Of a DNA stretch of 64,000 bases, positions 1 through 64,000 are shown in pieces. Positions within the stretch are counted from its first letter, which is position 1. Each line of letters begins with the position of its first letter. Location of the stretch: the sequence record DRR378314_1792, one strand, 5' to 3'. A model generated the notes under the pieces. That model saw only the letters and a list, made by a program, of their open reading frames with translations, searched no databases and had not been told where the DNA came from. The position numbers were made by a program, and so were the translations under genes.

Positions 1-141
1 CTTTGGGATAACCAGGACATGAACCGGGGTTTTCGGCGCGATATCATGAAAGGCGAGGATATTCTCATCCTCATAGACCGTGTTATTGGGGATTTCCCCT
101 CTGAGGATCTTTGCAAAAATATTTTCGGTATCATATGCCAT
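1..141 (-). CDS. HIT-family nucleotide-binding protein, N-terminal part (runs off window start)
   Basis: Manual translation from ATG at 141: MAYDTENIFAKILRGEIPNNTVYEDENILAFHDIAPKTPVHVLVIPK, a typical HIT/Hint N-terminus; directly downstream of hisE. Not in ORF track. Confidence 0.9.
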   Translation of the reverse strand, partial: MAYDTENIFAKILRGEIPNNTVYEDENILAFHDIAPKTPVHVLVIPK

Positions 142-145
142 GATC

Positions 146-478
146 TTACCCCTTCTCTGTTCTGGAGGCCTTTTCATCCAAGCCGGAAAGACCTTCTCTC
201 TCAGCCAGTTTCTGATAGATCTCGGACGGGTTGATGCCAGCGTCTGCCCACAGCACAAACATATGGTATATCAGATCCGCGCTTTCAGAAATAATTTCAT
301 CCCGATGATCCAAGGCACCCGCCAGAGCAAGCTCTACCCCTTCTTCACCGACCTTTTGCGTTATCTTCTGGCGACCTTTCGCATAAAGACTAGCCGTGTA
401 GGAGCTCTCAGCAGATGCCGATTTGCGCGCTTCAATGGTTTCAAAAAGCCCGTCCAGAATTTCAGTGGAAATTTTCAT
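146..478 (-). CDS. hisE: Phosphoribosyl-ATP pyrophosphatase
   Basis: SYTASL...KVGEEGVE...ESADLIYH motifs; his operon context. Confidence 0.95.
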   Translation of the reverse strand: MKISTEILDGLFETIEARKSASAESSYTASLYAKGRQKITQKVGEEGVELALAGALDHRDEIISESADLIYHMFVLWADAGINPSEIYQKLAEREGLSGLDEKASRTEKG

Positions 479-488
479 TCCGCCTCCG

Positions 489-1247
489 TTATAACCTTAC
501 CGGTATTCCGGTATCTTTCATGGTTTCTTTAGCTTCACGAATTGTATATTCCCCAAAATGGAATATGGACGCAGCAAGAACCGCAGTCGCGTGACCGTCT
601 CGAATTCCTTCAGCCAAATGAGCCAAAGTCCCAACACCCCCAGAGGCGATAACAGGAATAGAGACAGCATCCGCAATGGCACGGGTCAGTTCGATATTGA
701 AACCGGTTCGTGTTCCGTCTCTGTCCATGGATGTCAACAGGATCTCCCCCGCGCCATACTCAGCCATTTTCTGCGCCCACTCAACCGCGTCAATGCCAGT
801 GGGCTCACGGCCACCATGGGTGAAAATTTCAAATTTGTTGGAGCCTGTCTGTTTAGCATCGATGGCAACGACAATACATTGGTTACCAAATTTCTGAGCC
901 GCTTCGCGCACAAATTCCGGATTATGAACCGCCGCCGTATTAATCGATACTTTATCTGCACCTGCCAGCAATAACTTTCGAACATCCTCTACGGTGCGAA
1001 CACCCCCACCCACCGTCAGGGGCATGAAGCATTGCTCTGCGGTGCGGCGGACCACATCATAAATTGTTTCCCGGTTATCGGAGCTGGCCGTAATATCCAG
1101 AAAGCAGAGTTCATCGGCACCTTGCTCATCATAAATCCGAGCCTGTTCAACAGGATCCCCAGCATCAATCAGGTCAACGAAATTCACCCCTTTGACGACG
1201 CGGCCATCCTTCACATCCAAACATGGAATTACTCTTGCTTTAAGCAT
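489..1247 (-). CDS. hisF: Imidazole glycerol phosphate synthase cyclase subunit
   Basis: [39 protein letters not shown] motifs. Confidence 0.98.
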
Positions 1248-1974
1248 CTGCCTGTTCCACCAGTTTTAGCGCCGCTGCAGGATCGATACGCCCATCATAA
1301 AGTGCGCGGCCAATAATGACACCTTCTATTCCGCTGTCGCAAACAGCCAAAAGATCCTCGATATCCTTGATAGAGGCGACCCCACCGGATGCAATAACAG
1401 GGATTGAAATTTTTTCGGCTAGGGCCGCGGTCGCCTGGACATTGACCCCCTGCAAAGCACCATCCCGATCAATATCCGTATAGATAATCGCCTCAACACC
1501 GGCATCTTCAAATTTCTGGGCTAGATCCAGCGCCGATGTTTCACTGGTTTCAGCCCAACCTTCAACCGCGACCATGCTGTCGCGCGCATCAATCCCGACC
1601 GCAATATGGCCCGGAAATTCCCGGCAGGCCGCTTTCACAATTTCAGGATCACGAAGCGCTATCGTTCCCAGGATCACACGGCTAATTCCTTTATCGAGCC
1701 ACATCTCGATCGTTTTCAGATCTCTGATACCACCCCCCAGCTGCGATGGCACATTGGTCGCTTTTAAGATTGCTTCGACTGCAGCGGCGTTAACCGGCTT
1801 GCCTTCAAATGCCCCGTTCAGGTCGACCAGATGAATTTTTTTAAACCCAGCGTCCTTAAACGCCCGCGCCTGATCGCCAGGATCCGTATTAAAGACTGTT
1901 GCCGCATCCATTTCACCGCGAAGCAAACGGACACAATTTCCATCTTTCAAATCAATAGCTGGATACAGGTTCAT
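1240..1974 (-). CDS. hisA: ProFAR isomerase
   Basis: [37 protein letters not shown]. Confidence 0.97.
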
Positions 1975-2525
1975 AACTCTACGACCTCCTCAAGGTCTTT
2001 GGTATAGTAATACCCATTGACAAAACGCTCGCCATCCCAGGCGTATTTCTTCTTTTCTGCCCAACGGACAAAGCCACTATTTTCAATGAGCGCGATCGCC
2101 GCTTTCTGAGTTTCGCGCACATCCAGCTCCAGGTTTTTAAATCCATGACGGCGCGCCGACTGCTGCAACACTTCGAGGAGTCCAATCGCCAATCCATGTC
2201 CGCGCGCATATGGCGCGATGAAAAAGGTGGTGATGCTTGCGATATGGGCGCTGGCTTCATTATTGGGAAACGGTTTTACGAGTTGTGCAGATCCGACAAT
2301 CCGACCTTCAAGCCGGGCACAATAAAGCTCTCGTACGGGCATTGTCACCACACCCCGCCAGAAGATCTTCTGTTTGGACCGCTCTGGTGGTGTGAGCCAA
2401 CCGAACCCATTGCCATCGACCACAGCTTCATCGACAGCTGTACAAAGATCATCCAGATCCGCATCTGAAATCTCTTCCATCAACTCAATAACCGGTTGCT
2501 GAATAGGAGGGCGGGTTTCAGTCAT
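1971..2525 (-). CDS. GNAT-family N-acetyltransferase within the his operon
   Basis: Acetyl-CoA motif A ([12 protein letters not shown]), LDVRETQ; 4-bp ATGA overlap with hisA. Confidence 0.85.
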
Positions 2526-2534
2526 TTTTGTCTC

Positions 2535-3173
2535 TTACGGCTTCCATTGGAGAAAATTCGAAATGAGCTGCAGTCCAGCTTGCTGACTTTTTTCCGGGTG
2601 AAACTGCGTTCCGATCATATTATCCCGACCGATGATCGCCGTTACCGGACCTCCATAATCAACAGTTGCCAGCGCTTCTTTCGGATCGTCGGTCACAACC
2701 TGATAGCTGTGAACAAAATAAACATGATCCCCGTTTTTCAAACCTTTCAGCAATTCATGATCACTGCCAAGCTGCAACTCGTTCCAACCCATATGCGGAA
2801 TTTTCAAAGTCGGATCCGCAGGCTCCAGCGCCACACCACTTCCCTGGATCCAGTTAAGGCCTTCAGTTTCCCCATATTCCAGACTGCGTGTGGCCATCAG
2901 CTGCATGCCAACACAAATGCCAAAGAAGGGCACTGCCCGATCAATAACCGCTTCTTGCAGCGCGTCTTGCATTCCTGATACGGCGCGCAATCCTGCGCGG
3001 CAGTCCTTAAACGCACCCACACCCGGCAGCACGATACGGTCCGCCTTGGCAACCGTTTCAGGTTCACTCGTTACCTGTACATCCATGTCTAGGCCAGCGC
3101 CCTGAACACATCTTTCAAACGCTTTTGCTGCAGAGCGCAGATTTCCAGAGCCATAATCAATAATCGTAATCAT
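2535..3173 (-). CDS. hisH: Imidazole glycerol phosphate synthase glutaminase subunit
   Basis: IDYGSGNL, LPGVG, GICVGMQ (catalytic Cys), PHMGWN, QFHPEKS. Confidence 0.97.
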   Translation of the reverse strand: MITIIDYGSGNLRSAAKAFERCVQGAGLDMDVQVTSEPETVAKADRIVLPGVGAFKDCRAGLRAVSGMQDALQEAVIDRAVPFFGICVGMQLMATRSLEYGETEGLNWIQGSGVALEPADPTLKIPHMGWNELQLGSDHELLKGLKNGDHVYFVHSYQVVTDDPKEALATVDYGGPVTAIIGRDNMIGTQFHPEKSQQAGLQLISNFLQWKP

Positions 3174-3584
3174 CTACAGTCCCACAGTTGATCCCCTGAC
3201 GGGATCTAATCTTCTTTTCAATTGTTCCAGAACCAGCTCTTCTGCCTGCTCCAGATTGTCCGCCTGAACTGGATATAACTCCTGATAACCAAGTTTTGTC
3301 AGTTTCCGGGCCCGAAACATTTCCGCGTAGGATGCAAAGAAAACTGAAAACATGAGGCTTGTAATCACCCAAAACAGCTCTGGCAATTGCAGAAAAGTTG
3401 GCGTCACTTTGACCAGAATTGAGACCCCAACATAGACAAGTAACGCCCACCACAACCGGTGCCACAGGGCCCAAATCGGAGAGAGAAGAAATGCCCACCA
3501 GTTAAAACCCGACTTCAAGAGAACCAGTCCCTTGTCACCCAGTTCGATTATGTTTCCATTGTAAAAAGCCGAATATATGGCCAT
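3174..3584 (-). CDS. DUF2628-like membrane protein
   Basis: KSGFNWWAFLLSPIWALWHRLW signature, 2-3 TM segments; usual position between hisB and hisH. Confidence 0.8.
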   Translation of the reverse strand: MAIYSAFYNGNIIELGDKGLVLLKSGFNWWAFLLSPIWALWHRLWWALLVYVGVSILVKVTPTFLQLPELFWVITSLMFSVFFASYAEMFRARKLTKLGYQELYPVQADNLEQAEELVLEQLKRRLDPVRGSTVGL

Positions 3585-3601
3585 TGGCGCACCATTCAGC
3601 C

Positions 3602-4207
3602 TTAGAGGCTTCCACCAAGAGTGCCCTTGGTCGAGGGGACTGCTTCCAGCTGGCGCGGATCCAATTCGATGGCATCTCTTAAAGAACGAGCCAGCGCCTT
3701 GAAGCAGCTTTCAATAATATGGTGGTTATTTTCCCCATACAGATTTTCCACATGCAGCGTTATGCCCGCAGATCCGGCAAAGGCCTGAAACCATTCCTTG
3801 AACAATTCCGTATCCATTTCACCCAGCTTATCGCGAGAAAAATCAACTTTCCAAATCAGGTAGGGTCGTTTGGAGATGTCCAGCGCCACCCGTGTCAACG
3901 TCTCGTCCATGGGGATATGATAAGACGCGTACCGGCGAATGCCTTTCATGTCGCCAAGGGCCTGCGAAAAAGCGTCCCCGATGGCAATTCCGGTATCTTC
4001 GGTCGTGTGGTGGAAATCAATATGCAGATCCCCTTTTGCCCGAACCTTCAAATCCATCAGACTATGGCGGGAAAGCTGTTCCAGCATATGATCGAGAAAC
4101 CCAATACCAGTTTCCACATCATATTTTCCAGTCCCGTCCAGGTCGAGCCAAACCTCGATATCTGTTTCTTTGGTTGTCCGGGTTACGCGGCCTTCACGCA
4201 TCTGCAT
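3602..4207 (-). CDS. hisB: Imidazoleglycerol-phosphate dehydratase
   Basis: [34 protein letters not shown]. Confidence 0.97.
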
Positions 4208-4246
4208 TCCTTCCAGGATTCTAATGACCTCAATCCAATGTCGTGC

Positions 4247-4275
4247 ATATAGCAGGAGTCACCCAGAAATCCAAG
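4247..4275 (-). promoter_or_regulatory. Probable sigma70 promoter of the his operon
   Basis: CTTGGA-N17-CTATAT on the minus strand, close to the alphaproteobacterial consensus CTTGAC-N17-CTATAT; spacer contains a GANTC site. Confidence 0.65.
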
Positions 4276-4355
4276 AAAAGACGCAATCCAGAGGGCATAA
4301 GTGTCAACAAGTCACGCCTTGCCGCAACGCGTCTTTCCCAAACAGCCACCAGAAT

Positions 4356-4532
4356 TCACTGTGGCTTTAGGCCGGTCAGTTCTTTCTCTGCAAAATCCAT
4401 GGCAAAAGCAAGCCGTTCCGCAAGCTCGGGAAAACCATCCTGTTTGGCATCCACCTGCAGATAAGCGAGAATATCAAAAATCGCTTTGAGGTTATTGATC
4501 TTCTCGTCTTTAGTTGTTGTGGGCTGTGTCAT
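4356..4532 (-). CDS. Small hypothetical protein (58 aa, predicted helical)
   Basis: GGAG RBS before ATG at 4532 (ORF track uses upstream ATG 4553); fills the hisB-hslV gap; amphipathic, protein-like composition. Confidence 0.6.
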   Translation of the reverse strand: MTQPTTTKDEKINNLKAIFDILAYLQVDAKQDGFPELAERLAFAMDFAEKELTGLKPQ

Positions 4533-4627
4533 CAACGTCTCCGCAAATCTCATCAGGTTCAGAAGCTAAAGATCTAACGACCGGGACGAAGAGATGTGAA
4601 AAGAAACGCCTTCATCTGGGTTGTACC

Positions 4628-4656
4628 CTTGACCACGACCAGAAAATGGTTACATC
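4628..4656 (+). promoter_or_regulatory. Candidate RpoH/RpoD promoter of hslVU
   Basis: CTTGAC-N17-TACATC about 45 nt upstream of the hslV start. Confidence 0.4.
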
Positions 4657-4698
4657 GTGAAGCTAAGAATATCTAAAAACCTCTGAAGGCTTGCATAT

Positions 4699-5247
4699 AT
4701 GTCTGAACAACCAAAAAGTTGGCGCGGCACCACCATTCTGTCCATTCGAAAAAATGGCCAAGCCGTTATCGCCGGGGATGGACAGGTGTCCCTGGGTCAA
4801 ACCGTCATCAAGGGTAACGCCAAGAAAGTCCGCAGAATCGGGGCTGGCGGAAATATTATCGTCGGTTTTGCCGGTGCTACGGCCGATGCCTTTACCCTGT
4901 TTGAACGGCTCGAAGGTAAGCTGGAGCAGCATCCAGGGAACCTGACCCGTGCCTGCGTGGAACTTGCAAAGGATTGGCGGACCGACAAGTATTTAAGGCG
5001 CTTGGAAGCCATGATGGCCGTCATTGATAAAGATGTGTCGCTCATCCTGACCGGTAACGGTGATGTGCTGGAGCCAGAAGATGGCATTATCGCAATCGGC
5101 TCCGGCGGGAATTATGCCCTGTCTGCTGCCCGGGCGCTTATCGATATAGATGACCTGACAGCGGAAGAGATTGCCCGAAAAGCCATGGCAATTGCCGCTG
5201 ATATCTGTGTTTATACAAACGAAAACCTGACTGTTGAGAGTATCTAA
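4699..5247 (+). CDS. hslV: ATP-dependent protease peptidase subunit
   Basis: GTTILS (catalytic Thr), [23 protein letters not shown]. Confidence 0.97.
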
Positions 5248-5249
5248 AA

Positions 5250-6560
5250 ATGGCAAATTTGAGCCCGCGCGAAATCGTTTATGAACTGGACCGACATATT
5301 GTTGGTCAAAAAGATGCCAAACGTTCCGTTGCAATTGCGCTTCGAAATCGCTGGAGACGGCAGCAATTATCAGTCAACATGCGCGACGAAGTTCTGCCAA
5401 AGAACATCCTGATGATCGGACCAACTGGTGTCGGTAAAACCGAGATTTCCCGGCGCCTTGCCAAGCTCGCCAACGCGCCTTTCCTGAAAGTCGAAGCCAC
5501 CAAATTCACAGAGGTTGGCTATGTGGGCCGAGATGTTGAACAAATCATCCGGGACTTGATGGAAATCGCGATCGGCATGGTCCGCGAGCAAAAACGCAAA
5601 GAAGTTACGGCCAAGGCTGAAATCGCTGCGGAGGAACGTGTTTTGGATGCTTTGGTTGGTGAAGGAGCTACAGCAGACACCCGTCAGAAATTTCGAAAAA
5701 TGCTTCGCGAAGGGGAACTGGATGACAAAGAGATAGAGTTGAACGTCATGGATACAGGGTCTGGTAATATGCCAACTTTTGATATTCCAGGGATGCCCGG
5801 CGCCCAAATGGGAATGCTGAACCTCAATGATATCTTAGGGAAAATGGGTCCTCAACGAACCAAGCCCAAAAAGATGAAAGTGACCGACAGCTATCGCGTT
5901 CTCATTGATGAAGAAAGCGACAAACTGCTGGACGAAGACAGTGTGGTTCGCGACGCGATTTCACTTGTTGAAAATCACGCGATCGTTTTTCTCGACGAAA
6001 TCGACAAAATCTGCGCCCGAAGAGACCGTCAGGGTGCCGATGTTAGCCGGGAAGGGGTTCAACGGGATTTGTTGCCACTCATTGAAGGAACGATTGTGTC
6101 CACCAAATATGGTACCATTCACACGGATCATATCCTGTTTATTTCCTCTGGTGCGTTCCACGTGGCCAAACCATCAGACCTGCTTCCGGAACTTCAAGGA
6201 CGCCTGCCAATTCGCGTCGAGCTTTCACCGCTGACCAAAGAAGATTTCAAGCAAATCCTGACCGAGCCAGAAGCCAGTCTGCTGAAACAATATGTGGCAC
6301 TGCTTGCAACGGAAAACGTTAATTTGACATTCACCCCCGATGCCATTGATGAAATCGCCAGTATTTCCGCAGAAGTGAATGCAAGTGTTGAAAATATTGG
6401 TGCCCGGCGGCTGCACACGATTCTTGAAAAAATTCTGGAGGAAATCAGCTTTACAGCCACAGATTCCCCAGATACCGAACTCACTGTCGATGCGGCTTAC
6501 GTGAAAGAGCATCTGGGTGAACTGGTGACAGATACAGATCTTTCCAAGTTCATTTTGTAA
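5250..6560 (+). CDS. hslU: ATP-dependent protease ATPase subunit
   Basis: [12 protein letters not shown] pore motif, FLDEIDK, C-terminal DLSKFIL. Confidence 0.98.
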
Positions 6561-6644
6561 CGGCTGGCAACGATTTAGGAAAGCTTAAGGAAAAGGGCAT
6601 ATTGTACTTCCTGTATTTCACTTATCAGGAAGTCTACCCTGCCC

Positions 6645-7415
6645 ATGAAAGTTCTGAGCGAAGAAGAAGTCGAAGCCCATTATAAATCCGAAGCCCTGGA
6701 CGAAGCCCGGGACGTGGTTGCCAATCTGGAGGTGAGGCTGCAACAGGTTCGAAGCGGAACCCTCACTGCAGATGAAGCAACCGCGCTGCTGGCGCAGGAT
6801 GCCTCTAACCTCCGAATAAAGGCCAAGGTCATCAATTTGCCGGGCCTGACACCGTTAAGTCATAGACTAGATGAGTATTTAAGTAAGGCATCCAGTCTGG
6901 ACGACCAGCAACTTGCCGATCTTCAACGCTACAGCGATCAGATTAGCGCTATTCTGGATGGCGATGTCCTCCCTCCCGAAAAAGTTGCGGAAGTCATCCG
7001 TCAGCTTCCTCACAAAAGCACATTTGATGTGGCTGAGGTAACTGTATCTGACACAGAAGTAACGCTGATCATGCCGCAACGCACCGCGGCCAAGGTGGTC
7101 GAACGGGAATTGGCAGCGTGCGGATATCGGGTTTCAACCGTGCTTGATTCAATCGATGCCTTTCAGATCGTTCTGGAAAGCAAACCGGATATGGTCATCA
7201 CTGCGGCCGTGATGCCAAGATTATCTGGAATTGACTTTGCCTGCGCCCTGGCGGCAATGCCAACAACCCGGGATATCCCGGTGGCGGTGCTGACAAGTCT
7301 GGAGCCTAATCATCCAGATCTCAGATCATTGCCCCTTAGAACCGGTATTATCCGGCGAGGTCCGCAATTTGGAACTGATCTTGCGGACACTCTACAGCGG
7401 TTCAATATTACCTGA
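6645..7415 (+). CDS. Hpt-like helical domain fused to an atypical receiver domain
   Basis: C-terminal KPDMVITAAVMPRLSG...IPVAVLTS matches a receiver fold lacking the phospho-Asp; N-terminal helical bundle is Hpt-like. Confidence 0.7.
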   Translation: MKVLSEEEVEAHYKSEALDEARDVVANLEVRLQQVRSGTLTADEATALLAQDASNLRIKAKVINLPGLTPLSHRLDEYLSKASSLDDQQLADLQRYSDQISAILDGDVLPPEKVAEVIRQLPHKSTFDVAEVTVSDTEVTLIMPQRTAAKVVERELAACGYRVSTVLDSIDAFQIVLESKPDMVITAAVMPRLSGIDFACALAAMPTTRDIPVAVLTSLEPNHPDLRSLPLRTGIIRRGPQFGTDLADTLQRFNIT

Positions 7416-8171
7416 CTAGCGCCCCTTAAAATTTGGAGGCCGTTTTTCTGCCAATGCAGCGCGGCCTTCAACAAAATCTTCTGATTGCAGGCATTTAATT
7501 TGTGCGTCCCTGGCTGCATCCAGATTAAAAGACTGCGCCGCAATATCATTAAACGTCGCTTTCATACCCCGAATGCTGAGCGGTGCAAGACCTCTAAACG
7601 TGTCAATGAGGGATTGCACACGATCTTCCAACTGATCGGATGGAACCAAGTAATCAAGAAAACCGATCGATTTCAATTCCGACCCATCCATGGTTTCAAC
7701 TGCAAGAAATAATCGCTTTGCAGGCCCAAGACCCAATCGGCTAACGGCGCGTGCCATCCCAACAGGATGGTAGTGGATCCCAATTTTGGCGGGGGGAATA
7801 AAGCATTTCATTTCAGGCGTTCCAACCCGAAAATCACAAGCCAGCGCCAGATCAGTTCCGCCCCCATAAACACCTCCGTTTAGTTTACAGATTACCGGAA
7901 CCGGGAAGTTTTCAATTGCATCTGTCAGACATTCTAGCGGATTTTTTGAAAAATCATAGTCTCCCAGCTCACCGAGGTTGGCACCCGCGCAAAAACTCTT
8001 CCCCTCACCCGTGATGACTGCAACTCTTAATGTTTCATCACGTCCGGCCTCTCGAAAACAGGTTTCCAACTCTGCCATTTCATCTGGATTGAGAACATTA
8101 TGCTGTTTTGGTTTTTGTAAAATGATGCTCAAAACACCATTTTCACTGGTTTTTGTGAAAAACGAACCCAT
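7416..8171 (-). CDS. Enoyl-CoA hydratase/isomerase family protein
   Basis: GKSFCAGANL, GGVYGGGTDLALACDFR, EGRAALAEKRPPNFKG; start 8171 or 8216. Confidence 0.92.
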   Translation of the reverse strand: MGSFFTKTSENGVLSIILQKPKQHNVLNPDEMAELETCFREAGRDETLRVAVITGEGKSFCAGANLGELGDYDFSKNPLECLTDAIENFPVPVICKLNGGVYGGGTDLALACDFRVGTPEMKCFIPPAKIGIHYHPVGMARAVSRLGLGPAKRLFLAVETMDGSELKSIGFLDYLVPSDQLEDRVQSLIDTFRGLAPLSIRGMKATFNDIAAQSFNLDAARDAQIKCLQSEDFVEGRAALAEKRPPNFKGR

Positions 8172-8225
8172 TTTCCCAATCCTTTTTCTTGTGGTTTTCT
8201 TTTCCCTAGCACACATATGAGCTGC

Positions 8226-8254
8226 TTGACAAAAACTGCCTCACTTTCTACCAA
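8226..8254 (+). promoter_or_regulatory. Candidate sigma70 promoter for the methyltransferase-cyclase pair
   Basis: TTGACA-N17-TACCAA upstream of ATG 8290. Confidence 0.5.
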
Positions 8255-8289
8255 GCTTTCAGGCTTTGTGCATAAGGGTTATTGACCTC

Positions 8290-9123
8290 ATGAATTGGCG
8301 ATTATTGCAAATGGGATTAAAAACCCTTCTTAACATTCGAAAGCAGGGATTTTTTATCCCCTATCGATATGCAGATACACTCCCGCCTGCTGAGCAGCGT
8401 CAAACCTATCCAGCGCTTGTTCCGCTTTTCAAACAGCAGGAGCCGGAATTTACCGCCTTTCTGAAAACCATGAGCGGGTATCTGGATCGGTTTCAGGAAT
8501 TCGGATCTGCACCGCCGCCCTTTCCTCGCTGGGAACAGGACTGGTTTCCCCGGTTGGATGGTGCTGCGGCCTACACAATGGTTCGCCACAAAAAACCTGC
8601 CCGGATCATTGAGGTGGGTTCCGGCCATTCAACACGCTTCCTCATGCAGGCCGCAAAAGACGCAGATCTTCAAATTGACTTCACCGCCATAGATCCGGCA
8701 CCGCGGGCAGACATCAGCAAACTGCCTATTACCCTTTACAATGACATCGTCCAGAATATCGAGATTTCCCTCTTCCAAAATCTGCAGGCCGGTGACATTC
8801 TGTTTATCGATAGCAGCCATATCGCCATGCCGGGAACCGATGTGGACTTCCTGTTTCTCAATATCCTGCCCCTGCTACCAGCGGGTGTCCTCATCCATAT
8901 TCACGACATTTGCCTGCCTTATAATTACCCGGAAAGCTGGGAATGGCGTGGTTATAATGAACAGCAAATGGTCGCCCCTTTGTTGGCGGGCGGATACAAG
9001 CTCCTCTTTGCAAGTCACTACGCAGCCCGAAACTTGACAGAATTGCTGACAGAAACAAGTATCGCGTCACTGCCCATTAGTTCCAATGCGAAAGAGACCA
9101 GCATTTGGCTTGAGAAACAATAA
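8290..9123 (+). CDS. Class I SAM-dependent methyltransferase (Methyltransf_24-like)
   Basis: IIEVGSGHST motif I, AIDP, LFIDSSH, GVLIHIHD; likely start ATG 8290. Confidence 0.88.
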   Translation: MNWRLLQMGLKTLLNIRKQGFFIPYRYADTLPPAEQRQTYPALVPLFKQQEPEFTAFLKTMSGYLDRFQEFGSAPPPFPRWEQDWFPRLDGAAAYTMVRHKKPARIIEVGSGHSTRFLMQAAKDADLQIDFTAIDPAPRADISKLPITLYNDIVQNIEISLFQNLQAGDILFIDSSHIAMPGTDVDFLFLNILPLLPAGVLIHIHDICLPYNYPESWEWRGYNEQQMVAPLLAGGYKLLFASHYAARNLTELLTETSIASLPISSNAKETSIWLEKQ

Positions 9124-9182
9124 TTTAGCCGGACCAACAACTTGTGAATGGATGTTTTGTGCCAATCCTGCATATTAGATGA

Positions 9183-10532
9183 ATGAGTAAGCTCAACAGG
9201 TTTAAAATACTGGGAGACAAGACTGCGGGAAAATTGCCCGCACGCGTCTTGAAAACCATTCAGCAACAACAGGATAACTCCGAAATCCTGATCGCTTGCG
9301 TACAGCTTCTGCTCGTTGTGCTTTTTGGCTCACTGTATATTTTCAGCCCAAAAACATTTTCACAAGACGCCATGTTTGCGCCTGTTCCCTTCGCGCTGAT
9401 CGGATATTTGATTTTCTCGCTAATCCGGCTTGTCTGGGCAGTTCACTGGCGGCTTCCGGGTTGGGCACTGGCCTTATCTGTCATTGCCGATATGACGTTA
9501 TTGATGTTTCTGATCTGGAGCTTTCATATTCAATATATCCAGCCACCGGCCTTTTACCTGAAAGCACCAACCCTTTTATACGCCTTTATCTTTATTGCTC
9601 TGCGTGCGCTCCGGTTTGATATGCGCTATGTGCTTCTGGCCGGATTAAGCGCAGCAATCGGATGGTTTTCACTTGTCGCCTATGCGGTCTATCATGGCGA
9701 CGGGATGGCCACGATTACCCGCGACTATGTGCTTTATACCATGTCCCATAAAATCCTGCTGGGCGCAGAATTTGACAAGATTATCAGCATCATAACGGTC
9801 ACAATGATCCTCGCCCTTGTCATTGTCCGCGCCCGGCGTCTGTTAATCAATTCAGTCAGCCAAACCACAGCAGCTGAGGATCTTTCGCGATTTTTCAGCC
9901 CGGAAGTTGCCGCAAAAATCACAAACTCTGAAAACTGGATCGAGCCTGGTACCGGTCAAAACAGAAATGCGGCTATTCTCCACTGCGATCTGGAAGGTTT
10001 TACCCGCCTTTCCATTGAAAAACCCGCTAATGAAGTCATCAGCCTGCTGGCAGAATATCAATCGCGGATGGTTCCGATCATTCAAAAACACGGTGGAACC
10101 ATCGATAAGTTCCTGGGAGATGGTATCCTGGCGACCTTCGGTGCAGTGCTGGAAAACGAAACATATGCCCGCGACTGCCTGGAGGCGATTGAGGAATTAA
10201 AAGAGGAGACAGAAACCTGGCAGGTTGAGCGAGCGGCGCAAGGCTTGCCCGAGCAGCGAATTCGCTTCACGGCGGCTTCAGGCCCGATCCTGTTTGGTGC
10301 TGTTGGTGATAAAAGCCGGCTGGAATATACAGTTATTGGAGAGCCGGTCAATTTAGCGGCCAAACTTGATAAGCATGCCAAGGATGAAAACACCACGATC
10401 CTTGTCACCGAGGATTGCCTGAGCACCGCAAAATCTCAAGGATATGAGCCCCGGTTCACGCCGAATTCCCGCCCGGACCGGCATGTCGGTGGGGTCACGG
10501 GCCTTGTAAATCTGGTAACCTTCGAAGCCTGA
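9183..10532 (+). CDS. Membrane-bound class III adenylate cyclase
   Basis: ~6 N-terminal TM helices; AILHCDLEGFT, IDKFLGDG, RLEYTVIGEPVNLAAKL catalytic motifs. Confidence 0.92.
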   Translation: MSKLNRFKILGDKTAGKLPARVLKTIQQQQDNSEILIACVQLLLVVLFGSLYIFSPKTFSQDAMFAPVPFALIGYLIFSLIRLVWAVHWRLPGWALALSVIADMTLLMFLIWSFHIQYIQPPAFYLKAPTLLYAFIFIALRALRFDMRYVLLAGLSAAIGWFSLVAYAVYHGDGMATITRDYVLYTMSHKILLGAEFDKIISIITVTMILALVIVRARRLLINSVSQTTAAEDLSRFFSPEVAAKITNSENWIEPGTGQNRNAAILHCDLEGFTRLSIEKPANEVISLLAEYQSRMVPIIQKHGGTIDKFLGDGILATFGAVLENETYARDCLEAIEELKEETETWQVERAAQGLPEQRIRFTAASGPILFGAVGDKSRLEYTVIGEPVNLAAKLDKHAKDENTTILVTEDCLSTAKSQGYEPRFTPNSRPDRHVGGVTGLVNLVTFEA

Positions 10533-10540
10533 ACGCGGTC

Positions 10541-11725
10541 CTACTTATAGGGGTCCGCCGCGTCCCTGAGGCCATCACCCAGGAAGTTAAACGCCAGAAC
10601 AACAATAATAACAGGAACAACCGGATACATAAGCCAAGGGGTTGTCGCCACGGCATTAATATTCGTGGTCTCATTCAGCAACACCCCCCATGAGGTAATC
10701 GGTGGCCGCAAACCAAGCCCCAAAAAGGACAGTGCCGTCTCCCCAAGGATCATACTGGGAACGGCCAGACTGGCACTCGCGATCAAGTGAGACGCAAAAG
10801 AAGGGAGAAGATGTCGCCCAATAACCCGGCTTGGGCTCGCCCCCATCAACTGGGCTGCCGTTGTGAAATCCTCCTCTCGAAGAGAGAGGAATTTCGATCG
10901 AACCGCCCTTGCAAGCCCCGGCCAATCCAATAAACCCAGAATGACCGATAGACCGAAAAACACCCAAATGGGCGACCAGGTCACCGGTAATGCCGCCGAC
11001 AGCGCAAGCCACAACGGTAGCTGCGGCAAGGATTTCAAAAGCTCAATGGTTCGCTGGATGATGTTATCAATCCATCCGCCGTAATAACCGGATATCCCAC
11101 CTAACACAATTCCCAGTGTGAAACTGATGATAATACCGATCAGCCCGATCGTCAGGGAAATACGCGTCCCATATATAATCCGCGAGAAAATATCTCGACC
11201 TAACCGGTCAGTACCCAGCCAGAAAAAAGTCGCCCGGCGTTGATCATCAGCGCAAATCAGATGCGTATCGGCGTCGATCAGTCCCCACATCTTGTATTCA
11301 TCGCCGCCACAGAAATAGCGAAGGGTATAAATCCGGCTTTTATCAACGCGATATTCCCGTTGCAATGTCTCCAGATTCAATTTCTGCCGATATCCATAGA
11401 CAAACGGTGCCCGAAGCTCCCCTTCATGGAAAATATGAACGGATTGGGGCGGTGCAAAGATATTGCGCGTATTTCGGCTGTGCAGCTCATAAGGCGCCAG
11501 GAACTCAGCAAAGAGCGTAGAGAGATAAAACAGCAACAGAATGATACCGCTAATCACCGCAAGACGATGTCGGCAGAATTTCCACCACATCATCTTCCAC
11601 TGAGAAGCCATGTAGTATTTTTCCTGCTCCGGTGACAGTTTCTCAACGGAAAGTGGATCAAACGGCTCTTTGGAATGCCAGTGTTCTAAGCGGCCGTCCC
11701 GGCCATTATTAAACGACTCGCTCAT
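10541..11725 (-). CDS. Opp/Dpp-type ABC transporter permease (OppC-like)
   Basis: LGTDRLGRDIFSR, EAA loop (FTTAAQLMGAS), AFNFLGDGLRDAADP. Confidence 0.95.
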   Translation of the reverse strand: MSESFNNGRDGRLEHWHSKEPFDPLSVEKLSPEQEKYYMASQWKMMWWKFCRHRLAVISGIILLLFYLSTLFAEFLAPYELHSRNTRNIFAPPQSVHIFHEGELRAPFVYGYRQKLNLETLQREYRVDKSRIYTLRYFCGGDEYKMWGLIDADTHLICADDQRRATFFWLGTDRLGRDIFSRIIYGTRISLTIGLIGIIISFTLGIVLGGISGYYGGWIDNIIQRTIELLKSLPQLPLWLALSAALPVTWSPIWVFFGLSVILGLLDWPGLARAVRSKFLSLREEDFTTAAQLMGASPSRVIGRHLLPSFASHLIASASLAVPSMILGETALSFLGLGLRPPITSWGVLLNETTNINAVATTPWLMYPVVPVIIVVLAFNFLGDGLRDAADPYK

Positions 11726-12750
11726 TTAGTGGCCCCCCCGGTCAACCGAATTCTGGGATCAAGGACAGCCAGCAGCAGATCCGAAATAAACACGCCGATG
11801 ACAGTCAATAGAGCCAGGAACATCAAGAAAGATCCCGCCAAATACTGATCCTGACTGCGCAGCGCGTCCAGCAGCATTGGGCCCGCTGTCGGCAAGCTCA
11901 GCACAGCGCTTACTATCACAGACCCTGAGATCACGTCTGGTAGCAGATTTCCAATATCGGCAATAAAGGGATTTAGGGACATCCGGATAGGATATTTAAC
12001 CAATGCCCTGATTTTCGGCACCCCCTTAGCCTTAGCCGTCGTTACATATTGCTTTTGCAATTCATCAAGAAGATTGGCACGCAGCCGCCGGATCATCGCC
12101 GCTGTCCCACTGGTGCCGATCACAATGACCGGAATAATCATGTGATCCAGGACGGACAAAGCCTTATCGACACTCCATGGCTGATCCAGGTATTGTTCGT
12201 CCATCAATCCGCCGATGGACAGGCCGAAATAATAGTTGGCATAATAGAGCAACACCATGGCGAGCAGAAAGTTAGGCGTCGCCAGGCCCAGATATCCGAT
12301 CAGGGTAAATCCGTAATCTCCAATAGAATATTGTCGGGTTGCCGAATATACACCGATCGGAAACGCCACGATATATATGAATATGATGGTCGAAAAATTG
12401 ACCACGAAAGTCAGGAACATTCGATCGCCAAGGACTTCGGTGACAGGCAGATCATAAGCAAAACTATGTCCCCAATCCCCCTGCAGCAAACCTGAAAACC
12501 CATCGGGTCCCGGCCAAAAGCCCATCCAGATGGCATATTGTTCTATTAACGGTTTATCCAGCGAATATTGCTCCCGGAGGAACGTAATTTTGGCGGCCGC
12601 CGTTGCACTTTCCCCTTGCGCCTTCAATTCCTGAAGCTGGTTGGAAAGATAGTCGCCTGGCGGCAGCTGAATGATAATAAACGTCAAGATACTAACCACC
12701 AAAAGAGTGGGTATCATGATGAGCAGTCTCTGGATAAAGTAACTGAACAT
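11722..12750 (-). CDS. Opp/Dpp-type ABC transporter permease (OppB-like)
   Basis: GDWGHS, QYVTTAKAKG, DLLLAVLDPRIR. Confidence 0.95.
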   Translation of the reverse strand: MFSYFIQRLLIMIPTLLVVSILTFIIIQLPPGDYLSNQLQELKAQGESATAAAKITFLREQYSLDKPLIEQYAIWMGFWPGPDGFSGLLQGDWGHSFAYDLPVTEVLGDRMFLTFVVNFSTIIFIYIVAFPIGVYSATRQYSIGDYGFTLIGYLGLATPNFLLAMVLLYYANYYFGLSIGGLMDEQYLDQPWSVDKALSVLDHMIIPVIVIGTSGTAAMIRRLRANLLDELQKQYVTTAKAKGVPKIRALVKYPIRMSLNPFIADIGNLLPDVISGSVIVSAVLSLPTAGPMLLDALRSQDQYLAGSFLMFLALLTVIGVFISDLLLAVLDPRIRLTGGATK

Positions 12751-12765
12751 GCCTGTTAGATCCCC

Positions 12766-14664
12766 CTAGCCATCGGCCTTGAACCAGAACAGGTCTGGAT
12801 GGTACATACCAAAATGCGCGCCGGGGTCCCAATTAAAGATCGCCTTCTCGGGCACGTTCTGAAGCGTATCCATAACGACGATTGGGTGCAAAATCCCGCT
12901 GACCACCCCAATGGTAAATTGCTGATCGGCATGTATTGCCAGCATCTCTTTCCAGATACGGGTTCGCTCCGCGTCTGTCTTGGAAACCCGCCACTCCGTG
13001 TAAAGCTCATATAGGCGCTCTACCTCTGGCATATCGACAGGTTCACCGGATTTCCCTTTGGTTTCGTAATATTGACCCCATTTAGGCCACTGATACCCAA
13101 CTTGTGTGGTAGGGGCCAGCAAGGCTGGACTTGCACTGGGTGTCGCCACCCCATTTTCAAATCCAGACCACACTGAAATCAACGTCTCACCCGCGAAAAT
13201 TCGATTTCGAAAAATCGCTCTCTGAGAGGGTTTGGTATAAAGAGCGATCCCCACTTCTTTCCAGCTATCGCGGATCAATTCCAGCACATCGGTCTGTTCA
13301 GTGCTTTCACCTGCTGTTTCCACAATGATGGATAAAGGCGTGCCATCCTCCATTAACCGAATGCCATTATCATCCCGCTCCGTGAAACCGATTTCATCCA
13401 ACAGTGCGTTCGCCTTGTCAAAATCCAGATATGCCCACTCTTTCTGGAAGCGTTCTTCATACAGCTCGCTTTGCGTCTGAACCGTATTGTTCCCTTCTTT
13501 GGCCAACCCAAAAAACAGCACATCATTAACTTCCGCCCGGTCAATGGCGAGGGACAAGGCCCGGCGGAACCGGACATCCCGGATAAGCTTACGCCATTTA
13601 GGATCCACCACATTCAGATTAGGATACAGCACAAAGTGGGAGCCCCGTACAGTCGGCCACAACAACGTTTTATATTGTGATCGTTTTTCATTAGCCTTCA
13701 AGAAGGTCGCATCCTGCAACTTCAGGGCACGCGCCTGCAGGTCCACATCCCCCGAAGCGGCCTTGGCTGAAATCAATTTCGGCTCCGAAACAGAGAGAAT
13801 GACCCGGTCAATATAAGGCAGTTGGCGCCCGGCTTGATCTACCCGATGGAAATAGGGGTTTCGCTCTCCGACAAAGCGATTTGCCGGGGCCGAGGTCGTG
13901 TTCCGCCAGGGCTGCAGTGTGGGGAGATCCGGATTATCAAATTTATAAAGATTATCCAGCCGGTTATGTTGTGATGCCCAGGCCTTGAACTTGATCTTCT
14001 GGATCTTGTTCATCTTGGACTTATCCACATACCGATCATGGTAAGGCTTCAGATAGTGAGCTGGCCGATAGATCAATAAGGGTGCAGCGCTTGCAAGCAG
14101 GCTCAGAAAATCCGGATTGGGGCTGGACCATTCATACCGGACGGTCGTTGCATCGGGAAAAGAGACTTTCGGCGCTTCGCCATTCACTAAAAGGGTTGCT
14201 GGCGGACCCGTCGGCGACAGTTTTGAGTTATTCGCCACATCCTCCCACCAATATCTGAAATCCTCAGAGGTAAAAGGCGCGCCATCAGACCAGCGGTGAT
14301 TTTTGCGAAGCTTGAAGGTGAAAATCCGGTTTTCCTCAACTTCAAAACTCTCTGCAATATCCGGGACGATGCGCAAATCCGGCGTATAGGATACCAAACG
14401 GGCGTACCCATAGACGAACATCAGTTTTACATCTGCAGCATTACCGATCAGGCTATTCAAAGTCCCCCCATATTGCCCCAGCATCTGATCTTCGAAAAAG
14501 GGGAGGACCCTGGGCGTTTCCGGGAGCCGGTCTTGAACAGATGGCAAATCACCCGACTGAACTGCGGCGGCAAAATAAGGAACTTCCGGGATTTCATTGG
14601 CCAAAGATGGTTGGCTAAATCCCGAAAAACAGAATAAAAGTAGCAGGCAGATTAGGTTCTTCAT
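12766..14664 (-). CDS. Family 5 ABC substrate-binding protein
   Basis: Signal peptide; GDLPSVQDRLPETP, FKLRKNHRWSDGAPFTSED, RNPYF, FRRALSLAIDR. Confidence 0.93.
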   Translation of the reverse strand: MKNLICLLLLFCFSGFSQPSLANEIPEVPYFAAAVQSGDLPSVQDRLPETPRVLPFFEDQMLGQYGGTLNSLIGNAADVKLMFVYGYARLVSYTPDLRIVPDIAESFEVEENRIFTFKLRKNHRWSDGAPFTSEDFRYWWEDVANNSKLSPTGPPATLLVNGEAPKVSFPDATTVRYEWSSPNPDFLSLLASAAPLLIYRPAHYLKPYHDRYVDKSKMNKIQKIKFKAWASQHNRLDNLYKFDNPDLPTLQPWRNTTSAPANRFVGERNPYFHRVDQAGRQLPYIDRVILSVSEPKLISAKAASGDVDLQARALKLQDATFLKANEKRSQYKTLLWPTVRGSHFVLYPNLNVVDPKWRKLIRDVRFRRALSLAIDRAEVNDVLFFGLAKEGNNTVQTQSELYEERFQKEWAYLDFDKANALLDEIGFTERDDNGIRLMEDGTPLSIIVETAGESTEQTDVLELIRDSWKEVGIALYTKPSQRAIFRNRIFAGETLISVWSGFENGVATPSASPALLAPTTQVGYQWPKWGQYYETKGKSGEPVDMPEVERLYELYTEWRVSKTDAERTRIWKEMLAIHADQQFTIGVVSGILHPIVVMDTLQNVPEKAIFNWDPGAHFGMYHPDLFWFKADG

Positions 14665-16553
14665 GCTCTCAATTCCTCAATCGTTGTCCCTTCATGCACA
14701 CGGACAAAATGCCCGCTTCCCATATCAAGCATGAGGGGAGCTGCATCTTCACTGATTGTAAAGGGAGCTTCCCATGCCGCCGGATTGGATGCTTTTTCAG
14801 AAACCAAATGATCAAAATCGAGCCGATGCTCCGGATTGGGTTCAGGAACAGCAGCCAACAACCGTTTTGTATAAGGATGGATCGGATTTTTAAAAAGAAC
14901 ATCCTTTGGTGCCGTTTCAACCAAACGTCCCTGGCACATCACCGCAATACGATCAGCAATATAGTCCACAACTGCAAGATTATGGGAAATGAACAGATAT
15001 GTCAGGCCCAGCTCTTTTTGCAGATCTTTGAGCAAATTCAGTATTTGCGCCTGAATGGAAACATCAAGAGCCGAAACAGGTTCATCACAAATCAACAGAT
15101 CCGGTTTCAAGGCGAGGGCCCGTGCAATACCGATCCGTTGGCGCTGTCCCCCGGAAAAAGAATGGGGGTATCGGCGCAGGAACCGAACATCCAAGCCAAC
15201 CAGTTCCATCAATTCCTTAACAGTATCTTCCCGCTCTTTTTGCGTTCCAATCTTATGGATCACCAACGGCTCGGAAATAATATCGAAAACTGTCATGCGC
15301 GGATTTAAAGAGGAAAAGGGGTCCTGGAAAATGAACTGGACCTTGCTTCGATAATCAAAAAGCTGGGCCTGGTTCATATTCAGGACATTCAAATCCTGCC
15401 CCCGGTCATTATAGACCACCTCCCCGGAGGTCGCGCTAAGCGCCCTCAGGATCACTTTTGAAAGCGTTGTTTTTCCGCAGCCCGACTCGCCAACAAGCCC
15501 AAGGCACTCACCCGGGTTAATGAAAAAACTAACATGATCTACAGCCCGAATTGAACCACCGGGCTTATTACCAATTATAGTGGTTTTGCGGGTGTTAAAA
15601 TCTTTTGTCAGGTTTTTCACCGACAGGATAGGCTGACTTTCTGTACCCGCCATATCCCTGGGGTTGGCCTGCGCCAGAAACTTACTATCTGAATTACGGG
15701 TAATTTCACGGATCGGGGTCAACCGCTCCCCCTCCTGCATATCAAAGCGGGGAACTGCTTTGAGAAGCGCTTTCAGATAGGGATGGCTGGGGTCACGAAA
15801 AATATCTTCAAGCGTGCCCTGCTCCATGATTTTTCCGTGATACATGACGACAACTTCGTCGGCCATGCTGGCCACAACACCCAGATCATGGGTGATGAGC
15901 AAGATCGCCATTTGCAGCTTTTCCTGCAATTTTTGCATTAAATCCAGTATTTGCGCCTGGATGGTTACATCCAGCGCAGTTGTTGGCTCATCCGCGATCA
16001 ACAAAGCTGGATTGCAGATCATCGCCATGGCGATCATCGCCCGTTGACGCAACCCACCTGAAAGCTCAAACGGGTAGGTATTCACTGCGGCCTCAGGATC
16101 TGGAAATCCAACCAGACGCAGCATGTCGATTGTCAGCTCCCGCCCTTCTTCTTTTGTTTTCTTCTGGTGCAGATGAAGCGCTTCTGAGATTTGATTCCCG
16201 ATGGTATGCAAGGGGGACAGGGACGTCATCGGTTCCTGGAAAATAATGGTAATACGCCCACCGCGGATCTGCCGCATTTCCTTACTATCAGGCTTTAATC
16301 GGGCAATATCATAAAAATTACCTGGCTTGTCTGGATCGAAGAACAGAATTTCCCCATCCGTAATATGGGCAGATCTAGGGAGGATCGACATAATCGCCTG
16401 ACTAATGACAGATTTTCCAGATCCACTTTCCCCAACCAGAGCGACAGTTTTCCCCATGGGAACCCGAAAACTGACCCCATCGACAGCTTTTACAGTGCCT
16501 TCTGCAACACGAAATTCGATCTTAAGATCTCGAACAAGCAACACGTTGGACAT
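14661..16553 (-). CDS. ABC ATP-binding protein with two fused NBDs (OppD/OppF-like)
   Basis: Two Walker A ([16 protein letters not shown]), two signatures ([16 protein letters not shown]), ADEPT/CDEPV. Confidence 0.95.
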
Positions 16554-16556
16554 CAG

Positions 16557-17078
16557 TTACTCTTTTCCCCATCCTTGGAAATGCTGATCCCCGGAATAAT
16601 CTTTCAGCAAGTCAAGGGCACGCAAATTCCTGACGGTGGACGAGTCAAGGACAAGTCCACGGTCTTTTGCAACCGCTGTACAAACTGCCACTAGATCACT
16701 GAACTCACTGATGGTTGATTCCACCCTCAAGCTGGTCCCCCTACTCTTTAATCTGAGTTGCATCCACCCTTTTTCTCCATCCCTTCGACTGGAAAAATAC
16801 GACAAACGCAAACCTTCAAGATCCTCCCAAAGGATTTCCCTTCGACCGTTGCCACAACAACTAATCCCGTCTTGTCCAAGGAAAACTGTCAAACGACTCC
16901 GGTAATATGATCGAATTCCATACAGAAAGAACAGGCAGAAAAGAAAACCCAACAAAGAAACAATGACAGATGATGGCCTGAACAACAAGAGGGGAACGCC
17001 GGTTAAAACCATTCCAATTCCGGCCCTGACATACTCTTTTCGGATCTCAGATGCCGGATATGTATATTTACGGGCCAT
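16557..17078 (-). CDS. Hypothetical membrane protein (2 TM plus small soluble domain)
   Basis: Two hydrophobic helices then a beta-rich segment (ILWEDLEGLRL), possibly bacterial PH-like; tightly packed in operon. Confidence 0.7.
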   Translation of the reverse strand: MARKYTYPASEIRKEYVRAGIGMVLTGVPLLLFRPSSVIVSLLGFLFCLFFLYGIRSYYRSRLTVFLGQDGISCCGNGRREILWEDLEGLRLSYFSSRRDGEKGWMQLRLKSRGTSLRVESTISEFSDLVAVCTAVAKDRGLVLDSSTVRNLRALDLLKDYSGDQHFQGWGKE

Positions 17079-17095
17079 TCACGCTTCTTTATTGC

Positions 17096-17881
17096 TTAGG
17101 TGTCGTCTTCCTCATCGAGGAGTTCATCAATGAGGGCCATAGCGCCCCTCAATGTCAGAAATCTTACGTTATTCTGACTATTCAGATATGACAAGAGCTT
17201 GAAAGTGATCGCCCATAAGCTTTCATCAAACATCAGATGATGGGTCAGCAACCCGGTTGGCTCGTTGACGTCCACCTCTTCGCACCGCCGAGCCTTCAGA
17301 TGACGAATGAGGTCCTGAAGAATGTCTTTCTCCGGCCGTGCGCTTCGATGACCTTTCCACAGCACCGGATCAACATGAGTATTTATCTCGGCCAGTCCGG
17401 GAAAAGGACAAGCAGCTTTTCTAGGCTGAAACCGGGAAAGCCCCGCAAACCCCAGCTTCTTTAAAGTTGGTAAATGAAGATCTGCAAAACGGTTCCATGG
17501 CGGAACAAAAAACGCGAAAAAATCATCAGCAAACAATTCTTCCATTCGATATTTGCCAACCCGAAGCTGATCTTCAACCTCCGCTGGGTCCCGGTTTACT
17601 GGAAATTCAGATTTTTTGGCCCCTTCGGCGGCAAAAGAATGATGGGTTACCCCATGCTGCACCAACTCACACCCCTCCAGCTCCGAGGCAATGCGGGGAT
17701 CCACGTTGTCCGGAATGGTGGCAAGGGTGAGAGGGATATCAAATTGATGGCGCAGATGCAGCAGCCGATCCAGCGCCTGCGTGGGCTCATTCAGGTCATC
17801 ATCCCGCCACCAGAAAGTGGCAATCTTTCCACTTTCAGCCCATGCGGCCAGTTCGGTATCCAGTTCATCCCAATCTGTCAT
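17096..17881 (-). CDS. Cytoplasmic NodB/CE4-like polysaccharide deacetylase
   Basis: FWWRDDD, QHGVTH, FVPPWN, LLTHH motifs; no signal peptide. Confidence 0.85.
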   Translation of the reverse strand: MTDWDELDTELAAWAESGKIATFWWRDDDLNEPTQALDRLLHLRHQFDIPLTLATIPDNVDPRIASELEGCELVQHGVTHHSFAAEGAKKSEFPVNRDPAEVEDQLRVGKYRMEELFADDFFAFFVPPWNRFADLHLPTLKKLGFAGLSRFQPRKAACPFPGLAEINTHVDPVLWKGHRSARPEKDILQDLIRHLKARRCEEVDVNEPTGLLTHHLMFDESLWAITFKLLSYLNSQNNVRFLTLRGAMALIDELLDEEDDT

Positions 17882-19038
17882 GCGCGCTCAGACAGCCATT
17901 GTCGCAACAAAGCGACCGTACTATCAGTTCCCGATACATCAATCTTGGCAAAGGCGGGAGGTCCATTATAGGCAAGATCGACTTTTTCCGCCAAGCTGGC
18001 AGGAGTTAAGCCGCCTTCCTCGGCAATTTGCAGCACGCCTTTAGCAGCCAGTAATTCCGCTCTCAAGGTCTGTTCGGTCTCCAAACCGCCGGCATAGGGA
18101 ACAATGACCGCGCGGCATTTGGCATGTAGGACTTCCATCACCGTATTATATCCCCCTTGAGAAATTGACAACGTACAGTTCATCAATAAAGTCGTAAAAT
18201 CTTTACGTGCCCGCTCAATAATAACGCCCGGCCCGGCCAGTTGTTCAAGCTCCTCGAACAACTCGTCTTCAACAGTCACCCCGACCATGCAGCGCCATGT
18301 TTTTTCGGCAAGAGAGGTGAGCGGTTTTGCAAGTATGGCCGTCTTCAAAAGGTGATGGCCAACGGCCCCACCGCCGCTAGAGACAATAACTTCCTCAAAG
18401 CCCGGCGCATCCGCGCCACCTTTAAGACCCGTTCGGTCCACCACATAGCCGGTGTAGAAGATCTGGTCTTTGATCGCTTCAGTATGAGGGAAAGTCCGAT
18501 CCAGGGAAATCAGGTTTGGATCACCATGCACCAGCACCTTATCAAAATAGGTCCGAACCAGATCCAGCATTTCATCATTGCGGCCCGGTTTGGTCTGGGC
18601 GACAAGAATATCCCGCACCGATGATAAAATCAGTGGCGGCTTTGCTGCAGATTTCGCGGCCTCTAGCAGTGGTAAAAGCTCAAACCGCATCTGACGGCGA
18701 CCGAAGGGGAAAAGTTCTGTGATCAGTACGTCCGGTTTGACACGGTTATACACCTCCAAAAGCCGGGCAGCGCGCATTTCCCGCCAACTGTCATCAATGG
18801 CATTGCCGTCTTCATCCACAAGCTGTTTAAAAAAAAGATCTGTCGCGCGGGTTGCCGGCAGCTGGACAATTTCGGCGCCTTGCAAATCAATATTTATAGG
18901 ATGGCCGCCCGAGACAACCGTAACCTCAAATCCTGCACGCACAAGGTTTCGAGCCAATGTCACGGTTCGGCGTAAGTGGCCAATTCCCAGCAGATGCTGA
19001 ACATAAAAGAGAACTTTAGGTGCCGTGTTTTGTTCCAT
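17878..19038 (-). CDS. GT-B glycosyltransferase (GT28/GT1-like)
   Basis: YVQHLLGIGHL, ELFPFGR, SQGGYNTVME, EQTLRA; start ATG 19038 overlaps upstream stop (TAATG). Confidence 0.88.
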   Translation of the reverse strand: MEQNTAPKVLFYVQHLLGIGHLRRTVTLARNLVRAGFEVTVVSGGHPINIDLQGAEIVQLPATRATDLFFKQLVDEDGNAIDDSWREMRAARLLEVYNRVKPDVLITELFPFGRRQMRFELLPLLEAAKSAAKPPLILSSVRDILVAQTKPGRNDEMLDLVRTYFDKVLVHGDPNLISLDRTFPHTEAIKDQIFYTGYVVDRTGLKGGADAPGFEEVIVSSGGGAVGHHLLKTAILAKPLTSLAEKTWRCMVGVTVEDELFEELEQLAGPGVIIERARKDFTTLLMNCTLSISQGGYNTVMEVLHAKCRAVIVPYAGGLETEQTLRAELLAAKGVLQIAEEGGLTPASLAEKVDLAYNGPPAFAKIDVSGTDSTVALLRQWLSERA

Positions 19039-19619
19039 TATGGCTTTTCCAATCGTATGTTTGGCCGTTCTGCTGTTGGCTGTCCATCTTTGCCAATGAA
19101 AAACAGATGGGCAGCTTCCCACTGATACGCAACCGGCAACTCGTTCTTCATATCCCAATTGTAAGCCAGTGACTGCATCGCCCTCATAACACCTTTATGT
19201 GTTACTGCGATAGTCGGCGACTTTAATTCGGTTAAAAAGGATAACAAGCGCTCTCTTACATGGCGGGGCGACTCCCCTTTCGGGGGTTTCATATCCAAAC
19301 CTAGGCTTTCATTCTGTATCATTTCGCCTCCGAAATGAGCGCGAAGGTCTTTTATCGTATGACCTTCCCAAAGACCGAAGTCCATCTCGATCAACCGATC
19401 GTCAAGGTCTATCTCCTTTGCCCCCAATAACTGGGCGGTCTGAACGGCGCGTTTCAGCGGACTACTAACCCAGTTATACTCCTGAAATTCCTGTGGAATC
19501 TGACATTTCTGAAGGTTTGAAACGCCCTTGGGACACAATGGAATGTCACGGCGCCCCTGCAATTTCTTGGCTAGGTTCCACTCCGTTTTACCATGCCGGA
19601 TCAACACTAATGGGATCAT
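19038..19619 (-). CDS. Histidine phosphatase (phosphoglycerate mutase superfamily)
   Basis: LIRHGKTEWN, SSPLKRA, EMDFGLWEG, VTHKG. Confidence 0.92.
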   Translation of the reverse strand: MIPLVLIRHGKTEWNLAKKLQGRRDIPLCPKGVSNLQKCQIPQEFQEYNWVSSPLKRAVQTAQLLGAKEIDLDDRLIEMDFGLWEGHTIKDLRAHFGGEMIQNESLGLDMKPPKGESPRHVRERLLSFLTELKSPTIAVTHKGVMRAMQSLAYNWDMKNELPVAYQWEAAHLFFIGKDGQPTAERPNIRLEKP

Positions 19620-20749
19620 TGGCCCAATCCCTGCAGATGGGTATTCAATAATACAGATGCCGCCTGTAGGCTGCGTTCTTTTTGCACAAAAAGGGTGGCT
19701 TGTTCAGACAAACGGTTCACTTCATCCGGGTTTTTCTGCAAGGACATAATCTGTTCCGCCATGGCTTTCATGTCCCCTTCAGCCACAAGGTATCCCGTAT
19801 GACCATCCTGAACCACATCCGGGACACCTCGAACACGCCCTGCAATCACAGGCGTTCCTGCCCACTCAGCTTCCAGCAAAGCCATTCCATACGCCTCCCC
19901 GCAAGCGGGCCAAACATATAAGTCTGCGCCTTCGTAAAGCGCTGCCAAATCCGCCCCATCGCGCCGACCCAGGTAGCAGACACGGTCTCCGTATGATTTG
20001 AAAAGGGTTTTGACCTTTGCTTCGCACTCTCCATCACCGACAATAATCAGTTTCCAGCCAGCAGGCGGCAGAAAGGACAGCATTTCAGCCAATTGTGTAT
20101 AGGAGTTCATCTTATCACCGGGACGCATCATGGCCACGGTCAAGAGTTTGAGATCCGGCGTATTGATATCTGCTGATGACAAGGCTGTCACAATATCCGA
20201 AGAAACCGTTTCATTCAGACTTTCTGCAGGTTTCATAAATGGTGGCATTTTCACCAGCTTATCGGCGTTCCAAACAAGATCCTTCAAACAATTGCCGTCC
20301 AGATCTGTCATATAAAACACCCGATCAGCGCCCCGAATAGCTTGCGCAGCAGCTTCATACCCCAACGCCCAGGCCCCATCGGCCTGCTTGGGAGCATGGC
20401 TGGCTTCTGCAACGACATAAGGAATACCAAGCGCCTTTGAAACCAAAGGGCCGATCCAGTCTGGCGCTTTATGGTAGACATGATACGTAAACCACAGATC
20501 CGGTTTTACCTTGTCAGGATCCGCGTTAAATTCATTGAGAATTCGAACGACCTCTGCGGCGGCTTGATCCCGAAGCTGACCTTGAAGTTCCAAGTCGCCC
20601 TTCTTGTCATAAGATCTGTGATCTGACGCCAGATACACTTCATGGCCCGCAAGGCTCAATGCTTCCATAAAGAGCCGGGCAACCCGTCGATCCCCAGAAG
20701 GAATCACATGAGTAGGGGCTTTCAAGGGTGCATAAAACGCAATTCTCAT
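19616..20749 (-). CDS. GT4-family glycosyltransferase
   Basis: MRIAFYAPLK start (ATGA overlap), SGDR, EAYGMALLE (EX7E). Confidence 0.9.
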   Translation of the reverse strand: MRIAFYAPLKAPTHVIPSGDRRVARLFMEALSLAGHEVYLASDHRSYDKKGDLELQGQLRDQAAAEVVRILNEFNADPDKVKPDLWFTYHVYHKAPDWIGPLVSKALGIPYVVAEASHAPKQADGAWALGYEAAAQAIRGADRVFYMTDLDGNCLKDLVWNADKLVKMPPFMKPAESLNETVSSDIVTALSSADINTPDLKLLTVAMMRPGDKMNSYTQLAEMLSFLPPAGWKLIIVGDGECEAKVKTLFKSYGDRVCYLGRRDGADLAALYEGADLYVWPACGEAYGMALLEAEWAGTPVIAGRVRGVPDVVQDGHTGYLVAEGDMKAMAEQIMSLQKNPDEVNRLSEQATLFVQKERSLQAASVLLNTHLQGLGQ

Positions 20750-21999
20750 GAGCTGACTTCTTTTGGGAATTTCTTGGAAAGCGTTGTAATCCATGTTTCC
20801 GCATTAAATTCAGACCTTAATTTGTCAAAACCCTTCTCACTCAGTCGGATCCGCAAATCAGGGTTCCTAATCAAACTTTCCAACGCCAAAGACAGTTCCT
20901 CCGGCGAGTTTTGCGAGACAAGTAAACCGGTTTGATTATCGATAATCAACTCTGGAATAGCAGACACGGAGGTTGCCACAATCGCCGCCTTTTGACTTTG
21001 TGCTTCCATCAAGACATTTGGCAAACCATCGCGATCTCCGTCATCTGCAATTCGGCTGGCCAGAACAAAAATATCTGCCGAATTCATTGCCGCTTTTACC
21101 TCGGCCTGTGATTGTGGCCCCATCCAGTGACAACGATCCGCATAGGCGGAGATGGCGGCTTGCCCCTTCAACCCCTCTAAAAGGGGTCCACCACCAATAT
21201 GCGTAAACTCCCAATTCAGATCCTTTGGCAATCGAGCCAAGGCCCCCAGAACATCATCATAGCCTTTTTTCTCAACCGCCCTGCCCACGGACAAAATCTG
21301 TACCGGTTTTTCCGCATCGGACCCGGTGTGCTGATGAGGTTCGCGCTGAGTATCTTCAAACCGGCTCAAATCCAGTCCATGATACAGCAGCTCGATCTTG
21401 GTCGGATCAGCTGCCATCTGCCGCAAATGATCCACGTTAAAAGCCGTGCAGGTAACCAGCCAACTGACGTCTGACAGTTTCTCCTGAATTTCCCAGTCGG
21501 GCGATGTGTAAATATCCTTTGCATGCGCAGAGCAGCTCCACGGCAGATCAAGGCAAAAAGCCGTATATCTGGCAACTGAAGCCGGCGTATGTAGAAAATG
21601 CGCATATATCCTATCACTATTTTCCGGAAACTCAGCAGCCAGCACCATGGCCTGCCCAAACCGGCGAAACCGGTTGCGGCTAAAGTCCCGAACCAAATCC
21701 CGACGCCAGGTTCGAAAGGCCTTTTTATACCCCAACAGCTTTCGCGTCCTCCACCAGCCTTTGAAAACCCGGATCGGTTCCTGATGCAGATATTCAGGCA
21801 GGTAAGTCACAGGGGCTTGCATTTCTTGATGTATGGGATGGGTTTTCTTATCCGTGGGAAAGCGCAACGAGATCAAGTGCAATTTATGGCCCAGCTTTTC
21901 CAGCGCCCGAAGCTCCTGGGCGATGAAGGTTTCTGACAATCGGGGATATCCCTTCAGAACCACTGTGATTACCGGACCCGTTTTCTCTTTCTGCTGCAT
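20746..21999 (-). CDS. GT4-family glycosyltransferase (WcaL-like)
   Basis: YPRLSETFI, SAHAKDIY, SVGRAVEKKG, DGLPNVLME; start 21999 or 22023. Confidence 0.9.
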   Translation of the reverse strand: MQQKEKTGPVITVVLKGYPRLSETFIAQELRALEKLGHKLHLISLRFPTDKKTHPIHQEMQAPVTYLPEYLHQEPIRVFKGWWRTRKLLGYKKAFRTWRRDLVRDFSRNRFRRFGQAMVLAAEFPENSDRIYAHFLHTPASVARYTAFCLDLPWSCSAHAKDIYTSPDWEIQEKLSDVSWLVTCTAFNVDHLRQMAADPTKIELLYHGLDLSRFEDTQREPHQHTGSDAEKPVQILSVGRAVEKKGYDDVLGALARLPKDLNWEFTHIGGGPLLEGLKGQAAISAYADRCHWMGPQSQAEVKAAMNSADIFVLASRIADDGDRDGLPNVLMEAQSQKAAIVATSVSAIPELIIDNQTGLLVSQNSPEELSLALESLIRNPDLRIRLSEKGFDKLRSEFNAETWITTLSKKFPKEVSS

Positions 22000-22218
22000 C
22001 AAAGTTTCGTTCCACAAGATCAAAAATTTGTAGTAGGGGGTGTATTTCCGAATTTCAACCTAACATTTAAAAAAAGGGGACGTGACATCTTTCCCCAAAT
22101 CCCTCAAAAAGGGTTTTCTAATAAAATTTGGTCCTTGCTTGCGTTATGAGAAATGTGAAAAAGTGGCGCGGGAGCAATAATTTGACATATGTCTGGGCGG
22201 CAAGGCAGGTCTCACTGC

Positions 22219-24870
22219 ATGGAACATAGTATTTACAAATACATTCTGCGCCATAGTAAAAAGCAGCAGATTATCCTATTACTTATGTCCATCGGATCTT
22301 TTCCGTTCCTATATTACTATCTTGAACTTCCCAAAATCATCATTGATCAGGCGATCCAGGCAAAAGATATCGTCTTTCCTGTTGAGTTTATGGGTATCGC
22401 CATTGATCAGCAGGAATTTCTCTATGTGACTGTCGGTATCTTTCTGGTACTGGTCATCATCAATCAGAGCTTTAAATACGCGATTAATGTCTATCAGGGC
22501 ATCACGGGGGAGCGTATGCTGCGCCGGATGCGCTATGAACTTTATAGCCGTATTCTCCGCTTCCCACTGCCCATATTTCGAAAAAAGAGTTCTGGTGAAA
22601 TCATCCCGATGATCACCTCTGAAGTGGAACCCCTTGGTGGTTTTATCGGGGAGGCCTTTGTCTTACCGGTTTTTCAAGGCGGATATCTGCTGGTGATCAT
22701 GAGTTTTTTGCTCATTCAAAATGTGTATATGGCACTTGCTGCCATTGCCCTCTATCCCCTGCAGGCCTATTTCATTCCGAAAATGCAGCGGATCGTAAAC
22801 CAGCTTGGAAAAGAGAGAGTTCAGCGGGTTCGGGTCCTTTCCGATAAAATCGGTGAGACAGTGGCCGGTATCCAGGAAATTCATATTCACGATACATCCA
22901 ATCTGCTACGAGCTGACTTCACCAACCAACTGGGCCGTATATATTTTATCCGCTACCGGATCTATTTGCTGAAGTTCATTATCAAGTTCCTGAATAACTT
23001 TATTCAACAACTGGGGCCATTCTTTTTCTACGCCATCGGCGGCACCATGGTCATTGCTGGCACCCTGGAAATTGGCACATTGGTGGCGGCCATTACAGCT
23101 CATAAAGAAATGGCGGCTCCGTGGAAAGAGCTACTTGCTTATTATCAACGACGTGAAGACGCCCGGATCAAATATCAACAGGTCGTGGAACAGTTTGAAC
23201 CCGCCGGCATCCGAGATGACAAGTACCAGATGGACGAGCCGGATCCCATGCCACACCTGTCTGGAGAACTGGTCGGCTCAAACCTGATCTTGTCCGATGA
23301 CACGGGCTCCGCCCAACTTGAAGGGCTGAATATTCGCGGAGATTTGAAACAGAAACTGGCGATTGTGGGTGCTGCTGGCTCTGGCCGTGACGCATTGACC
23401 AAAATTATAGCTCGCTTGATTGATCCTGATCGCGGAAAACTTAGTGTTGGAACAATCGACCTGCTGACTGCCCCTCAATCTCTGACCGGACGGCGCATCT
23501 CCTATCTGGGGCAAAGCGGATATGTGTTTAATAGCTCAATCGGGGATAATCTGTTTTTCGGGCTGAAGCATCGCCCCCTACGGGAAGTCGACCTGGAGGA
23601 TGAGGACGAGGTTGATTTTCTGAAAAGAGATCGACCGGAAATCGAAATTACCTCGAACAGCCCCTTTTCTGTCCGGGCGGACTGGATCGATTTTGACAGT
23701 GCTGGTGTTTCAACCCTCGATGAACTGGATGCCCGGGCCATCGATATTTTGCAGATGGTAGAGCTGGGCGATGATGTTTATCAATTTGGCCTCAGAAGTA
23801 CGCTCGATCCAAAAGAAGACAGCGAAGTTGCATCCCTGATCCTGACAGCGCGGCGGCGGTTTTTCGAAAAACTGGAAGCTGACCCGGCTCTTAAAAACCT
23901 GGTTGAGGCGTTCGAGGAAGATCAATACAACACTAACGCCACTCTGGGTGAAAACCTGCTCTTTGGAACTCCAGTAGGCAACAGCTTTGATATGGAGCGG
24001 CTTGCTGAAAATTCCTACGTGCAGAAGGTGATTGACGAAGCCAACCTGACCACGGCTTTCCTCAACATGGGCTATCAGGTTGCAACCTTAATGGTTGAAC
24101 TTTTCGCCGATTTGCCCCCTGAACACGAATTTTTCCAGCAATATGGCTTTATTTCATCAGAAGAGCTTCCGGACTATCAGGCCATTCTGTCTCGGGTGAA
24201 CCCCGACAACCTGGATCAACTGCGCGAGGAAGACCGGCTTCGGTTTATGTCTCTTCCCTTCAAAGTCATTCCATCCCGCCATCGTCTAGGCGTGATTACC
24301 GACGAAATTCAAGACAAAATTGTCCTCGCCCGTAAACAGTTCATCGATCACCTGCCTGAACATCTCCACGGCAAAATCGAATTTTTCGATTCAGACGCCT
24401 ACAACACAGCCGCCAATATTCAGGATAATATCCTGTTTGGCAAAATTGCCTATGGCTACGCCCAGGCCAATGAAAAAATTGGCGCCCTTCTGGCAGAAGT
24501 CGTGGCTGAAATGGATCTGAAACGGTCTATCATTAAAGTTGGTCTGAATTTTAACGTCGGTTCAGGCGGTGCACGGCTCAGTGAAAATCAACGCCAGAAA
24601 CTGTGTATTGCCCGGGCCATTATCAAAAAACCGGATCTGTTGGTCCTGAACCAGGCAACAGCATCTCTGGACTCCAGATCTCAACAACGCATTCTGGAAA
24701 ATATTCTATCGGAATTTGAAGACCGAGCCGTAATCTGGTCTCTGGACAAGCCTGAGATGGCCTATCTATTTGACCAGGTTCATTACATTGCAGGCGGCCT
24801 GATCATGGATACAGGTTCTTTCGAAGATCTGAAAAGCCGAAATGAACAATTCAAATCGCTGATCAGCTAG
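22219..24870 (+). CDS. Fused ABC exporter-type permease plus degenerate, expanded ATPase domain
   Basis: N-terminal ABC_membrane domain (~6 TM); Walker A-like GAAGSGRD, signature-like LSENQRQK, Walker B-like LLVLNQAT; start 22219 or 22189. Confidence 0.88.
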   Translation: MEHSIYKYILRHSKKQQIILLLMSIGSFPFLYYYLELPKIIIDQAIQAKDIVFPVEFMGIAIDQQEFLYVTVGIFLVLVIINQSFKYAINVYQGITGERMLRRMRYELYSRILRFPLPIFRKKSSGEIIPMITSEVEPLGGFIGEAFVLPVFQGGYLLVIMSFLLIQNVYMALAAIALYPLQAYFIPKMQRIVNQLGKERVQRVRVLSDKIGETVAGIQEIHIHDTSNLLRADFTNQLGRIYFIRYRIYLLKFIIKFLNNFIQQLGPFFFYAIGGTMVIAGTLEIGTLVAAITAHKEMAAPWKELLAYYQRREDARIKYQQVVEQFEPAGIRDDKYQMDEPDPMPHLSGELVGSNLILSDDTGSAQLEGLNIRGDLKQKLAIVGAAGSGRDALTKIIARLIDPDRGKLSVGTIDLLTAPQSLTGRRISYLGQSGYVFNSSIGDNLFFGLKHRPLREVDLEDEDEVDFLKRDRPEIEITSNSPFSVRADWIDFDSAGVSTLDELDARAIDILQMVELGDDVYQFGLRSTLDPKEDSEVASLILTARRRFFEKLEADPALKNLVEAFEEDQYNTNATLGENLLFGTPVGNSFDMERLAENSYVQKVIDEANLTTAFLNMGYQVATLMVELFADLPPEHEFFQQYGFISSEELPDYQAILSRVNPDNLDQLREEDRLRFMSLPFKVIPSRHRLGVITDEIQDKIVLARKQFIDHLPEHLHGKIEFFDSDAYNTAANIQDNILFGKIAYGYAQANEKIGALLAEVVAEMDLKRSIIKVGLNFNVGSGGARLSENQRQKLCIARAIIKKPDLLVLNQATASLDSRSQQRILENILSEFEDRAVIWSLDKPEMAYLFDQVHYIAGGLIMDTGSFEDLKSRNEQFKSLIS

Positions 24871-24896
24871 CGCAAGAACAAGAAGGAGCAGTCATC

Positions 24897-25364
24897 ATGA
24901 CTTTACGAGAAGAAGTCGAAACACTCAGGCAAATTCCACTCTTTGCAAAAGTTGACCCATCCAAAATCAAGTTACTCGCCTTTACTGCCGAACGGCTAAC
25001 CTTTCAGCCGGGGGATCTCCTATGCAAGCAAGGTGAAATGGGTGATGCGGCCTATGTCATCATTAATGGTAAAGCTGACGTGGTGATCGACACACCGACA
25101 GGCCCGATCACGGTTGCAACCATGCATAAAAACGACGTGGTCGGAGAAATTGCCATTTTGATCAATATTCCCCGAACCGCAACGATTAAAGCTGCCTCTG
25201 AATTGACAACATTGCGGATCACGAAAGATCTGTTCCTGCGGACCATTACAGAATTCCCGGAAATGTCGATTGAAATGATGCGGGTCCTTGCAGATCGCCT
25301 GGTAAAAACCACCGAAGAACTCCAAAAAGCCAAAGAAAGCCTTCGAAAAGAAACTGGTCAGTGA
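24897..25364 (+). CDS. Stand-alone cyclic nucleotide-binding domain protein
   Basis: IPLF, QGEMGD, phosphate-binding cassette VGEIAILINIPRTATIKA; no HTH; AGGAG RBS. Confidence 0.92.
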   Translation: MTLREEVETLRQIPLFAKVDPSKIKLLAFTAERLTFQPGDLLCKQGEMGDAAYVIINGKADVVIDTPTGPITVATMHKNDVVGEIAILINIPRTATIKAASELTTLRITKDLFLRTITEFPEMSIEMMRVLADRLVKTTEELQKAKESLRKETGQ

Positions 25365-25406
25365 AGACTGCGCCTGCCACTCACTCCCGCTAAGAAAGCC
25401 TCTCAA

Positions 25407-26720
25407 TTGCTCATTCGCCGCTGGCTTGAAGCCGCATCGATCTACAAAGATCCCCGTGTTCTTGCAATTCTGTTCCTTGGATTTTCATCCGGCCTGCCAT
25501 TGGCGCTAACGGGAACAACCCTCGCTCTTTGGTTACGCGAAGAAGGCTTGACCCTGACCTCCATTGGCCTTTTTGCCAATGTGGCAACACCCTATGCGCT
25601 GAAATTCCTCTGGGCGCCGTTAATCGACAAATTGCCAGTTCCTGTTTTAACCCGCCTTGTCGGCCGGCGGCGAGGGTGGATGATCCTGACGCAAATATGT
25701 TTGATGGCGTCAATCGTTGGGATGGGATCGGTTAATCCAAATACGCATATTGAACTAACCGCATTATTTGCATTTCTGGTCGCATTTTCCTCTGCCAGTC
25801 AGGATATTGTAATAGATGCTTATCGGGTTGAAATATCAGATGAAAAGAGCATGGCAGCCGGGGCTGCCGCCATTGTATTCGGCTATAGAATTGGCATGCT
25901 TGTCTCTGGCGCAGGAGCGCTCTATCTAGCATCAGTCGTGAGTTGGCAGCTCACGTTTACGGTTATGGCCGCCCTGATGTTGATCGGTATGATTACGATC
26001 ATGATTGCCGGTGAACCGACGACAAAAGTAGCGGTAGATCCTGCGGTGAGCAAAAGTTCAGTCCGGGATTTCAATACTTACCTGACCTGGATCCGCGAAG
26101 CTGTTATTGATCCGTTCAGCGAATTTCTGGGTCGCAAAGGGTGGCTTCCAATCCTTCTATTTGTGGTGTTTTACAAATTTGGCGACAGCCTTGCCGGCGT
26201 CATGAGCACCCCTTTCTTTTACGATCTTGGGTTTACTAAAATCGAAATTGCAAATGTCAGCAAGATCTATGGAACCGCTGCCACCTTTATCGGCCTTGCT
26301 TTGGGTGGCTGGTTGATGGCCGCCACAGGACTTTATAAGACCTTATGGATTTGCGGATTTCTACAATTGGGATCCAATTTGATGTTTGCCTTGCAGGCGA
26401 TGGCTGGAAATGATGTCAGCGTACTTGCTTTAACCGTAGGAGTTGAAAATCTTTCGGGTGGCATGGGCACAGCTGCCTTTGTGGCATATCTGTCCAGCCT
26501 GTGTAATGTCGCTTTCACAGCAACTCAATATGCCCTCCTTTCCTCCTTTATGGCGACGGCCCGGATCTGGTTCTCCTCCCCCGGGGGCTGGCTCGCGGAA
26601 CAGCTGGGATGGATACAGTTTTTTATGACAACAGTGCTGGCCGCACTCCCCGGTCTAGTGCTATTATGGTGGCTAACACGTTCAATAAATCCGACAAAAT
26701 CCGATCAGACCCAATTATAA
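25407..26720 (+). CDS. ampG: AmpG-family muropeptide MFS permease
   Basis: LGFSSGLP, KFLWAPLID, GRRRGW, SASQDIVIDAYR, ATQYALLSS. Confidence 0.92.
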   Translation: MLIRRWLEAASIYKDPRVLAILFLGFSSGLPLALTGTTLALWLREEGLTLTSIGLFANVATPYALKFLWAPLIDKLPVPVLTRLVGRRRGWMILTQICLMASIVGMGSVNPNTHIELTALFAFLVAFSSASQDIVIDAYRVEISDEKSMAAGAAAIVFGYRIGMLVSGAGALYLASVVSWQLTFTVMAALMLIGMITIMIAGEPTTKVAVDPAVSKSSVRDFNTYLTWIREAVIDPFSEFLGRKGWLPILLFVVFYKFGDSLAGVMSTPFFYDLGFTKIEIANVSKIYGTAATFIGLALGGWLMAATGLYKTLWICGFLQLGSNLMFALQAMAGNDVSVLALTVGVENLSGGMGTAAFVAYLSSLCNVAFTATQYALLSSFMATARIWFSSPGGWLAEQLGWIQFFMTTVLAALPGLVLLWWLTRSINPTKSDQTQL

Positions 26721-26759
26721 GAAAAAAAGTTCCGATAACGGAATAAAGGGGGATATATT

Positions 26760-28265
26760 ATGAATATCGCAAATATACTGGCGCGAACGTCACGCTCTTT
26801 TTCCGAGTATCCAGCGCTTGCCTATGGCAATGAAATTGTGGCGAATTATGCAGAATTCGAACAAAAATCTGCGGCGTTGGCAGCCACTCTGAAAACCGAA
26901 TATGGCCTTCAAACCGGTGATCGGGTGGCGTTGATCATGAAAAACCATCCTGATTACTGGATTTGCTTGTTTGCAGTCTGGCATGCCGGGTTGGTTGCCG
27001 TTCCTGTTAATGCCAAACTTCACCTGACTGAGTTTCAGTATATTCTCGACAATTCAGAAAGCCGATTGTGTTTTGCGACACCGGAGCTGGCCGATCAATT
27101 GCAGTCCCTACAAAATGCCCCGCCAGTCATCAATATTGCAGATGCAAATTTCAACGATGCTTTACAGAGCACTCCCATACCGATGCAAGATCGGGCACCG
27201 GATGATCTGGCCTGGCTTTTTTATACTTCCGGCACGACAGGAAAACCCAAAGGGGCCATGATCAGCCACCGGAATCTGCTTTGTGCGATTACCAGCTATT
27301 TTTCCGATGTGACGGCAATCAACCCTGGCGATGCGGTCATCCATTCGGCACCCCAAACCCATGGCTCCGGCCTTTATGGACTACCGCTGATCGCGAAAGC
27401 CGGGATTCAGGTCACCCCGGTAAGCGGCGGATTTGACCCGGCGGAAACCTTCGGATTAATTGCCAGATACCCCAATTCCTGTTTTTTCTTTGCCCCGACA
27501 ATGATCCACCGGCTGATTACGTCCGAGGCCATAAAAACAGCCGACACCAGCCAATTGAAGCTGATTGTCTATGGCGGCGGGCCCATGTATGAAGCGGATA
27601 TCCGGGCAGCCCTGGACGCCCTCGGCCCTAAATTCTGCCAAATTTATGGACAGGGCGAAGCACCAATGACCATTACGGCCTTAAGCCAGTGGGAACTATC
27701 TGAAAATACGGATCATCCCAACCGTGCTGACCGGCTCGCCTCTGTTGGGTTGGAACGCACGGATGTAGAGGTTCGGATTGTTGATGAAAATGGAGAGGAA
27801 GTTGCGACTGGCGATGTCGGCGAAATCATCGTTCGTGGTGATGTGGTTATGCTCGGCTATTGGAAGAACCCTGGCGCCACCCAAGACACCATCCGGGATG
27901 GCTGGCTGTACACCGGAGACATGGGCGCCCGGGATGAAGATGGTTTTATCACGTTAAAAGACCGCTCCAAGGATGTGATTATTTCCGGTGGCACCAACAT
28001 ATACCCTCGTGAGGTGGAGGAAGTATTGCTCACCCATCCCGCCGTCGACGAAGTTTCTGTCGTTGGCCGTCATCATGTTGAATGGGGTGAAGAGGTCGTT
28101 GCATTCGTCGTGGCCGACAAGTCCCTGACAACTCAGGAGTTGGACGCCCATTGTGTTGAACATATGGCCCGGTTCAAACGGCCAAAAGAATATATTTTTA
28201 AAGATGAGCTGCCGAAAAACAACTACGGCAAAGTCCTGAAAACCGAGCTGCGACAAGAATTGTAA
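26760..28265 (+). CDS. AMP-binding acyl-CoA synthetase
   Basis: YTSGTTGKPKG, YGQGE, GWLYTGD, LPKNNYGK. Confidence 0.93.
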   Translation: MNIANILARTSRSFSEYPALAYGNEIVANYAEFEQKSAALAATLKTEYGLQTGDRVALIMKNHPDYWICLFAVWHAGLVAVPVNAKLHLTEFQYILDNSESRLCFATPELADQLQSLQNAPPVINIADANFNDALQSTPIPMQDRAPDDLAWLFYTSGTTGKPKGAMISHRNLLCAITSYFSDVTAINPGDAVIHSAPQTHGSGLYGLPLIAKAGIQVTPVSGGFDPAETFGLIARYPNSCFFFAPTMIHRLITSEAIKTADTSQLKLIVYGGGPMYEADIRAALDALGPKFCQIYGQGEAPMTITALSQWELSENTDHPNRADRLASVGLERTDVEVRIVDENGEEVATGDVGEIIVRGDVVMLGYWKNPGATQDTIRDGWLYTGDMGARDEDGFITLKDRSKDVIISGGTNIYPREVEEVLLTHPAVDEVSVVGRHHVEWGEEVVAFVVADKSLTTQELDAHCVEHMARFKRPKEYIFKDELPKNNYGKVLKTELRQEL

Positions 28266-28270
28266 GTCGC

Positions 28271-28864
28271 TTATCCAGTTCGGCTTACCTGATACGTAAG
28301 GTGGGATTTTACCGTTGGCCATTCACTTTGCAGGATGCTGTAGACACACGTATCCCGCAAAGTGCCGTCGGGCATAATCATATGATTTCGCAAGATCCCA
28401 TCAAGTTTGGCCCCCAGCCCTTCAATCGCCTGACGACTTTGACGGTTAAAAAAATGCGTTCTGAATTCGACGGCTATACAGGACCACACCTCAAAGGCAT
28501 GGGTCAGCATCAATTGCTTGCAGCGTCGGTTAATACCGGTCCGCTGGGCAGAACGGGCATACCAGGTACTGCCAATTTCCACACGCTGATGAGTTGCATC
28601 TGCGTTCATGAAGGTTGTCATGCCCACCGGAATGCCTGCCCCCCGATCGACAATTGTATAGGGCAGCATGGTCTGGGCATCCTGCAGTGACAACCGTCTT
28701 CTGATTTCTGCTGCCATCCCCTCTGGTGTGGGAACAGCTGTATACCAGAGCTTCCAAAGCTCCCCATCACTTGCAGCATCGATTAAACCCGCTTCATGAT
28801 CAGGCGTTAACGGAATGAGGGCAACAAGCTCATCTTGCAAAATTTCCGGCGACAACCACGACAT
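28271..28864 (-). CDS. RimJ/RimL-type GNAT acetyltransferase
   Basis: VEIGSTWY, AQRTGIN, SRQAIEGLGAKLDGILR, RDTCVYSI. Confidence 0.9.
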   Translation of the reverse strand: MSWLSPEILQDELVALIPLTPDHEAGLIDAASDGELWKLWYTAVPTPEGMAAEIRRRLSLQDAQTMLPYTIVDRGAGIPVGMTTFMNADATHQRVEIGSTWYARSAQRTGINRRCKQLMLTHAFEVWSCIAVEFRTHFFNRQSRQAIEGLGAKLDGILRNHMIMPDGTLRDTCVYSILQSEWPTVKSHLTYQVSRTG

Positions 28865-28952
28865 TTCAGAACCTCTCAGAATGATATTGGCTCTTTCAGT
28901 ATCGAGATTTATGTATTTTCAAAAGAACCAATTTAAACAATCAGTAAGAGCC

Positions 28953-28985
28953 AAAAAAAGCCCGCCATTTTGGGGCGGGCTTTTT
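28953..28985. terminator. Intrinsic terminator (bidirectional form) downstream of maeB
   Basis: AAAAAAAGCCCGCC-ATTTTGG-GGCGGGCTTTTT. Confidence 0.9.
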
Positions 28986-29006
28986 ATGTGATGTCGACAG
29001 TTTGGG

Positions 29007-31271
29007 TTACTGGCCCGCCTCATGCGCAGCAAGGGCCGCCATATTGACCATTTCTGAAACTGTTGCGCCGATCGGTACAATTTGCACCGGTTCGTTCAAA
29101 CCCACCATAAGCGGGCCAATGACTTCTGTCTCGCCCAGCACCGGCATTAACTTTGAGGTAATATGAGCGGAATGCAGTCCTGGCATGACCAGCACATTGG
29201 CTGGACCGGACAAGCGACAGAAAGGATATAGCGCCATGATGTCCGGGTTGAGGGCTACGTCTGCTGACATTTCACCATCATACTCAAAATCCAGCTCTTC
29301 CTGATCCAGAAGCCGCACGGCCTGGCGGACCTGCTCTGCTGTTTCATGGGCAGGGTTTCCAAAATTGGAATAAGACAGAAGTGCAACGCGTGGCTCATGG
29401 CCCAGTCGCCGGGCAACCTCTGCTGTCTGTTTGGTAATTTTCACCAGCTCTTCTGCATCCGGCAAGGTTGTGACCGCAGTATCTGCAAGGAAAACTGTCC
29501 GATCCCGGCCAACGGCAATGGACACACCAATTGGCTGCTGACCTTCTTTCGCGTCAATGACCTTGGTGATTTCCTTGTAGGTCACAGAAAAACGCCGGGT
29601 CACACCAGTCACCATGGCATCCGCATCACCATTCGCCACCATACTGGCACCAAATATATTCCGGTCTCGATTTACCAGGCGTACACAATCGCGGTAGAGA
29701 TACCCTTTACGCTGCAGTCTTTCGTAGAGGAAATCGTAATAACGTTCCCGATCATCCATTTCAGATGCATTGTAGATTTCCAAACCTTCATCCACTTCAA
29801 TCCCAAGGCTTGCCATGGTTTCGCGGACAACTTGCTCTCGCCCGATAAGAACAGGCACTCCGTAACCGGCTTTCTTGAATTCCATCGCTGCGCGAATGAC
29901 TTTTTCTTCTTCGCCTTCTGCAAAGATGACACGGCGCGGGTTGGCCCGGACCTCATCCATAATTAACTGCAAGGAACCCGCCGTTGGATCAAGACGTGCC
30001 CGAAGCTGATCCCGGTATGCGGTTTCATCAACAATAGGTTTGCGGGCAACGCCGCTGTCCATCGCGGCCTTGGCAACGGCTGTTGGCACGTGGCTAATCA
30101 GACGCGGATCAAATGGGACAGGGATAATGTAGTCTGGCCCATAAACCGGTCGGTTGCCTTTGTAAGCTGCAGCCACTTCATCAGGCACATCTTCACGGGC
30201 AAGTTCGGCAATTGCCTCAGCTGCGGCAATTTTCATTTCTTCGTTAATTGTTGTCGCCCGGACATCCAGCGCACCCCGAAAAATATAGGGGAAGCCCAGA
30301 ACATTATTCACCTGATTTGGATAGTCAGAGCGGCCGGTTGCGACAATCGCATCGCCGCGAACTTCGGCAATATCTTCGGGGCGAATTTCCGGGTCTGGAT
30401 TTGCCATAGCGAAGATAATTGGCTTTGCGGCCATTTCTTTGACCATCTCTTTAGTCACGGCATCCTTCACGGAAAGACCAAGGAAAATATCAGCCCCAAC
30501 CATGGCCTGTTCCAGGGTCCGTGCATCTGTTTCAACGGCATGAGCAGACTTCCACTGGTTCATACCCTCTTCACGGCCTTGATAGATCACGCCCTTGGTA
30601 TCACAAAGGATGGCATTGCTATGCGGCAACCCCATGGCTTTAATCAATTCAAGACAGGCAATCGCCGCCGCGCCGGCACCGTTGACGACGACTTTTACGT
30701 CTTTGATATCCCGGCCGGTCAGATCCAGCGCATTAATCACGCCAGCGGCGCAGATAATTGCTGTCCCGTGCTGATCATCATGAAAAACCGGTATATCCAT
30801 CAATTCGCGCAGGCGCTGCTCGATGATAAAACACTCTGGAGCCTTGATATCTTCAAGATTAATGCCACCAAAGCTTGGACCCATCAGACGAACCGAATTT
30901 ACAAATTCATCCACATCTTCCGTATCCAGTTCCAGATCAAAACAATCCAGATCAGCAAACCGTTTAAAGAGAACGGCCTTACCTTCCATCACGGGCTTAG
31001 AGCCAAGTGCGCCTAGATTGCCGAGCCCCAAGACCGCAGTTCCGTTGGAAATAACCGCAACCCGATTTCCCTTGGTTGTATAGTCATAGACCGTATCCGG
31101 ATCTTCAGCAATCGCCAGGCAGGGCGCGGCCACACCCGGTGAATAGGCAAGGGACAGATCCTGTTGAGTGGCAACAGCCTTGGTCGCTACAATTTCAAGT
31201 TTCCCCGGTTTACCCTGCGCGTGGTATCTCAGCGCTTCATCATACTGGCTGGAATCCGGTTTATCGCTCAT
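29007..31271 (-). CDS. maeB: Malic enzyme with C-terminal PTA-like domain
   Basis: LSLAYSPGVA, INLEDI, HDDQHGT, GAGAA, ATGRSDYPNQVNN; PTA domain PRVALLSYSNFG. Confidence 0.96.
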   Translation of the reverse strand: MSDKPDSSQYDEALRYHAQGKPGKLEIVATKAVATQQDLSLAYSPGVAAPCLAIAEDPDTVYDYTTKGNRVAVISNGTAVLGLGNLGALGSKPVMEGKAVLFKRFADLDCFDLELDTEDVDEFVNSVRLMGPSFGGINLEDIKAPECFIIEQRLRELMDIPVFHDDQHGTAIICAAGVINALDLTGRDIKDVKVVVNGAGAAAIACLELIKAMGLPHSNAILCDTKGVIYQGREEGMNQWKSAHAVETDARTLEQAMVGADIFLGLSVKDAVTKEMVKEMAAKPIIFAMANPDPEIRPEDIAEVRGDAIVATGRSDYPNQVNNVLGFPYIFRGALDVRATTINEEMKIAAAEAIAELAREDVPDEVAAAYKGNRPVYGPDYIIPVPFDPRLISHVPTAVAKAAMDSGVARKPIVDETAYRDQLRARLDPTAGSLQLIMDEVRANPRRVIFAEGEEEKVIRAAMEFKKAGYGVPVLIGREQVVRETMASLGIEVDEGLEIYNASEMDDRERYYDFLYERLQRKGYLYRDCVRLVNRDRNIFGASMVANGDADAMVTGVTRRFSVTYKEITKVIDAKEGQQPIGVSIAVGRDRTVFLADTAVTTLPDAEELVKITKQTAEVARRLGHEPRVALLSYSNFGNPAHETAEQVRQAVRLLDQEELDFEYDGEMSADVALNPDIMALYPFCRLSGPANVLVMPGLHSAHITSKLMPVLGETEVIGPLMVGLNEPVQIVPIGATVSEMVNMAALAAHEAGQ

Positions 31272-31373
31272 TTCACTGTTCCCTCAGTCTCTAAGTCTTG
31301 ATCGTCTGCATTTCTTTGTTAAAATTTTTGACAAATCTGTTGGCAAAAGCGGCGTCTATGATAGTTTTCCATC

Positions 31374-34043
31374 ATGCCTACAGTAGCCAAAACAAAGTCG
31401 CAAGAGAATAAGTCAGTCACGCCTATGATGGCGCAGTATCTGACGATTAAAGCCGAATATTCGGATACCCTTCTCTTTTACCGGATGGGTGATTTCTACG
31501 AACTCTTCTTCGAGGATGCCGTGATCGCTGCCCAATCCCTGGACATTGCCCTGACCAAACGAGGAAAGCATGAGGACAAGGACATTCCCATGTGCGGTGT
31601 TCCCGTTCATTCCGCCGATGGATATCTGCAACGGCTGATCCGCAATGGCCACCGGGTCGCCGTTGCCGAGCAGGTTGAAAGTCCGGCCGAAGCCAAAAAG
31701 CGCGGCGCGAAGTCTGTGGTAAAACGGGAAGTGGTGCGCCTTGTTACGCCCGGCACCTTGACCGAAGATAATCTGCTCGATGCCCGATCTCATAATTTCC
31801 TCGTCAGCATAGCCCGCTCTTCCGGTTCTTTAGCACTTGCGTGGCTCGACATGTCCACTGGCGAATTCTTTACCACCGGATCAACACTGGAAGATTTGGA
31901 AACCCATCTGGCCCGCCTCAATCCAGGCGAAATTCTAGTCTCCGATCGCTGGCTGGATGATCCCGCCTTTCAAGAAACTCTGCAACAGTGGGATAGCTGC
32001 CTAACGCCGCTGCCAAGTGTCAGATTTGATAGCCAGAATGGCGAAAAGCGGCTCAAAGATATTTTCGAAGTCTCGGCGCTGGATGCCTTTGGTCAGTTTG
32101 ATCGGGCGGAACTGGCCGCCGCCGGCTCCCTCACAGATTACGTCGAACTGACCCAGAAGGGTAAATTTCCACTGATCAAGCCGCCGGTGCAGCAGGCTGC
32201 GACAGATATTATGGCAATTGATGGGGCGACCCGGCGAAACCTGGAACTGATCCGCACCATGAACGGTGACCGAAAGGGCAGCCTGCTGGCCACTATTGAT
32301 CGAACCATTACTGGGGCTGGCGCCAGAAAACTGGCGGCTGATATTTCAAGCCCGCTGATGGAGGTCGCAAAAATTCACCATCGGCAGGATATGGTCAGCT
32401 ACTTTGTTTCGAATACGAAACGACGTGAAATGATCCGGGAAATTTTGCGCAAATGCCCTGATGTGGAACGGGCGCTTTCGCGTTTGTCTTTGGGCCGCGG
32501 TGGCCCCCGGGATTTAGCGGCCATTCGCGACGGCCTTGCCCAAACGGCGGAACTTCGCGCTGCATTGACGAAAGAAGACTTGAATGATCCGGTCGCCGGG
32601 ATCGATCAGGCCTCTGAACAACTGGGATATCATGCAGAGATTGTCGATGATTTGACCCAGGCATTAGCCCCGGATCTTCCGCTATTGGCGCGGGATGGGG
32701 GATTTATTGCCAAAGGGTATCGGGTTGATCTGGATGAATTAAAGACCCTGCGCGACGAAAGCCGGCGGCATATTGCCAATCTTCAGGCCAAATATGCAAA
32801 CGATGCAAAAGTCCCGTCGCTCAAGATCAAACATAATAATGTTCTTGGCTATTTTATTGAAATCACACCCCGCTTTGCCGACAATATGCAAGGGGACTTC
32901 ATCCATCGCCAGACCATGGCGAATGCAATCCGCTACACAACAGTTGAACTGGGCGAGTTGGAGGATAAAATCTCCCGCGCAGCAGATCGCGCCACTGCAC
33001 TTGAGCTGAAACTTTTTGATGAGTTGCTGGCCAAGGCAACAGATTGGGGCAGCCAAATTCTGGATGCGGCGGAGGCGATGGCCACCCTGGATGTGTCTGC
33101 CAGCCATGCAGAACTGGCCATTGATCAGTCCTATGTTCGCCCAGACGTCGATGACAGCTTGACGTTTTCTATTGTTGGCGGCCGCCATCCGGTCGTTGAG
33201 GCTGCTCTGATCAAAGACAATGAAGGCAACTTTGTCGCCAATGACTGTGACTTGAGCGAAGACAGCCGCCTGTGGTTGCTAACCGGCCCGAATATGGCAG
33301 GTAAAAGCACCTTTCTGAGACAAAATGCAGTGATTGCCATCCTTGCACAGATCGGCGCCTATGTCCCGGCGGCCAAAGCGCATATTGGTGTCGTTGACCG
33401 ACTGTTTAGCCGGGTTGGGGCCGCAGATGATCTGGCGCGCGGGCGATCTACATTTATGGTTGAGATGGTGGAAACTGCATCCATCCTTAATCAGGCAACC
33501 AAGCGCGCGCTGGTCATTTTAGATGAAATCGGTCGAGGAACCGCGACCTTTGATGGTCTTTCCATCGCCTGGGCGACGGTTGAACACCTGCATGACATGA
33601 ACAAATGCCGCGGCCTTTTCGCCACTCACTATCATGAATTAACCGCGCTTTCAGAAAAATTAACTGCCCTTTCCAACCACAGCATGAAGGTTCGGGAATG
33701 GAAAGGTGATGTGATTTTCCTGCACGAAGTCGGCGCTGGTTCCGCAGATCGGTCCTATGGGATCCAGGTTGCCAAGCTTGCAGGCCTGCCCGCTGCTGTA
33801 ATTAGCCGTGCTGAAACAGTCTTATCTCATTTGCAGGAGAAAGATCAGGGAACGAGCACCACAAAACTGGTGGATGATCTTCCCCTGTTTGCAACCATTG
33901 TTGAAAAAATTGAAGACGAGAAGATTTCGGCAGTTCCCTCTGAATTGGAAGAAAAACTTCGATCACTCAATGCAGATGATTTGACTCCGCGTGAGGCCCA
34001 AAACCTCATCTATGAACTAAAGGACCTGCTGAAAGATCCTTAA
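31374..34043 (+). CDS. mutS: DNA mismatch repair protein MutS
   Basis: [38 protein letters not shown]. Confidence 0.98.
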
Positions 34044-34118
34044 GTCGATAGGCGGGTGACAGACGGAAAACATCGGTTTAAGCTGACTAATAATAATCAA
34101 GAACGATAAGAGGAAAAC

Positions 34119-34889
34119 ATGTTTGATCTATCCGGAAAAAATATTCTCATCACAGGGTCCAGTAAAGGAATTGGGAAATCCATCGCGCATCAAATGGCGC
34201 TGCAGGGTGCGAAAGTCACCATTTCCAGCCGCAAAGAAGATGTGTGTGCAGAAGTTGCCAAAGAAATTAACGGCAGCCTGCCCGAGGGAAGCGCTGGTGG
34301 CGCCGTTGTTATCCCGTGCAACATCAATTCCAAGGAAAGCCTGCAAAATCTGGTTGACCAGGCCCATGAAAAACTAGGCCAAATTGATGCGTTGGTGTGT
34401 AATGCGGCTTTGAATCCCTTCTTTGGCTCGTCCATGGATATTCCCGATGATGCCTTTGACAAAATTATGTCCGCCAACATCAAATCCAATCACTGGCTTT
34501 GCAATATGGTGCTGCCTGAGATGAAGGCCCGCAAAGATGGCGCGATTATCATTGTTTCCTCAATTGGGGGGCTACGGGGCTCACCTGTCCTTGGGGCCTA
34601 TAGCATTTCCAAAGCTGCTGATATGCAGTTGGTTCGCAATCTGGCCGTTGAGCATGGCGCCGATAATATCCGGGTCAATGCGATTGCCCCGGGCTTGATC
34701 AAGACCGATTTTGCGCGGGCCCTTTGGGAAAACCCAGATATTTTGAAAAAAGCCACGTCACGCGCACCCTTGCAACGGATTGGCTTGCCAGAAGAAATTG
34801 CCGGCGCTGCCATTCTAATGGCGTCCGATGCCGGGACTTTCCTGACAGGGCAAACCATTACAATTGACGGTGGCCAAACAATCACCTGA
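34119..34889 (+). CDS. Short-chain dehydrogenase/reductase
   Basis: TGSSKGIG, CNAA, YSISK catalytic motif, VNAIAPG. Confidence 0.93.
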   Translation: MFDLSGKNILITGSSKGIGKSIAHQMALQGAKVTISSRKEDVCAEVAKEINGSLPEGSAGGAVVIPCNINSKESLQNLVDQAHEKLGQIDALVCNAALNPFFGSSMDIPDDAFDKIMSANIKSNHWLCNMVLPEMKARKDGAIIIVSSIGGLRGSPVLGAYSISKAADMQLVRNLAVEHGADNIRVNAIAPGLIKTDFARALWENPDILKKATSRAPLQRIGLPEEIAGAAILMASDAGTFLTGQTITIDGGQTIT

Positions 34890-34902
34890 TTTACAAACAC
34901 CG

Positions 34903-34926
34903 CAGGTCAGCCTTTTGGCTGACCTG
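34903..34926. terminator. Stem-loop between convergent SDR and LysE genes
   Basis: CAGGTCAGCC-TTTT-GGCTGACCTG perfect 10-bp stem. Confidence 0.7.
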
Positions 34927-34934
34927 TGTCACTT

Positions 34935-35564
34935 CTAAGCTTTAGATGCCATAAAATCTGAAATCAGTTTGGCCGCGACGATATACATCATTACAGCAAC
35001 CAAAAGATCCAAAGCTCGTGCTGCGACCGGGTGGCGCATGAAGGGGGATGCGAACCGTGCGCCATAAGCGATCGCGAAGAACCAAACAAACGAAGCTGTA
35101 ATGGCGCCCATGACAAAATAGATACGGTCCGAAAAACTATAAGTCGCCGCAATACCGCCCACCAGAATAACCGTGTCCAGATACACATGTGGGTTTAGTA
35201 AGCTAAAAGCCGCACTCACCATAATCGCCTTACCGACGCTGGAAACCTTTGGGTTATCAACCGTGATAACTGTTGGCGAAGGTTTTACGGCCCGGTAAAG
35301 CGAGAGGGAGCCATAGACGAGTAAAAAGATAGCACCTCCAATTGTCGCGATCGTAACAGCCATCGGGTGACTTGAAATGAGAGTCCCCAGCCCCAACGCG
35401 CCAAGGATAATCAGCGACGCATCAATCAAGGAGCAAACAAAGGCCACGGTAAACACCTGATCCTTTGCCAAACCTTGCCGAATAACGAACATGTTTTGGG
35501 CGCCGATTGCAATAATCAGGGCAGCGCCGATGAGCGCACCGTTCACAAATGTTACTGCTACCAT
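34935..35564 (-). CDS. LysE/ArgO amino acid exporter
   Basis: LIIAIGAQNMFVIRQG, LNPHVYLDT, ASFVWF. Confidence 0.92.
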   Translation of the reverse strand: MVAVTFVNGALIGAALIIAIGAQNMFVIRQGLAKDQVFTVAFVCSLIDASLIILGALGLGTLISSHPMAVTIATIGGAIFLLVYGSLSLYRAVKPSPTVITVDNPKVSSVGKAIMVSAAFSLLNPHVYLDTVILVGGIAATYSFSDRIYFVMGAITASFVWFFAIAYGARFASPFMRHPVAARALDLLVAVMMYIVAAKLISDFMASKA

Positions 35565-35701
35565 CCGTTTTCCACATTAAAACGAGTTCAGGGTTGCCCG
35601 ATTGCATGAGAGACTTTTAAGGTGAGCGTGTTATATAAGAACCCAAGCAGCAAAACAATCATGCGGATAGCCGGGATACGGACTAAAGTTAAGTTGTAGA
35701 C

Positions 35702-38485
35702 ATGGAAAAAATTCCCAATAGACGTGAAATCATTGACCGAAAAAGGCTTATTGCAGAGATCGCCGACTTGGCAGAGAAACACCCTGTCGACGGGTTGGAC
35801 TTCAGAAATGCTCTTCTGCAAACGCTTAAATCTACGCTTAAAAATGGACAGGATGTCATTGAAGGCCGGTTTCTGAAAAGTAATAAAGGTCGACCTTCTA
35901 TGTATGCTGCGGCGTTCCTGATCGATCAAATTATCAGGACCATCTATGATACGGCCACAACTTATATTTATCAGCTGAATAACCCGACATCGGAAGAAAG
36001 GCTAAGCCTTGTCGCGGTTGGCGGATATGGGCGTGGCGAATTGGCGCCTCACTCCGACGTGGATCTGCTGTTCATATTCCCTTACAAACAAACTTCCTGG
36101 TCTGAACAGGTGATTGAGTTTTGTCTCTACATGCTTTGGGATCTGGGCCTTAAAGTTGGCCACTCCACCCGCAACCCCAATGAATGTATCCGCCTTTCCA
36201 AGCAGGACATCACAATTCAGACATCGCTTTTGGAATCCCGTTATATCTGGGGAGATCAGGAGTTAGCTAATGAAGTCCGGTCCCGCTTCAAAAAAGAGAT
36301 TATTCCGGGCAATAGCCGAGCCTTTATTGACGCAAAATTGCAGGAGCGGGACGACCGGCATGCCCGGTTTGGCAATTCCCGCTATGTGGTGGAACCCAAT
36401 ATTAAAGAGGGAAAGGGCGGACTTCGGGATTTGCAAACTCTTTTCTGGATCGCCAAATTTGTCTACAGCACGATGGATATTTCTGAACTTCAGAAGTTGG
36501 GCGTGTTTACGGAGTCAGAACGGAAAAAATTCACCAAAGCCTCCAACTTTCTCAGAACTGTTCGATGTCACCTGCATTACCTGACCAATCGACCGGAAGA
36601 GCGCCTGACCTTCGATGTACAAAGTGAGATGGCACAGCGGCTCGGCTATACGGATCATGCTGGAACCCTGGGTGTTGAACGGTTTATGAAGCACTATTTT
36701 CTGGTCGCGAAAAACGTCGGGGACCTGACCCGCATTTTCTGCGCCAACCTGGAAGCTGAACAGCAAAAGAAAAGCCGCCTGCCCATTCCCCGTTTTGGTC
36801 TGCTGCAACGGAAGTTGGATGGGTTCCTGGTCGAGGGTGGCCGCCTGAACGTTCAAACCGATGATGATTTTCACGAAGATCCGCTAAAAATCCTGGGCCT
36901 TTTCCATCTGGCCCAGCAAAAAGATCTGGATGTTCATCCCAACGCCCTGCGCCTCATTCGGCAAGATCTGAAACTGGTCAATAAAGGACTTCGCAATAAC
37001 CCCAATGCCAATCGCCTGTTTCTCGAGATGCTGACCTCTCGCAAAGATCCGGAAACAACGTTGCGGCGCTTGAGTGAAGCAGGGGTTCTGGGAAGATTTA
37101 TTCCCGATTTTGGCCGGGTAGTCGCCCAGATGCAACATGACATGTACCATGTTTATACGGTCGATGAACATACAATTCGGGCCGTGGGGATCCTGTCGCA
37201 GATCGAAGATGGGCTGCTCGCTGAAGACCACCCTCTCAGCCACCGGATCATGCCCAAAATTCTCTCTCGGAATGTTCTCTATATGGCGGTCTTGCTCCAT
37301 GACATTGCAAAAGGCCGGGGCGGTGATCATTCTATTCTAGGTGCCGAAGTCGCAGAAAAATTATGTCCCCGTATTGGCCTTACCGATGCAGAAACCGAAA
37401 CCGTCTCCTGGCTTGTCCGGTATCATCTATTGTTTAGCAATACGGCCTTCAAAAGGGATGTCGCTGATCCGAAAACCGTCGAGGATTTTGTCAAAATCGT
37501 GCAAAGCCCAGAGCGGTTGAAACTGCTGTTGATCTTGACAGTTGTGGATATCCGGGCTGTCGGCCCAAACGTATGGAATGGCTGGAAAGGGCAGCTTCTT
37601 CGGGAACTTTATTACGCAAGCGAAACGGCTTTAACAGGCGGTCATGTTTCAGAAGGCCGCGCAGACAGAGCGAGGCAAAAACAACTTGCCCTTCGGGACG
37701 GTCTGGACGGTTGGTCTGCAGCGGAAATTGAAACCCATCTGGAAAAATTCTACGAATCCTATTGGGTGGCCAATAATCTGGAAACCCAGACAGAACATGC
37801 CAACCTGATCCGTCAATCTGAAGTCTCTGGAACAGACCTCACTATTCAGGCGAAAAGTGATCCATTTCGCGATATTACGGAAGTGACGGTTTATACCCCC
37901 GATCATCCGGGCCTTTTTGCGCGAATTGCCGCCGCCATGTCCATCGCAGGTGCCAACATTGTAGATGCGAAAATTCATACGACAACAGACGGAATGGCTC
38001 TGGATACATTCTTTGTCCAGGATGATGAAGACAATGCCTTTGAGCAAAAAAGCCAAATCAGCAAACTGAAAAAGGTCATTGAGGAAACTCTGAAAGGGGA
38101 AATCAAAGCCCGTCAGGAGCTCAAAGAACGCTCTGCGTCAATGTTTCCAAGCCGAACCCGGGTTTTCAAAGCAGCCCCGTCCGTACTGGTCAATAACGTC
38201 GCCTCCAACATTCATACAGTCATTGAGGTGCGGGGACGGGACCGGGTCGGATTGCTGGCTGACCTGACCAGGGCTTTATTTGAACTTTCGCTCTCAGTTT
38301 CCTCGGCGCATATTTCCACCTTTGGCGAGCGGGTCGTGGATGTGTTCTATGTCAAAGACATGTTTGGCCTTAAAATCACCAATAATGTGAAGATCAATGC
38401 TATCGAGCGAAAGCTCCTGGACGCCTTGTCTGGACAGTCGTCTTCACCTGAGGCACGTAAAAAGCCAAGAACCGTAAAAGCCTGA
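35702..38485 (+). CDS. glnD: PII uridylyltransferase/uridylyl-removing enzyme
   Basis: AVGGYGRGELAPHSDVD, YHVYTVDEH, LLHDIAKG (HD), two ACT domains. Confidence 0.98.
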   Translation: MEKIPNRREIIDRKRLIAEIADLAEKHPVDGLDFRNALLQTLKSTLKNGQDVIEGRFLKSNKGRPSMYAAAFLIDQIIRTIYDTATTYIYQLNNPTSEERLSLVAVGGYGRGELAPHSDVDLLFIFPYKQTSWSEQVIEFCLYMLWDLGLKVGHSTRNPNECIRLSKQDITIQTSLLESRYIWGDQELANEVRSRFKKEIIPGNSRAFIDAKLQERDDRHARFGNSRYVVEPNIKEGKGGLRDLQTLFWIAKFVYSTMDISELQKLGVFTESERKKFTKASNFLRTVRCHLHYLTNRPEERLTFDVQSEMAQRLGYTDHAGTLGVERFMKHYFLVAKNVGDLTRIFCANLEAEQQKKSRLPIPRFGLLQRKLDGFLVEGGRLNVQTDDDFHEDPLKILGLFHLAQQKDLDVHPNALRLIRQDLKLVNKGLRNNPNANRLFLEMLTSRKDPETTLRRLSEAGVLGRFIPDFGRVVAQMQHDMYHVYTVDEHTIRAVGILSQIEDGLLAEDHPLSHRIMPKILSRNVLYMAVLLHDIAKGRGGDHSILGAEVAEKLCPRIGLTDAETETVSWLVRYHLLFSNTAFKRDVADPKTVEDFVKIVQSPERLKLLLILTVVDIRAVGPNVWNGWKGQLLRELYYASETALTGGHVSEGRADRARQKQLALRDGLDGWSAAEIETHLEKFYESYWVANNLETQTEHANLIRQSEVSGTDLTIQAKSDPFRDITEVTVYTPDHPGLFARIAAAMSIAGANIVDAKIHTTTDGMALDTFFVQDDEDNAFEQKSQISKLKKVIEETLKGEIKARQELKERSASMFPSRTRVFKAAPSVLVNNVASNIHTVIEVRGRDRVGLLADLTRALFELSLSVSSAHISTFGERVVDVFYVKDMFGLKITNNVKINAIERKLLDALSGQSSSPEARKKPRTVKA

Positions 38486-38537
38486 TTGCGACATGGGGCA
38501 TGGGGGAACTTCATTTGATGTTTAAGAGGCTAAATCA

Positions 38538-40097
38538 GTGAGCCTGTTTAAATCGGTTGCAACCGTTGGCGGCTTTACCATGGCCAGCCGCGTTCTTGGT
38601 TTTATTCGGGACATATTGATCGCAACGGTCCTTGGTGCAGGGCCGATTTCCGACGCTTTTATTGTGGCCTTCCGCATCCCCAACATGTTTCGGAGGCTGG
38701 TTGCGGAAGGTGCGTTTTCAGCAGCTTTTATCCCCCTTTTTTCCCGGGAGCTGGAACAAAACTCCAAAGAAGACGCACTTGAGTTTGCGGCTCATGCTCT
38801 TGGTTTTCTGACCGGATTCCTCTTTCTATTCTCTATCCTTTTCATGATTTTCATGCCGTTCCTGATGCAGTATCTGGCCCCCGGCTTTGACATCACCGAA
38901 GACCGCTACGCCCTGGCCGTGGAATATACCCGCTTGACGTTTCCCTACCTCACAGCAATGGCTATCGTGGCACTGTTGGGGGGTGTATTAAACGCTTTTT
39001 ATAAATTTGCGGCCATGTCCGCCGCGCCGATCCTGTTGAATGTCATCCTGATCGGCACCCTGATCTTCCTGCTACTGAACCCTGAGTTCGAGCCGGGCTT
39101 CTTTATGTCACTGGGTGTCGCCGCTGCTGGTCTTGCACAAGTCATCTACCTTGTCATCGCGTGCCGAAAAGAAGGTACATTGCCACCATTTATCTGGCCG
39201 CGTTTTACCGCCAAGATTAAAAGATTGTTTCAGCTGATGTTGCCGGGATTGCTGGGGGCTGGGGTCCTGCAAATCAATATCCTTGTGGGAACAATCATTG
39301 CCTCTTTATTGGCAACGGGATCTATTTCCTATCTTTATTATGCCGACAGGGTCTATCAACTTCCCCTGGGTGTCATCGGTATTGCTGTTGGCACAGCGCT
39401 TCTACCCATGCTGTCCAGACAATTGCGGGCAGGCGATGATAATCCTGCTAATGAAACCCTGAACCGGGCTGTCGAATTTTCTCTGCTCTTTACGCTTCCT
39501 GCAGCGGGTGCCTTGATGACAATCAACTTTCCCATTATCTCAGTCCTTTTTGAGCATGGAGAGTTTGACCGACTGGCTAGTCAAACAACCGCAGACGCAT
39601 TATTTGCCTTCTCCACGGGTCTTCCTGCCTATGTGTTGACCAAGGTATTTGCACCCGGCTTTTTCGCGCGGGAAGATACAACAACACCGGTCGTAATTGG
39701 GGTCATTGCAATGGCCATCAATATTGGCCTTAGCCTTTTGCTGATCAACAGTCTGGCCCATATCGGAATTGCCTATGCCACATCCATCGCCGCCTGGGTT
39801 AATGCTCTGGCTCTTTTACTGCTGTTGCACAGGCGGGGTCATTACCAGATGGACAAACGACTAGTGAAAAGAACATTCGGCGCGTTGGGAGCCACTGCTA
39901 TGATGTGCTTAGCGCTCTGGTTTGCTGCGGACCTGATTGCATTTCTCCTGGAGGCTGAAGCGCTTACCCCCCGAATTCTTGGACTTTCCATTCTTGTCGG
40001 TGGCGGCGGTGCTGTCTATGCAGTTGCAAGCCTGGTTTTGGGTGCAACCCGGCTTTCTGATCTTAAGGCGATGCTCCGTCGGCGGGGAACTGCCTAA
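38538..40097 (+). CDS. murJ: Lipid II flippase
   Basis: SRVLGFIRD, AFRIPNMFRRLVAEGAFS, YYADRVYQLPLG; GTG start. Confidence 0.96.
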   Translation: MSLFKSVATVGGFTMASRVLGFIRDILIATVLGAGPISDAFIVAFRIPNMFRRLVAEGAFSAAFIPLFSRELEQNSKEDALEFAAHALGFLTGFLFLFSILFMIFMPFLMQYLAPGFDITEDRYALAVEYTRLTFPYLTAMAIVALLGGVLNAFYKFAAMSAAPILLNVILIGTLIFLLLNPEFEPGFFMSLGVAAAGLAQVIYLVIACRKEGTLPPFIWPRFTAKIKRLFQLMLPGLLGAGVLQINILVGTIIASLLATGSISYLYYADRVYQLPLGVIGIAVGTALLPMLSRQLRAGDDNPANETLNRAVEFSLLFTLPAAGALMTINFPIISVLFEHGEFDRLASQTTADALFAFSTGLPAYVLTKVFAPGFFAREDTTTPVVIGVIAMAINIGLSLLLINSLAHIGIAYATSIAAWVNALALLLLLHRRGHYQMDKRLVKRTFGALGATAMMCLALWFAADLIAFLLEAEALTPRILGLSILVGGGGAVYAVASLVLGATRLSDLKAMLRRRGTA

Positions 40098-40218
40098 TCT
40101 GTTGACGAATGACAAGCGCCCTGCAATAAACCTGTTTCCTGTTAACTCCAGCCCGGCCGCTACCAAATGAAGGAAGTGAAAATCCGGGCCCGTGTCCAAA
40201 GCGTGAGGAGCGTTTTTT

Positions 40219-41217
40219 ATGTCTCGTATCTTTTCTGGTGTTCAACCAACCGGTAATCTTCATCTTGGCAATTATTTGGGGGCGATCCGTAACTTCGTTC
40301 GCCTTCAGGATAACTACGAATGTATCTATTGTGCAGTTGATATGCACGCCATCACGATCTGGAAGGATCCAGAGGAACTGAGACGGAACATCCGTGAAGT
40401 TGCAGCCGCCTACCTGGCGTCCGGCGTTGATCCTGAAAAATCCATCATTTGCGCGCAAAGCAGCGTTCCGGCTCATGCAGAACTGGCCTGGATTTTTAAT
40501 TGTGTGGTGCGCATTGGCTGGTTGAACCGCATGACCCAGTTCAAAGAAAAAGCTGGCAAGAACCGGGAAAATGCATCTTTGGGCCTCTATGCTTACCCAT
40601 CTTTGATGGCAGCAGACATCCTGGCTTACAAAGCCACACATGTTCCCGTCGGTGAAGATCAAAAGCAACATCTGGAGCTAACCCGGGATATCGCCCAGAA
40701 ATTCAATAATGATTACGAAACCGAAACATTTCCGCTGGTTGAACCTCTGATTTTGGGTGAAGCGACCCGGGTCATGTCACTTCGAGACGGCACTAAAAAA
40801 ATGTCTAAGTCTGATCCCAGTGATTATTCCAGGATCGTCCTGACGGATGGCAAGGATGAACTGGCCAAAAAACTTCGCAAAGCACGGACAGATGCAGACC
40901 CTCTGCCAGAAAAAGTCGAAGACCTCGCGGATCGGCCAGAAGCCTCAAATCTGGTTGGAATATACGCTGCCCTTGCAGATGTCAGCAAAGCCGATGTGCT
41001 GAAAGAGTATGCGGGATCCCAATTTTCCACTTTCAAACCAGCCCTTACTGAACTGGCCGTTGAAAAATTTGGTCCGATTGGGGAGGAAATGAAACGTCTG
41101 ATGGCGGATCCCGGCCACGTGGATGCGGTCCTAAAACAAGGTTCCGAAAGGGCCCGGGCCATTGCAGACCCGATCGTTAAAGAGGTTAAGGAAACCGTCG
41201 GTTTTCTGATCCCCTAG
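40219..41217 (+). CDS. trpS: Tryptophanyl-tRNA synthetase
   Basis: [23 protein letters not shown]. Confidence 0.98.
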
Positions 41218-41226
41218 TTTCTATGT

Positions 41227-41261
41227 CGGTGAGGCAAGACTTGTAAGTCTCTGCCTTACCG
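41227..41261 (+). terminator. Long stem-loop after trpS (terminator or stabiliser)
   Basis: CGGTGAGGCA-AGACT-TGTA-AGTCT-C-TGCCTTACCG, followed by a weak U-rich tract. Confidence 0.6.
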
Positions 41262-41302
41262 CCTACATTTTCTTCAGACAATTATAAAGACAGGAAGATG
41301 AA

Positions 41303-42271
41303 ATGAGCGAAATTGGAACAGGCGGTAAAACTCCAATCAGCAAGAAAATTTCCTTCCGGGGCCACCTGAGTAAAATCGGATTGATCCTTTTAGCCTGTAT
41401 TATCCTTTATTATGCCATTGGTATGATCTGGGTTCATAAGATTGATGACGAAATCAAATTTACACCCGCAAAAGAACACCAGACGGCTGGTGGAAGCTTG
41501 GCTGTGGATGTAGCCGCGGCCCTTATAAACCGCGAAATAAACGAAAATAGCTGGACGTCCAACGATCCGTTTTTTATGCCGGCTGCATTGTTGGATAATA
41601 TGCCCAACTATCAGCAGGGCATTATTTCCGCATTGGCCCGTTTTAGTTTTGAACTGACTGATCAGATCGGGCGGACGCGGGGGTCCAGTCAGACTGATCC
41701 TGACCTTCAAAACGCGGCTGGCCTGCTTCAATATGCCGGAGACGTCTGGAGTTGGGATCCAACTGTATCGCTTCTTCCAACGGCTTCCTCTGAAAAGCAG
41801 TATGAAAAAGCCCGAAAATCATTACTTTCCTATAATCAACGGCTTGCAGACGGCCGGGCGGTGTTTGAAAAACGCGGTGATAATCTCCTGGCAACCATTG
41901 ATCGGTTTGCCCTGGATATCGGCTCGTCAACGGCAGTGATCGACACGCATGTTGCGGAACATTCCGGCGCCTATATTGATTTTCAGGCTGACGATCTTTT
42001 TTATGGCTTCAAAGGGCAGGCTTATGCGTATTACATGATTTTGGAGGCTTTGGGCACCGACTATGAAAACCTCATCCGAGAGCGCGAGCTTGGCAATGCC
42101 TGGGCTCAAATGCTGGGCAGTTTCAGGTCCGTTATCGAACTTGACCCCTATGTTATCTCCAATGCAAAAAATGATGGTCAACTCTTCCCCAACCATTTGG
42201 CTACACAAGGTTTCTATATCCTCAGAGCCCGAACTCAGCTCCGCGAAATCAGCAACATTCTCTTGAAATAA
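41303..42271 (+). CDS. DUF2333-like membrane-anchored protein
   Basis: N-terminal TM; LDNMPNYQQG, R(T)RGSSQTDPDL, DDLFY, NHLATQGFY pattern. Confidence 0.8.
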   Translation: MSEIGTGGKTPISKKISFRGHLSKIGLILLACIILYYAIGMIWVHKIDDEIKFTPAKEHQTAGGSLAVDVAAALINREINENSWTSNDPFFMPAALLDNMPNYQQGIISALARFSFELTDQIGRTRGSSQTDPDLQNAAGLLQYAGDVWSWDPTVSLLPTASSEKQYEKARKSLLSYNQRLADGRAVFEKRGDNLLATIDRFALDIGSSTAVIDTHVAEHSGAYIDFQADDLFYGFKGQAYAYYMILEALGTDYENLIRERELGNAWAQMLGSFRSVIELDPYVISNAKNDGQLFPNHLATQGFYILRARTQLREISNILLK

Positions 42272-42322
42272 TCCGATTTTTAATGTCAGGATAAAGCTGG
42301 CGGAAACAAATTTGGAGACCCC

Positions 42323-42811
42323 ATGACTGACGGTGCCCCTTCACCAAGCCGACGGAACAAGTTCCTGGTCGTGGTAGATGACACCCCTGAGTGCAAATCA
42401 GCGATCCGGTTCGCCTGCCGCCGTGCGTGGCATGTTGGCAGCAATGTCATCCTGCTTAAAGTCATTGAACCCCCTGATTTTCAACATTGGGTAGGGGTAG
42501 AACAGGTTATGCGCGAAGAAGCCCATGAAGCCGCAGAAGAACTTCTGCAAAATCTGGCAGAGGAAATCCGTCAAGACACTAATCTGGTTCCAGAATTTGT
42601 CATTCGCGACGGCTACATCAAGGATGAATTGATCGCCCTGATCGAAGAAGATCGGGATATTCGCATTCTGGTATTGGCCGCCTCTCCTGATTCAGGGGGT
42701 CCCGGACCCTTGGTCAAAAGTCTGGTTGGCGATATGTCCGGCACTTTTGCCATTCCCATCACCGTAGTGCCCGGCAACATGAGCAACAGTCAGCTGGATG
42801 CAGTCACTTGA
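42323..42811 (+). CDS. Universal stress protein
   Basis: FLVVVDDTPEC, ILVLAA..GPGPLV, IPITVVPG; conserved near trpS in Alphaproteobacteria. Confidence 0.9.
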   Translation: MTDGAPSPSRRNKFLVVVDDTPECKSAIRFACRRAWHVGSNVILLKVIEPPDFQHWVGVEQVMREEAHEAAEELLQNLAEEIRQDTNLVPEFVIRDGYIKDELIALIEEDRDIRILVLAASPDSGGPGPLVKSLVGDMSGTFAIPITVVPGNMSNSQLDAVT

Positions 42812-42928
42812 ACTGAGATAGCTGATTCGCCGCTTTTTCCCGCAGATTTGCCAGATCTGCTTTTTGGCACTTCGATTAAATCCTTGATAATCAAATCGGA
42901 ATCCCCACATGGTCGACCGGGCTTGCAA

Positions 42929-42943
42929 TTAACCTTTTCTTAA
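42929..42943. promoter_or_regulatory. CtrA box within a candidate promoter spacer
   Basis: TTAA-CCTTTTC-TTAA inside TTGCAA-N17-CATAGT (42923-42951). Confidence 0.7.
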
Positions 42944-42994
42944 TCCATAGTCCGCCCCGCTTTGGATGAATTCTCCTCAAATTTTAGGGGAATT

Positions 42995-43042
42995 TTACCT
43001 TATTTAGTATTTAGAAGAGCTTGCACACACAAAATATAGTGG
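42995..43042. promoter_or_regulatory. Tandem NrdR-like boxes, 32 bp apart
   Basis: TTACCTTATTTAGTAT (42995-43010) and ACACAAAATATAGTGG (43027-43042) versus consensus acaCwAtATaTwGtgt; second box fills the spacer of TTGCAC-N16-TATATT. Confidence 0.55.
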
Positions 43043-43087
43043 TATATTTCGAAATCACGGAAATACTCTGTGTAGCAGTTGATAGGC

Positions 43088-44131
43088 ATGAACCAGATAT
43101 TTAAAGCACTGAAATCAGGCAAGGTTGCAACGCTTGTGGCTTTGGCAATTTTGATCGGCTACGGAATTACCGAATTGGGTGATCATCCGTCCCTATATGC
43201 GAATGCAAAACTGCCCACAGCGCCGTCTTATCCCTCTGATCTGGACTTTACCAGTAACGCAAATCAAGGGTTTGATGGTGTGCCTGTTCCGCTTTCACGT
43301 CCGGCTGAACTGCCCGAAGTGGAACAACCTCATCAGGTTACCGTTGCCTCTTTGGAAAGTAATCTGGACACGCATGCGTTTGACTTGGCAAGTATTCGCG
43401 ATGGTGTCGCTGTGCCCCGGCATTTTGTCGACAGCGTTCCTGCCGATATTCAGGACATTGAAAATGTGAAACGGAAAAAAGCTGTTTTCTTGTCCATCAC
43501 GCTTCCGCTGATCCTGAAGGTCAATGAAAATATCTCGAGCGAGCGCGAAAAGCTGCTTGGGTTGGTTGACAAGGTCAAGATGCGCGAAAGTCTTTCAAAG
43601 TCTGAGAAATCCTGGCTGAAAAAGCTGGCCACCAAATATCGCGCTTCAGACTCGAATTTTTATGAGCTGTTACTGAAAGTGGATAAAATTCCAGTATCGC
43701 TGGCCCTTGCACAAAGCATCGAGGAGTCTGGTTGGGGAACATCCCGCTTTGCCCGAAATGGCAACGCCTTATTTGGTCAGCGGGTTTGGTCCGAAGGACA
43801 TGGCCTGGTTCCCCACGAGCGGGATTCTGGTGAAAAATACGAAGTTAAGAGCTTTGATCACCTGGAACAGTCCATCCGCTCATACGCACTTAACCTCAAT
43901 CGGCATACCGCCTACGGGGATTTCAGAGTTGAACGCGCCCAGCTTCGCGGTGAAAACGCCGTTTTGAATGGCTATGAGCTAGCAGACACATTGGATTCCT
44001 ACTCGGAACGAGGCCATGAATATGTGGAAACATTACAATCCCTCATCAGTTCCAACCGTCTGACGGATTTCGACACGGTCAAACTGGATCAAGCCAGTCT
44101 GGCTCAGGCCTTAAGCCCAGTCAGCAACTGA
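43088..44131 (+). CDS. Bax-like GH73 glucosaminidase (peptidoglycan hydrolase), membrane anchored
   Basis: N-terminal TM; LAQSIEESGWGTSRF, GNALFG, YSERG..Y motifs; start ATG 43088 or TTG 43079. Confidence 0.88.
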   Translation: MNQIFKALKSGKVATLVALAILIGYGITELGDHPSLYANAKLPTAPSYPSDLDFTSNANQGFDGVPVPLSRPAELPEVEQPHQVTVASLESNLDTHAFDLASIRDGVAVPRHFVDSVPADIQDIENVKRKKAVFLSITLPLILKVNENISSEREKLLGLVDKVKMRESLSKSEKSWLKKLATKYRASDSNFYELLLKVDKIPVSLALAQSIEESGWGTSRFARNGNALFGQRVWSEGHGLVPHERDSGEKYEVKSFDHLEQSIRSYALNLNRHTAYGDFRVERAQLRGENAVLNGYELADTLDSYSERGHEYVETLQSLISSNRLTDFDTVKLDQASLAQALSPVSN

Positions 44132-44874
44132 TCTGCACCCGAGGCGATTAAGCTTGTCTCCGAAGCACAGAGCAGAAAATCAAAACCCTCATCAAACAGT
44201 TGGCGCGTTTGCTCAAGACCGCTGGAAATTGTACCAAGCCATTTCCCGCTGGCTTTGATCCGATTCCGGGCATCTGCAAACTGGGCAATAACCTCAGGGT
44301 CTTCAAACTGCCCAAGCTTCCCAATACTACCTGAAAGATCGTAAGGGCCGATAAACAGCATATCGACACCTTCTACTGCAGCAATATCCTCGATATTGGC
44401 AACAGCCTCTGCGGTTTCTATCTGACAAATCAAAAGCAGGTTATCTTCAAAATCTGATAAATATTCTTCGTTCAGCCGCCCATATCGGGTCGCATGGGTC
44501 GCGCTTAGTCCTGCACCTCGAAACCCCCTTGGCGGGAAATAACTAGCTGCCACGGCTAATTCAGCTTCCTTTGCCGTATCCACGCAGGGAAACATAATTC
44601 CCTCCATCCCGGCATCGAGGGCTTTTTTCACATGGACCGGATCATTCCACGGCACCCGAACAAGCGCGCTGGCATCACCTGCATGGCGGATCGCCCGATG
44701 TTGATTTACCAATGCAGAGGGTCCTGCCGGTCCATGTTCCTGATCAATCATGATCCCGTCAAAATCGCAGCCGCCAAGCACTTCCGCCATTTCAACAGAT
44801 TCTGTGAACAACCATGCCCCTGCCGTTTTATTCCCTGCCTGCAGTTTCTTTTTTAGTCGGCCAAGATTTTTCAT
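44104..44874 (-). CDS. HpcH/HpaI class II aldolase
   Basis: IDQEHG, LVRVP, QIETAEA, FIGPYDLS; real start likely ATG 44874. Confidence 0.92.
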   Translation of the reverse strand: MKNLGRLKKKLQAGNKTAGAWLFTESVEMAEVLGGCDFDGIMIDQEHGPAGPSALVNQHRAIRHAGDASALVRVPWNDPVHVKKALDAGMEGIMFPCVDTAKEAELAVAASYFPPRGFRGAGLSATHATRYGRLNEEYLSDFEDNLLLICQIETAEAVANIEDIAAVEGVDMLFIGPYDLSGSIGKLGQFEDPEVIAQFADARNRIKASGKWLGTISSGLEQTRQLFDEGFDFLLCASETSLIASGADQLLTGLKA

Positions 44875-44878
44875 TTTT

Positions 44879-45913
44879 CTACTTTCTCGGAATATAAAAT
44901 AGGTTTCCAAACCAGCGGAACCGCCCATCAGGACCCGGCAACGTACAATTGATCCGACCCCTCCCCGGTTTATAGGCTTGCGATAGACGAATTTCGATCC
45001 GCTCATCCCCAATCATCTGAATTGGAACCGCCCCTCCGGCTTGATTGGAAGAGTAACAGCTCAACTGACTAATGTTGTCGTATTTTTCCGCTAGTGAGAA
45101 ACCAAAAGCGGGTGGGTTTTTTTGCAAGATATTATCCGAAGGGGCTACATTTCGAACCCGAAGGGGCATGGCATTCATGGCCAGCCGGAGCCGCCCGATA
45201 TTCCCGTAATTTTCACTCATGGCAAAACGTGGATAGGCAAATCGATCATGGCCCTTATACATCACCCCGGATTGCTGACCAAATGCTGCAATAAACCCAA
45301 ACTCTTCAATAATTGACTGTATTTCCGTTCCATACTCACCATAGGGATAGGCAAACAAGGACGGTACGAACCCCAGTTTTTCCTGAAATTGCTGGTTCGC
45401 CTGCTTAATTTCGGAAACAACCTGATCTTTGGTCAACTCAGGTAAATGGGCATGTGAAACCGTATGATGACCGATTGTAACCCCGGCATCTGCCAGTTCC
45501 TTAATTTGCGCCCAGTTCATATAATCTGCGCCCGGAGCGTTCACATGGCCAGTTGAGACAAAGACAGTAAAAGGAATTCCTGCTTCTTTTAAAATGGGCC
45601 AGGCTTTTTCGTAAACCGACAGATAGGCATCATCCACGGTAATCGCAACTGTTCGCTCTGGCAACGGAGCGCCCGCTCGAAGACGATCAACAATATCCTC
45701 CAGCGCCGCGATATTATATTTTGTATCCTGAAATTCTTCCATATGGGTTTGGAATTTTTCCATGGAAATACTGGTGGACGGATACTGGTCCTCACCAAAG
45801 CGGTGATACATTAGGACATTCGCCCAATCATCGGCCAATACGGGCGCAGCAAACGCCTGCATGAAAAGAGCCATTAAAAGGCCAAAAAACATCTGTTTGC
45901 ACTTTTTCATCAT
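44879..45913 (-). CDS. Exported NodB/CE4 polysaccharide deacetylase
   Basis: Signal peptide (..PVLA-DD); LMYHRF, AITVDDA, HHTVSH, FAYPYG; extra C-terminal domain. Confidence 0.9.
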   Translation of the reverse strand: MMKKCKQMFFGLLMALFMQAFAAPVLADDWANVLMYHRFGEDQYPSTSISMEKFQTHMEEFQDTKYNIAALEDIVDRLRAGAPLPERTVAITVDDAYLSVYEKAWPILKEAGIPFTVFVSTGHVNAPGADYMNWAQIKELADAGVTIGHHTVSHAHLPELTKDQVVSEIKQANQQFQEKLGFVPSLFAYPYGEYGTEIQSIIEEFGFIAAFGQQSGVMYKGHDRFAYPRFAMSENYGNIGRLRLAMNAMPLRVRNVAPSDNILQKNPPAFGFSLAEKYDNISQLSCYSSNQAGGAVPIQMIGDERIEIRLSQAYKPGRGRINCTLPGPDGRFRWFGNLFYIPRK

Positions 45914-45922
45914 AGCCCCCTT

Positions 45923-46510
45923 TTACTCGGCGTTTACTAGTTTTTCTGCCTGTTTAGGCTCCATCATCCGTGTTCCGGCAGCCCCATCAGATAACGTCGG
46001 ATACCGCCTCGGCCGAAATAACTGATAATGCCACCACTCATTGCGATAAAAATCCCACCCAGCCGATGTCATAATCCCCAGCAGGATAGCTCGGTTCCGT
46101 TGCGCTTCGCCGCCAATGTCAAGATTGCCATGATGAGACATCACTGTCATCGCATCAAAGTCGGTTCCCATCTGAAGCTCCTGCCCCTCCAGATCCAGCA
46201 ACGTTAAATCAACGGCTGCACCGCGCGCATGAGGAGATCCACTGGAAGGTGGGGCCAGGTAATCAGGGTTGGGCGTGTGATCCCAAAGGGCCTGCACAGC
46301 TTCCGTCGGTCGGAACGCGTCAAAAACGCGAAAGCGATATCCCATATCAGCCGCAAGGCTGATTGCCTTTTGCAGAAGTTCTGCGGCTTCCTCGTTCAGG
46401 TAACAGCCATCCCGTGCGTAAATCGGTGCGCCTGTAAAATTATTGAAACCTGCATATCGAATGTCAAATTCGACATCAAAGCCTGATTTGGTAATTTCGA
46501 CTAATTGCAT
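45923..46510 (-). CDS. ddpX: D-Ala-D-Ala dipeptidase (VanX/M15D)
   Basis: YAGFNNFTG, FDAFRP, SPHARGAAVD, EWWH zinc motifs. Confidence 0.92.
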   Translation of the reverse strand: MQLVEITKSGFDVEFDIRYAGFNNFTGAPIYARDGCYLNEEAAELLQKAISLAADMGYRFRVFDAFRPTEAVQALWDHTPNPDYLAPPSSGSPHARGAAVDLTLLDLEGQELQMGTDFDAMTVMSHHGNLDIGGEAQRNRAILLGIMTSAGWDFYRNEWWHYQLFRPRRYPTLSDGAAGTRMMEPKQAEKLVNAE

Positions 46511-46629
46511 ATTTATATTTCAGTACGTAACACGTTTATCCTAAGGGTGAATTAGACCAGACACACACTGCAGGATATGGTACTTGCAGCGAACCGTGAA
46601 GAGACTACTAGGACAGATTTGAGATAGCA

Positions 46630-47331
46630 ATGAAGATACTGGCGATGGATACCGCATTGGAGGCTTGTTCTGTTGCGCTGATGGAGGATGAGACAACCCT
46701 CGCATTTCACCATGAGCTTCGCAAAAGAGGTCATGCTGAAATGCTCATCCCAATCGTAAAAGACCTAATGACCCAAAAAAGTATCTCTTTTACGGATCTT
46801 GATTTAATCGCGGTTACCGTTGGGCCCGGCACTTTCACAGGGCTTAGGATCGGCTTGGCTGCGGCAAGAGGGTTTTCACTTGCAGCTGGCATCCCGTGCG
46901 TTGGGGTCACCACCCTCGAAACACTTGCAGCGCAAACGGCAAAAGAAATTTCTGATCCGCTGGATATCATTCCCGTGATCGATGCCCGCCGGCAGGAGAT
47001 ATATCTTCAGCGTTTCAGGCCCTCTCAAAACAAGAGCATTCAAATCAATGCCATTTCTGAACCCACGGCCTGCCCCATTGATGCCATAGCACCCCTATTA
47101 AACGCAGGCCCGGCGGTACTTGTTGGAAGCGGGCTTCCACTTCTAACCGACCGAAACCTCATTGACCCCTCCCTCCATCAAATCATAGATGAGGAGGCTA
47201 ATCCAGATGCACGGGTTGTGGCATTGCTTGCCAGAACAAGGGCAGAGAACGCAGATCCGCTATCTCCGCCCAACCCTTTATATTTGCGAGCTCCCGATGC
47301 AAAATTGCCTGGCGGCAAGGACCCAGAGTAA
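46630..47331 (+). CDS. tsaB: t6A biosynthesis protein TsaB
   Basis: ILAMDTA, GPGTFTGLRIG, IDARRQE, PLYLR. Confidence 0.95.
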   Translation: MKILAMDTALEACSVALMEDETTLAFHHELRKRGHAEMLIPIVKDLMTQKSISFTDLDLIAVTVGPGTFTGLRIGLAAARGFSLAAGIPCVGVTTLETLAAQTAKEISDPLDIIPVIDARRQEIYLQRFRPSQNKSIQINAISEPTACPIDAIAPLLNAGPAVLVGSGLPLLTDRNLIDPSLHQIIDEEANPDARVVALLARTRAENADPLSPPNPLYLRAPDAKLPGGKDPE

Positions 47332-47334
47332 ATC

Positions 47335-47784
47335 ATGATTTATACGCACGAATTTCTGAATAACAACTCGACGGCTAAATTACTGTCTTCAATGCATACC
47401 CAATGCTTTCGCTCTGGCTGGGATGAAAAAGCATTTGCTGAAATCCTCGCTATGGAAGGCTGCGTTGCGCAAATCACCTTGATGGATGCAGAACCTGTTG
47501 GCTTTGCTGTCTATCGATTGGTTGGTGACGAGACAGAACTTCTGACGATCGGTGTGCTTCCGGTCTCGCGGCGGCGCGGCGCGGCAAAGGCGATGCTAAA
47601 AACGGGTATTCAGCATTTGCGGTATAATAAAATAAAAACACTTTTTCTGGAAGTTGCCGCTTCAAACACCTCCGCAATTTACCTATATCGCAAGTTCGGC
47701 TTTACCAAGGTTGGGATCCGAAAAGGATATTATTCATCCGATGGCGGCAAAGATGATGCCTTGATTCTCTCAACTCGTTTGTAG
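47335..47784 (+). CDS. rimI: Ribosomal protein alanine acetyltransferase
   Basis: RRRGAA, FLEVAASNTSAIYLY, RKGYY, DALIL; follows tsaB. Confidence 0.88.
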   Translation: MIYTHEFLNNNSTAKLLSSMHTQCFRSGWDEKAFAEILAMEGCVAQITLMDAEPVGFAVYRLVGDETELLTIGVLPVSRRRGAAKAMLKTGIQHLRYNKIKTLFLEVAASNTSAIYLYRKFGFTKVGIRKGYYSSDGGKDDALILSTRL

Positions 47785-47907
47785 ATCGAATCAAGCGATT
47801 AAGCATCTGAACAACTGAAAGACCGATAGTTTCAAGTACTGAACCGCTCAATATTTGAACAGTAAAATAAAAAAAATTTTAGTTTCCTCTTTATTATTTT
47901 AACAGTA

Positions 47908-47936
47908 TTGCACATATACATACCATAATTTATAAA
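47908..47936 (+). promoter_or_regulatory. Candidate sigma70 promoter of mucR in an AT-rich tract
   Basis: TTGCAC-N17-TATAAA within very AT-rich 47850-47940. Confidence 0.55.
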
Positions 47937-47968
47937 GCGACATCTATTTGGATGGAGGACCACTGAAA

Positions 47969-48385
47969 GTGTCTGATAAAGTGGAAAAAATGGAGCTACT
48001 GGCTCTTACAACTGATATTGTTACGTCACATCTATCCCGTAACGCCGTCGAGGCTAGTGAAATTCCCGGTCTAATCCGGGAAATATATTCGACGCTTGCA
48101 ACGGTTGGGACTGCTGAGACCGTTAGCGATCGTCCGCAGCCTGCAATTTCAATCCGGAAATCCGTTCAGCCCGACTATATTGTGTGTCTGGAGGACGGGA
48201 AAAAACTGAAAATGCTGAAACGGCATTTGAAAACAGCCTACAATATGACGCCCGAAGAATACCGGCAACGCTGGGGGCTGCCTTCAGATTACCCAATGGT
48301 CGCGCCAAACTACGCGAACCAGCGCCGGAACCTGGCAAAGAAAATCGGGCTTGGAACACGTCGGAAGAAAACCGCCGCGAACTAG
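47969..48385 (+). CDS. mucR: MucR/Ros transcriptional regulator
   Basis: IVCLEDGKKLKMLKRHL, YRQRWGLPSDYPMVAPNY; GTG start after GGAGG. Confidence 0.95.
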   Translation: MSDKVEKMELLALTTDIVTSHLSRNAVEASEIPGLIREIYSTLATVGTAETVSDRPQPAISIRKSVQPDYIVCLEDGKKLKMLKRHLKTAYNMTPEEYRQRWGLPSDYPMVAPNYANQRRNLAKKIGLGTRRKKTAAN

Positions 48386-48463
48386 GTTTCTTTTCTGGAA
48401 TAAGCTAATGTTCCAGTATAAACTTCTCTGTACCACGTATCAAATTGCAGGATTTAAGCTTAA

Positions 48464-48943
48464 ATGCCATCACGGGTTGAGCAACTTTGTATCGACAAAG
48501 GCCTTCGCATGACGGAGCAGCGCAGGACAATTGCGCGCGTTCTGTCAGAGTCAGATGATCATCCAGACGCTGAACTGGTCTACAAGCGAGCTGTCGAGGT
48601 GGATGACACAATCAGCATTTCAACCGTTTATAGAACGGTCAGAATGTTTGAGGAAAACGGAATCCTTGAAAGGCATGACTTTGGCGATGGTCGCGCCCGT
48701 TATGAAGAGGTTTCTGAGCAGCATCATGACCATTTGATCAACATCGAAACGGGGCAGGTTATCGAGTTTACAAGTGACAAGATCGAGGTCCTGCAGCAGG
48801 CTGTTGCCGAGGAATTGGGTTTTGATCTGGTTGACCACCGGCTAGAACTTTATGGGAAGCCTAAAAAAGGGCAGCAACAAAATAAATTGGCTGCAGATGA
48901 ATCCGTGGTTAAAATCAAACATACAAGCCTGCAGAAAAAATAG
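48464..48943 (+). CDS. fur: Fur-family regulator (Fur/Mur)
   Basis: GLRMTEQR, DHPDAE, STVYRTV, HHDHLI, HRLELYG. Confidence 0.93.
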   Translation: MPSRVEQLCIDKGLRMTEQRRTIARVLSESDDHPDAELVYKRAVEVDDTISISTVYRTVRMFEENGILERHDFGDGRARYEEVSEQHHDHLINIETGQVIEFTSDKIEVLQQAVAEELGFDLVDHRLELYGKPKKGQQQNKLAADESVVKIKHTSLQKK

Positions 48944-48987
48944 ACTGTGGGTCCTTTTAGTTTGTGTAAAATAACCTTACGATATTC

Positions 48988-49773
48988 ATGAATCAGATCC
49001 GCGCCGTCATTGTCCTGTTCCTGATCTTTATCTGGACCTTTATTCTCATTCCTCCGCATCTTGTTCTCAGGACAATTTCTCCTTCTCGAAAATATTTGCT
49101 GCCGCAACTGTTTCATCGCGGGTTATGTAAATTGTTACGGCTTCAGGTCGTTGTTCACGGAACCCCCTCAAAAACGCAACCGACCTTGTTTATTATCAAC
49201 CATATTTCCTGGTTGGATATTCCCGTCGTCGGTAGTTATCTGCAAGGTAGTTTTGTTGCAAAAGACGAGGTTTCCAGCTACCCGTTTGTCGGTTATGCGG
49301 CAACGTTGCAGGAGACCATCTTCATTGCCAGAACGCGCCCATCTGTTCGCGACCATAAAGACGGAATGCGCGAACATCTGGAAAATGGGGACAGTATTTT
49401 CCTGTTTCCTGAGGGGACTTCCTCGAATGGTTTGATTTTGCAAGACTTCAAAAGCGCCTATTTTGCTTTGGCGGAACAGCATGTTTCTGAAAAGCCCCTG
49501 GAAGTTCAGCCTGTCACCCTTGCCTATAGCAGCATGGACAAGATGTACATGTCGCGAAACCTGATGAAGAAAATAGCATGGGTTGGCGATGAGGAGTTGA
49601 TCGGACATGTCTGGGAGTTTTTGAAGTCTGGGAAAGTAACAGCCGAACTTCGTTTTCATCCGCCCGTCACAATCGATTCCTATGATTCTCGTAAAGACAT
49701 GGCTGCAGATTGCCAACTGAAGATCGCAGAGGGCCTCTCTAGGGCCATGACCCATCGACCAGAGCCGAAATAA
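48988..49773 (+). CDS. Lysophospholipid acyltransferase (PlsC/OlsA-like)
   Basis: NHISWLD (HX4D), FVAK, FPEGTS. Confidence 0.9.
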   Translation: MNQIRAVIVLFLIFIWTFILIPPHLVLRTISPSRKYLLPQLFHRGLCKLLRLQVVVHGTPSKTQPTLFIINHISWLDIPVVGSYLQGSFVAKDEVSSYPFVGYAATLQETIFIARTRPSVRDHKDGMREHLENGDSIFLFPEGTSSNGLILQDFKSAYFALAEQHVSEKPLEVQPVTLAYSSMDKMYMSRNLMKKIAWVGDEELIGHVWEFLKSGKVTAELRFHPPVTIDSYDSRKDMAADCQLKIAEGLSRAMTHRPEPK

Positions 49774-49902
49774 GGGCGAATTTTGACTTTTTTCATCTAT
49801 TTCTTCATTCTTATGTGGTTAACTGTTAGAAGACGCGGTTTGAATGCAAAACCAACTTTCTGCTCAAACGCGACACCACAATTTTGTGGTCAGTGAGGAC
49901 CA

Positions 49903-51264
49903 GTGACCAAGAAGCTCTATATTTCAACATACGGCTGCCAGATGAATGTGTATGATTCTGCCCGTATGGCCGACATTCTCTCACCTCTAGGCTATAGCGT
50001 GACTCAGGATCCAACCGACGCGGATATGTCGATCCTGAACACCTGCCATATTCGGGAAAAAGCCTCGGAAAAAACATTCTCTGAACTGGGCCGGCTTCGC
50101 AACATGCGTAAAGACAAACAGTCCTCCGGACGGGGTGACATGTTAATTGCTGTTGCCGGGTGTGTTGCCCAGGCAGAAGGCAATGAAATCCTTAAACGGG
50201 CGCCCTACGTAAACATGGTCTTTGGCCCGCAGTCATATCATAAGCTCCCCGAAATGCTGGCGGAAACCGCAAGAGGGGCCGGACAGGTACTGGATACGGA
50301 CTTCCCGGTAGAGCCAAAATTCGACTCCCTTCCGGATGAAGCGATCGACAAGAATCTAAGCGCGTTTCTAACCGTTCAGGAAGGGTGTGATAAATTTTGC
50401 GCCTTTTGTGTGGTTCCCTACACACGCGGTGCTGAATTCAGCCGTGGTACTGATGACATTCTCAAAGAAGCGCGGCGCATGATCGCAAACGGCACCAAGG
50501 AAATCACACTTCTGGGTCAAAACGTAAATGCCTATCACGGGCTTGATAAAAACGGTAAATCCCGATCACTCGCCGATTTAATACAGATGCTGGCAGAACT
50601 GGATGGACTGGAACGGCTGCGCTACACGACGTCTCATCCTCTGGAGATGACAGAAGATCTTTGCAAAGCCCATCGGGACATTGATGTTCTGATGCCCTAT
50701 CTACATTTACCGGTTCAAGCGGGATCCGATCGGATCCTAGAAGCGATGAACCGTCGTCATACTACGGATGAATATCGCAGGATCATTGACAAACTTCGCC
50801 ACTATCGCCCTGATCTGGCCCTTTCCGGCGATTTCATTGTTGGCTTCCCTGGTGAAACCGATGCCGAATTCGAAGATACCTTGCGACTGGTTGAAGATGT
50901 AACCTATGCTCAGGCTTATAGTTTCAAATATAGCCCCCGGCCGGGAACACCTGCTGCTGGACTTGATCTTGAAATGATTGCGGAGGATATCAAATCTGAG
51001 CGTCTTGCCCGCCTGCAGAAGGTCCTGAACGATCAGCAACTCGCCTTCAACAAGTCTTTCGAAGGTAAAACGGTTCCTGTTCTTCTGGAAAGAGAGGGCC
51101 GCCGGGATGGACAACTAGTCGGTCGCAGCCCATATATGCAATCTGTATACCTTCAATCCCCACCTCACCGTATTGGCAGGGTCGCCAACGTGACCATCGA
51201 TGAGGGTAATGCCAATTCACTACGGGGCCAATTAAGTCCCGGGAATGCTCAAGATGCTGCCTGA
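49903..51264 (+). CDS. miaB: tRNA-i6A37 methylthiotransferase
   Basis: TYGCQMN, NTCHIRE, radical SAM CDKFCAFC, C-terminal TRAM domain. Confidence 0.97.
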   Translation: MTKKLYISTYGCQMNVYDSARMADILSPLGYSVTQDPTDADMSILNTCHIREKASEKTFSELGRLRNMRKDKQSSGRGDMLIAVAGCVAQAEGNEILKRAPYVNMVFGPQSYHKLPEMLAETARGAGQVLDTDFPVEPKFDSLPDEAIDKNLSAFLTVQEGCDKFCAFCVVPYTRGAEFSRGTDDILKEARRMIANGTKEITLLGQNVNAYHGLDKNGKSRSLADLIQMLAELDGLERLRYTTSHPLEMTEDLCKAHRDIDVLMPYLHLPVQAGSDRILEAMNRRHTTDEYRRIIDKLRHYRPDLALSGDFIVGFPGETDAEFEDTLRLVEDVTYAQAYSFKYSPRPGTPAAGLDLEMIAEDIKSERLARLQKVLNDQQLAFNKSFEGKTVPVLLEREGRRDGQLVGRSPYMQSVYLQSPPHRIGRVANVTIDEGNANSLRGQLSPGNAQDAA

Positions 51265-51279
51265 ATAGTAGGAGAAACA

Positions 51280-52338
51280 GTGGCCAATCCAACAACTGAA
51301 CGCACACCTACCAAGCCCCCCAAAGAAAAAGTGACTTTGGTCGAGTTCGACAACAACCATTTACTGGCACAACTCGTCGGGGAACATGATCGATATCTAG
51401 CACGCATTGAACAAGGGTTGAAAGTTTCAGTTACACCACGCGGCAACAAGATGGCGATAGCCGGCTCTTCGACAGCCCGTCTCATGACAAAAGATGTGTT
51501 GGAGGACCTCTATAAGCGGCTCGAAGATGGTCTTGAGGTCACCGAAGGCGAGGTAGACGCGGCTATTCGAATGGTCGCGGATGCACCTTTGAAAGATGGG
51601 CGGCGCGGATCTGTGTCTGAAAAAGACAACATGATCATCACTAAACGCCGCCACATTACGCCACGATCCACCAATCAGGGCTACTATGTATCTTCGCTCA
51701 AAAAGCATGAACTCGTGTTTGGTTTGGGACCTGCCGGAACGGGCAAAACCTATCTTGCCGTTGCCAATGCCGTATCCATGCTCATTAACAATCAGGTGGA
51801 TCGGATAATTCTGGCCCGCCCGGCGGTGGAAGCTGGCGAAAAGCTTGGTTTTTTACCCGGCGACATGCGAGACAAAATCGACCCCTATCTACGCCCGCTT
51901 TATGACGCGCTGTATGACATGCTGCCAGCAGAGGAAGTTGTCAGCCGCCTTGAAAATGGCGAGATTGAAGTTGCCGCGCTCGCCTTTATGCGGGGGCGAA
52001 CCCTCTCTAATGCTGCTATCATTCTGGACGAAGCCCAGAATACGACCCCCGTTCAAATGAAAATGCTGCTCACCCGGATGGGGGAAAATTCGTCAATGGC
52101 GGTAACAGGTGATCTTTCTCAAATCGACTTGCCGTTGGGTGTCCCGTCTGGATTAAAAGAAGCGGTCAAAATCCTGAAAGGCGTAAAAGGCGTCGATATT
52201 ATCGACTTCGGTGAAGCCGATGTTGTCAGGCATCCACTGGTGACCCGAATTGTGCGCGCCTATGGTGAACATGACCGTGAAAAGAAACTCAACCTTGAAA
52301 TTAATCGTAAGAACAAGGAGAAGACGGATCAGGCTTAA
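51280..52338 (+). CDS. phoH: PhoH-like ATPase
   Basis: GPAGTGKT, RPAVEAGEKLGFLPG, FMRGRT, DEAQN. Confidence 0.95.
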   Translation: MANPTTERTPTKPPKEKVTLVEFDNNHLLAQLVGEHDRYLARIEQGLKVSVTPRGNKMAIAGSSTARLMTKDVLEDLYKRLEDGLEVTEGEVDAAIRMVADAPLKDGRRGSVSEKDNMIITKRRHITPRSTNQGYYVSSLKKHELVFGLGPAGTGKTYLAVANAVSMLINNQVDRIILARPAVEAGEKLGFLPGDMRDKIDPYLRPLYDALYDMLPAEEVVSRLENGEIEVAALAFMRGRTLSNAAIILDEAQNTTPVQMKMLLTRMGENSSMAVTGDLSQIDLPLGVPSGLKEAVKILKGVKGVDIIDFGEADVVRHPLVTRIVRAYGEHDREKKLNLEINRKNKEKTDQA

Positions 52339-52356
52339 GGGGATCCTATCCCCTGA

Positions 52357-52944
52357 TTGCCCGATCCGGTACTGAAAACCAACGTGACCGAACCCGACTC
52401 GCGAAACGCACAGCACCCTCAAAACGTAACCGTATCCCTGGCGATGACAGTTGATCCAGACTGCTGGCAAAACTGGAACGTGAACCTCACCGAGCTGTCT
52501 CAAAACATTCTGGATCATGTCTTGAATTCTCTGCACTTGGAGGACGAAATCCTACGAGGCCTTGAAGACACTTCAATTGAAGTTAGTTTTCTGTATACCT
52601 CGAATGCTCGAATTCAGGATCTGAACCGGGACTTCAGGGGTAAAGACAAACCAACCAACGTTCTCTCTTTTCCGGACACGCCACTTTCATCAGAAGCTTT
52701 GGATGCGGCTCACACCTTTGGAGAAAATTTATGTTTGGGTGATATTGCTCTTGCGGAAGAGATTATCCGTGCAGAGGCCCAAGACCAGGGTAAAACAGAC
52801 CTGGATCACCTAAAGCACCTGATAGCACACGGTTTCCTGCATTTGTTGGGTTTTGATCACTTAGAAGAGGAAGACGCTGCCGTTATGGAGCAGTTGGAAA
52901 TTGAAATCCTTGCAGAACTTGGTGTCAAAAACCCATATCTTTAA
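52357..52944 (+). CDS. ybeY: rRNA maturation endoribonuclease YbeY
   Basis: LNRDFRGKDKPTNVLSFP, HGFLHLLGFDH; start uncertain (TTG 52357 or ATG 52444). Confidence 0.93.
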   Translation: MPDPVLKTNVTEPDSRNAQHPQNVTVSLAMTVDPDCWQNWNVNLTELSQNILDHVLNSLHLEDEILRGLEDTSIEVSFLYTSNARIQDLNRDFRGKDKPTNVLSFPDTPLSSEALDAAHTFGENLCLGDIALAEEIIRAEAQDQGKTDLDHLKHLIAHGFLHLLGFDHLEEEDAAVMEQLEIEILAELGVKNPYL

Positions 52945-52975
52945 CGACTGAAAGCGAAAACAAGCTACTTTGACA

Positions 52976-53899
52976 ATGAACGAAGACATACCCAAATCAC
53001 AGCAGGTCGCCACCCTGGAAGTCGAAACTGTACCAGAAGGTGAGTCGGATGGATTAATTTCAAAAATTCTGAAGACCCTCGGATTCGGGGATCAGGCTGA
53101 TAGCTCTGTTCGCACGACGCTCGAAGAACTGATCGAAGAACATGACGACCCAGAGCAGGAAATCAATCCAGCTGAACGGGCAATGCTGACCAATATTCTG
53201 GGAATCGGCGACATGAGCATCAGTGATGTCATGATCCCCAGAGCAGACATTGAAGCTATTGATTCCAATCTGTCCCTGGAACAGGTCGTCGCCCGCTTCT
53301 CAGAAACCAGCCATTCCAGATTACCTGTCTATGAAGAAAGCCTGGATAACGTCGTTGGTATGTTCCACATCAAGGACCTGATCAATTTTTGGGGGAACTC
53401 CACCGATGCAAAATGGCAAAATTTCAAACGGGAAATTCTGTTTGTTCCACCGTCCATGTCTGTGCAGGATCTTCTTCTGAAAATGAGGGCCACCCACATT
53501 CACATGGCAACTGTTGTGGACGAATATGGGGGTATTGACGGGCTTGTCACGATCGAAGATCTGGTCGAAGAAATCGTTGGCGATATTGAAGATGAACATG
53601 ATGAACAAGAAGGCCCACTTATCTTTGTTTCTGGAAATGGCACAATAGAAGCAGATGCCCGAGCCCAGATCGTTGATTTGGAGACATTACTGGAAATTGA
53701 CTTGCTTCCTGAAGATGAGGACGAGGAAGTCGACACCGTCGGCGGACTTGTCTTCCAGATGGCAGGACATATTCCGGTCCGCGGGGAAATTATTGCCCAC
53801 GAAAGTGGATTTGATTTTGAAATCACTGATGCAGATCCCCGAAAAGTCAAACGCGTTCGGATCCGCCGCCGGCCAGAATTGCTTTCAGAAACCGAATGA
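52976..53899 (+). CDS. corC: CorC/HlyC CBS-domain protein
   Basis: DVMIPR, HSRLPVY, VVDEYGGIDGLVTIEDLVEEIVG, CorC C-terminal domain. Confidence 0.9.
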   Translation: MNEDIPKSQQVATLEVETVPEGESDGLISKILKTLGFGDQADSSVRTTLEELIEEHDDPEQEINPAERAMLTNILGIGDMSISDVMIPRADIEAIDSNLSLEQVVARFSETSHSRLPVYEESLDNVVGMFHIKDLINFWGNSTDAKWQNFKREILFVPPSMSVQDLLLKMRATHIHMATVVDEYGGIDGLVTIEDLVEEIVGDIEDEHDEQEGPLIFVSGNGTIEADARAQIVDLETLLEIDLLPEDEDEEVDTVGGLVFQMAGHIPVRGEIIAHESGFDFEITDADPRKVKRVRIRRRPELLSETE

Positions 53900-55449
53900 C
53901 GAAGATTTTCCAAAGCGCAGCTGCGACTTCATACTGGAAAAAAGCCCTGATTGCCTTTGTGTTGGGAGGCTTTCTTGCTGCAACCCTAGCGCCGATTCAC
54001 GCCGTTTTTCTGCTTCCAATCTGTTTCTCAGGCCTGCTTTTACTGACTTTCCACAGCCTTTCAAAATGGCAGGCTTTTTTTACCGGCTGGTGGTTTGGCT
54101 GGGGATTTCACATCGCGGGTCTCTACTGGATCGGGGTGGCCTTTACCATTGACGCCGATGCCCATGCGGCGTTGCTTCCTGTTCCTATTCTGATTTTACC
54201 TGCCTGCCTCGCCATTTTTACCGGGCTAACCACACTTTCTATTCATTTGATGGGAGGCGCCGGAATCACCCGAATACTGGCGTTTGCTGGCCTTTGGACA
54301 CTGTTTGAATATATTCGCGGAGTTTTGTTTACCGGTTTTCCTTGGAACCTGATTGGGTATGCCTGGGGTGACCTTCTGGCAATGTTACAATGGACAGCTT
54401 TTATCGGAATCTTTGGGCTCACCTTTCTGACGGTGTTCATCAGCAGCATTCCAGTTATCTTGGGCGAAACCAGCCTTTCCAAGCAGAAGCGACAGTTTTG
54501 GGTCCTTGCCGACTGTCTGCTAATTCTGGTGTTGGTTGGGGTCGGGCTTTGGCGATTATCCACCCCGCCCCTTGATAGTCTTGAGAATATGACCGTCAAG
54601 GTCCTGCAGCCGGGAAATGAGCAAAAAGATAAATGGAAATCTGAAACGCGCTTTCGCCACGTAAAACGCCTTGAAGATTTGAGCCAATCCTCTCCCTCTG
54701 AAGCAAATCTATTGGTCTGGCCGGAAACTGCTGTCCCTTTTTTTCTGACAACGGATGACCGGATTCGGGATTACCTGACGCGCGTTGTCCCTGAAAACGG
54801 ATATCTCATTACCGGAGCGCCTAGAAAACAGATGGTTGACCGAAAATACTGGAATAGCGTTCAAGCCATTAACCAACAAGGTGATATCGCAGGTGTTTAT
54901 GATAAACGACATCTATTGCCCTATGGGGAATATCTTCCCTTAAGATCTTTCTTAAAAGCGTCCGGAATTGCAAGTCTGATCCCCGTTCTGGACCAGATGT
55001 CCGATTTTTCATTTCCGGATGAAGATGCGCTTGATGTGATGACTTTACCGGGTATAGCCCCTTTTAGGGTCCTGATCTGTTATGAGGTGACCTTCCCGTG
55101 GGAGGTTAAAAAAGAGACTGATTTCAGTTGGATTTTGAACGTCACCAATGATGCCTGGTTTGGCCATACATCTGGCCCTTACCAGCATTTTGTCATCAGC
55201 CGGACCCGGGCAATCGAACAGGGAGTATCCATCGTCAGATCTGCGAATAAAGGCACAACAGCGGTGATCGATGGCTACGGCCGCATTTTGGAAAAACGCT
55301 CTGCTCTTGACGCTGGTACAATCGTTTCCATTGTCCCAAAACCGATTGATGGAAAAACGCTCTATTTCCGAGTAGGAGAAGCTTTACCCCTGCTCATTTG
55401 CTTTCTCGCTCTGCTTCCTGGGATAATAATAAGATTATTTAAGCCCTAA
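53896..55449 (+). CDS. lnt: Apolipoprotein N-acyltransferase
   Basis: TGFPWN, VWPETA, YDKRHLLPYGEY, LICYE, TNDAWFG. Confidence 0.96.
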   Translation: MTKIFQSAAATSYWKKALIAFVLGGFLAATLAPIHAVFLLPICFSGLLLLTFHSLSKWQAFFTGWWFGWGFHIAGLYWIGVAFTIDADAHAALLPVPILILPACLAIFTGLTTLSIHLMGGAGITRILAFAGLWTLFEYIRGVLFTGFPWNLIGYAWGDLLAMLQWTAFIGIFGLTFLTVFISSIPVILGETSLSKQKRQFWVLADCLLILVLVGVGLWRLSTPPLDSLENMTVKVLQPGNEQKDKWKSETRFRHVKRLEDLSQSSPSEANLLVWPETAVPFFLTTDDRIRDYLTRVVPENGYLITGAPRKQMVDRKYWNSVQAINQQGDIAGVYDKRHLLPYGEYLPLRSFLKASGIASLIPVLDQMSDFSFPDEDALDVMTLPGIAPFRVLICYEVTFPWEVKKETDFSWILNVTNDAWFGHTSGPYQHFVISRTRAIEQGVSIVRSANKGTTAVIDGYGRILEKRSALDAGTIVSIVPKPIDGKTLYFRVGEALPLLICFLALLPGIIIRLFKP

Positions 55450-55497
55450 TTTGGGGAAATCATATATTCGGGGCAATTTAATACACGTGTACAGTTG

Positions 55498-55512
55498 TTA
55501 AGGGTTCTTTAA
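55498..55512. promoter_or_regulatory. CtrA box upstream of XRE regulator
   Basis: TTAA-GGGTTCT-TTAA (TTAA-N7-TTAAC on the minus strand). Confidence 0.7.
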
Positions 55513-55554
55513 ATCAACTAGAATATGTTCCTTCGTCAAAAGAGGGGTAAAGAC

Positions 55555-55962
55555 ATGTCACAACATCCAGTGGACGTTCATGTTGGAAACAAGTTACGGG
55601 AACGAAGAAACTTTCTGAGAATAAGTCAGGAACGGCTTGGTAAAGATCTTGGTCTCACTTTCCAGCAAATTCAAAAATATGAAAAAGGTGCCAATCGTGT
55701 TGGCGCCAGTCGACTTTATGAGATCAGCCAGATTTTAAAGGTCCCAGCAGCCTATTTCTTTGAAGACATTCCCGGAGACCTGCTGCTTTCCAATGGAAAA
55801 GTTGCTGAAGGCGCCCAAAGCTTTGAGGCCCATCCCTACGATAAGAAGGAAAGCCAGCAATTGGCACGCGCCTACTTTAGCATCAAGGATAGTGAAACCC
55901 GGAAAAGAGTGTTGGAATTAATCCGGGCAATTGGTGATGTGGATATAGAAAACAACGCTTAA
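55555..55962 (+). CDS. XRE-family HTH regulator (PhrR/PraR-like)
   Basis: HPVDVHVG, LTFQQIQKYEKGANRVGASRL; lnt-XRE-metK synteny; ATG 55555 after GAGGGG. Confidence 0.9.
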   Translation: MSQHPVDVHVGNKLRERRNFLRISQERLGKDLGLTFQQIQKYEKGANRVGASRLYEISQILKVPAAYFFEDIPGDLLLSNGKVAEGAQSFEAHPYDKKESQQLARAYFSIKDSETRKRVLELIRAIGDVDIENNA

Positions 55963-56072
55963 ACCGGTATTTGACTTGACCCCCCTTTCAGTGTCGTTAC
56001 ATTGCAGGTTCTGCAATCAATTTGCGAAACCGCCAGGTTTGCAGCAATCCCTGATAAGAAAGATAGACGACA

Positions 56073-57242
56073 GTGAAAAATTCCAACTACCTCTTTACAA
56101 GCGAATCAGTATCCGAAGGCCACCCCGATAAAGTCTGTGACCGTATTTCAGATGCAATCGTGGACCTTTACCTCTCGCAAGACCCATATTCCCGGGTTGC
56201 CTGCGAAACCCTTACGACGACAAACCGTATTGTCTTGGCTGGCGAGGTCCGCGGACCTGCGTCGATCACAAAAGACCTGATTGAACAAACTGCACGGGAT
56301 GCCGTTAAGGCGATCGGCTATGAGCAGGAAGGTTTCCATTGGGAAAATGCCGCTGTTGACATTTTTCTACATGAACAATCCGTGGATATTGCTCAGGGCG
56401 TAGACGCTGCAGGCAATAAAGATGAAGGCGCCGGTGACCAGGGCATCATGTTCGGATTTGCAGTCAATGAGACCGACGTCCTGATGCCAGCCCCAATCTA
56501 TTATTCTCATAATATCCTGAAGTCCCTGGCTGAGGCCCGCCACAGCGGCGCTGAAAAAATTCTGGGACCAGATTCTAAAAGTCAGGTCACACTGGCTTAT
56601 GAAAACGGAAAACCGGTCAGAGCGACCTCTGTGGTTGTCTCCACCCAGCATATTGATGGTGTGGAAACCGAAGAGGTTCGTGAGGTTGTTCGTAAATATG
56701 TCGTTGACGCACTACCAGAGGGTTGGATGTGCCCGGAAGATGAACTTTATGTAAACCCAACCGGTAAATTTGTCATTGGCGGTCCGGACGGGGATGCTGG
56801 TCTAACAGGCCGTAAAATCATTGTCGACACTTATGGCGGCGCAGCCCCGCATGGCGGCGGTGCGTTTTCTGGAAAAGATCCCACCAAGGTTGATCGTTCT
56901 GCTGCTTATGCGTCGCGGTATCTGGCAAAAAATGTGGTCGCTGCAGGTCTTGCAGAAAAATGCTGCATCCAGGTTTCATATGCGATTGGTGTTTCAAAAC
57001 CTCTGTCTTTGTATGTTGATTTTTACGGAACAGGCAACGTGTCCGAAGCACAAGTTGGCGAGAAACTTACAGAGCTAATGGACCTGAGCCCACGTGGCAT
57101 TCGCGAACATCTGGCTTTGAACAATCCAATTTACCAGCGGACTGCTGCCTATGGCCATTTTGGGCGGGAGCCGGATGCTGATGGTGGCTTCACCTGGGAA
57201 AAACTGGATCTTGTGGATCAATTAAAGTCTGAATTCGCCTAA
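56073..57242 (+). CDS. metK: S-adenosylmethionine synthetase
   Basis: [35 protein letters not shown]. Confidence 0.98.
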
Positions 57243-57251
57243 ACTTGTCCA

Positions 57252-57959
57252 ATGTCACCAACATCTGAACATCGTAAGCGTATTCTATATGGTCGCCGGC
57301 GAGGGAAAACTTTGCGTAAGGGACAGCAAGAGGCAGTAGATGCTCTTTTGCCCCAACTTACCATTTCTTTAGCCGGTGATGATCCTATTGAAATCTCTTC
57401 CTTGTTTGATCCCTCTTGTGATCAATACTGGCTGGAAATCGGATTCGGTGCAGGCGAACATTTGGCCTGGCAGGCCGAGCATCACCCTGAGGCGGGAATT
57501 ATCGGTTGCGAGCCTTTTCTGAACGGTGTTGCCAGCCTCCTGAGCAAAGCGCAGGAAAAACAGCTCACAAATATCCGAATCCACAATGAAGCGGCTGAGC
57601 TGTTGATGGATAAATTGACCGACGCCAGCCTTGATAAGATGTTCCTTTTATTTGCCGATCCATGGCCAAAATCCTCCCACCAGAAACGGCGATTCGTCTC
57701 ACAGCAGAACTTGGACGCGATTGCCCGGGTCCTAAAAGACGATGCCATTGTGCGCGTAGGCACAGATCATACAGACTACGGGGCTTGGATTTTACATCAT
57801 TTTTTGCGCTCGGATAAATTTGAATGGCTGTCCGAACACCCGAAAGACTGGACAATTCGCGGTGATGATTGGCCACAGACAAGATATGAGGCCAAAGCGC
57901 TGCGCGAAGGCCGCAAGTCTGTCTACTATCGCTTTCGGCGAATTAGCCGGGCCAGTTAA
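57252..57959 (+). CDS. trmB: tRNA (guanine-N7)-methyltransferase
   Basis: LEIGFGAGE, FADPWPK, TRYEAK. Confidence 0.95.
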   Translation: MSPTSEHRKRILYGRRRGKTLRKGQQEAVDALLPQLTISLAGDDPIEISSLFDPSCDQYWLEIGFGAGEHLAWQAEHHPEAGIIGCEPFLNGVASLLSKAQEKQLTNIRIHNEAAELLMDKLTDASLDKMFLLFADPWPKSSHQKRRFVSQQNLDAIARVLKDDAIVRVGTDHTDYGAWILHHFLRSDKFEWLSEHPKDWTIRGDDWPQTRYEAKALREGRKSVYYRFRRISRAS

Positions 57960-58055
57960 CCAAAATCCTCAAGAAAAAACTTGGCTTTGCCTTCGCTTTG
58001 GCTATTATAGCGCTAAATAAATACTGTTCGCTTACCGTACGGTTAAGCAATCTGG

Positions 58056-58087
58056 AACGGTGGGCCTCTGGTCCGCTGTTTTTGTTT
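58056..58087 (+). promoter_or_regulatory. rimP leader hairpin/attenuator
   Basis: AACGGTGGGCC-TCT-GGTCCGCTGTT (11-bp stem with GU pairs) plus TTTGTTT, upstream of rimP. Confidence 0.65.
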
Positions 58088-58146
58088 ATGGGCCTTTTTT
58101 ACTTTAACCCAGCATAGAAAAACCTGTTTCAGGAAAGAGTAATTCG

Positions 58147-58638
58147 TTGGATCCGACGCAGAAAATTGCAGAACTGATTGAACCGACAATCACCGATCTG
58201 GGCTATGAGCTTATTCGGGTCTCGCTCACTGGTGGAGAAAGTCCAGTGCTGCAAATTATGGCCGAACAAAGCGATGGAACCATGACGATAGAAGGGTGCG
58301 AGCAAATCAGCCATGCTGTCTCAGCCCTGCTGGATGTGGAAGACCCGTTGCCAGATGCGTATAACCTTGAGGTTTCTTCGCCAGGCATCGACAGGCCTTT
58401 GACCCGATTGAAGGACTTTGAAAACTGGTCGGGGTTCGAGGCAAAAGTAGAACTTCAGGAAGCGGTGGATGGACAGCGCAGATACCGTGGTAAAATCCTA
58501 GGCGTAAAGGATGGCAACATTCTGGTCGCGGACACTGCTGGAATTAAATGGGAACTGCCTTTCGCTGATTTAAGAAAGGCAAAGCTGGTATTAACGGATG
58601 AATTGATTGCCGCCACACAAAGCGGTAACAAATCCTGA
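58147..58638 (+). CDS. rimP: Ribosome maturation factor
   Basis: LQIMAE, YNLEVSSPGIDRPL, KAKLVL; TTG start. Confidence 0.96.
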   Translation: MDPTQKIAELIEPTITDLGYELIRVSLTGGESPVLQIMAEQSDGTMTIEGCEQISHAVSALLDVEDPLPDAYNLEVSSPGIDRPLTRLKDFENWSGFEAKVELQEAVDGQRRYRGKILGVKDGNILVADTAGIKWELPFADLRKAKLVLTDELIAATQSGNKS

Positions 58639-58665
58639 TGAAAGCTATGAAACGGAAGTGAAGTC

Positions 58666-60213
58666 ATGGAATCGGCTGCAAGTTTAAATCGTCTCGAACT
58701 GCTTCAGGTCGCTGATGCTGTTGCGAGGGAAAAGCTCATTAACCGGGATATTGTTCTGGAAGCCATGGAAGAGGCGATCCAGAAAGCTGCCCGTGCAAAA
58801 TACGGTCATGAAAATGATATCCGTGCGAATATTAACCGCGGCACGGGTGAAATTCGCCTGGCCCGCGTGCGCGAAGTTGTTGAGGAAGTTGAAAACGAAG
58901 CGACCCAGATTACTGTTGAACAGGCTGAAGCCGAAGTTCCCGGCAGTAAGGTTGGCGATTTGCTCACCGATTCACTTCCGCCGATTGATTTTGGACGGAT
59001 CGCAGCACAAACCGCCAAACAGGTTATTGTTCAGAAAGTCCGCGAAGCCGAACGCGAACGTCAGTATGAAGAATATAAAGACCGGATTGGTGATATCATC
59101 AACGGCATTGTCAAACGGGTAGAATATGGCAATGTTACCGTAGATCTTGGTAAAGCTGACGCGATTGTTCGCCGCGACGAGATGTTGCCGCGGGAGAGCT
59201 TCCGTCAGGGTGACCGTATCCGGGCTTTCATTTATGATGTCCGCCGGGAACAAAGAGGTCCCCAAATATTCCTGTCAAGGACACATCCTCAGTTCATGGC
59301 CAAACTGTTTACGCAGGAGGTTCCTGAGATTTATGACGGCGTCATTGAAATTCGTGCCGTTGCCCGGGATCCAGGCAGCCGAGCGAAATTTGCAGTCACG
59401 TCCAGTGATCCAAGCATTGATCCCGTTGGTGCCTGCGTTGGTATGCGAGGCGCACGTGTCCAGGCTGTCGTCAACGAGCTTCAAGGCGAGAAAATCGACA
59501 TTATCCCTTGGTCACCGGATCAGGCCAGCTTCATTGTGAACGCGCTGGCGCCAGCTGAGGTTGCCAAAGTTGTGCTTGATGAAGAAGCCAACCGAATTGA
59601 AGTTGTTGTGCCTGATGACCAACTGTCATTGGCAATTGGTCGCCGAGGCCAGAATGTTCGTTTGGCAACTCAGCTATCCGGTTGGGATATCGATATCCTG
59701 ACAGAGGAAGAAGAATCCAATCGTCGGCAATCCGAATTCACCGAGCGGACCAAAAACTTCATGGAAGCTTTGGATGTGGATGAAACCATCGCACAGCTTC
59801 TGACAACTGAAGGTTTCACCTCAATTGATGAACTGACCTTCACAGATGTTTCAGAAATCGCCGAAATCGAAGGCTTTGATGAAGAGGTTGCCGAGGAACT
59901 GATCCGGCGGGCACAGGAATTCATTGAGGCCTTTAACGCTGGATTGCAGCAAAAGCTTGAAGAAATGCAGGTCAGTGCCGACTTACTAAATCTTGAAGGC
60001 CTTACGCCAGCGATGGTTGTTGCCCTGGGTGAAGCCGGTGTCAAGCAACTCGATGATCTGGCTGACCTTTCCGGCGATGAGCTCGTGAGTAAGGAAGATG
60101 GAATTCTGAAAGAATTCAACGTATCACTGGATCAGGCAAATGAGCTGGTCATGGCCGCTCGTGCTCATTGGTTTGAAGAGGAAGCGAGTGAAGGTGAAGA
60201 GGACGAAAACTAA
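58666..60213 (+). CDS. nusA: Transcription factor NusA
   Basis: FGRIAAQTAKQ, S1 and KH domains (ARDPGSRAK, AIGRRGQN), acidic repeats. Confidence 0.98.
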   Translation: MESAASLNRLELLQVADAVAREKLINRDIVLEAMEEAIQKAARAKYGHENDIRANINRGTGEIRLARVREVVEEVENEATQITVEQAEAEVPGSKVGDLLTDSLPPIDFGRIAAQTAKQVIVQKVREAERERQYEEYKDRIGDIINGIVKRVEYGNVTVDLGKADAIVRRDEMLPRESFRQGDRIRAFIYDVRREQRGPQIFLSRTHPQFMAKLFTQEVPEIYDGVIEIRAVARDPGSRAKFAVTSSDPSIDPVGACVGMRGARVQAVVNELQGEKIDIIPWSPDQASFIVNALAPAEVAKVVLDEEANRIEVVVPDDQLSLAIGRRGQNVRLATQLSGWDIDILTEEEESNRRQSEFTERTKNFMEALDVDETIAQLLTTEGFTSIDELTFTDVSEIAEIEGFDEEVAEELIRRAQEFIEAFNAGLQQKLEEMQVSADLLNLEGLTPAMVVALGEAGVKQLDDLADLSGDELVSKEDGILKEFNVSLDQANELVMAARAHWFEEEASEGEEDEN

Positions 60214-60841
60214 TCCTTCTCCCGCATCCGGGATTAAAAAAGAACCTGAGCGGAAATGTGCAGCAACTGCTCAGGTTTACCCCAAAAGGGATCTCTTGAG
60301 GTTCGCGATATCGCCTGATGGGGTGTTGGTACCAGATTTATCCGAGACACTGCCGGGTCGAGGTATCTGGGTCAAATGTCAAAAGCAGGTCGTCGAAGAG
60401 GCGTTGAAAAAAAATGCCTTTTCCCGATCTGCCAAACGACAGGTAACCGTGCCTGAAGCCCTTGTCGAACAGATCGACAGAGCTTTATTGGATCGGTGTT
60501 TAAGCATGCTGGGCCTTGGAAAAAAGGCCGGTTTTTTGAAAACTGGCTTTATGAAGGTAGAAGCATCTTTAAAAGCAGGTAAAGCTGCTGTATTAATTGC
60601 GGCAATTGATGGCGCAGATGACGGCAAAGAGAAACTGCAAAGGCTTGCGAAAGGCCTTCCGCTGATTGAAGTGTTCAGCATTGCAGAGTTAAGTCAGACA
60701 CTTGGACAGGAAAATGCAGTCCATGTGTCTATGGCCCGAAATGGGTTGACTGAGAAATTTTTGATCGAGGTTTCCAGGCTGCAAAGCTACAGAAACCCTG
60801 ATCTTGTAGGTAGAGAACCGGGTCGGAGTAGGAATGACTGA
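60194..60841 (+). CDS. YlxR (DUF448) plus L7Ae-like RNA-binding protein
   Basis: [28 protein letters not shown]; between nusA and infB; start GTG 60188/60194 uncertain. Confidence 0.88.
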
Positions 60842-63497
60842 TACAAACGACAAGGGTGGGCGCAAATCGCTTAGCCTGAACAAACCGCTGGAAATGAAGA
60901 AAAATGCCGGTGACAGCGGCCAGGTTCGCCAGAATATTAGCCATGGTCGCTCGAAGACCGTGCAGGTGGAAGTGCGCAAAAAACGGGGTGCGGCTCCAGC
61001 AGCCAGCGCGCCGAAGACAGCTGTCACCCCTAAGACAACGAACGCACCGAAGAAAACCCTAAGCGTGAAAAAAGGCTCATCCGGTGGTGGTCGGACTGAT
61101 GCCGCCGCAGGTCGTTTGACCCAGGGCGAACAATCCGCTCGGGCACAGGCCCTTGCCCTTTCTCAACAGCAACGGGAAGAGCAAGCAAAGCTTGATGCTC
61201 TGAAAGCTGCTGAAGATCAAAAACGGGCAGCGGAAGAAGAAGCTCAGCAAAAACTGGCTGAAAAAGACCAAAAAGAAACCGAACGGCAAACAAAGCGCCG
61301 CTCTCCTGAAGAGCGACGTCGTGCCGAAGAAGAAGAAGCTCGCCGTCTGACGGAAGAAGCGGAAGCGACAAAAGAAGCCCAGGCTGCTAAACATCGCGAG
61401 AAAAACAAGGCGAAAGCAGCCGAAGTTGACGCGAAACCAGAGGCACCAAAACGGACAGAGCGTCCAGCCCGGACGACTGCCCCGCAAGATGGTGGCGATG
61501 TTGAAGATACAGGGCGGGATCGCACTGGCGTTAAAAAGAAAATCACCAAACCCGGCCGAACTGCCGGTGACGATAAAACGGCTTCTCCTCGTCGTTCTAT
61601 GGAACAGCGGCGCCGTTCAGGTCGCCTGACGATTGGCGAAGCACTTGATGATCGTGGACCTAAACAGCGCTCTTTGGCGGCTGTAAAACGGGCTCGCAGA
61701 AAACAGCAGATGCAGCCCGAAGAAATGCGGCAAAAGGTTTATCGTGAGGTAACCGTTCCAGAGGCTATTTCCGTTCAGGAACTTGCCAATCGGATGACCG
61801 AACGGGTCGTCGATGTCGTTAAAGCCCTGATGAAATTGGGAATCATGGCAACACCGCAACAAACCATTGACGCGGATACGGCAGAACTGATTGTGACCGA
61901 TCTGGGGCATACACCAAAACGCGTTGCAGCCTCTGATGTGGAAATCGGGCTGGGTGGTACGGATGACGATGAACCTGATAAGCTGATCTCAAGAGCACCA
62001 GTTGTCGCCATTATGGGCCACGTTGACCATGGTAAGACGTCCTTGCTGGATGCTATGCGGAAAACGGACGTTGCTGCAGGCGAAGCCGGCGGGATCACGC
62101 AGCATATTGGTGCGTATCAGGTCAACCTGGAATCTGGTGAGGTTATTACCTTCCTGGATACTCCTGGCCATGAAGCTTTTACCGCAATGCGGATGCGCGG
62201 CGCTAAAGTAACTGATGTGGTCATTCTTGTGGTTGCTGCTGACGATAGTGTCATGCCGCAAACCATTGAGGCGATTAAACACGCCAAGGCGGCTGAAGTT
62301 CCAATTATTGTGGCCATCAACAAAGTTGATAAACCTGGTGCAGATCCAAATAAAGTTCGCCAGGAACTGTTGCAGCATGAAGTCTTCGTGGAAGAAATGG
62401 GCGGTGATGTTCTGTCTGTTGAAGTGTCTGCGCTGAACGGCACAGGCCTGGATAAACTGCAGGAAGCGATCCTTCTTCAGGCTGAGGTTCTGGAACTGAA
62501 AGCGAATGCAAACCGAAGTGCGCAAGGCTCTGTTGTTGAAGCTAAAATTGAGACCGGCCGCGGCATGGTAGCAACTGTTCTTGTTAAGCGTGGTACATTG
62601 CGTATCGGTGACAACTTTGTTGCCGGACCTGCCTACGGTAAGGTCCGTGCCCTATTGGATTATCGCGGAAACCAAGTGGAAGAAGCGGGACCGTCTGTTC
62701 CTGTTGAAGTCCTGGGTATTCAAGGTAATCCAGAAGCCGGTGACGAATTTATCGTAACTGAAAATGAAGCGAAGGCGAGAGAGATTGCCAGCTATCGTGA
62801 TCAGTTAGCGAAAGAGAAGAAAGTCACTGCGTCAGCCCGGGGCTCCATCGAACAGATGTTCACAGCAATTCAGGAAGGAACTGCTGATGAACTTCCTGTG
62901 GTGATCAAAGCAGATGTTCAAGGCTCTGCTGAAGCCATTGCCACCTCGCTGGAAAAACTGGAAACTGACGAAGTTAAGGTCAACGTCCTGTTATCCGCTG
63001 TTGGTGGTATTACCGAATCTGACGTCAACCTGGCTGCTGCCTCTAACGCCATGATTATCGCATTTAATACGCGTGCGAATAAACAGGCTCAGGAAGCGGC
63101 AAAAGCCCAAGGTATTGATATTCGATACTATTCCGTCATCTATAATGTCATTGATGATGTCAGAGGTATGCTGTCGGGCATGCTGGCACCGACATTGCGA
63201 GAAGATTTCCTTGGTTATGCGGAAATCCGCGAAGTCTTCAATATTACCAAGGTTGGTAAAATTGGTGGCTGCATGGTAACCGAAGGAAATGTGAAACGCG
63301 GTGCCAAAGTTCGCTTGCTTCGCGATGACATTGTGATCCACGAGGGCACATTGGCAACTCTGAAACGCTTTAAAGACGAAGTCAAAGAAGTTAAATCTGG
63401 CATGGAATGTGGTATGGCTTTCGAGAATTACCATGACATCCAGACTGGCGATTTCATCGAGTGTTTCGAAGTGGTTGAAGTGGCCAGAGAACTCTAG
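60834..63497 (+). CDS. infB: Translation initiation factor IF-2
   Basis: [28 protein letters not shown]. Confidence 0.99.
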
Positions 63498-63533
63498 GTC
63501 AGACCAGAGTCAACAGAATCTACGATTGATTAC

Positions 63534-63557
63534 TCAGGGGCCGATCGCGGCCCCTGA
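63534..63557 (+). other. Stem-loop between infB and rbfA
   Basis: TCAGGGGCCG-ATCG-CGGCCCCTGA perfect 10-bp stem. Confidence 0.65.
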
Positions 63558-63584
63558 CCTTATTCTGCTGAAAGTTAATTTGAT

Positions 63585-64000
63585 ATGGCTAGTCGAAAAT
63601 CCCCTGCAAGATCAGCGAGTAAACGGCAACTTCGTGTCGGAGAACAGCTGCGCCATATCATTTCGGAAGTTCTCGCCGAAGGCAATATTCACGACCCAGA
63701 TGTATCCGGAACATCCGTAACAGTAACCGAAGTCCAGCCAAGCCCGGACATGCGGAACGCAACTGTTTATGTGATCCCTCTAGGTGGCATTAACGAGGTG
63801 GCAATTATCAAAGGCCTGAACAGGTCAAACGGTTTTATCCAGTCTGAGGTGGGAAGGCAGCTCAGCATGAAATTCACGCCGCGCCTGACTTTCAAAAAAG
63901 ACGAATCTTTCGAATATGGTGATCATATTGACACCCTGCTCCGAAAAAACGCGACTGATGACCCAAAAGATCAGGACCCGGAAGATCGGGACCCGGAAAC
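63585..64000 (+). CDS. rbfA: Ribosome-binding factor A (3' end runs off window)
   Basis: Manual translation MASRKSPARSASKRQLRVGEQLRH...VTVTEVQPSPDMRNATVY...MKFTPRLTFKKDESF; not in ORF track. Confidence 0.95.
   Translation, partial: MASRKSPARSASKRQLRVGEQLRHIISEVLAEGNIHDPDVSGTSVTVTEVQPSPDMRNATVYVIPLGGINEVAIIKGLNRSNGFIQSEVGRQLSMKFTPRLTFKKDESFEYGDHIDTLLRKNATDDPKDQDPEDRDPE

Follow-up and report, generated by a model that had tools for sequence, protein, structure and literature searches.

The stretch of DNA analysed here, a window of 64,000 nucleotides from sequence record DRR378314_1792, holds a 14-gene block in which enzymes for building sugars and an uptake pump of the sugar type occur together with a crippled membrane protein resembling an exporter and with a cyclic-nucleotide signal of the block's own. 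An earlier note had described 13 contiguous genes; ORFs, Pfam and NCBIfam located all of them where it had placed them, but the count is 2 + 10 + 2 = 14. The block consists of three units: (i) the methyltransferase and the membrane cyclase (8290-10532, + strand), (ii) a ten-gene operon running from GT4a to OppC (10541-22002, - strand) and (iii) the ABC-like gene with the cNMP_binding gene (22189/22219-25364, + strand). The features are as follows:

8290..9123, +, SAM-dependent methyltransferase, Methyltransf_24 (Pfam PF13578, E 1.8e-10)
9183..10532, +, membrane class III nucleotidyl cyclase (Guanylate_cyc 2.6e-12)
10541..11725, -, OppC-type ABC importer permease (BPD_transp_1 9.3e-29, OppC_N 5.5e-16)
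11722..12750, -, OppB-type ABC importer permease (BPD_transp_1 8.9e-28, BPD_transp_1_N)
12766..14664, -, periplasmic family 5 solute-binding protein (SBP), 632 aa (SBP_bac_5 8.9e-59)
14661..16553, -, fused double ATPase, OppD/F type (two ABC_tran, oligo_HPY)
16557..17078, -, small membrane protein, 173 aa, hydrophobic N-terminal part (ORF)
17096..17881, -, CE4-fold (NodB-homology) deacetylase-like enzyme, 261 aa (fold and motifs)
17878..19038, -, GT-B glycosyltransferase with GT28 C-terminal-like domain, 386 aa (Glyco_tran_28_C 3e-8)
19038..19619, -, histidine phosphatase, branch 1, 193 aa (His_Phos_1 1.2e-35)
19616..20794, -, GT4 glycosyltransferase GT4b (Glycos_transf_1 1e-26)
20746..22023, -, GT4 glycosyltransferase GT4a, WcaL/EpsE-like below cutoffs (Glycos_transf_1 4.8e-30, Glyco_transf_4)
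22024..22188, no strand, intergenic region from which the GT operon and the ABC-like gene diverge (sequence)
22189..24870, +, type IV ABC-exporter-fold membrane protein with degenerate NBD (ABC_membrane 1.3e-23, split ABC_tran)
24897..25364, +, stand-alone cyclic-nucleotide-binding (cNMP-binding) protein, 155 aa (cNMP_binding 2.3e-17)

The GT28-like GT truly starts at ATG 19038, not at TTG 19158. The methyltransferase ORF opens at TTG 8266 and the likely start is ATG 8290; GT4a probably starts at ATG 22002 and the ABC-like protein at Met11 (22219). Since GT4b homologues are 374-378 aa long, Met16, at 20749, is the probable start of this enzyme. The coordinates bear out the stop/start overlaps that had been noticed within the operon, which measure 4 nt at GT4b/phosphatase, GT28/261-aa protein, OppDF/SBP and OppB/OppC; the phosphatase/GT28 junction is a TAATG overlap and the GT4a/GT4b junction is ATGA, if GT4b starts at Met16. 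A promoter scan of the divergent intergenic region found sites no more numerous than in shuffles. As had been stated before, neither Wzx, Wzy or Wza nor nucleotide-sugar genes are present among the scanned ORFs of at least 150 aa.

Related loci were collected with the GT28-like protein as a seed, which gave at least 587 genome stretches; the best 80 of these were kept, and the 35 among them with both 10-kb flanks (full loci) are the denominator of the presence counts. Presence was scored by tblastn with the window proteins, and matches covering less than 50% of the query were dropped. GT4a, the GT28-like GT and OppDF were each found in 35/35 full loci of the best 80, GT4b, OppB and OppC each in 33, the phosphatase in 31, the CE4 enzyme, the SBP and the ABC-like protein each in 27, the cNMP protein in 25 (26 without the coverage filter) and the 173-aa protein in 23. 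The figure for the ABC-like protein is a lower bound, since in beta-type loci its gene often lies beyond the 10-kb flank. A cyclase orthologue occurs in 17 and any cyclase-domain gene in 29 of these 35 loci (alpha-type 20/26, beta-type 9/9), with no cyclase within 10 kb in the other 6; a homologue of the window methyltransferase occurs in 18, and Methyltransf_24 or Methyltransf_17 in 24. Methylation genes from at least two Pfam families accompany the block across lineages, in keeping with the methylation proposed in the earlier note, and further methyltransferases (class I SAM and FkbM) are annotated in S. meliloti records. As a control, genes flanking the block in the window were scored in the same 35 full loci of the best 80, and ECH was found in 0, AMP-binding in 6 and MFS in 7. 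The recurring order is GT4a-GT4b-phosphatase-GT28-CE4-173aa-OppDF-SBP-OppB-OppC. Since content and order recur in distant genomes and the flanking genes of the window do not, the association is beyond chance. Failure of the genes to co-occur in other genomes had been named in the earlier note as an outcome that would speak against it; in the 35 full loci of the best 80 they do co-occur, as expected of one conserved functional block. The block is conserved in many alpha- and betaproteobacteria, rhizobia among them, and a literature search found no assigned product for it.

The similar rhizobial neighbourhoods that the earlier note mentioned do exist: rhizobial chromids and plasmids bear the cyclase, Opp genes, GTs, the ABC-like gene and the cNMP gene, and the annotation of the chromid copies is generic. 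These versions contain no phosphatase, no CE4 enzyme and no 173-aa protein. Azospirillum B510 has every part, all in one direction. The counterpart in S. meliloti 1021 lies at about 838 kb; in S. meliloti a polysaccharide lyase is added. In the accessible part of one report, a Rhizobium dehydrogenase adjoining the block is read as O-antigen-related (bioRxiv 10.1101/2020.05.07.082560); the R. johnstonii pRL110056 dehydrogenase is described as required in nodules and for root colonisation, and pRL110053-56 were placed on the block by gene order only.

The nearest PDB sequences of GT4b are small-acceptor enzymes, i.e., BshA (2.8e-16), MshA (1.1e-12) and sucrose-phosphate synthase-type proteins; the likeness of the GT4s to BshA/MshA spans only the C-terminal nucleotide-sugar half and stays far under NCBIfam cutoffs. 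An N-acetylglucosaminyl-phosphatidylglycerol synthase model gives weak matches with both GT4s, at 1.4e-7 and 2.8e-7, which likewise stay far below its cutoff. The GT28-like GT has more than 7940 relatives and an N-half in which many basic residues are invariant, and comparison with PDB sequences gave nothing informative; the methyltransferase has no relatives among PDB sequences. The phosphatase is CobC-like in NCBIfam, below cutoff, with PGM-family phosphatases as PDB relatives. The deacetylase label was originally based on a weak match of the 261-aa protein to Pfam DUF2334 (E 9.6e-4; its 19.2 bits are below the cutoff of 26), and the predicted fold and the motifs uphold it: an AF2 model (pLDDT 94.2) places CE4 deacetylases on top of the Foldseek matches (1.4e-10), and the Asp cluster and the columns His-x3-His, PPWN and His-His are invariant in 24 sequences. 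The Azospirillum orthologue has the PGAP name 'polysaccharide deacetylase family protein'. The deacetylase call of the earlier note is correct; the CE4 gene is present in 27/35 full loci of the best 80 and is not a universal feature.

The importer is canonical in its ATPase, which has two canonical Walker A motifs and is GsiA-like in NCBIfam (9.3e-185, below cutoff). The SBP carries an N-terminal signal peptide and its nearest PDB sequences are 5IPW (9.3e-83), SPH1118 (7.8e-81) and AgpA (1.8e-25); its nearest characterised relative is a binder of pectin oligosaccharides and not of peptides. According to the accessible part of the source, SPH1118 binds unsaturated trigalacturonate and pectin, and peptide digests are barely bound (PMC9314435). 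When the SPH1118 pocket was mapped on the cluster SBPs, the stacking Trp was kept in 33/36 and Tyr/Phe in 36/36, while the uronate-binding Arg57, Arg438 and Arg496 were not kept. Judged by PDB relatives and pocket mapping, the SBP sits in an oligosaccharide-binding branch of family 5, which agrees with the earlier note; its ligand presumably differs from oligogalacturonate, since key arginines of SPH1118 are replaced. Six full loci of the best 80 (Kiloniella, some Rhodospirillales) possess neither the SBP nor the CE4 enzyme. Re-uptake via a dedicated SBP is thus not universal. With the phosphatase, CE4 and 173-aa protein missing in rhizobia, and the SBP and CE4 in six loci, neither 'deacetylated' nor 're-imported' can be applied to the whole family.

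In the cyclase, the catalytic domain (residues 261-422) is preceded by a conserved N-terminal domain of the multi-pass type, and in an alignment D269, D313 and N390 are invariant and K309 near-invariant. The 155-aa cNMP-binding protein contains no DNA-binding domain, and its phosphate-binding cassette columns Gly-Glu and Arg-x-Ala-Thr are invariant. Among the 35 loci having the ABC-like gene, 34 have room downstream, and in 34/34 of these a same-strand cNMP gene begins at most 400 nt 3' of it; in 3 loci (L063, L079 and Azospirillum B510) the ABC-like protein continues at its C-terminus into the cNMP domain as a fusion. Co-occurrence and this adjacency show the cyclase and the cNMP-binding protein to be part of the block, which agrees with the claim of an own cNMP source and receptor. 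The ABC-like protein (AF2 model pLDDT 82.9) gives Foldseek matches to TmrAB, HlyB, PCAT1 and the cyclic-glucan transporter, and carries an insertion of ~260 residues (about residues 470-745) that separates the Q-loop region from the signature; of the 2266 cluster representatives in the insertion family, every one has a generic name. A complex of the cNMP protein with this insertion was predicted at ipSAE 0.65 (best of 3 controls 0.00), above a mark that is reached by 51/78 solved complexes and 2/108 mismatched pairs, although a pass is no proof, as 7/44 blind neighbouring gene pairs pass too. At least 94% of the contacts agree between runs and partner pLDDT is at least 81. The predicted contacts on the insertion involve residues 634-638, 698-701 and 755-759, with E637, H698, R699, L700 and G756 as invariant columns. 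In the NBD of 36 sequences, the Walker A Lys is present in 10, the following Ser/Thr in 3, the Walker B Asp in 4, the catalytic Glu in 14 and an intact SGG signature in none; the same-operon OppDF is canonical. Against the label 'ABC exporter', the family as a whole is devoid of the catalytic motifs of an ATP-driven exporter. For this reason export by ATP hydrolysis through this protein is doubtful, and it is perhaps not the exit route.

The observed base of an interpretation is computational throughout: gene content, co-conservation, CE4 fold, NBD degeneracy, the oligosaccharide-type SBP relatives and, for the cNMP-binding and ABC-like proteins, their being adjacent, fused and predicted to dock; product chemistry, order of steps, direction of flux, identity of the cNMP and its gating of export we infer. 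In the tentatively favoured reading, which we consider quite possible, a modified oligosaccharide is built in the cytoplasm, a local cNMP circuit controls its release and the Opp-type importer retrieves it. The block would then be a conserved proteobacterial module for making a small glycan or glycoside and for its transfer across the inner membrane, with a cyclic-nucleotide circuit of its own in control. Two GT4 and one to three GT28-like GT-B enzymes would assemble the oligosaccharide on a probably phosphorylated acceptor, and the histidine phosphatase would then dephosphorylate this oligosaccharide; the CE4 enzyme would take an acyl group, most likely N-acetyl, off one sugar, and the SAM methyltransferase would methylate the product. 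The membrane class III cyclase would make the cNMP, and the stand-alone cNMP-binding protein, docked on the insertion in the degenerate NBD of the ABC-exporter-fold protein, would gate product release or the activity of the machine. Finally, the SBP-dependent Opp-type importer would retake the product or its extracellular derivative. The interpretation offered in the earlier note is borne out in part.

Known systems resemble the block in pieces. In c-di-GMP-gated exopolysaccharide machines (cellulose BcsA-PilZ, alginate Alg44, Pel PelD and PNAG PgaCD) a second-messenger receptor is likewise attached to a glycan-releasing membrane machine, with synthesis and control in one locus. In the block, however, a class III cyclase would supply cNMP as the messenger, and a CNB domain is the receptor; instead of a GT2 synthase, this domain is predicted to target a protein of ABC-exporter fold whose ATPase is dead, and an SBP-dependent importer is included. 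The ABC-like protein shares its TM and NBD fold with the cyclic beta-glucan transporter (PDB 7zo8), MsbA, PglK, HlyB and TmrAB (Foldseek 6e-19 to 1.6e-16), yet identity to type IV ABC exporters is just 12-14%, and it departs from them in the family-wide degeneracy of Walker A, signature and Walker B, in the insertion and in the obligatory cNMP-domain partner. Early steps of mycothiol and bacillithiol synthesis employ a GT4 (MshA/BshA), a phosphatase and a deacetylase in succession; as there, and as in sugar-phosphate synthase/phosphatase osmolyte pairs, a GT4 of the block adjoins a phosphatase and an N-deacetylase-type enzyme. MshA and BshA are the nearest solved sequences of GT4b, but through the C-terminal domain only and far below equivalog cutoffs. 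The block deacetylase also differs by its CE4 fold, MshB and BshB belonging to another family, and the block has three or more GTs and no cysteine ligase. Staphylopine Cnt and trehalose recycling by LpqY-SugABC combine biosynthesis with retrieval, in that a small molecule which is secreted or used outside the cell is recovered by its own SBP-dependent ABC importer, whose genes lie with those for synthesis or are linked to them. Equivalog-level matches to Cnt components are absent and the product class differs; neither system has anything that corresponds to the cNMP circuit or to the degenerate ABC-fold protein. With SPH1118 of Sphingomonas sp. A1 and T. maritima 5IPW the SBP shares its size (~620-630 aa) and full-length similarity (E about 1e-81), and it keeps the stacking Trp, Phe/Tyr and two arginines of SPH1118, but Arg57, Arg438, Arg496 and Asn53 are replaced and, unlike the block SBP, SPH1118 is not reported beside GT genes in the accessible part of its description (PMC9314435). 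The S. meliloti msbA2 operon (SMb21188-SMb21191), located on pSymB and assigned to an unknown polysaccharide in the accessible parts of PMC3687685 and PMC12239276, is likewise a rhizobial locus with GTs and an ABC-exporter-type protein; it was rejected as a homologue, as the window proteins match nothing comparable at pSymB 930-950 kb.

Could the same parts work with another direction of flux? The importer might feed the GTs, or OppBCDF might itself be the exit, with the ABC-like/cNMP pair as a sensor or regulator and not a pore, an arrangement that is unlikely but deserves attention. In its import version an exogenous or periplasmic oligosaccharide would be rebuilt by the GTs, phosphatase and deacetylase and then released or used, and as supplier of this oligosaccharide the Opp translocator would be a partner that the GTs cannot do without. 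Such an order would suit the full loci of the best 80, where OppDF (35/35) and OppB/C (33/35) match the GTs in constancy, the ABC-like protein and SBP reach no more than 27/35 each, and six loci keep OppDF-OppB-OppC with the SBP gene absent from the block. It would also suit the degenerate NBD, and sub-threshold NCBIfam matches to PepT-type Sap permeases/ATPases named 'putrescine export' give export by this transporter type a named precedent. However, the SBP, where present, has the signal peptide and conserved pocket that are hallmarks of uptake, the window block contains neither glycoside hydrolases nor kinases of a catabolic route, and 27/35 for the ABC-like protein is a lower bound, the beta-type gene often lying past the flank. 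Alternatively, the product may be an envelope glycan that is bound to the membrane or linked to lipid (a glycolipid, a decoration of the LPS or O-antigen type or a glycan of the periplasm). Its assembly would take place at the inner leaflet, and the ABC-fold protein would flip it in an MsbA/PglK-like manner, with the importer only salvaging turnover fragments. This we hold to be rather improbable: the block lacks a polyprenyl-phosphate initiating transferase and a ligase as well as Wzx/Wzy and Wzm/Wzt, a degenerate ATPase is unexpected in a flippase of this type, and a small soluble phosphatase better suits a soluble phospho-acceptor. It would nevertheless account for the fold that the ABC-like protein has in common with the cyclic-glucan transporter and with flippases of lipids and lipid-linked oligosaccharides, the MurG-type C-terminal domain and basic N-half of the GT28-like GT, the GT4 matches, far below cutoff, to the phosphatidylglycerol-linked synthase model, and the extra lyase of S. 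meliloti. The O-antigen-related pRL110056, needed in nodules and root colonisation according to the accessible part of its description, points the same way, but was mapped by gene order only.

The union of synthesis genes, an importer with a family 5 SBP and a protein resembling an exporter in one block also calls to mind a secreted 'public good', i.e., a small glycoside acting as chelator or signal, released to gain cargo or to accumulate with cell density and then re-imported via the family 5 SBP system, as opine-type metallophores and Opp-dependent peptide signals are. Permease, SBP and ATPase match staphylopine Cnt importer models in NCBIfam, all sub-threshold and no better than Opp, Nik, Dpp and Gsi models; the block has no metal-related regulator or gene, and the closest solved relatives of its SBP are sugar binders. 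A passage in the accessible part of bioRxiv 10.1101/2020.05.07.082560 would fit the loss of a costly shared function, through the gene-order mapping, and such a role is altogether improbable. It is harder still to believe that the cyclase and cNMP-binding protein are a Pycsar-like anti-phage pair merely beside a glycan locus. In PADLOC the cyclase does match PycC models, the best at 2.5e-22, and Pycsar TIR effectors are matched in their cNMP domain by the cNMP protein (8.7e-16), but only common cyclase and cNMP-binding domains are covered. The two genes lie ~14 kb apart at opposite block ends in the window, and the cNMP protein, with no TIR or pore domain, is tied to the ABC-like protein in 34/34 loci with room. 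Moreover, the neighbours of the block are housekeeping genes, and the block is conserved with GT and Opp genes across orders.

The 173-aa protein belongs to no Pfam family and gives a weak STM3941 match (8.1e-5, below cutoff). Its nearest named Atlas clusters have bPH_6 in 47% of members, a lead that it may contain a bacterial PH-like domain.

All the genes that the earlier note had read from the sequence between 8290 and 25364 were found there by ORF calling and by Pfam and NCBIfam searches, and only their number had to be corrected, from 13 to 14. They form three units, as listed below.

Genes of the block at 8290-25364
Plus strand: Methyltransf_24 methyltransferase and 449-aa membrane class III cyclase
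Minus strand, convergent with the methyltransferase/cyclase pair: ten-gene operon GT4a, GT4b, phosphatase, GT28_C-like GT (GT28-like GT), 261-aa protein, 173-aa protein, OppD/F, SBP, OppB, OppC
22189-24870, plus strand, divergent from the operon: ABC_membrane/ABC_tran protein of 893 aa (ABC-like protein)
24897-25364, plus strand, 26 nt after the ABC-like gene: 155-aa cNMP-binding protein (cNMP protein)

Within the operon, genes overlap by 1 or 4 nt at five junctions (a sixth is added if GT4b starts at Met16); the SBP is a family 5 protein of 632 aa and OppD/F is a fused ATPase. The window has a G+C content of about 50% all along and, since its GT28-like protein shares 88% identity with the one of Sneathiella limimaris, it is assigned to a Sneathiella-like alphaproteobacterium. 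Genes around the block are of the housekeeping type (his genes, hslVU, mutS, glnD, murJ, trpS, fur, metK, nusA, infB). The tRNA and Rfam scans of the window gave no element, and promoter- or terminator-like sites were not more frequent than in shuffled sequence. The reported absence of Wzx, Wzy and Wza holds for the block and for flanking ORFs of at least 150 aa, among which no part of a Wzx/Wzy or Wzm/Wzt locus was found either (initiating polyprenyl-phosphate transferase, flippase/polymerase, outer-membrane export protein).

The ABC-like protein had been described as exporter-like, which is true of its fold and not of its catalytic motifs. The type IV exporter fold, with an ABC_membrane domain, is indicated by Pfam, by the AF2 model (pLDDT 82.9) and by Foldseek, in which TmrAB, HlyB, PCAT1 and the cyclic-glucan transporter are the best matches at 12–14% identity. 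The motifs were surveyed in 36 sequences (the window protein, 32 proteins from related loci and three rhizobial ones, two of these partial) and turned out to be degenerate across the whole family.

Nucleotide-binding motifs of the ABC-like protein, kept in number of 36 sequences
Walker A Lys: 10
Ser/Thr after the Walker A Lys: 3
Walker B Asp: 4
Catalytic Glu: 14
Intact Ser-Gly-Gly signature: 0 (first Gly in 3, second Gly in 5)

The window protein itself has Arg-Asp at the Walker A Lys-Ser/Thr positions and Asn-Gln in place of the Walker B Asp and catalytic Glu, and measured against ATP-driven type IV exporters (MsbA/NdvA/HlyB) it fails at Walker A, at the signature and at Walker B/Glu. The fused OppD/F ATPase of the same operon carries two canonical Walker A motifs and an oligo_HPY C-terminal region. 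A mostly helical insertion, modelled with confidence, splits the ABC_tran match of the ABC-like protein into residues 382-476 and about 739-891. This insertion belongs to no Pfam or Atlas family (the Atlas search gave unnamed clusters only), and its relatives comprise at least 2266 cluster representatives with generic names only. In this insertion (23596-24423, residues about 470-745) a short segment of the NBD helical subdomain seems to be repeated, its pattern being seen three times, at sequence level as well as in the secondary structure of the AF2 model. Aligned by hhalign, two pairs of the repeats gave E-values of 1.3e-4 to 2.6e-4 and probabilities of 42–54%, the third pair 2%. On this weak profile-profile evidence the insertion may have arisen by repetition of this segment.

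The cNMP protein was considered as a Crp/Fnr-type factor and rejected as such: its 155 aa match cNMP_binding only, no helix-turn-helix is present, and the CRP equivalog scores 35 bits against a cutoff of 266. As a DNA-binding domain is lacking, its action has to go through another protein as partner. Its phosphate-binding cassette positions, Gly-Glu and Arg-x-Ala-Thr, are preserved.

The degenerate ABC-like protein, together with its link to the cNMP protein, is the main new result. Among the 35 loci with an ABC-like gene, the cNMP gene comes next downstream, on the same strand and with its start at most 400 nt away, in all 34 that have room for it, and in three cases the cNMP domain is fused to the ABC-like C-terminus (loci L063 and L079, 1031 and 1033 aa; Azospirillum B510, 1047 aa). 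The predicted complex of the two proteins scored 0.65, while the best of three controls scored 0.00; the score mark used is attained by 51 of 78 solved complexes and by 2 of 108 mismatched pairs, and 7 of 44 blind neighbouring gene pairs pass it too. At least 94% of contacts are shared between runs, and the partner pLDDT is at least 81. On the insertion the predicted contacts fall at 567, 634, 637-638, 648, 652, 698-701 and 755-759, which takes in the invariant columns E637, H698, R699, L700 and G756, and on the cNMP protein at residues 1-3, 6 and 22-42, with the invariant K25, L26 and F29. The modelling thus supports binding of the cNMP protein to the ABC-like protein.

The distribution of the block was followed with a profile built from 17 aligned GT28-like proteins, i.e., the window protein and 16 of 120 listed relatives out of more than 7940 matches. 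In a collection with one genome per species this profile matched at least 602 stretches, and the block was found in at least 587, those that encode a relative; the best 80 loci were kept. Carriers among these 80 are Sneathiella, Kiloniella and Oceanibacterium, Rhodospirillales, Hyphomicrobiales, Minwuiaceae and Rickettsiales-labelled MAGs, as well as many Burkholderiales and Betaproteobacteria. Seventeen window proteins were compared with the 80 loci by tblastn, matches covering less than 50% of the query being discarded, and since most loci are cut by contig ends, counts were restricted to the 35 that have both 10-kb flanks (full loci). The presence counts are based on tblastn, given that own ORF calls produced antisense shadow ORFs in high-GC loci.

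Presence of window genes in the 35 full loci
GT4a: 35
GT28-like GT: 35
OppDF: 35
GT4b: 33
OppB: 33
OppC: 33
Phosphatase: 31
261-aa protein: 27
SBP: 27
ABC-like protein: 27
cNMP protein: 25
173-aa protein: 23
Methyltransf_24: 18
Window-type cyclase: 17
MFS (flank control): 7
AMP-binding (flank control): 6
ECH (flank control): 0

When three other block-adjoining cyclase families are included, a cyclase-domain gene lies within 10 kb in 29 of 35 full loci (20 of 26 of alpha type and 9 of 9 of beta type, as divided by record titles, with two 'Enterobacteriaceae'-labelled MAG loci put with the beta type). Gene order is mostly preserved among related loci, and in many loci outside Sneathiella a GT28-like paralogue precedes GT4a. 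The reading of the earlier note would have been refuted had these genes not occurred together in other genomes, and by these counts it is not refuted.

Six full loci retain OppDF-OppB-OppC and have neither SBP nor CE4 protein (the 261-aa protein): L028, L040 and L049 from Kiloniella and L064, L070 and L078 from Rhodospirillales MAGs, perhaps two lineages. GT28-like paralogues number three in the Kiloniella loci and two or three over all six. As SBP and CE4 protein are missing together, the SBP may recognise the deacetylated form, or the Opp core may be able to function without an SBP dedicated to it. A Methyltransf_17 gene adjoins the cNMP or the ABC-like gene in many loci outside Sneathiella (L013, L014, L015, L019, L029, L030, L052, L064-L066, L068, L070, L078) and is also present at L087:5640-6224; Sneathiella has instead Methyltransf_24 at the other end of the block, and this is a non-orthologous replacement of the methylation function.

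The earlier note also spoke of similar neighbourhoods in rhizobia, and tblastn against plasmid records bears this out: 274 plasmid or chromid records carry the block (Rhizobium 143, Sinorhizobium 80, Ensifer 9, Azospirillum 7, others). In Rhizobium leguminosarum pRlvB and R. johnstonii 3841 pRL11 a divergent nucleotide-sugar dehydrogenase comes first, then the cyclase, OppDF, SBP and two permeases, followed by a GT28-like paralogue, GT4a, the GT28-like GT, an ABC-like protein of about 900 aa and the cNMP protein; phosphatase, CE4 protein and 173-aa protein are absent from both versions. The Sinorhizobium meliloti pSymB version has a polysaccharide lyase and two methyltransferases in addition, and its counterpart in strain 1021 was placed by megablast at pSymB 838,365-840,796, with none in pSymB 880-930 kb. 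In Azospirillum sp. B510 the genes all run in one direction (Methyltransf_17, ABC-like, Opp genes, GTs, phosphatase, GT, 'polysaccharide deacetylase family protein'). Product names in these rhizobial and Azospirillum records are generic throughout.

To judge by gene order only, the genes concerned in R. johnstonii would be pRL110056 for the dehydrogenase and also pRL110053-54 ('optAD'), and transposon-sequencing studies, in the portions accessible, report fitness effects for rhizobial genes that by order fall in or next to the block. The msbA2 operon of S. meliloti, which we had presumed to be a candidate counterpart, was discarded, as no GT matched when pSymB 930-950 kb was searched by tblastn, and the ABC-like protein matched at less than 60 bits only. 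The glycan cluster of the Clr (cAMP) regulon is, to judge from the accessible part of its description, a different cluster (PMC5498481). At L082:16130-18837 (S. meliloti ml66, pSymB-type replicon) the ABC-like gene is in two tblastn pieces meeting near 16530 and is missing from the gene table of the record; it may be frameshifted in ml66 or merely left out of an incomplete PLSDB table. Toxin-antitoxin pairs lie in or at the edge of the block at L084:16619-17370 (RelE/ParE-type, R. johnstonii pRL11) and L086:13990-14650 (AbrB/Doc-type, Azospirillum B510), probably as plasmid-maintenance passengers.

The importer consists of two BPD_transp_1 permeases, one with an OppC N-terminal segment, the OppD/F ATPase and the SBP, which matches SBP_bac_5 (8.9e-59) and has a signal-peptide-like N-terminus; all NCBIfam equivalogs of importer components stayed below cutoff. 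The closest solved sequences to the SBP are Thermotoga maritima 5IPW (9.3e-83) and SPH1118 (7.8e-81), followed by the alpha-galactoside binder AgpA (1.8e-25). According to the part of the report available, SPH1118 binds pectin and unsaturated trigalacturonate and scarcely responds to peptide digests (PMC9314435). Ligand residues of SPH1118 were mapped on the window SBP and on 36 of 44 cluster SBPs (those of 600–800 aa): the stacking Trp is found in 33 of 36, Tyr/Phe in 36 of 36 and two arginines in 32 and 35 of 36, and SPH1118 Arg57, Arg438 and Arg496 are not preserved. Since pocket residues are partly kept and these three arginines lost, a sugar-type pocket is likely, as far as residue comparison can tell, and an oligogalacturonate ligand unlikely.

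Among the enzymes, the 261-aa protein was correctly taken for a deacetylase, since its fold, Foldseek matches and invariant motifs are of CE4 type. Pfam gave no Polysacc_deac_1 match and DUF2334 alone, which scored 19.2 bits where the cutoff is 26. The AF2 model (pLDDT 94.2) is a deformed beta/alpha-barrel, for which nearly all of the top 50 Foldseek matches are CE4-type deacetylases or esterases (best E 1.4e-10, TM 0.69), the best being polysaccharide, peptidoglycan and chito-oligosaccharide deacetylases. In an alignment of the 24 of 38 family members that have normal length, an Asp cluster, His-x3-His, PPWN and His-His are invariant; D27-D29, H76, H80, H214 and H215 are the invariant Asp and His residues, and by analogy these could form the metal/catalytic triad. 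The cyclase has a Pfam class III match, a strongly conserved multi-pass membrane domain and invariant metal-binding D269 and D313 and transition-state N390. At what we take to be the nucleotide-specifying positions, the adenine-specifying Lys is near-invariant and the second residue varies (Glu/Asp/Pro).

The closest solved sequences are MshA, GlgM and PimB' for GT4a and, over the C-terminal half only, BshA, MshA and sucrose-phosphate-synthase-type enzymes for GT4b; the phosphatase is akin to small PGM-family phosphatases. None of the GTs nor the phosphatase reaches an NCBIfam cutoff for SPS/SPP, MshA, BshA or GpgS/GpgP equivalogs (BshA 77 vs. 274, MshA 61 vs. 462; CobC 107 vs. 163). PDB sequence searches were uninformative for the GT28-like GT, the CE4 protein and the methyltransferase, and the Atlas search gave only a weak PH-like lead for the 173-aa protein.

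How may these parts work together? In the main reading, cytoplasmic GT-B enzymes would make a small glycan or glycoside; the phosphatase would trim it, the CE4 enzyme would N-deacetylate it, and it would also be methylated; membrane cyclase, CNB (i.e., cNMP) protein and degenerate ABC-fold protein would constitute a local cNMP switch gating release, and the SBP-dependent importer would retrieve the product or its derivative. Taken as a whole, this scheme of cNMP-gated release and Opp-type retrieval is proposed tentatively, at somewhat below even chances. Of this, computation supports the gene content and its co-conservation, the fold of the CE4 enzyme, the degeneracy of the NBD, the link between CNB and ABC-like protein and the sugar-type lineage of the SBP; the chemistry of the product, the direction of flux and the gating of release are what we infer. 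Against it, a dead ATPase is odd for an exporter, the rhizobial versions do without phosphatase, CE4 protein and 173-aa protein, and SBP and CE4 protein are missing from six full loci that keep the Opp core. The same three observations feed the main rival, in which the Opp core is the obligatory route, bringing a precursor in or the product out, and the ABC-like/CNB pair is regulatory; we consider it unlikely.

A lipid-linked or envelope glycan as the product is rated as unlikely too, and a metallophore- or signal-type 'public good', which would be a special case of the main reading, as improbable. That cyclase and cNMP protein are a Pycsar-like defence pair is suggested by domain-level PADLOC matches only, and with the genes about 14 kb apart, a cNMP protein that has no TIR, pore or other effector domain, and a context that contradicts defence, it has hardly any likelihood. 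Returning to cNMP-gated release with retrieval, its boldest form would make the ABC-like protein a new second-messenger-gated device: a dead ABC scaffold whose enlarged NBD serves as landing pad for the cNMP-loaded CNB protein, so that cAMP or cGMP, and not c-di-GMP, would act as the post-translational switch releasing a hitherto unknown methylated amino-sugar glycan, secreted and retrieved by hundreds of alpha- and betaproteobacterial species, legume symbionts included. In this full form the proposal is doubtful.

Every part of the block belongs to a known superfamily. Closest in behaviour are c-di-GMP-gated polysaccharide secretion machines and biosynthesis-plus-retrieval loci; what differs here is that a class III cyclase, GT-B enzymes and an Opp-type sugar importer are combined with a CNB protein that is predicted to dock on a degenerate ABC scaffold. 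No described counterpart of this combination was found in the literature covered, which lay mostly outside subscription journals, and searches on the pSymB cyclase/GT/oligopeptide cluster, optA, COG4671 and cNMP/ABC/polysaccharide export gave nothing relevant. The earlier statement that no product is assigned stands likewise, the literature having turned up none in a search made without S. meliloti locus tags, and annotations of the block in the genomes and plasmids inspected are generic. If the main reading is true, it would define a glycan, so far unknown, that belongs to marine and plant-associated proteobacteria, and give a function to ABC-fold proteins devoid of ATP hydrolysis. We know of no other glycan locus whose transport-type protein is acted on directly by a cNMP receptor, so this would be the first. 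The block is directly testable in model rhizobia.

Some genes beside the block deserve mention. Two genes upstream of it, at 6645-7415, a 256-aa protein outside the 17 tblastn queries has a sub-threshold receiver-domain match in its C-terminal half (29.0 bits, cutoff 30.2). On the other side, at 25407-28265, the cNMP gene is followed on its own strand, with gaps of 42 and 39 nt, by an MFS transporter whose N-terminus is AmpG/acetyl-CoA-transporter-like (Acatn, 9.8e-16) and by an AMP-binding gene of acyl-CoA-synthetase type. Their homologues in the full loci (7 and 6 of 35) are mainly from Sneathiella, and the pair could be a lineage-specific extension that serves, e.g., for acylation or as another way out. 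Further away, at 43079-46510, lies a small cell-wall-related group (Glucosaminidase-domain protein, HpcH/HpaI aldolase, Polysacc_deac_1 deacetylase, D-Ala-D-Ala dipeptidase), which is unrelated to the block; a canonical CE4 gene is thus present in this genome outside the block.

Follow-up and report, generated by a model that had tools for sequence, protein, structure and literature searches.

What can an ABC-exporter-fold protein do if its NBD is probably a dead ATPase? This question is raised by one gene in the window, the whole 64,000-nucleotide stretch of sequence record DRR378314_1792 that was analysed here. The initial annotation had placed the exporter at 23360-24870, which holds for the NBD half but not for the gene, whose reading frame (P0001) runs on the plus strand from 22189 to 24870 and encodes 893 aa counted from the first ATG at 22189. 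The true start is probably M11 at 22219, which would give 883 aa, because query residue 11 is where most relatives begin. The answer that we favor, with a probability of about 0.5, is that P0001 is the membrane subunit of a cyclic-nucleotide-controlled ABC-exporter-fold protein that is no longer run by ATP hydrolysis.

The fold itself is that of a type IV (exporter-type) ABC protein, with a six-helix transmembrane domain (TMD) followed by an NBD-like domain, one of each per chain and both in one polypeptide according to Pfam and AF2. Pfam matches are limited to ABC_membrane (residues 74-303; 84.5 bits, cut-off 28) and ABC_tran (53 bits, cut-off 25), the latter split. The AF2 model has a pLDDT of 92.2 and a pTM of 0.89, and its best Foldseek matches are TmrAB, PCAT1, HlyB and P-gp (E ~1e-17). 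P0001 rises above no curated NCBIfam exporter cut-off (HepA, MsbA, CydC/D, bacteriocin or type I secretion ABC): its top match, the HepA family, scores 161.7 bits against a cut-off of 725, and MsbA scores 149.8 against 602. An ESM Atlas search returned generically named ABC clusters only, and our literature searches found no publication on this degenerate ABC-exporter family; passages taken from PMC2246266, PMC10127613 and PMC12239276 contain nothing on it.

The NBD-like domain covers residues ~355-893 (23251..24867, plus strand), and the degenerate motifs that had first drawn attention to it are present and lie at homologous positions. Walker A reads GAAGSGRD (residues 394-401, nt 23368-23391), with Arg for Lys and Asp for the Mg-binding Ser/Thr; the signature is LSENQ (residues 797-801, nt 24577-24591), with Glu-Asn for Gly-Gly; Walker B is LLVLNQ (residues 817-822, nt 24637-24654), with Asn-Gln for Asp-Glu; and the H-loop region is WSLDK (residues 850-854, nt 24736-24750), which puts Asp853 at the position of the switch His. 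The HMMER alignment of P0001 to ABCB4 and other solved exporters (E 6e-32) pairs GAAGSGRD with GSSGCGKS, LSENQ with LSGGQ, AVIWSLDK with TTIVIAHR, and LLVLNQ with ILLLDE (DQ in an engineered trap mutant), and the alignment to ABCB4 places Asp370 at the A-loop Tyr position. Judged by these pairings, the odd motifs are true counterparts of the ABC motifs, and chance strings are ruled out. The top-scoring PDB sequence for P0001 is itself an engineered ABCB4 mutant, Glu-to-Gln, which is the standard change for blocking hydrolysis in ABC proteins. The earlier statement that every catalytic motif deviates went somewhat too far: Walker A, Walker B, the signature and the H-loop all depart from those of a competent ABC ATPase, but the Q-loop Gln (Q442 in YLGQSG, nt 23512-23514) and the D-loop (D828 in ASLD) are retained.

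Alignment of the relatives, as the initial annotation had suggested, revealed that the degeneracy is family-wide. The family comprises 930 clusters at E<=1e-30; the sample compared here is P0001 with 150 representatives of 50%-identity clusters (n=151), 17 of the rows being shorter than 800 aa. The full set of six canonical catalytic residues occurs in 0/151: none is kept in 42 members, one in 52, two in 35, three in 14, four in 8, and five or six in no member. By position, the Walker A Lys is found in 54, its Ser/Thr in 38, the Q-loop Gln in 14, the Walker B Asp in 43 and the catalytic Glu in 32, and Lys-Ser plus Asp-Glu are combined only in a few distant members (3/151). The A-loop Tyr column is acidic (Asp or Glu) in 90/151, Ala stands in for the Walker A Lys in 22/151, the two Gly positions of the signature are freely variable across the family, and the P-loop of the S. 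meliloti orthologue (GGTSGGGE) has no basic residue. As far as sequence can show, then, it is supported that P0001 is unlikely to split ATP.

One observation speaks against calling the domain simply dead. Among the 121 closest relatives, the P-loop follows a strict GxxGSG[KR][DE] pattern, with G394 in 121, G399 in 118, K/R400 in 120 and D/E401 in 119. The Walker B Asp is found in 0/121 of the same set (N in 58, S in 45), whose other motif residues persist to varying degrees: the D-loop Asp in 120, the signature Gln in 118, the catalytic Glu and the Q-loop Gln in 71 each, and His at position 853 in 60. This pattern looks like a remodelled ligand pocket rather than free decay, and its strict conservation implies that selection acts on the pocket, which may still accept a nucleotide or some other phosphate ligand. 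The acidic residue would have left Walker B and taken up the Ser/Thr position of Walker A, possibly altering metal coordination; acidic 401 does pair with Asn/Ser 821 (37:11 vs 34:32, Fisher p 0.006 with kinship ignored, n=151). Taken further, together with the retained Q-loop Gln, these features could describe an ATP-gated or slowly hydrolysing exporter with a nucleotide-binding pocket, for which the cyclic-nucleotide-binding protein encoded next door is merely a modulator. We consider this unlikely, since P0001 lacks the catalytic Glu (in favor of the hydrolysis-blocking Gln), the switch His, the signature glycines and the A-loop aromatic, and since the residues concerned vary freely family-wide, as the Ala substitutions and the S. 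meliloti P-loop illustrate.

That neighbor may offer another means of control. The gene for a stand-alone cNMP-binding protein of 155 aa (24897..25364, plus strand) starts 26 bp downstream of the ABC gene, with no terminator-like site between the two. Its product matches Pfam cNMP_binding at 63.2 bits (cut-off 27.5, E 2.3e-17) and has an intact phosphate-binding cassette (GEIAILINIPRTAT) of the form Gly-Glu ... Arg-Thr/Ser-Ala, as expected of a CNB beta-barrel. The cassette residues G83, A86, R93, T94 and A95 are invariant in 40 stand-alone relatives, and the fused cNMP domains retain G83 in 44/45 cases and R93 in 42/45. Some sources label the protein a CRP/FNR transcription factor, a label that we rejected: the cNMP_binding domain is the only one found in it, with no C-terminal helix-turn-helix, and its match to the CRP NCBIfam profile reaches 35 bits where 266 are required and spans only profile positions 17-137 of 214.

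Elsewhere in the family the same domain is part of the ABC protein. A C-terminal cNMP_binding domain was found in 30/30 scanned ABC relatives longer than 1000 aa, and an HMM of the stand-alone protein detected a fused domain in 45/150 representatives, among them all 44 that are at least 990 aa long, and in 0/121 of the close relatives. On a tree of 130 full-length members, no fewer than 7 changes are required to explain the fused state. Downstream DNA is available for 10 genome loci, and in 8 of these the ABC gene is followed by a separate cNMP gene, as the orthologues in S. meliloti and R. lusitanum are too. By this homology the stand-alone gene is the split form of the domain fused to the C-terminus elsewhere in the family, and we propose that the 155-aa protein is a regulatory subunit of P0001. 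Such control is not universal in the family, because two loci (L011 and L013) have neither a cNMP gene nor a cNMP domain. The initial annotation had proposed that P0001 itself senses nucleotides, serves as a scaffold or forms a gated channel; on the present evidence, sensing is rather a task for the adjacent cNMP-binding protein.

A plausible docking site for this subunit is provided by a feature absent from that annotation, an insertion of ~300 residues that lies between the Q-loop and the X-loop/signature (residues ~467-772; 23587..24504, plus strand) and splits the Pfam and NCBIfam matches. It consists of two extra copies of the NBD's own Q-loop-to-helical-subdomain segment, so that the helical subdomain is triplicated, with modules at residues about 425-545, 546-705 and 706-800. 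Each module ends with an NxLFG motif (GDNLFFG 452, GENLLFG 587 and QDNILFG 745). In hhalign comparisons of the sub-alignments, modules 2 and 3 match with a probability of 99.3% (E 3e-20, 82 columns), modules 1 and 2 with 87% (E 3.8e-6) and modules 1 and 3 with 92.9% (E 3.8e-7); BLASTP self-comparison of the NBD gave no internal repeat, the repeat being visible only by profile-profile comparison. Folded alone and searched against the PDB with Foldseek, the insertion had no matches at E<=0.001 (best E 0.16, TM <=0.17). Within it, R555 and N589 are invariant and R715, N747 and G751 are at least 90% conserved (n=151).

When NBD residues 340-893 were modeled with the cNMP protein, the predicted complex scored 0.65, a value that is the model's own confidence for a prediction made without alignments; the best of three controls scored 0.01. 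In the calibration of the prediction tool, this mark was reached by 51/78 solved complexes and 2/108 mismatched pairs, and 7/44 blind neighbour pairs passed it as well. Repeated runs shared at least 97% of their contacts, with a partner pLDDT of at least 81. The cNMP protein is thus predicted to dock on the NBD insertion, with an interface formed by insertion residues 567, 634-652, 698-701 and 755-759 and by an invariant patch of the cNMP protein (K25/L26/F29/R33). The interface segments are near-identical in loci that have the cNMP gene and divergent in L011 and L013, a comparison confounded with phylogenetic distance.

The transmembrane domain (residues ~30-336; 22276..23196, plus strand) is modeled by AF2 as six long helices and is the best-conserved part of P0001, with a mean top-residue frequency of 0.45-0.69 as compared with 0.31-0.49 in the NBD (n=151). 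Eight of the ten invariant columns are P160, P197, R215, R255, G284, G285 and P311, all in the TMD, and G416 just past it. Substitution rates agree: in pairwise comparisons dN is 0.06-0.12 in the TMD and 0.15-0.26 in the NBD core. The conserved TMD residues that are polar or helix-breaking and membrane-embedded include Q177, Q192, N269, N270, P197, P277, G284, G285 and P311.

The surroundings of the gene suggest what such a protein might serve. Upstream, and divergent from it on the minus strand, Pfam and NCBIfam identify two GT4 genes (20746-22023 and 19616-20794), a histidine phosphatase (19038-19619), a GT28-like gene (17878-19158) and a deacetylase-like protein (17096-17881). Our neighbourhood counts cover 13 genome loci plus plasmid records of S. 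meliloti and R. lusitanum. By tblastn, this glycoconjugate set (17096..22023) adjoins the ABC gene in L001-L009, and GT4 and GT28-like genes adjoin the orthologues in S. meliloti and R. lusitanum. Beyond it, also on the minus strand, lies an Opp/Dpp-type importer (10541..16553) with two permeases, an SBP_bac_5 binding protein and a fused double ATPase; OppDF is retained in L001-L007, and the SBP and permeases in S. meliloti and R. lusitanum. By gene content, this association with GT4/GT28-like and Opp-type genes extends from Sneathiella to the Rhizobiaceae, S. meliloti pSymB included. PDB sequence searches gave no match for the GT28-like protein and only generic GT4 enzymes (e.g., BshA, MshA-like, PimA/B) for the GT4 proteins.

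Downstream on the plus strand, an AmpG-family MFS transporter gene (25407-26720; NCBIfam TIGR00901, 513.6 bits, cut-off 350) and an acyl-CoA synthetase gene (26760-28265) are probably in the same operon as the ABC and cNMP genes. Only the Sneathiella-like loci (L001, L002, L004, L005 and L006) have them after the cNMP gene, and they are missing from L008, L009, S. meliloti and R. lusitanum; on this distribution they are clade-specific neighbours outside the conserved core. In the 165-bp divergent promoter region we saw by eye no CRP-type palindrome. A sigma-70 scan was at background (6 sites vs 7.5 expected).

The conserved glycosyltransferase genes would also suit a P0001 that did not transport at all, its ABC fold acting as a cNMP-controlled anchor, scaffold or sensor for those enzymes or as a relay of membrane signals. 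The loss of an energy source fits this, and two family members carry a GGDEF-like domain beyond the cNMP domain, a signalling-type architecture. Those tails are, however, missing the GG[DE]EF motif, and we rejected them as a signalling output. The TMD being the most conserved part, down to its polar and helix-breaking residues, suits a translocation pathway better than a passive anchor, and we therefore find a purely non-transport role doubtful.

Could P0001 instead be half of an ATP-driven heterodimeric exporter, with the gene for the active partner at a distant site in the genome? Heterodimers in which one site is degenerate are common among exporters, and the best fold matches include TmrAB and TM287/288. 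The genes of known heterodimeric exporters are generally adjacent, however, and the claim that no partner half-transporter lies nearby was borne out by tblastn of P0001, which found no second exporter-type gene in the 64-kb window or the flanks of the 13 related loci, the sole weak matches being the canonical NBDs of the Opp-type importer ATPase (14661-16553); nor was an exporter paralogue seen beside the orthologues of S. meliloti and R. lusitanum. In addition, the NBDs of ABC proteins dimerise head-to-tail and their sites are composite. Because both the Walker/H-loop half and the signature half of P0001 are non-canonical, pairing with a canonical partner would not yield a consensus site, and both sites of such a pair would deviate. 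On these sites and on the loci searched, a heterodimer is accordingly very improbable. That the gene is a decaying relic, as the many lost catalytic residues and a frameshift in the S. meliloti 1021 reference orthologue might suggest, is effectively refuted by the conservation data: the frame is intact across Sneathiella at 73-92% identity, dN is 0.06-0.26 with synonymous sites saturated in 5/5 pairwise comparisons (by which measure the gene is under purifying selection), full-length relatives form hundreds of clusters, the AF2 model is confident, and three other S. meliloti strains have an intact orthologue.

We thus return to a cyclic-nucleotide-controlled membrane protein that does not run on ATP hydrolysis. 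P0001 would form a homodimer, as other half-transporters do, and the cNMP protein would bind onto the inserted modules of each NBD. Binding of cAMP or cGMP, not a cycle of ATP hydrolysis, would then set the association of the two NBD-like domains, and this association would be passed to the TMDs through conserved X-loop and coupling-helix contacts to open or close the pathway. More speculatively, the pathway might pass or flip a glycoside or glycolipid made by the neighboring GT4/GT28-like enzymes across the inner membrane, with movement down a gradient or coupled to the membrane potential. The full version, in which the cyclic nucleotide replaces ATP in driving NBD closure and a CNB domain seated on the triplicated helical subdomain gates a homodimeric glycoconjugate channel or flippase without ATP hydrolysis, we put forward only tentatively.

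Several known systems share parts of this picture. CFTR (ABCC7) likewise uses the exporter fold as a gated pathway rather than a pump; one of its ATP sites is degenerate, and cAMP signalling governs its activity. Its one chain, however, carries two TMDs and two NBDs and retains one consensus ATPase site, ATP binding is needed for gating, and cAMP acts indirectly, via PKA phosphorylation of the R domain; P0001 can form no consensus site, and the cNMP-binding module is fused or, by prediction, docked directly. SUR1/SUR2 (ABCC8/9) resemble P0001 as exporter folds turned regulatory nucleotide sensors, and SUR2B and KATP structures are among its Foldseek matches. SUR, however, is eukaryotic and regulates a separate Kir6 pore and retains Mg-nucleotide binding and hydrolysis at one site, and no channel partner gene was seen beside the P0001 gene; nor does P0001 have the TMD1-NBD1-TMD2-NBD2 chain with an R domain or TMD0 that marks the ABCC proteins. 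TM287/288 and TmrAB are the closest solved folds (Foldseek TM-score normalised to target 0.57-0.64), and they too deviate at Walker B, H-loop or signature residues. Each is the product of two adjacent genes and has one composite site of consensus type, whereas P0001 is a single gene, deviates in both halves of the site, and has the 300-residue insertion and the cNMP partner.

For control from outside the catalytic site, the nearest parallels are MetN C2, ModC and MalK, in which a small-ligand-binding domain C-terminal to the NBD controls NBD closure, much as the cNMP domain is placed in the fused relatives of P0001. The ATPases that carry those domains are active importer subunits, and the ligands are the transported solute or regulatory proteins; here a CNB fold would act on an exporter-type NBD that is non-catalytic, with an inserted helical platform as its predicted docking site. 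SbmA/BacA, in which transport is proton-coupled, set a precedent for transport without ATP by a dimer of exporter-like TMDs, although they are without any NBD and P0001 retains a large NBD-derived domain. These SLiPT proteins are described as homodimeric transporters (PMC12912959). A census of CNB domains placed some on ABC-transporter-like proteins, in its family 16 'AAA_Atpase' (Kannan et al., 2007, PMC2246266), for which the cassette arginine is given as variable within the motif GEMALLSGQERKASVIA. The arginine invariant here (GEIAxxxxxPRTAT) sets our proteins apart from that family as it is described there, and the passages on family 16 mention neither degenerate ATPase motifs nor an NBD insertion. 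S. meliloti MsbA2 (SMb21191) resembles P0001 as an ABC exporter encoded beside glycosyltransferases; this pSymB protein is thought to export an unknown polysaccharide, and its loss is harmful only if the upstream GT genes are intact (PMC3687685, PMC12239276). The P0001 orthologue is not msbA2, because the two lie at different pSymB positions (SMb21188 at 938 kb, the orthologue at about 842-844 kb).

What the analysis adds to the initial annotation is the NBD insertion, the split and fused forms of the cNMP link with its predicted docking, and the conserved GT/Opp-type neighbourhood. ABC exporters are defined by ATP-powered alternating access, and known exceptions such as CFTR and SUR retain one working ATP site. 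A widespread bacterial family with the full catalytic set in no sampled member would be a natural experiment in what the fold does without its motor. The family would be a new type of cyclic-nucleotide effector in alphaproteobacteria, which to our knowledge have many cyclases without known targets. The orthologous module on S. meliloti pSymB, which comes with GT4, GT28-like and Opp-type importer genes, makes the question testable in a genetic model, and it may point to an uncharacterised envelope or secreted glycoconjugate.

The window that carries the ABC-like gene is core chromosomal DNA from a Sneathiella-like alphaproteobacterium (top protein match S. limimaris, 92% identity), with the housekeeping genes hisA/F/B, hslUV, mutS, glnD, murJ, nusA and infB around the locus. 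The feature initially annotated as an ABC exporter proved to be the 3′ half of a single ORF (22189-24870, + strand) encoding an 893-aa protein, P0001. Translation probably starts at M11 (22219), since residue 11 is where most of the relatives begin, and the protein would then have 883 aa. Pfam assigns residues 74-303 to the exporter-type ABC_membrane domain and breaks the ABC_tran match into two pieces. The AlphaFold2 model, for which 97 relatives were used, is confident (mean pLDDT 92.2, pTM 0.89), and its top PDB fold matches are all type IV exporters (TmrAB, PCAT1, HlyB, P-gp and a cyclic-glucan transporter). P0001 scores far under the cut-off of every curated NCBIfam exporter family.

The case for a probably dead ATPase domain had been built on four motif strings, GAAGSGRD, LSENQ, LLVLNQ and WSLDK. 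All four were found where they had been placed, and in a HMMER alignment to solved exporters they fall exactly on the Walker A, signature, Walker B and H-loop motifs. In that alignment, Walker A has Arg in place of Lys and Asp in place of the Mg-binding Ser/Thr, Walker B has Asn-Gln for Asp-Glu, the signature has Glu-Asn for Gly-Gly, and the switch His and A-loop Tyr positions are occupied by Asp853 and Asp370. The initial annotation's statement that every catalytic motif deviates holds for Walker A, the signature, Walker B and the H-loop, but is slightly too strong, as the Q-loop Gln (Q442) and the D-loop (ASLD) are retained. The top-scoring PDB sequence was an ABCB4 entry with Gln at the catalytic-Glu position, which we take to be an engineered Glu-to-Gln trap; a sister entry has Glu there, and P0001 naturally carries the Gln. 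From these residues, ATP hydrolysis by P0001 looks very unlikely, and the pocket may still bind a ligand.

Alignment of the orthologues showed that the degeneracy is conserved, in two layers. Across P0001 and 150 representatives of 50%-identity clusters (32-56% identity; 17 under 800 aa), the canonical residue is in the minority at each catalytic position: Walker A Lys in 54/151 (Arg in 52, Ala in 22), Walker A Ser/Thr in 38/151 (Asp/Glu in 65), Q-loop Gln in 14/151, Walker B Asp in 43/151 (Asn in 68) and catalytic Glu in 32/151. Counting canonical residues out of six, 42 sequences have none, 52 have one, 35 have two, 14 have three and eight have four, and none of the 151 has more than four; Asp or Glu occupies the A-loop Tyr column in 90/151. 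Among the 121 closest relatives (at least 53% identity), the alignment indicates that the pocket is fixed in one specific non-canonical form, without drift: G394 is present in 121/121, G399 in 118, Lys or Arg at position 400 in 120, Asp or Glu at 401 in 119 and the D-loop Asp in 120, and the Walker B Asp is found in none (Asn in 58, Ser in 45). The catalytic Glu is present in 71 of these (Gln in 45) and His at position 853 in 60.

One rival reading is that the pocket has been remodelled and nucleotide binding retained. The acidic residue seems to have shifted from Walker B (residue 821) to the Walker A Ser/Thr position (residue 401), possibly a sign of remodelling at a metal or nucleotide site. 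Over the 151 sequences, an acidic residue at the latter position co-occurs with Asn/Ser at Walker B (37:11 vs 34:32, Fisher p 0.006, with kinship ignored).

The two halves of the NBD (nucleotide-binding-like domain) match are separated by approximately 300 residues (467-772), and the motif that follows the Q-loop is present in three copies: GDNLFFG at 452, GENLLFG at 587 and QDNILFG at 745. Plain BLAST missed internal repeats in the NBD. Profile–profile comparison of sub-alignments confirms them at the sequence level: module 2 (546-705) matches module 3 (706-800) with a probability of 99.3% (E 3e-20, 82 columns), and module 1 (425-545) matches module 2 at 87% (E 3.8e-6) and module 3 at 92.9% (E 3.8e-7). 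Several of the best-conserved residues outside the TMD (transmembrane domain) lie in these modules, with R555 and N589 invariant and R715, N747, G751, F592 and G593 at least 90% conserved. Folded alone, the insertion (pLDDT 82.5) had no significant PDB fold match.

A gene 26 bp downstream (24897-25364) encodes a 155-aa cyclic-nucleotide-binding (cNMP) protein. It has an intact phosphate-binding cassette, GEIAILINIPRTAT, that does not vary among 40 relatives. All 30 scanned P0001 relatives longer than 1000 aa carry a C-terminally fused cNMP domain. With an HMM of the stand-alone protein, the domain was detected within the ABC protein in 45/150 representatives, including 44/44 of those of at least 990 aa, and in 0/121 close relatives, for which the cNMP gene is separate wherever context exists. 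On a FastTree of 130 full-length members made without the fused-domain columns, no fewer than seven changes are required to explain the fused state. Among the related genome loci, the ABC gene is followed by a separate cNMP gene in 8 of the 10 with downstream DNA; it is absent in L011 and L013, and L007, L010 and L012 end too early to show a downstream gene. Two family members, P0139 (1156 aa) and P0153 (1206 aa), have a GGDEF-like domain in the C-terminal ~150-200 residues after the fused cNMP domain; because the GG[DE]EF motif is absent from both tails, this domain looks non-catalytic too. About 12 kb upstream of the ABC/cNMP pair, the gene at 9183-10532 (+ strand) encodes 449 aa that include a class III adenylate/guanylate cyclase catalytic domain (Pfam Guanylate_cyc, E 2.6e-12); this protein is a candidate local source of cyclic nucleotide.

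Complex prediction, run without family alignments, gave a score (model confidence) of 0.65 for NBD residues 340-893 with the cNMP protein, compared to 0.01 for the best of three controls; this mark was attained by 51/78 solved complexes and 2/108 mismatched pairs, and 7/44 blind neighbour pairs passed in the tool's calibration. At least 97% of contacts agree between runs, with partner pLDDT at least 81, and the prediction supports binding of the two proteins. On the ABC side, the predicted interface is made by the insertion (residues 567, 634-652, 698-701 and 755-759), and on the partner side by an N-terminal patch with four invariant residues, K25, L26, F29 and R33. The ABC-side segments MVELFADLPPxHEFFQ, SRHRLGV and KIAYGYAQA are almost identical in loci with the cNMP gene and differ in L011 and L013, which lack it and are also the most distant loci. 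Gene order, fusions and the modeled interface argue that the cNMP protein belongs to the P0001 machine. A rival reading of such a machine is a scaffold or sensor without transport.

Upstream of the ABC-like gene and divergent from it are two GT4 genes, a histidine phosphatase, a GT28-like glycosyltransferase and a deacetylase-like gene, with an Opp-type importer beyond them, an arrangement maintained in L001-L009 at as low as 47% identity. The GT28-like and histidine-phosphatase ORFs overlap by 121 nt (19038-19158, − strand) and the two GT4 ORFs by 49 nt (20746-20794, − strand); probably the upstream TTG starts were called too early, or else the genes are translationally coupled. The importer (10541-16553, − strand) is of the Opp/Dpp type, with an SBP_bac_5 binding protein, two permeases and a fused double ATPase, and it adjoins the glycosyltransferase/ABC-like/cNMP module from Sneathiella to Rhizobiaceae (also L001-L007, L015 and L018). 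Its canonical double NBD is the sole other ABC ATPase nearby. A heterodimer partner encoded at a distance is a further rival; as initially noted for the vicinity, neither the 64-kb window nor the flanking DNA of 13 related loci contained a second exporter gene.

AmpG and acyl-CoA synthetase genes follow the ABC/cNMP pair only in Sneathiella-like loci and, judged by that distribution, are outside the conserved core. The contig of L004 (JBALWO010000011.1), titled as a 'Pseudomonas marincola' MAG, follows the Sneathiella-like gene order along the whole locus, and its orthologue is 77% identical to P0001; the contig is probably mis-binned or mislabelled. In L009, a MAG, the orthologue lies in two frames (two tblastn pieces; ORFs 6037-7584 and 7503-8729, breaking at ~7413-7416), a frameshift or assembly error. 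The most distant orthologues, at 41-42% identity (L011, 89-2083, − strand; L013, 4145-5848, − strand), had neither a cNMP gene nor a glycosyltransferase cluster nearby; upstream of both, in divergent orientation, lies a gene for a PDZ-containing protease of the DegP/HtrA type, which suggests a different context for this branch, possibly envelope stress.

Searching plasmid and chromid records with tblastn located orthologues on S. meliloti pSymB (~842-844 kb, NC_003078.1) and a Rhizobium lusitanum chromid. The same components make up the module there: an Opp-type binding protein and permeases, GT28-like, GT4 and GT28-like genes, a methyltransferase, the gene for the ABC-like protein (903 or 904 aa), that for the cNMP protein (154 or 161 aa) and a second methyltransferase. 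Degeneration has gone further in the S. meliloti protein than in P0001 (GGTSGGGE, LTSGQ, FYVFNQ). It is not MsbA2, whose gene is placed at 938 kb of pSymB (PMC3687685). In the reference sequence of strain 1021 (L014), a run of eight C at locus position ~7928, vs seven in strain R14, splits the orthologue into 237-aa and 762-aa ORFs; R14, Rm41 and USDA1021 (L015, L016, L017) have an unbroken frame of 922 codons. Either the laboratory strain truly has a homopolymer frameshift or the sequence carries an old error, a point that bears on the choice of strain for genetic tests.

Compared to five Sneathiella-like orthologues, with synonymous sites saturated, dN was 0.06-0.12 in the TMD, 0.11-0.23 in the insertion and 0.15-0.26 in the two core lobes of the NBD; in four of the five comparisons the insertion's rate was below that of the former catalytic lobes. 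No portion of P0001 is better conserved than the TMD: invariant or nearly invariant residues in its region include P160, P197, R215, R255, G284, G285 and P311, and such polar positions also include Q177, Q192, K262, K266, N269 and N270. That the gene is a relic is effectively excluded by this low dN against saturated synonymous sites, by a family of 930 clusters (E≤1e-30) and by end-to-end alignment to P0001 of nearly all of the best 150.

P0001 combines an exporter fold, a lost catalytic set and a triplicated helical subdomain with a CNB module, fused or adjacent, whose pocket is intact. By analogy, it would work most like CFTR and SUR, where the ABC fold serves gating or regulation, joined to something like the C-terminal domains with which importer ATPases bind ligands; P0001 itself belongs to none of these groups. 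Full-text searches found no description of the family. A 2007 census (PMC2246266) records CNB domains attached to ABC-transporter-like proteins, and the parts of it at hand make no mention of degenerate ATPase motifs; the cassette arginine is variable in that CNB family, whereas the cassette here is invariant.

We propose that P0001 would act as a homodimer in which the CNB module, when bound to cAMP or cGMP, draws the NBD-like domains together or keeps them apart, and that coupling contacts and the retained X-loop (G791, G794) would relay the signal to the conserved TMD. SbmA/BacA is proton-coupled. It offers a precedent for an exporter-like TMD that transports without an ATPase (PMC12912959). 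More speculatively, the TMD of P0001 would pass or flip, without ATP, a glycoside or glycolipid made by the neighbouring glycosyltransferases, and the persistence of the importer beside the cluster hints at re-uptake of something related to what the cluster makes.
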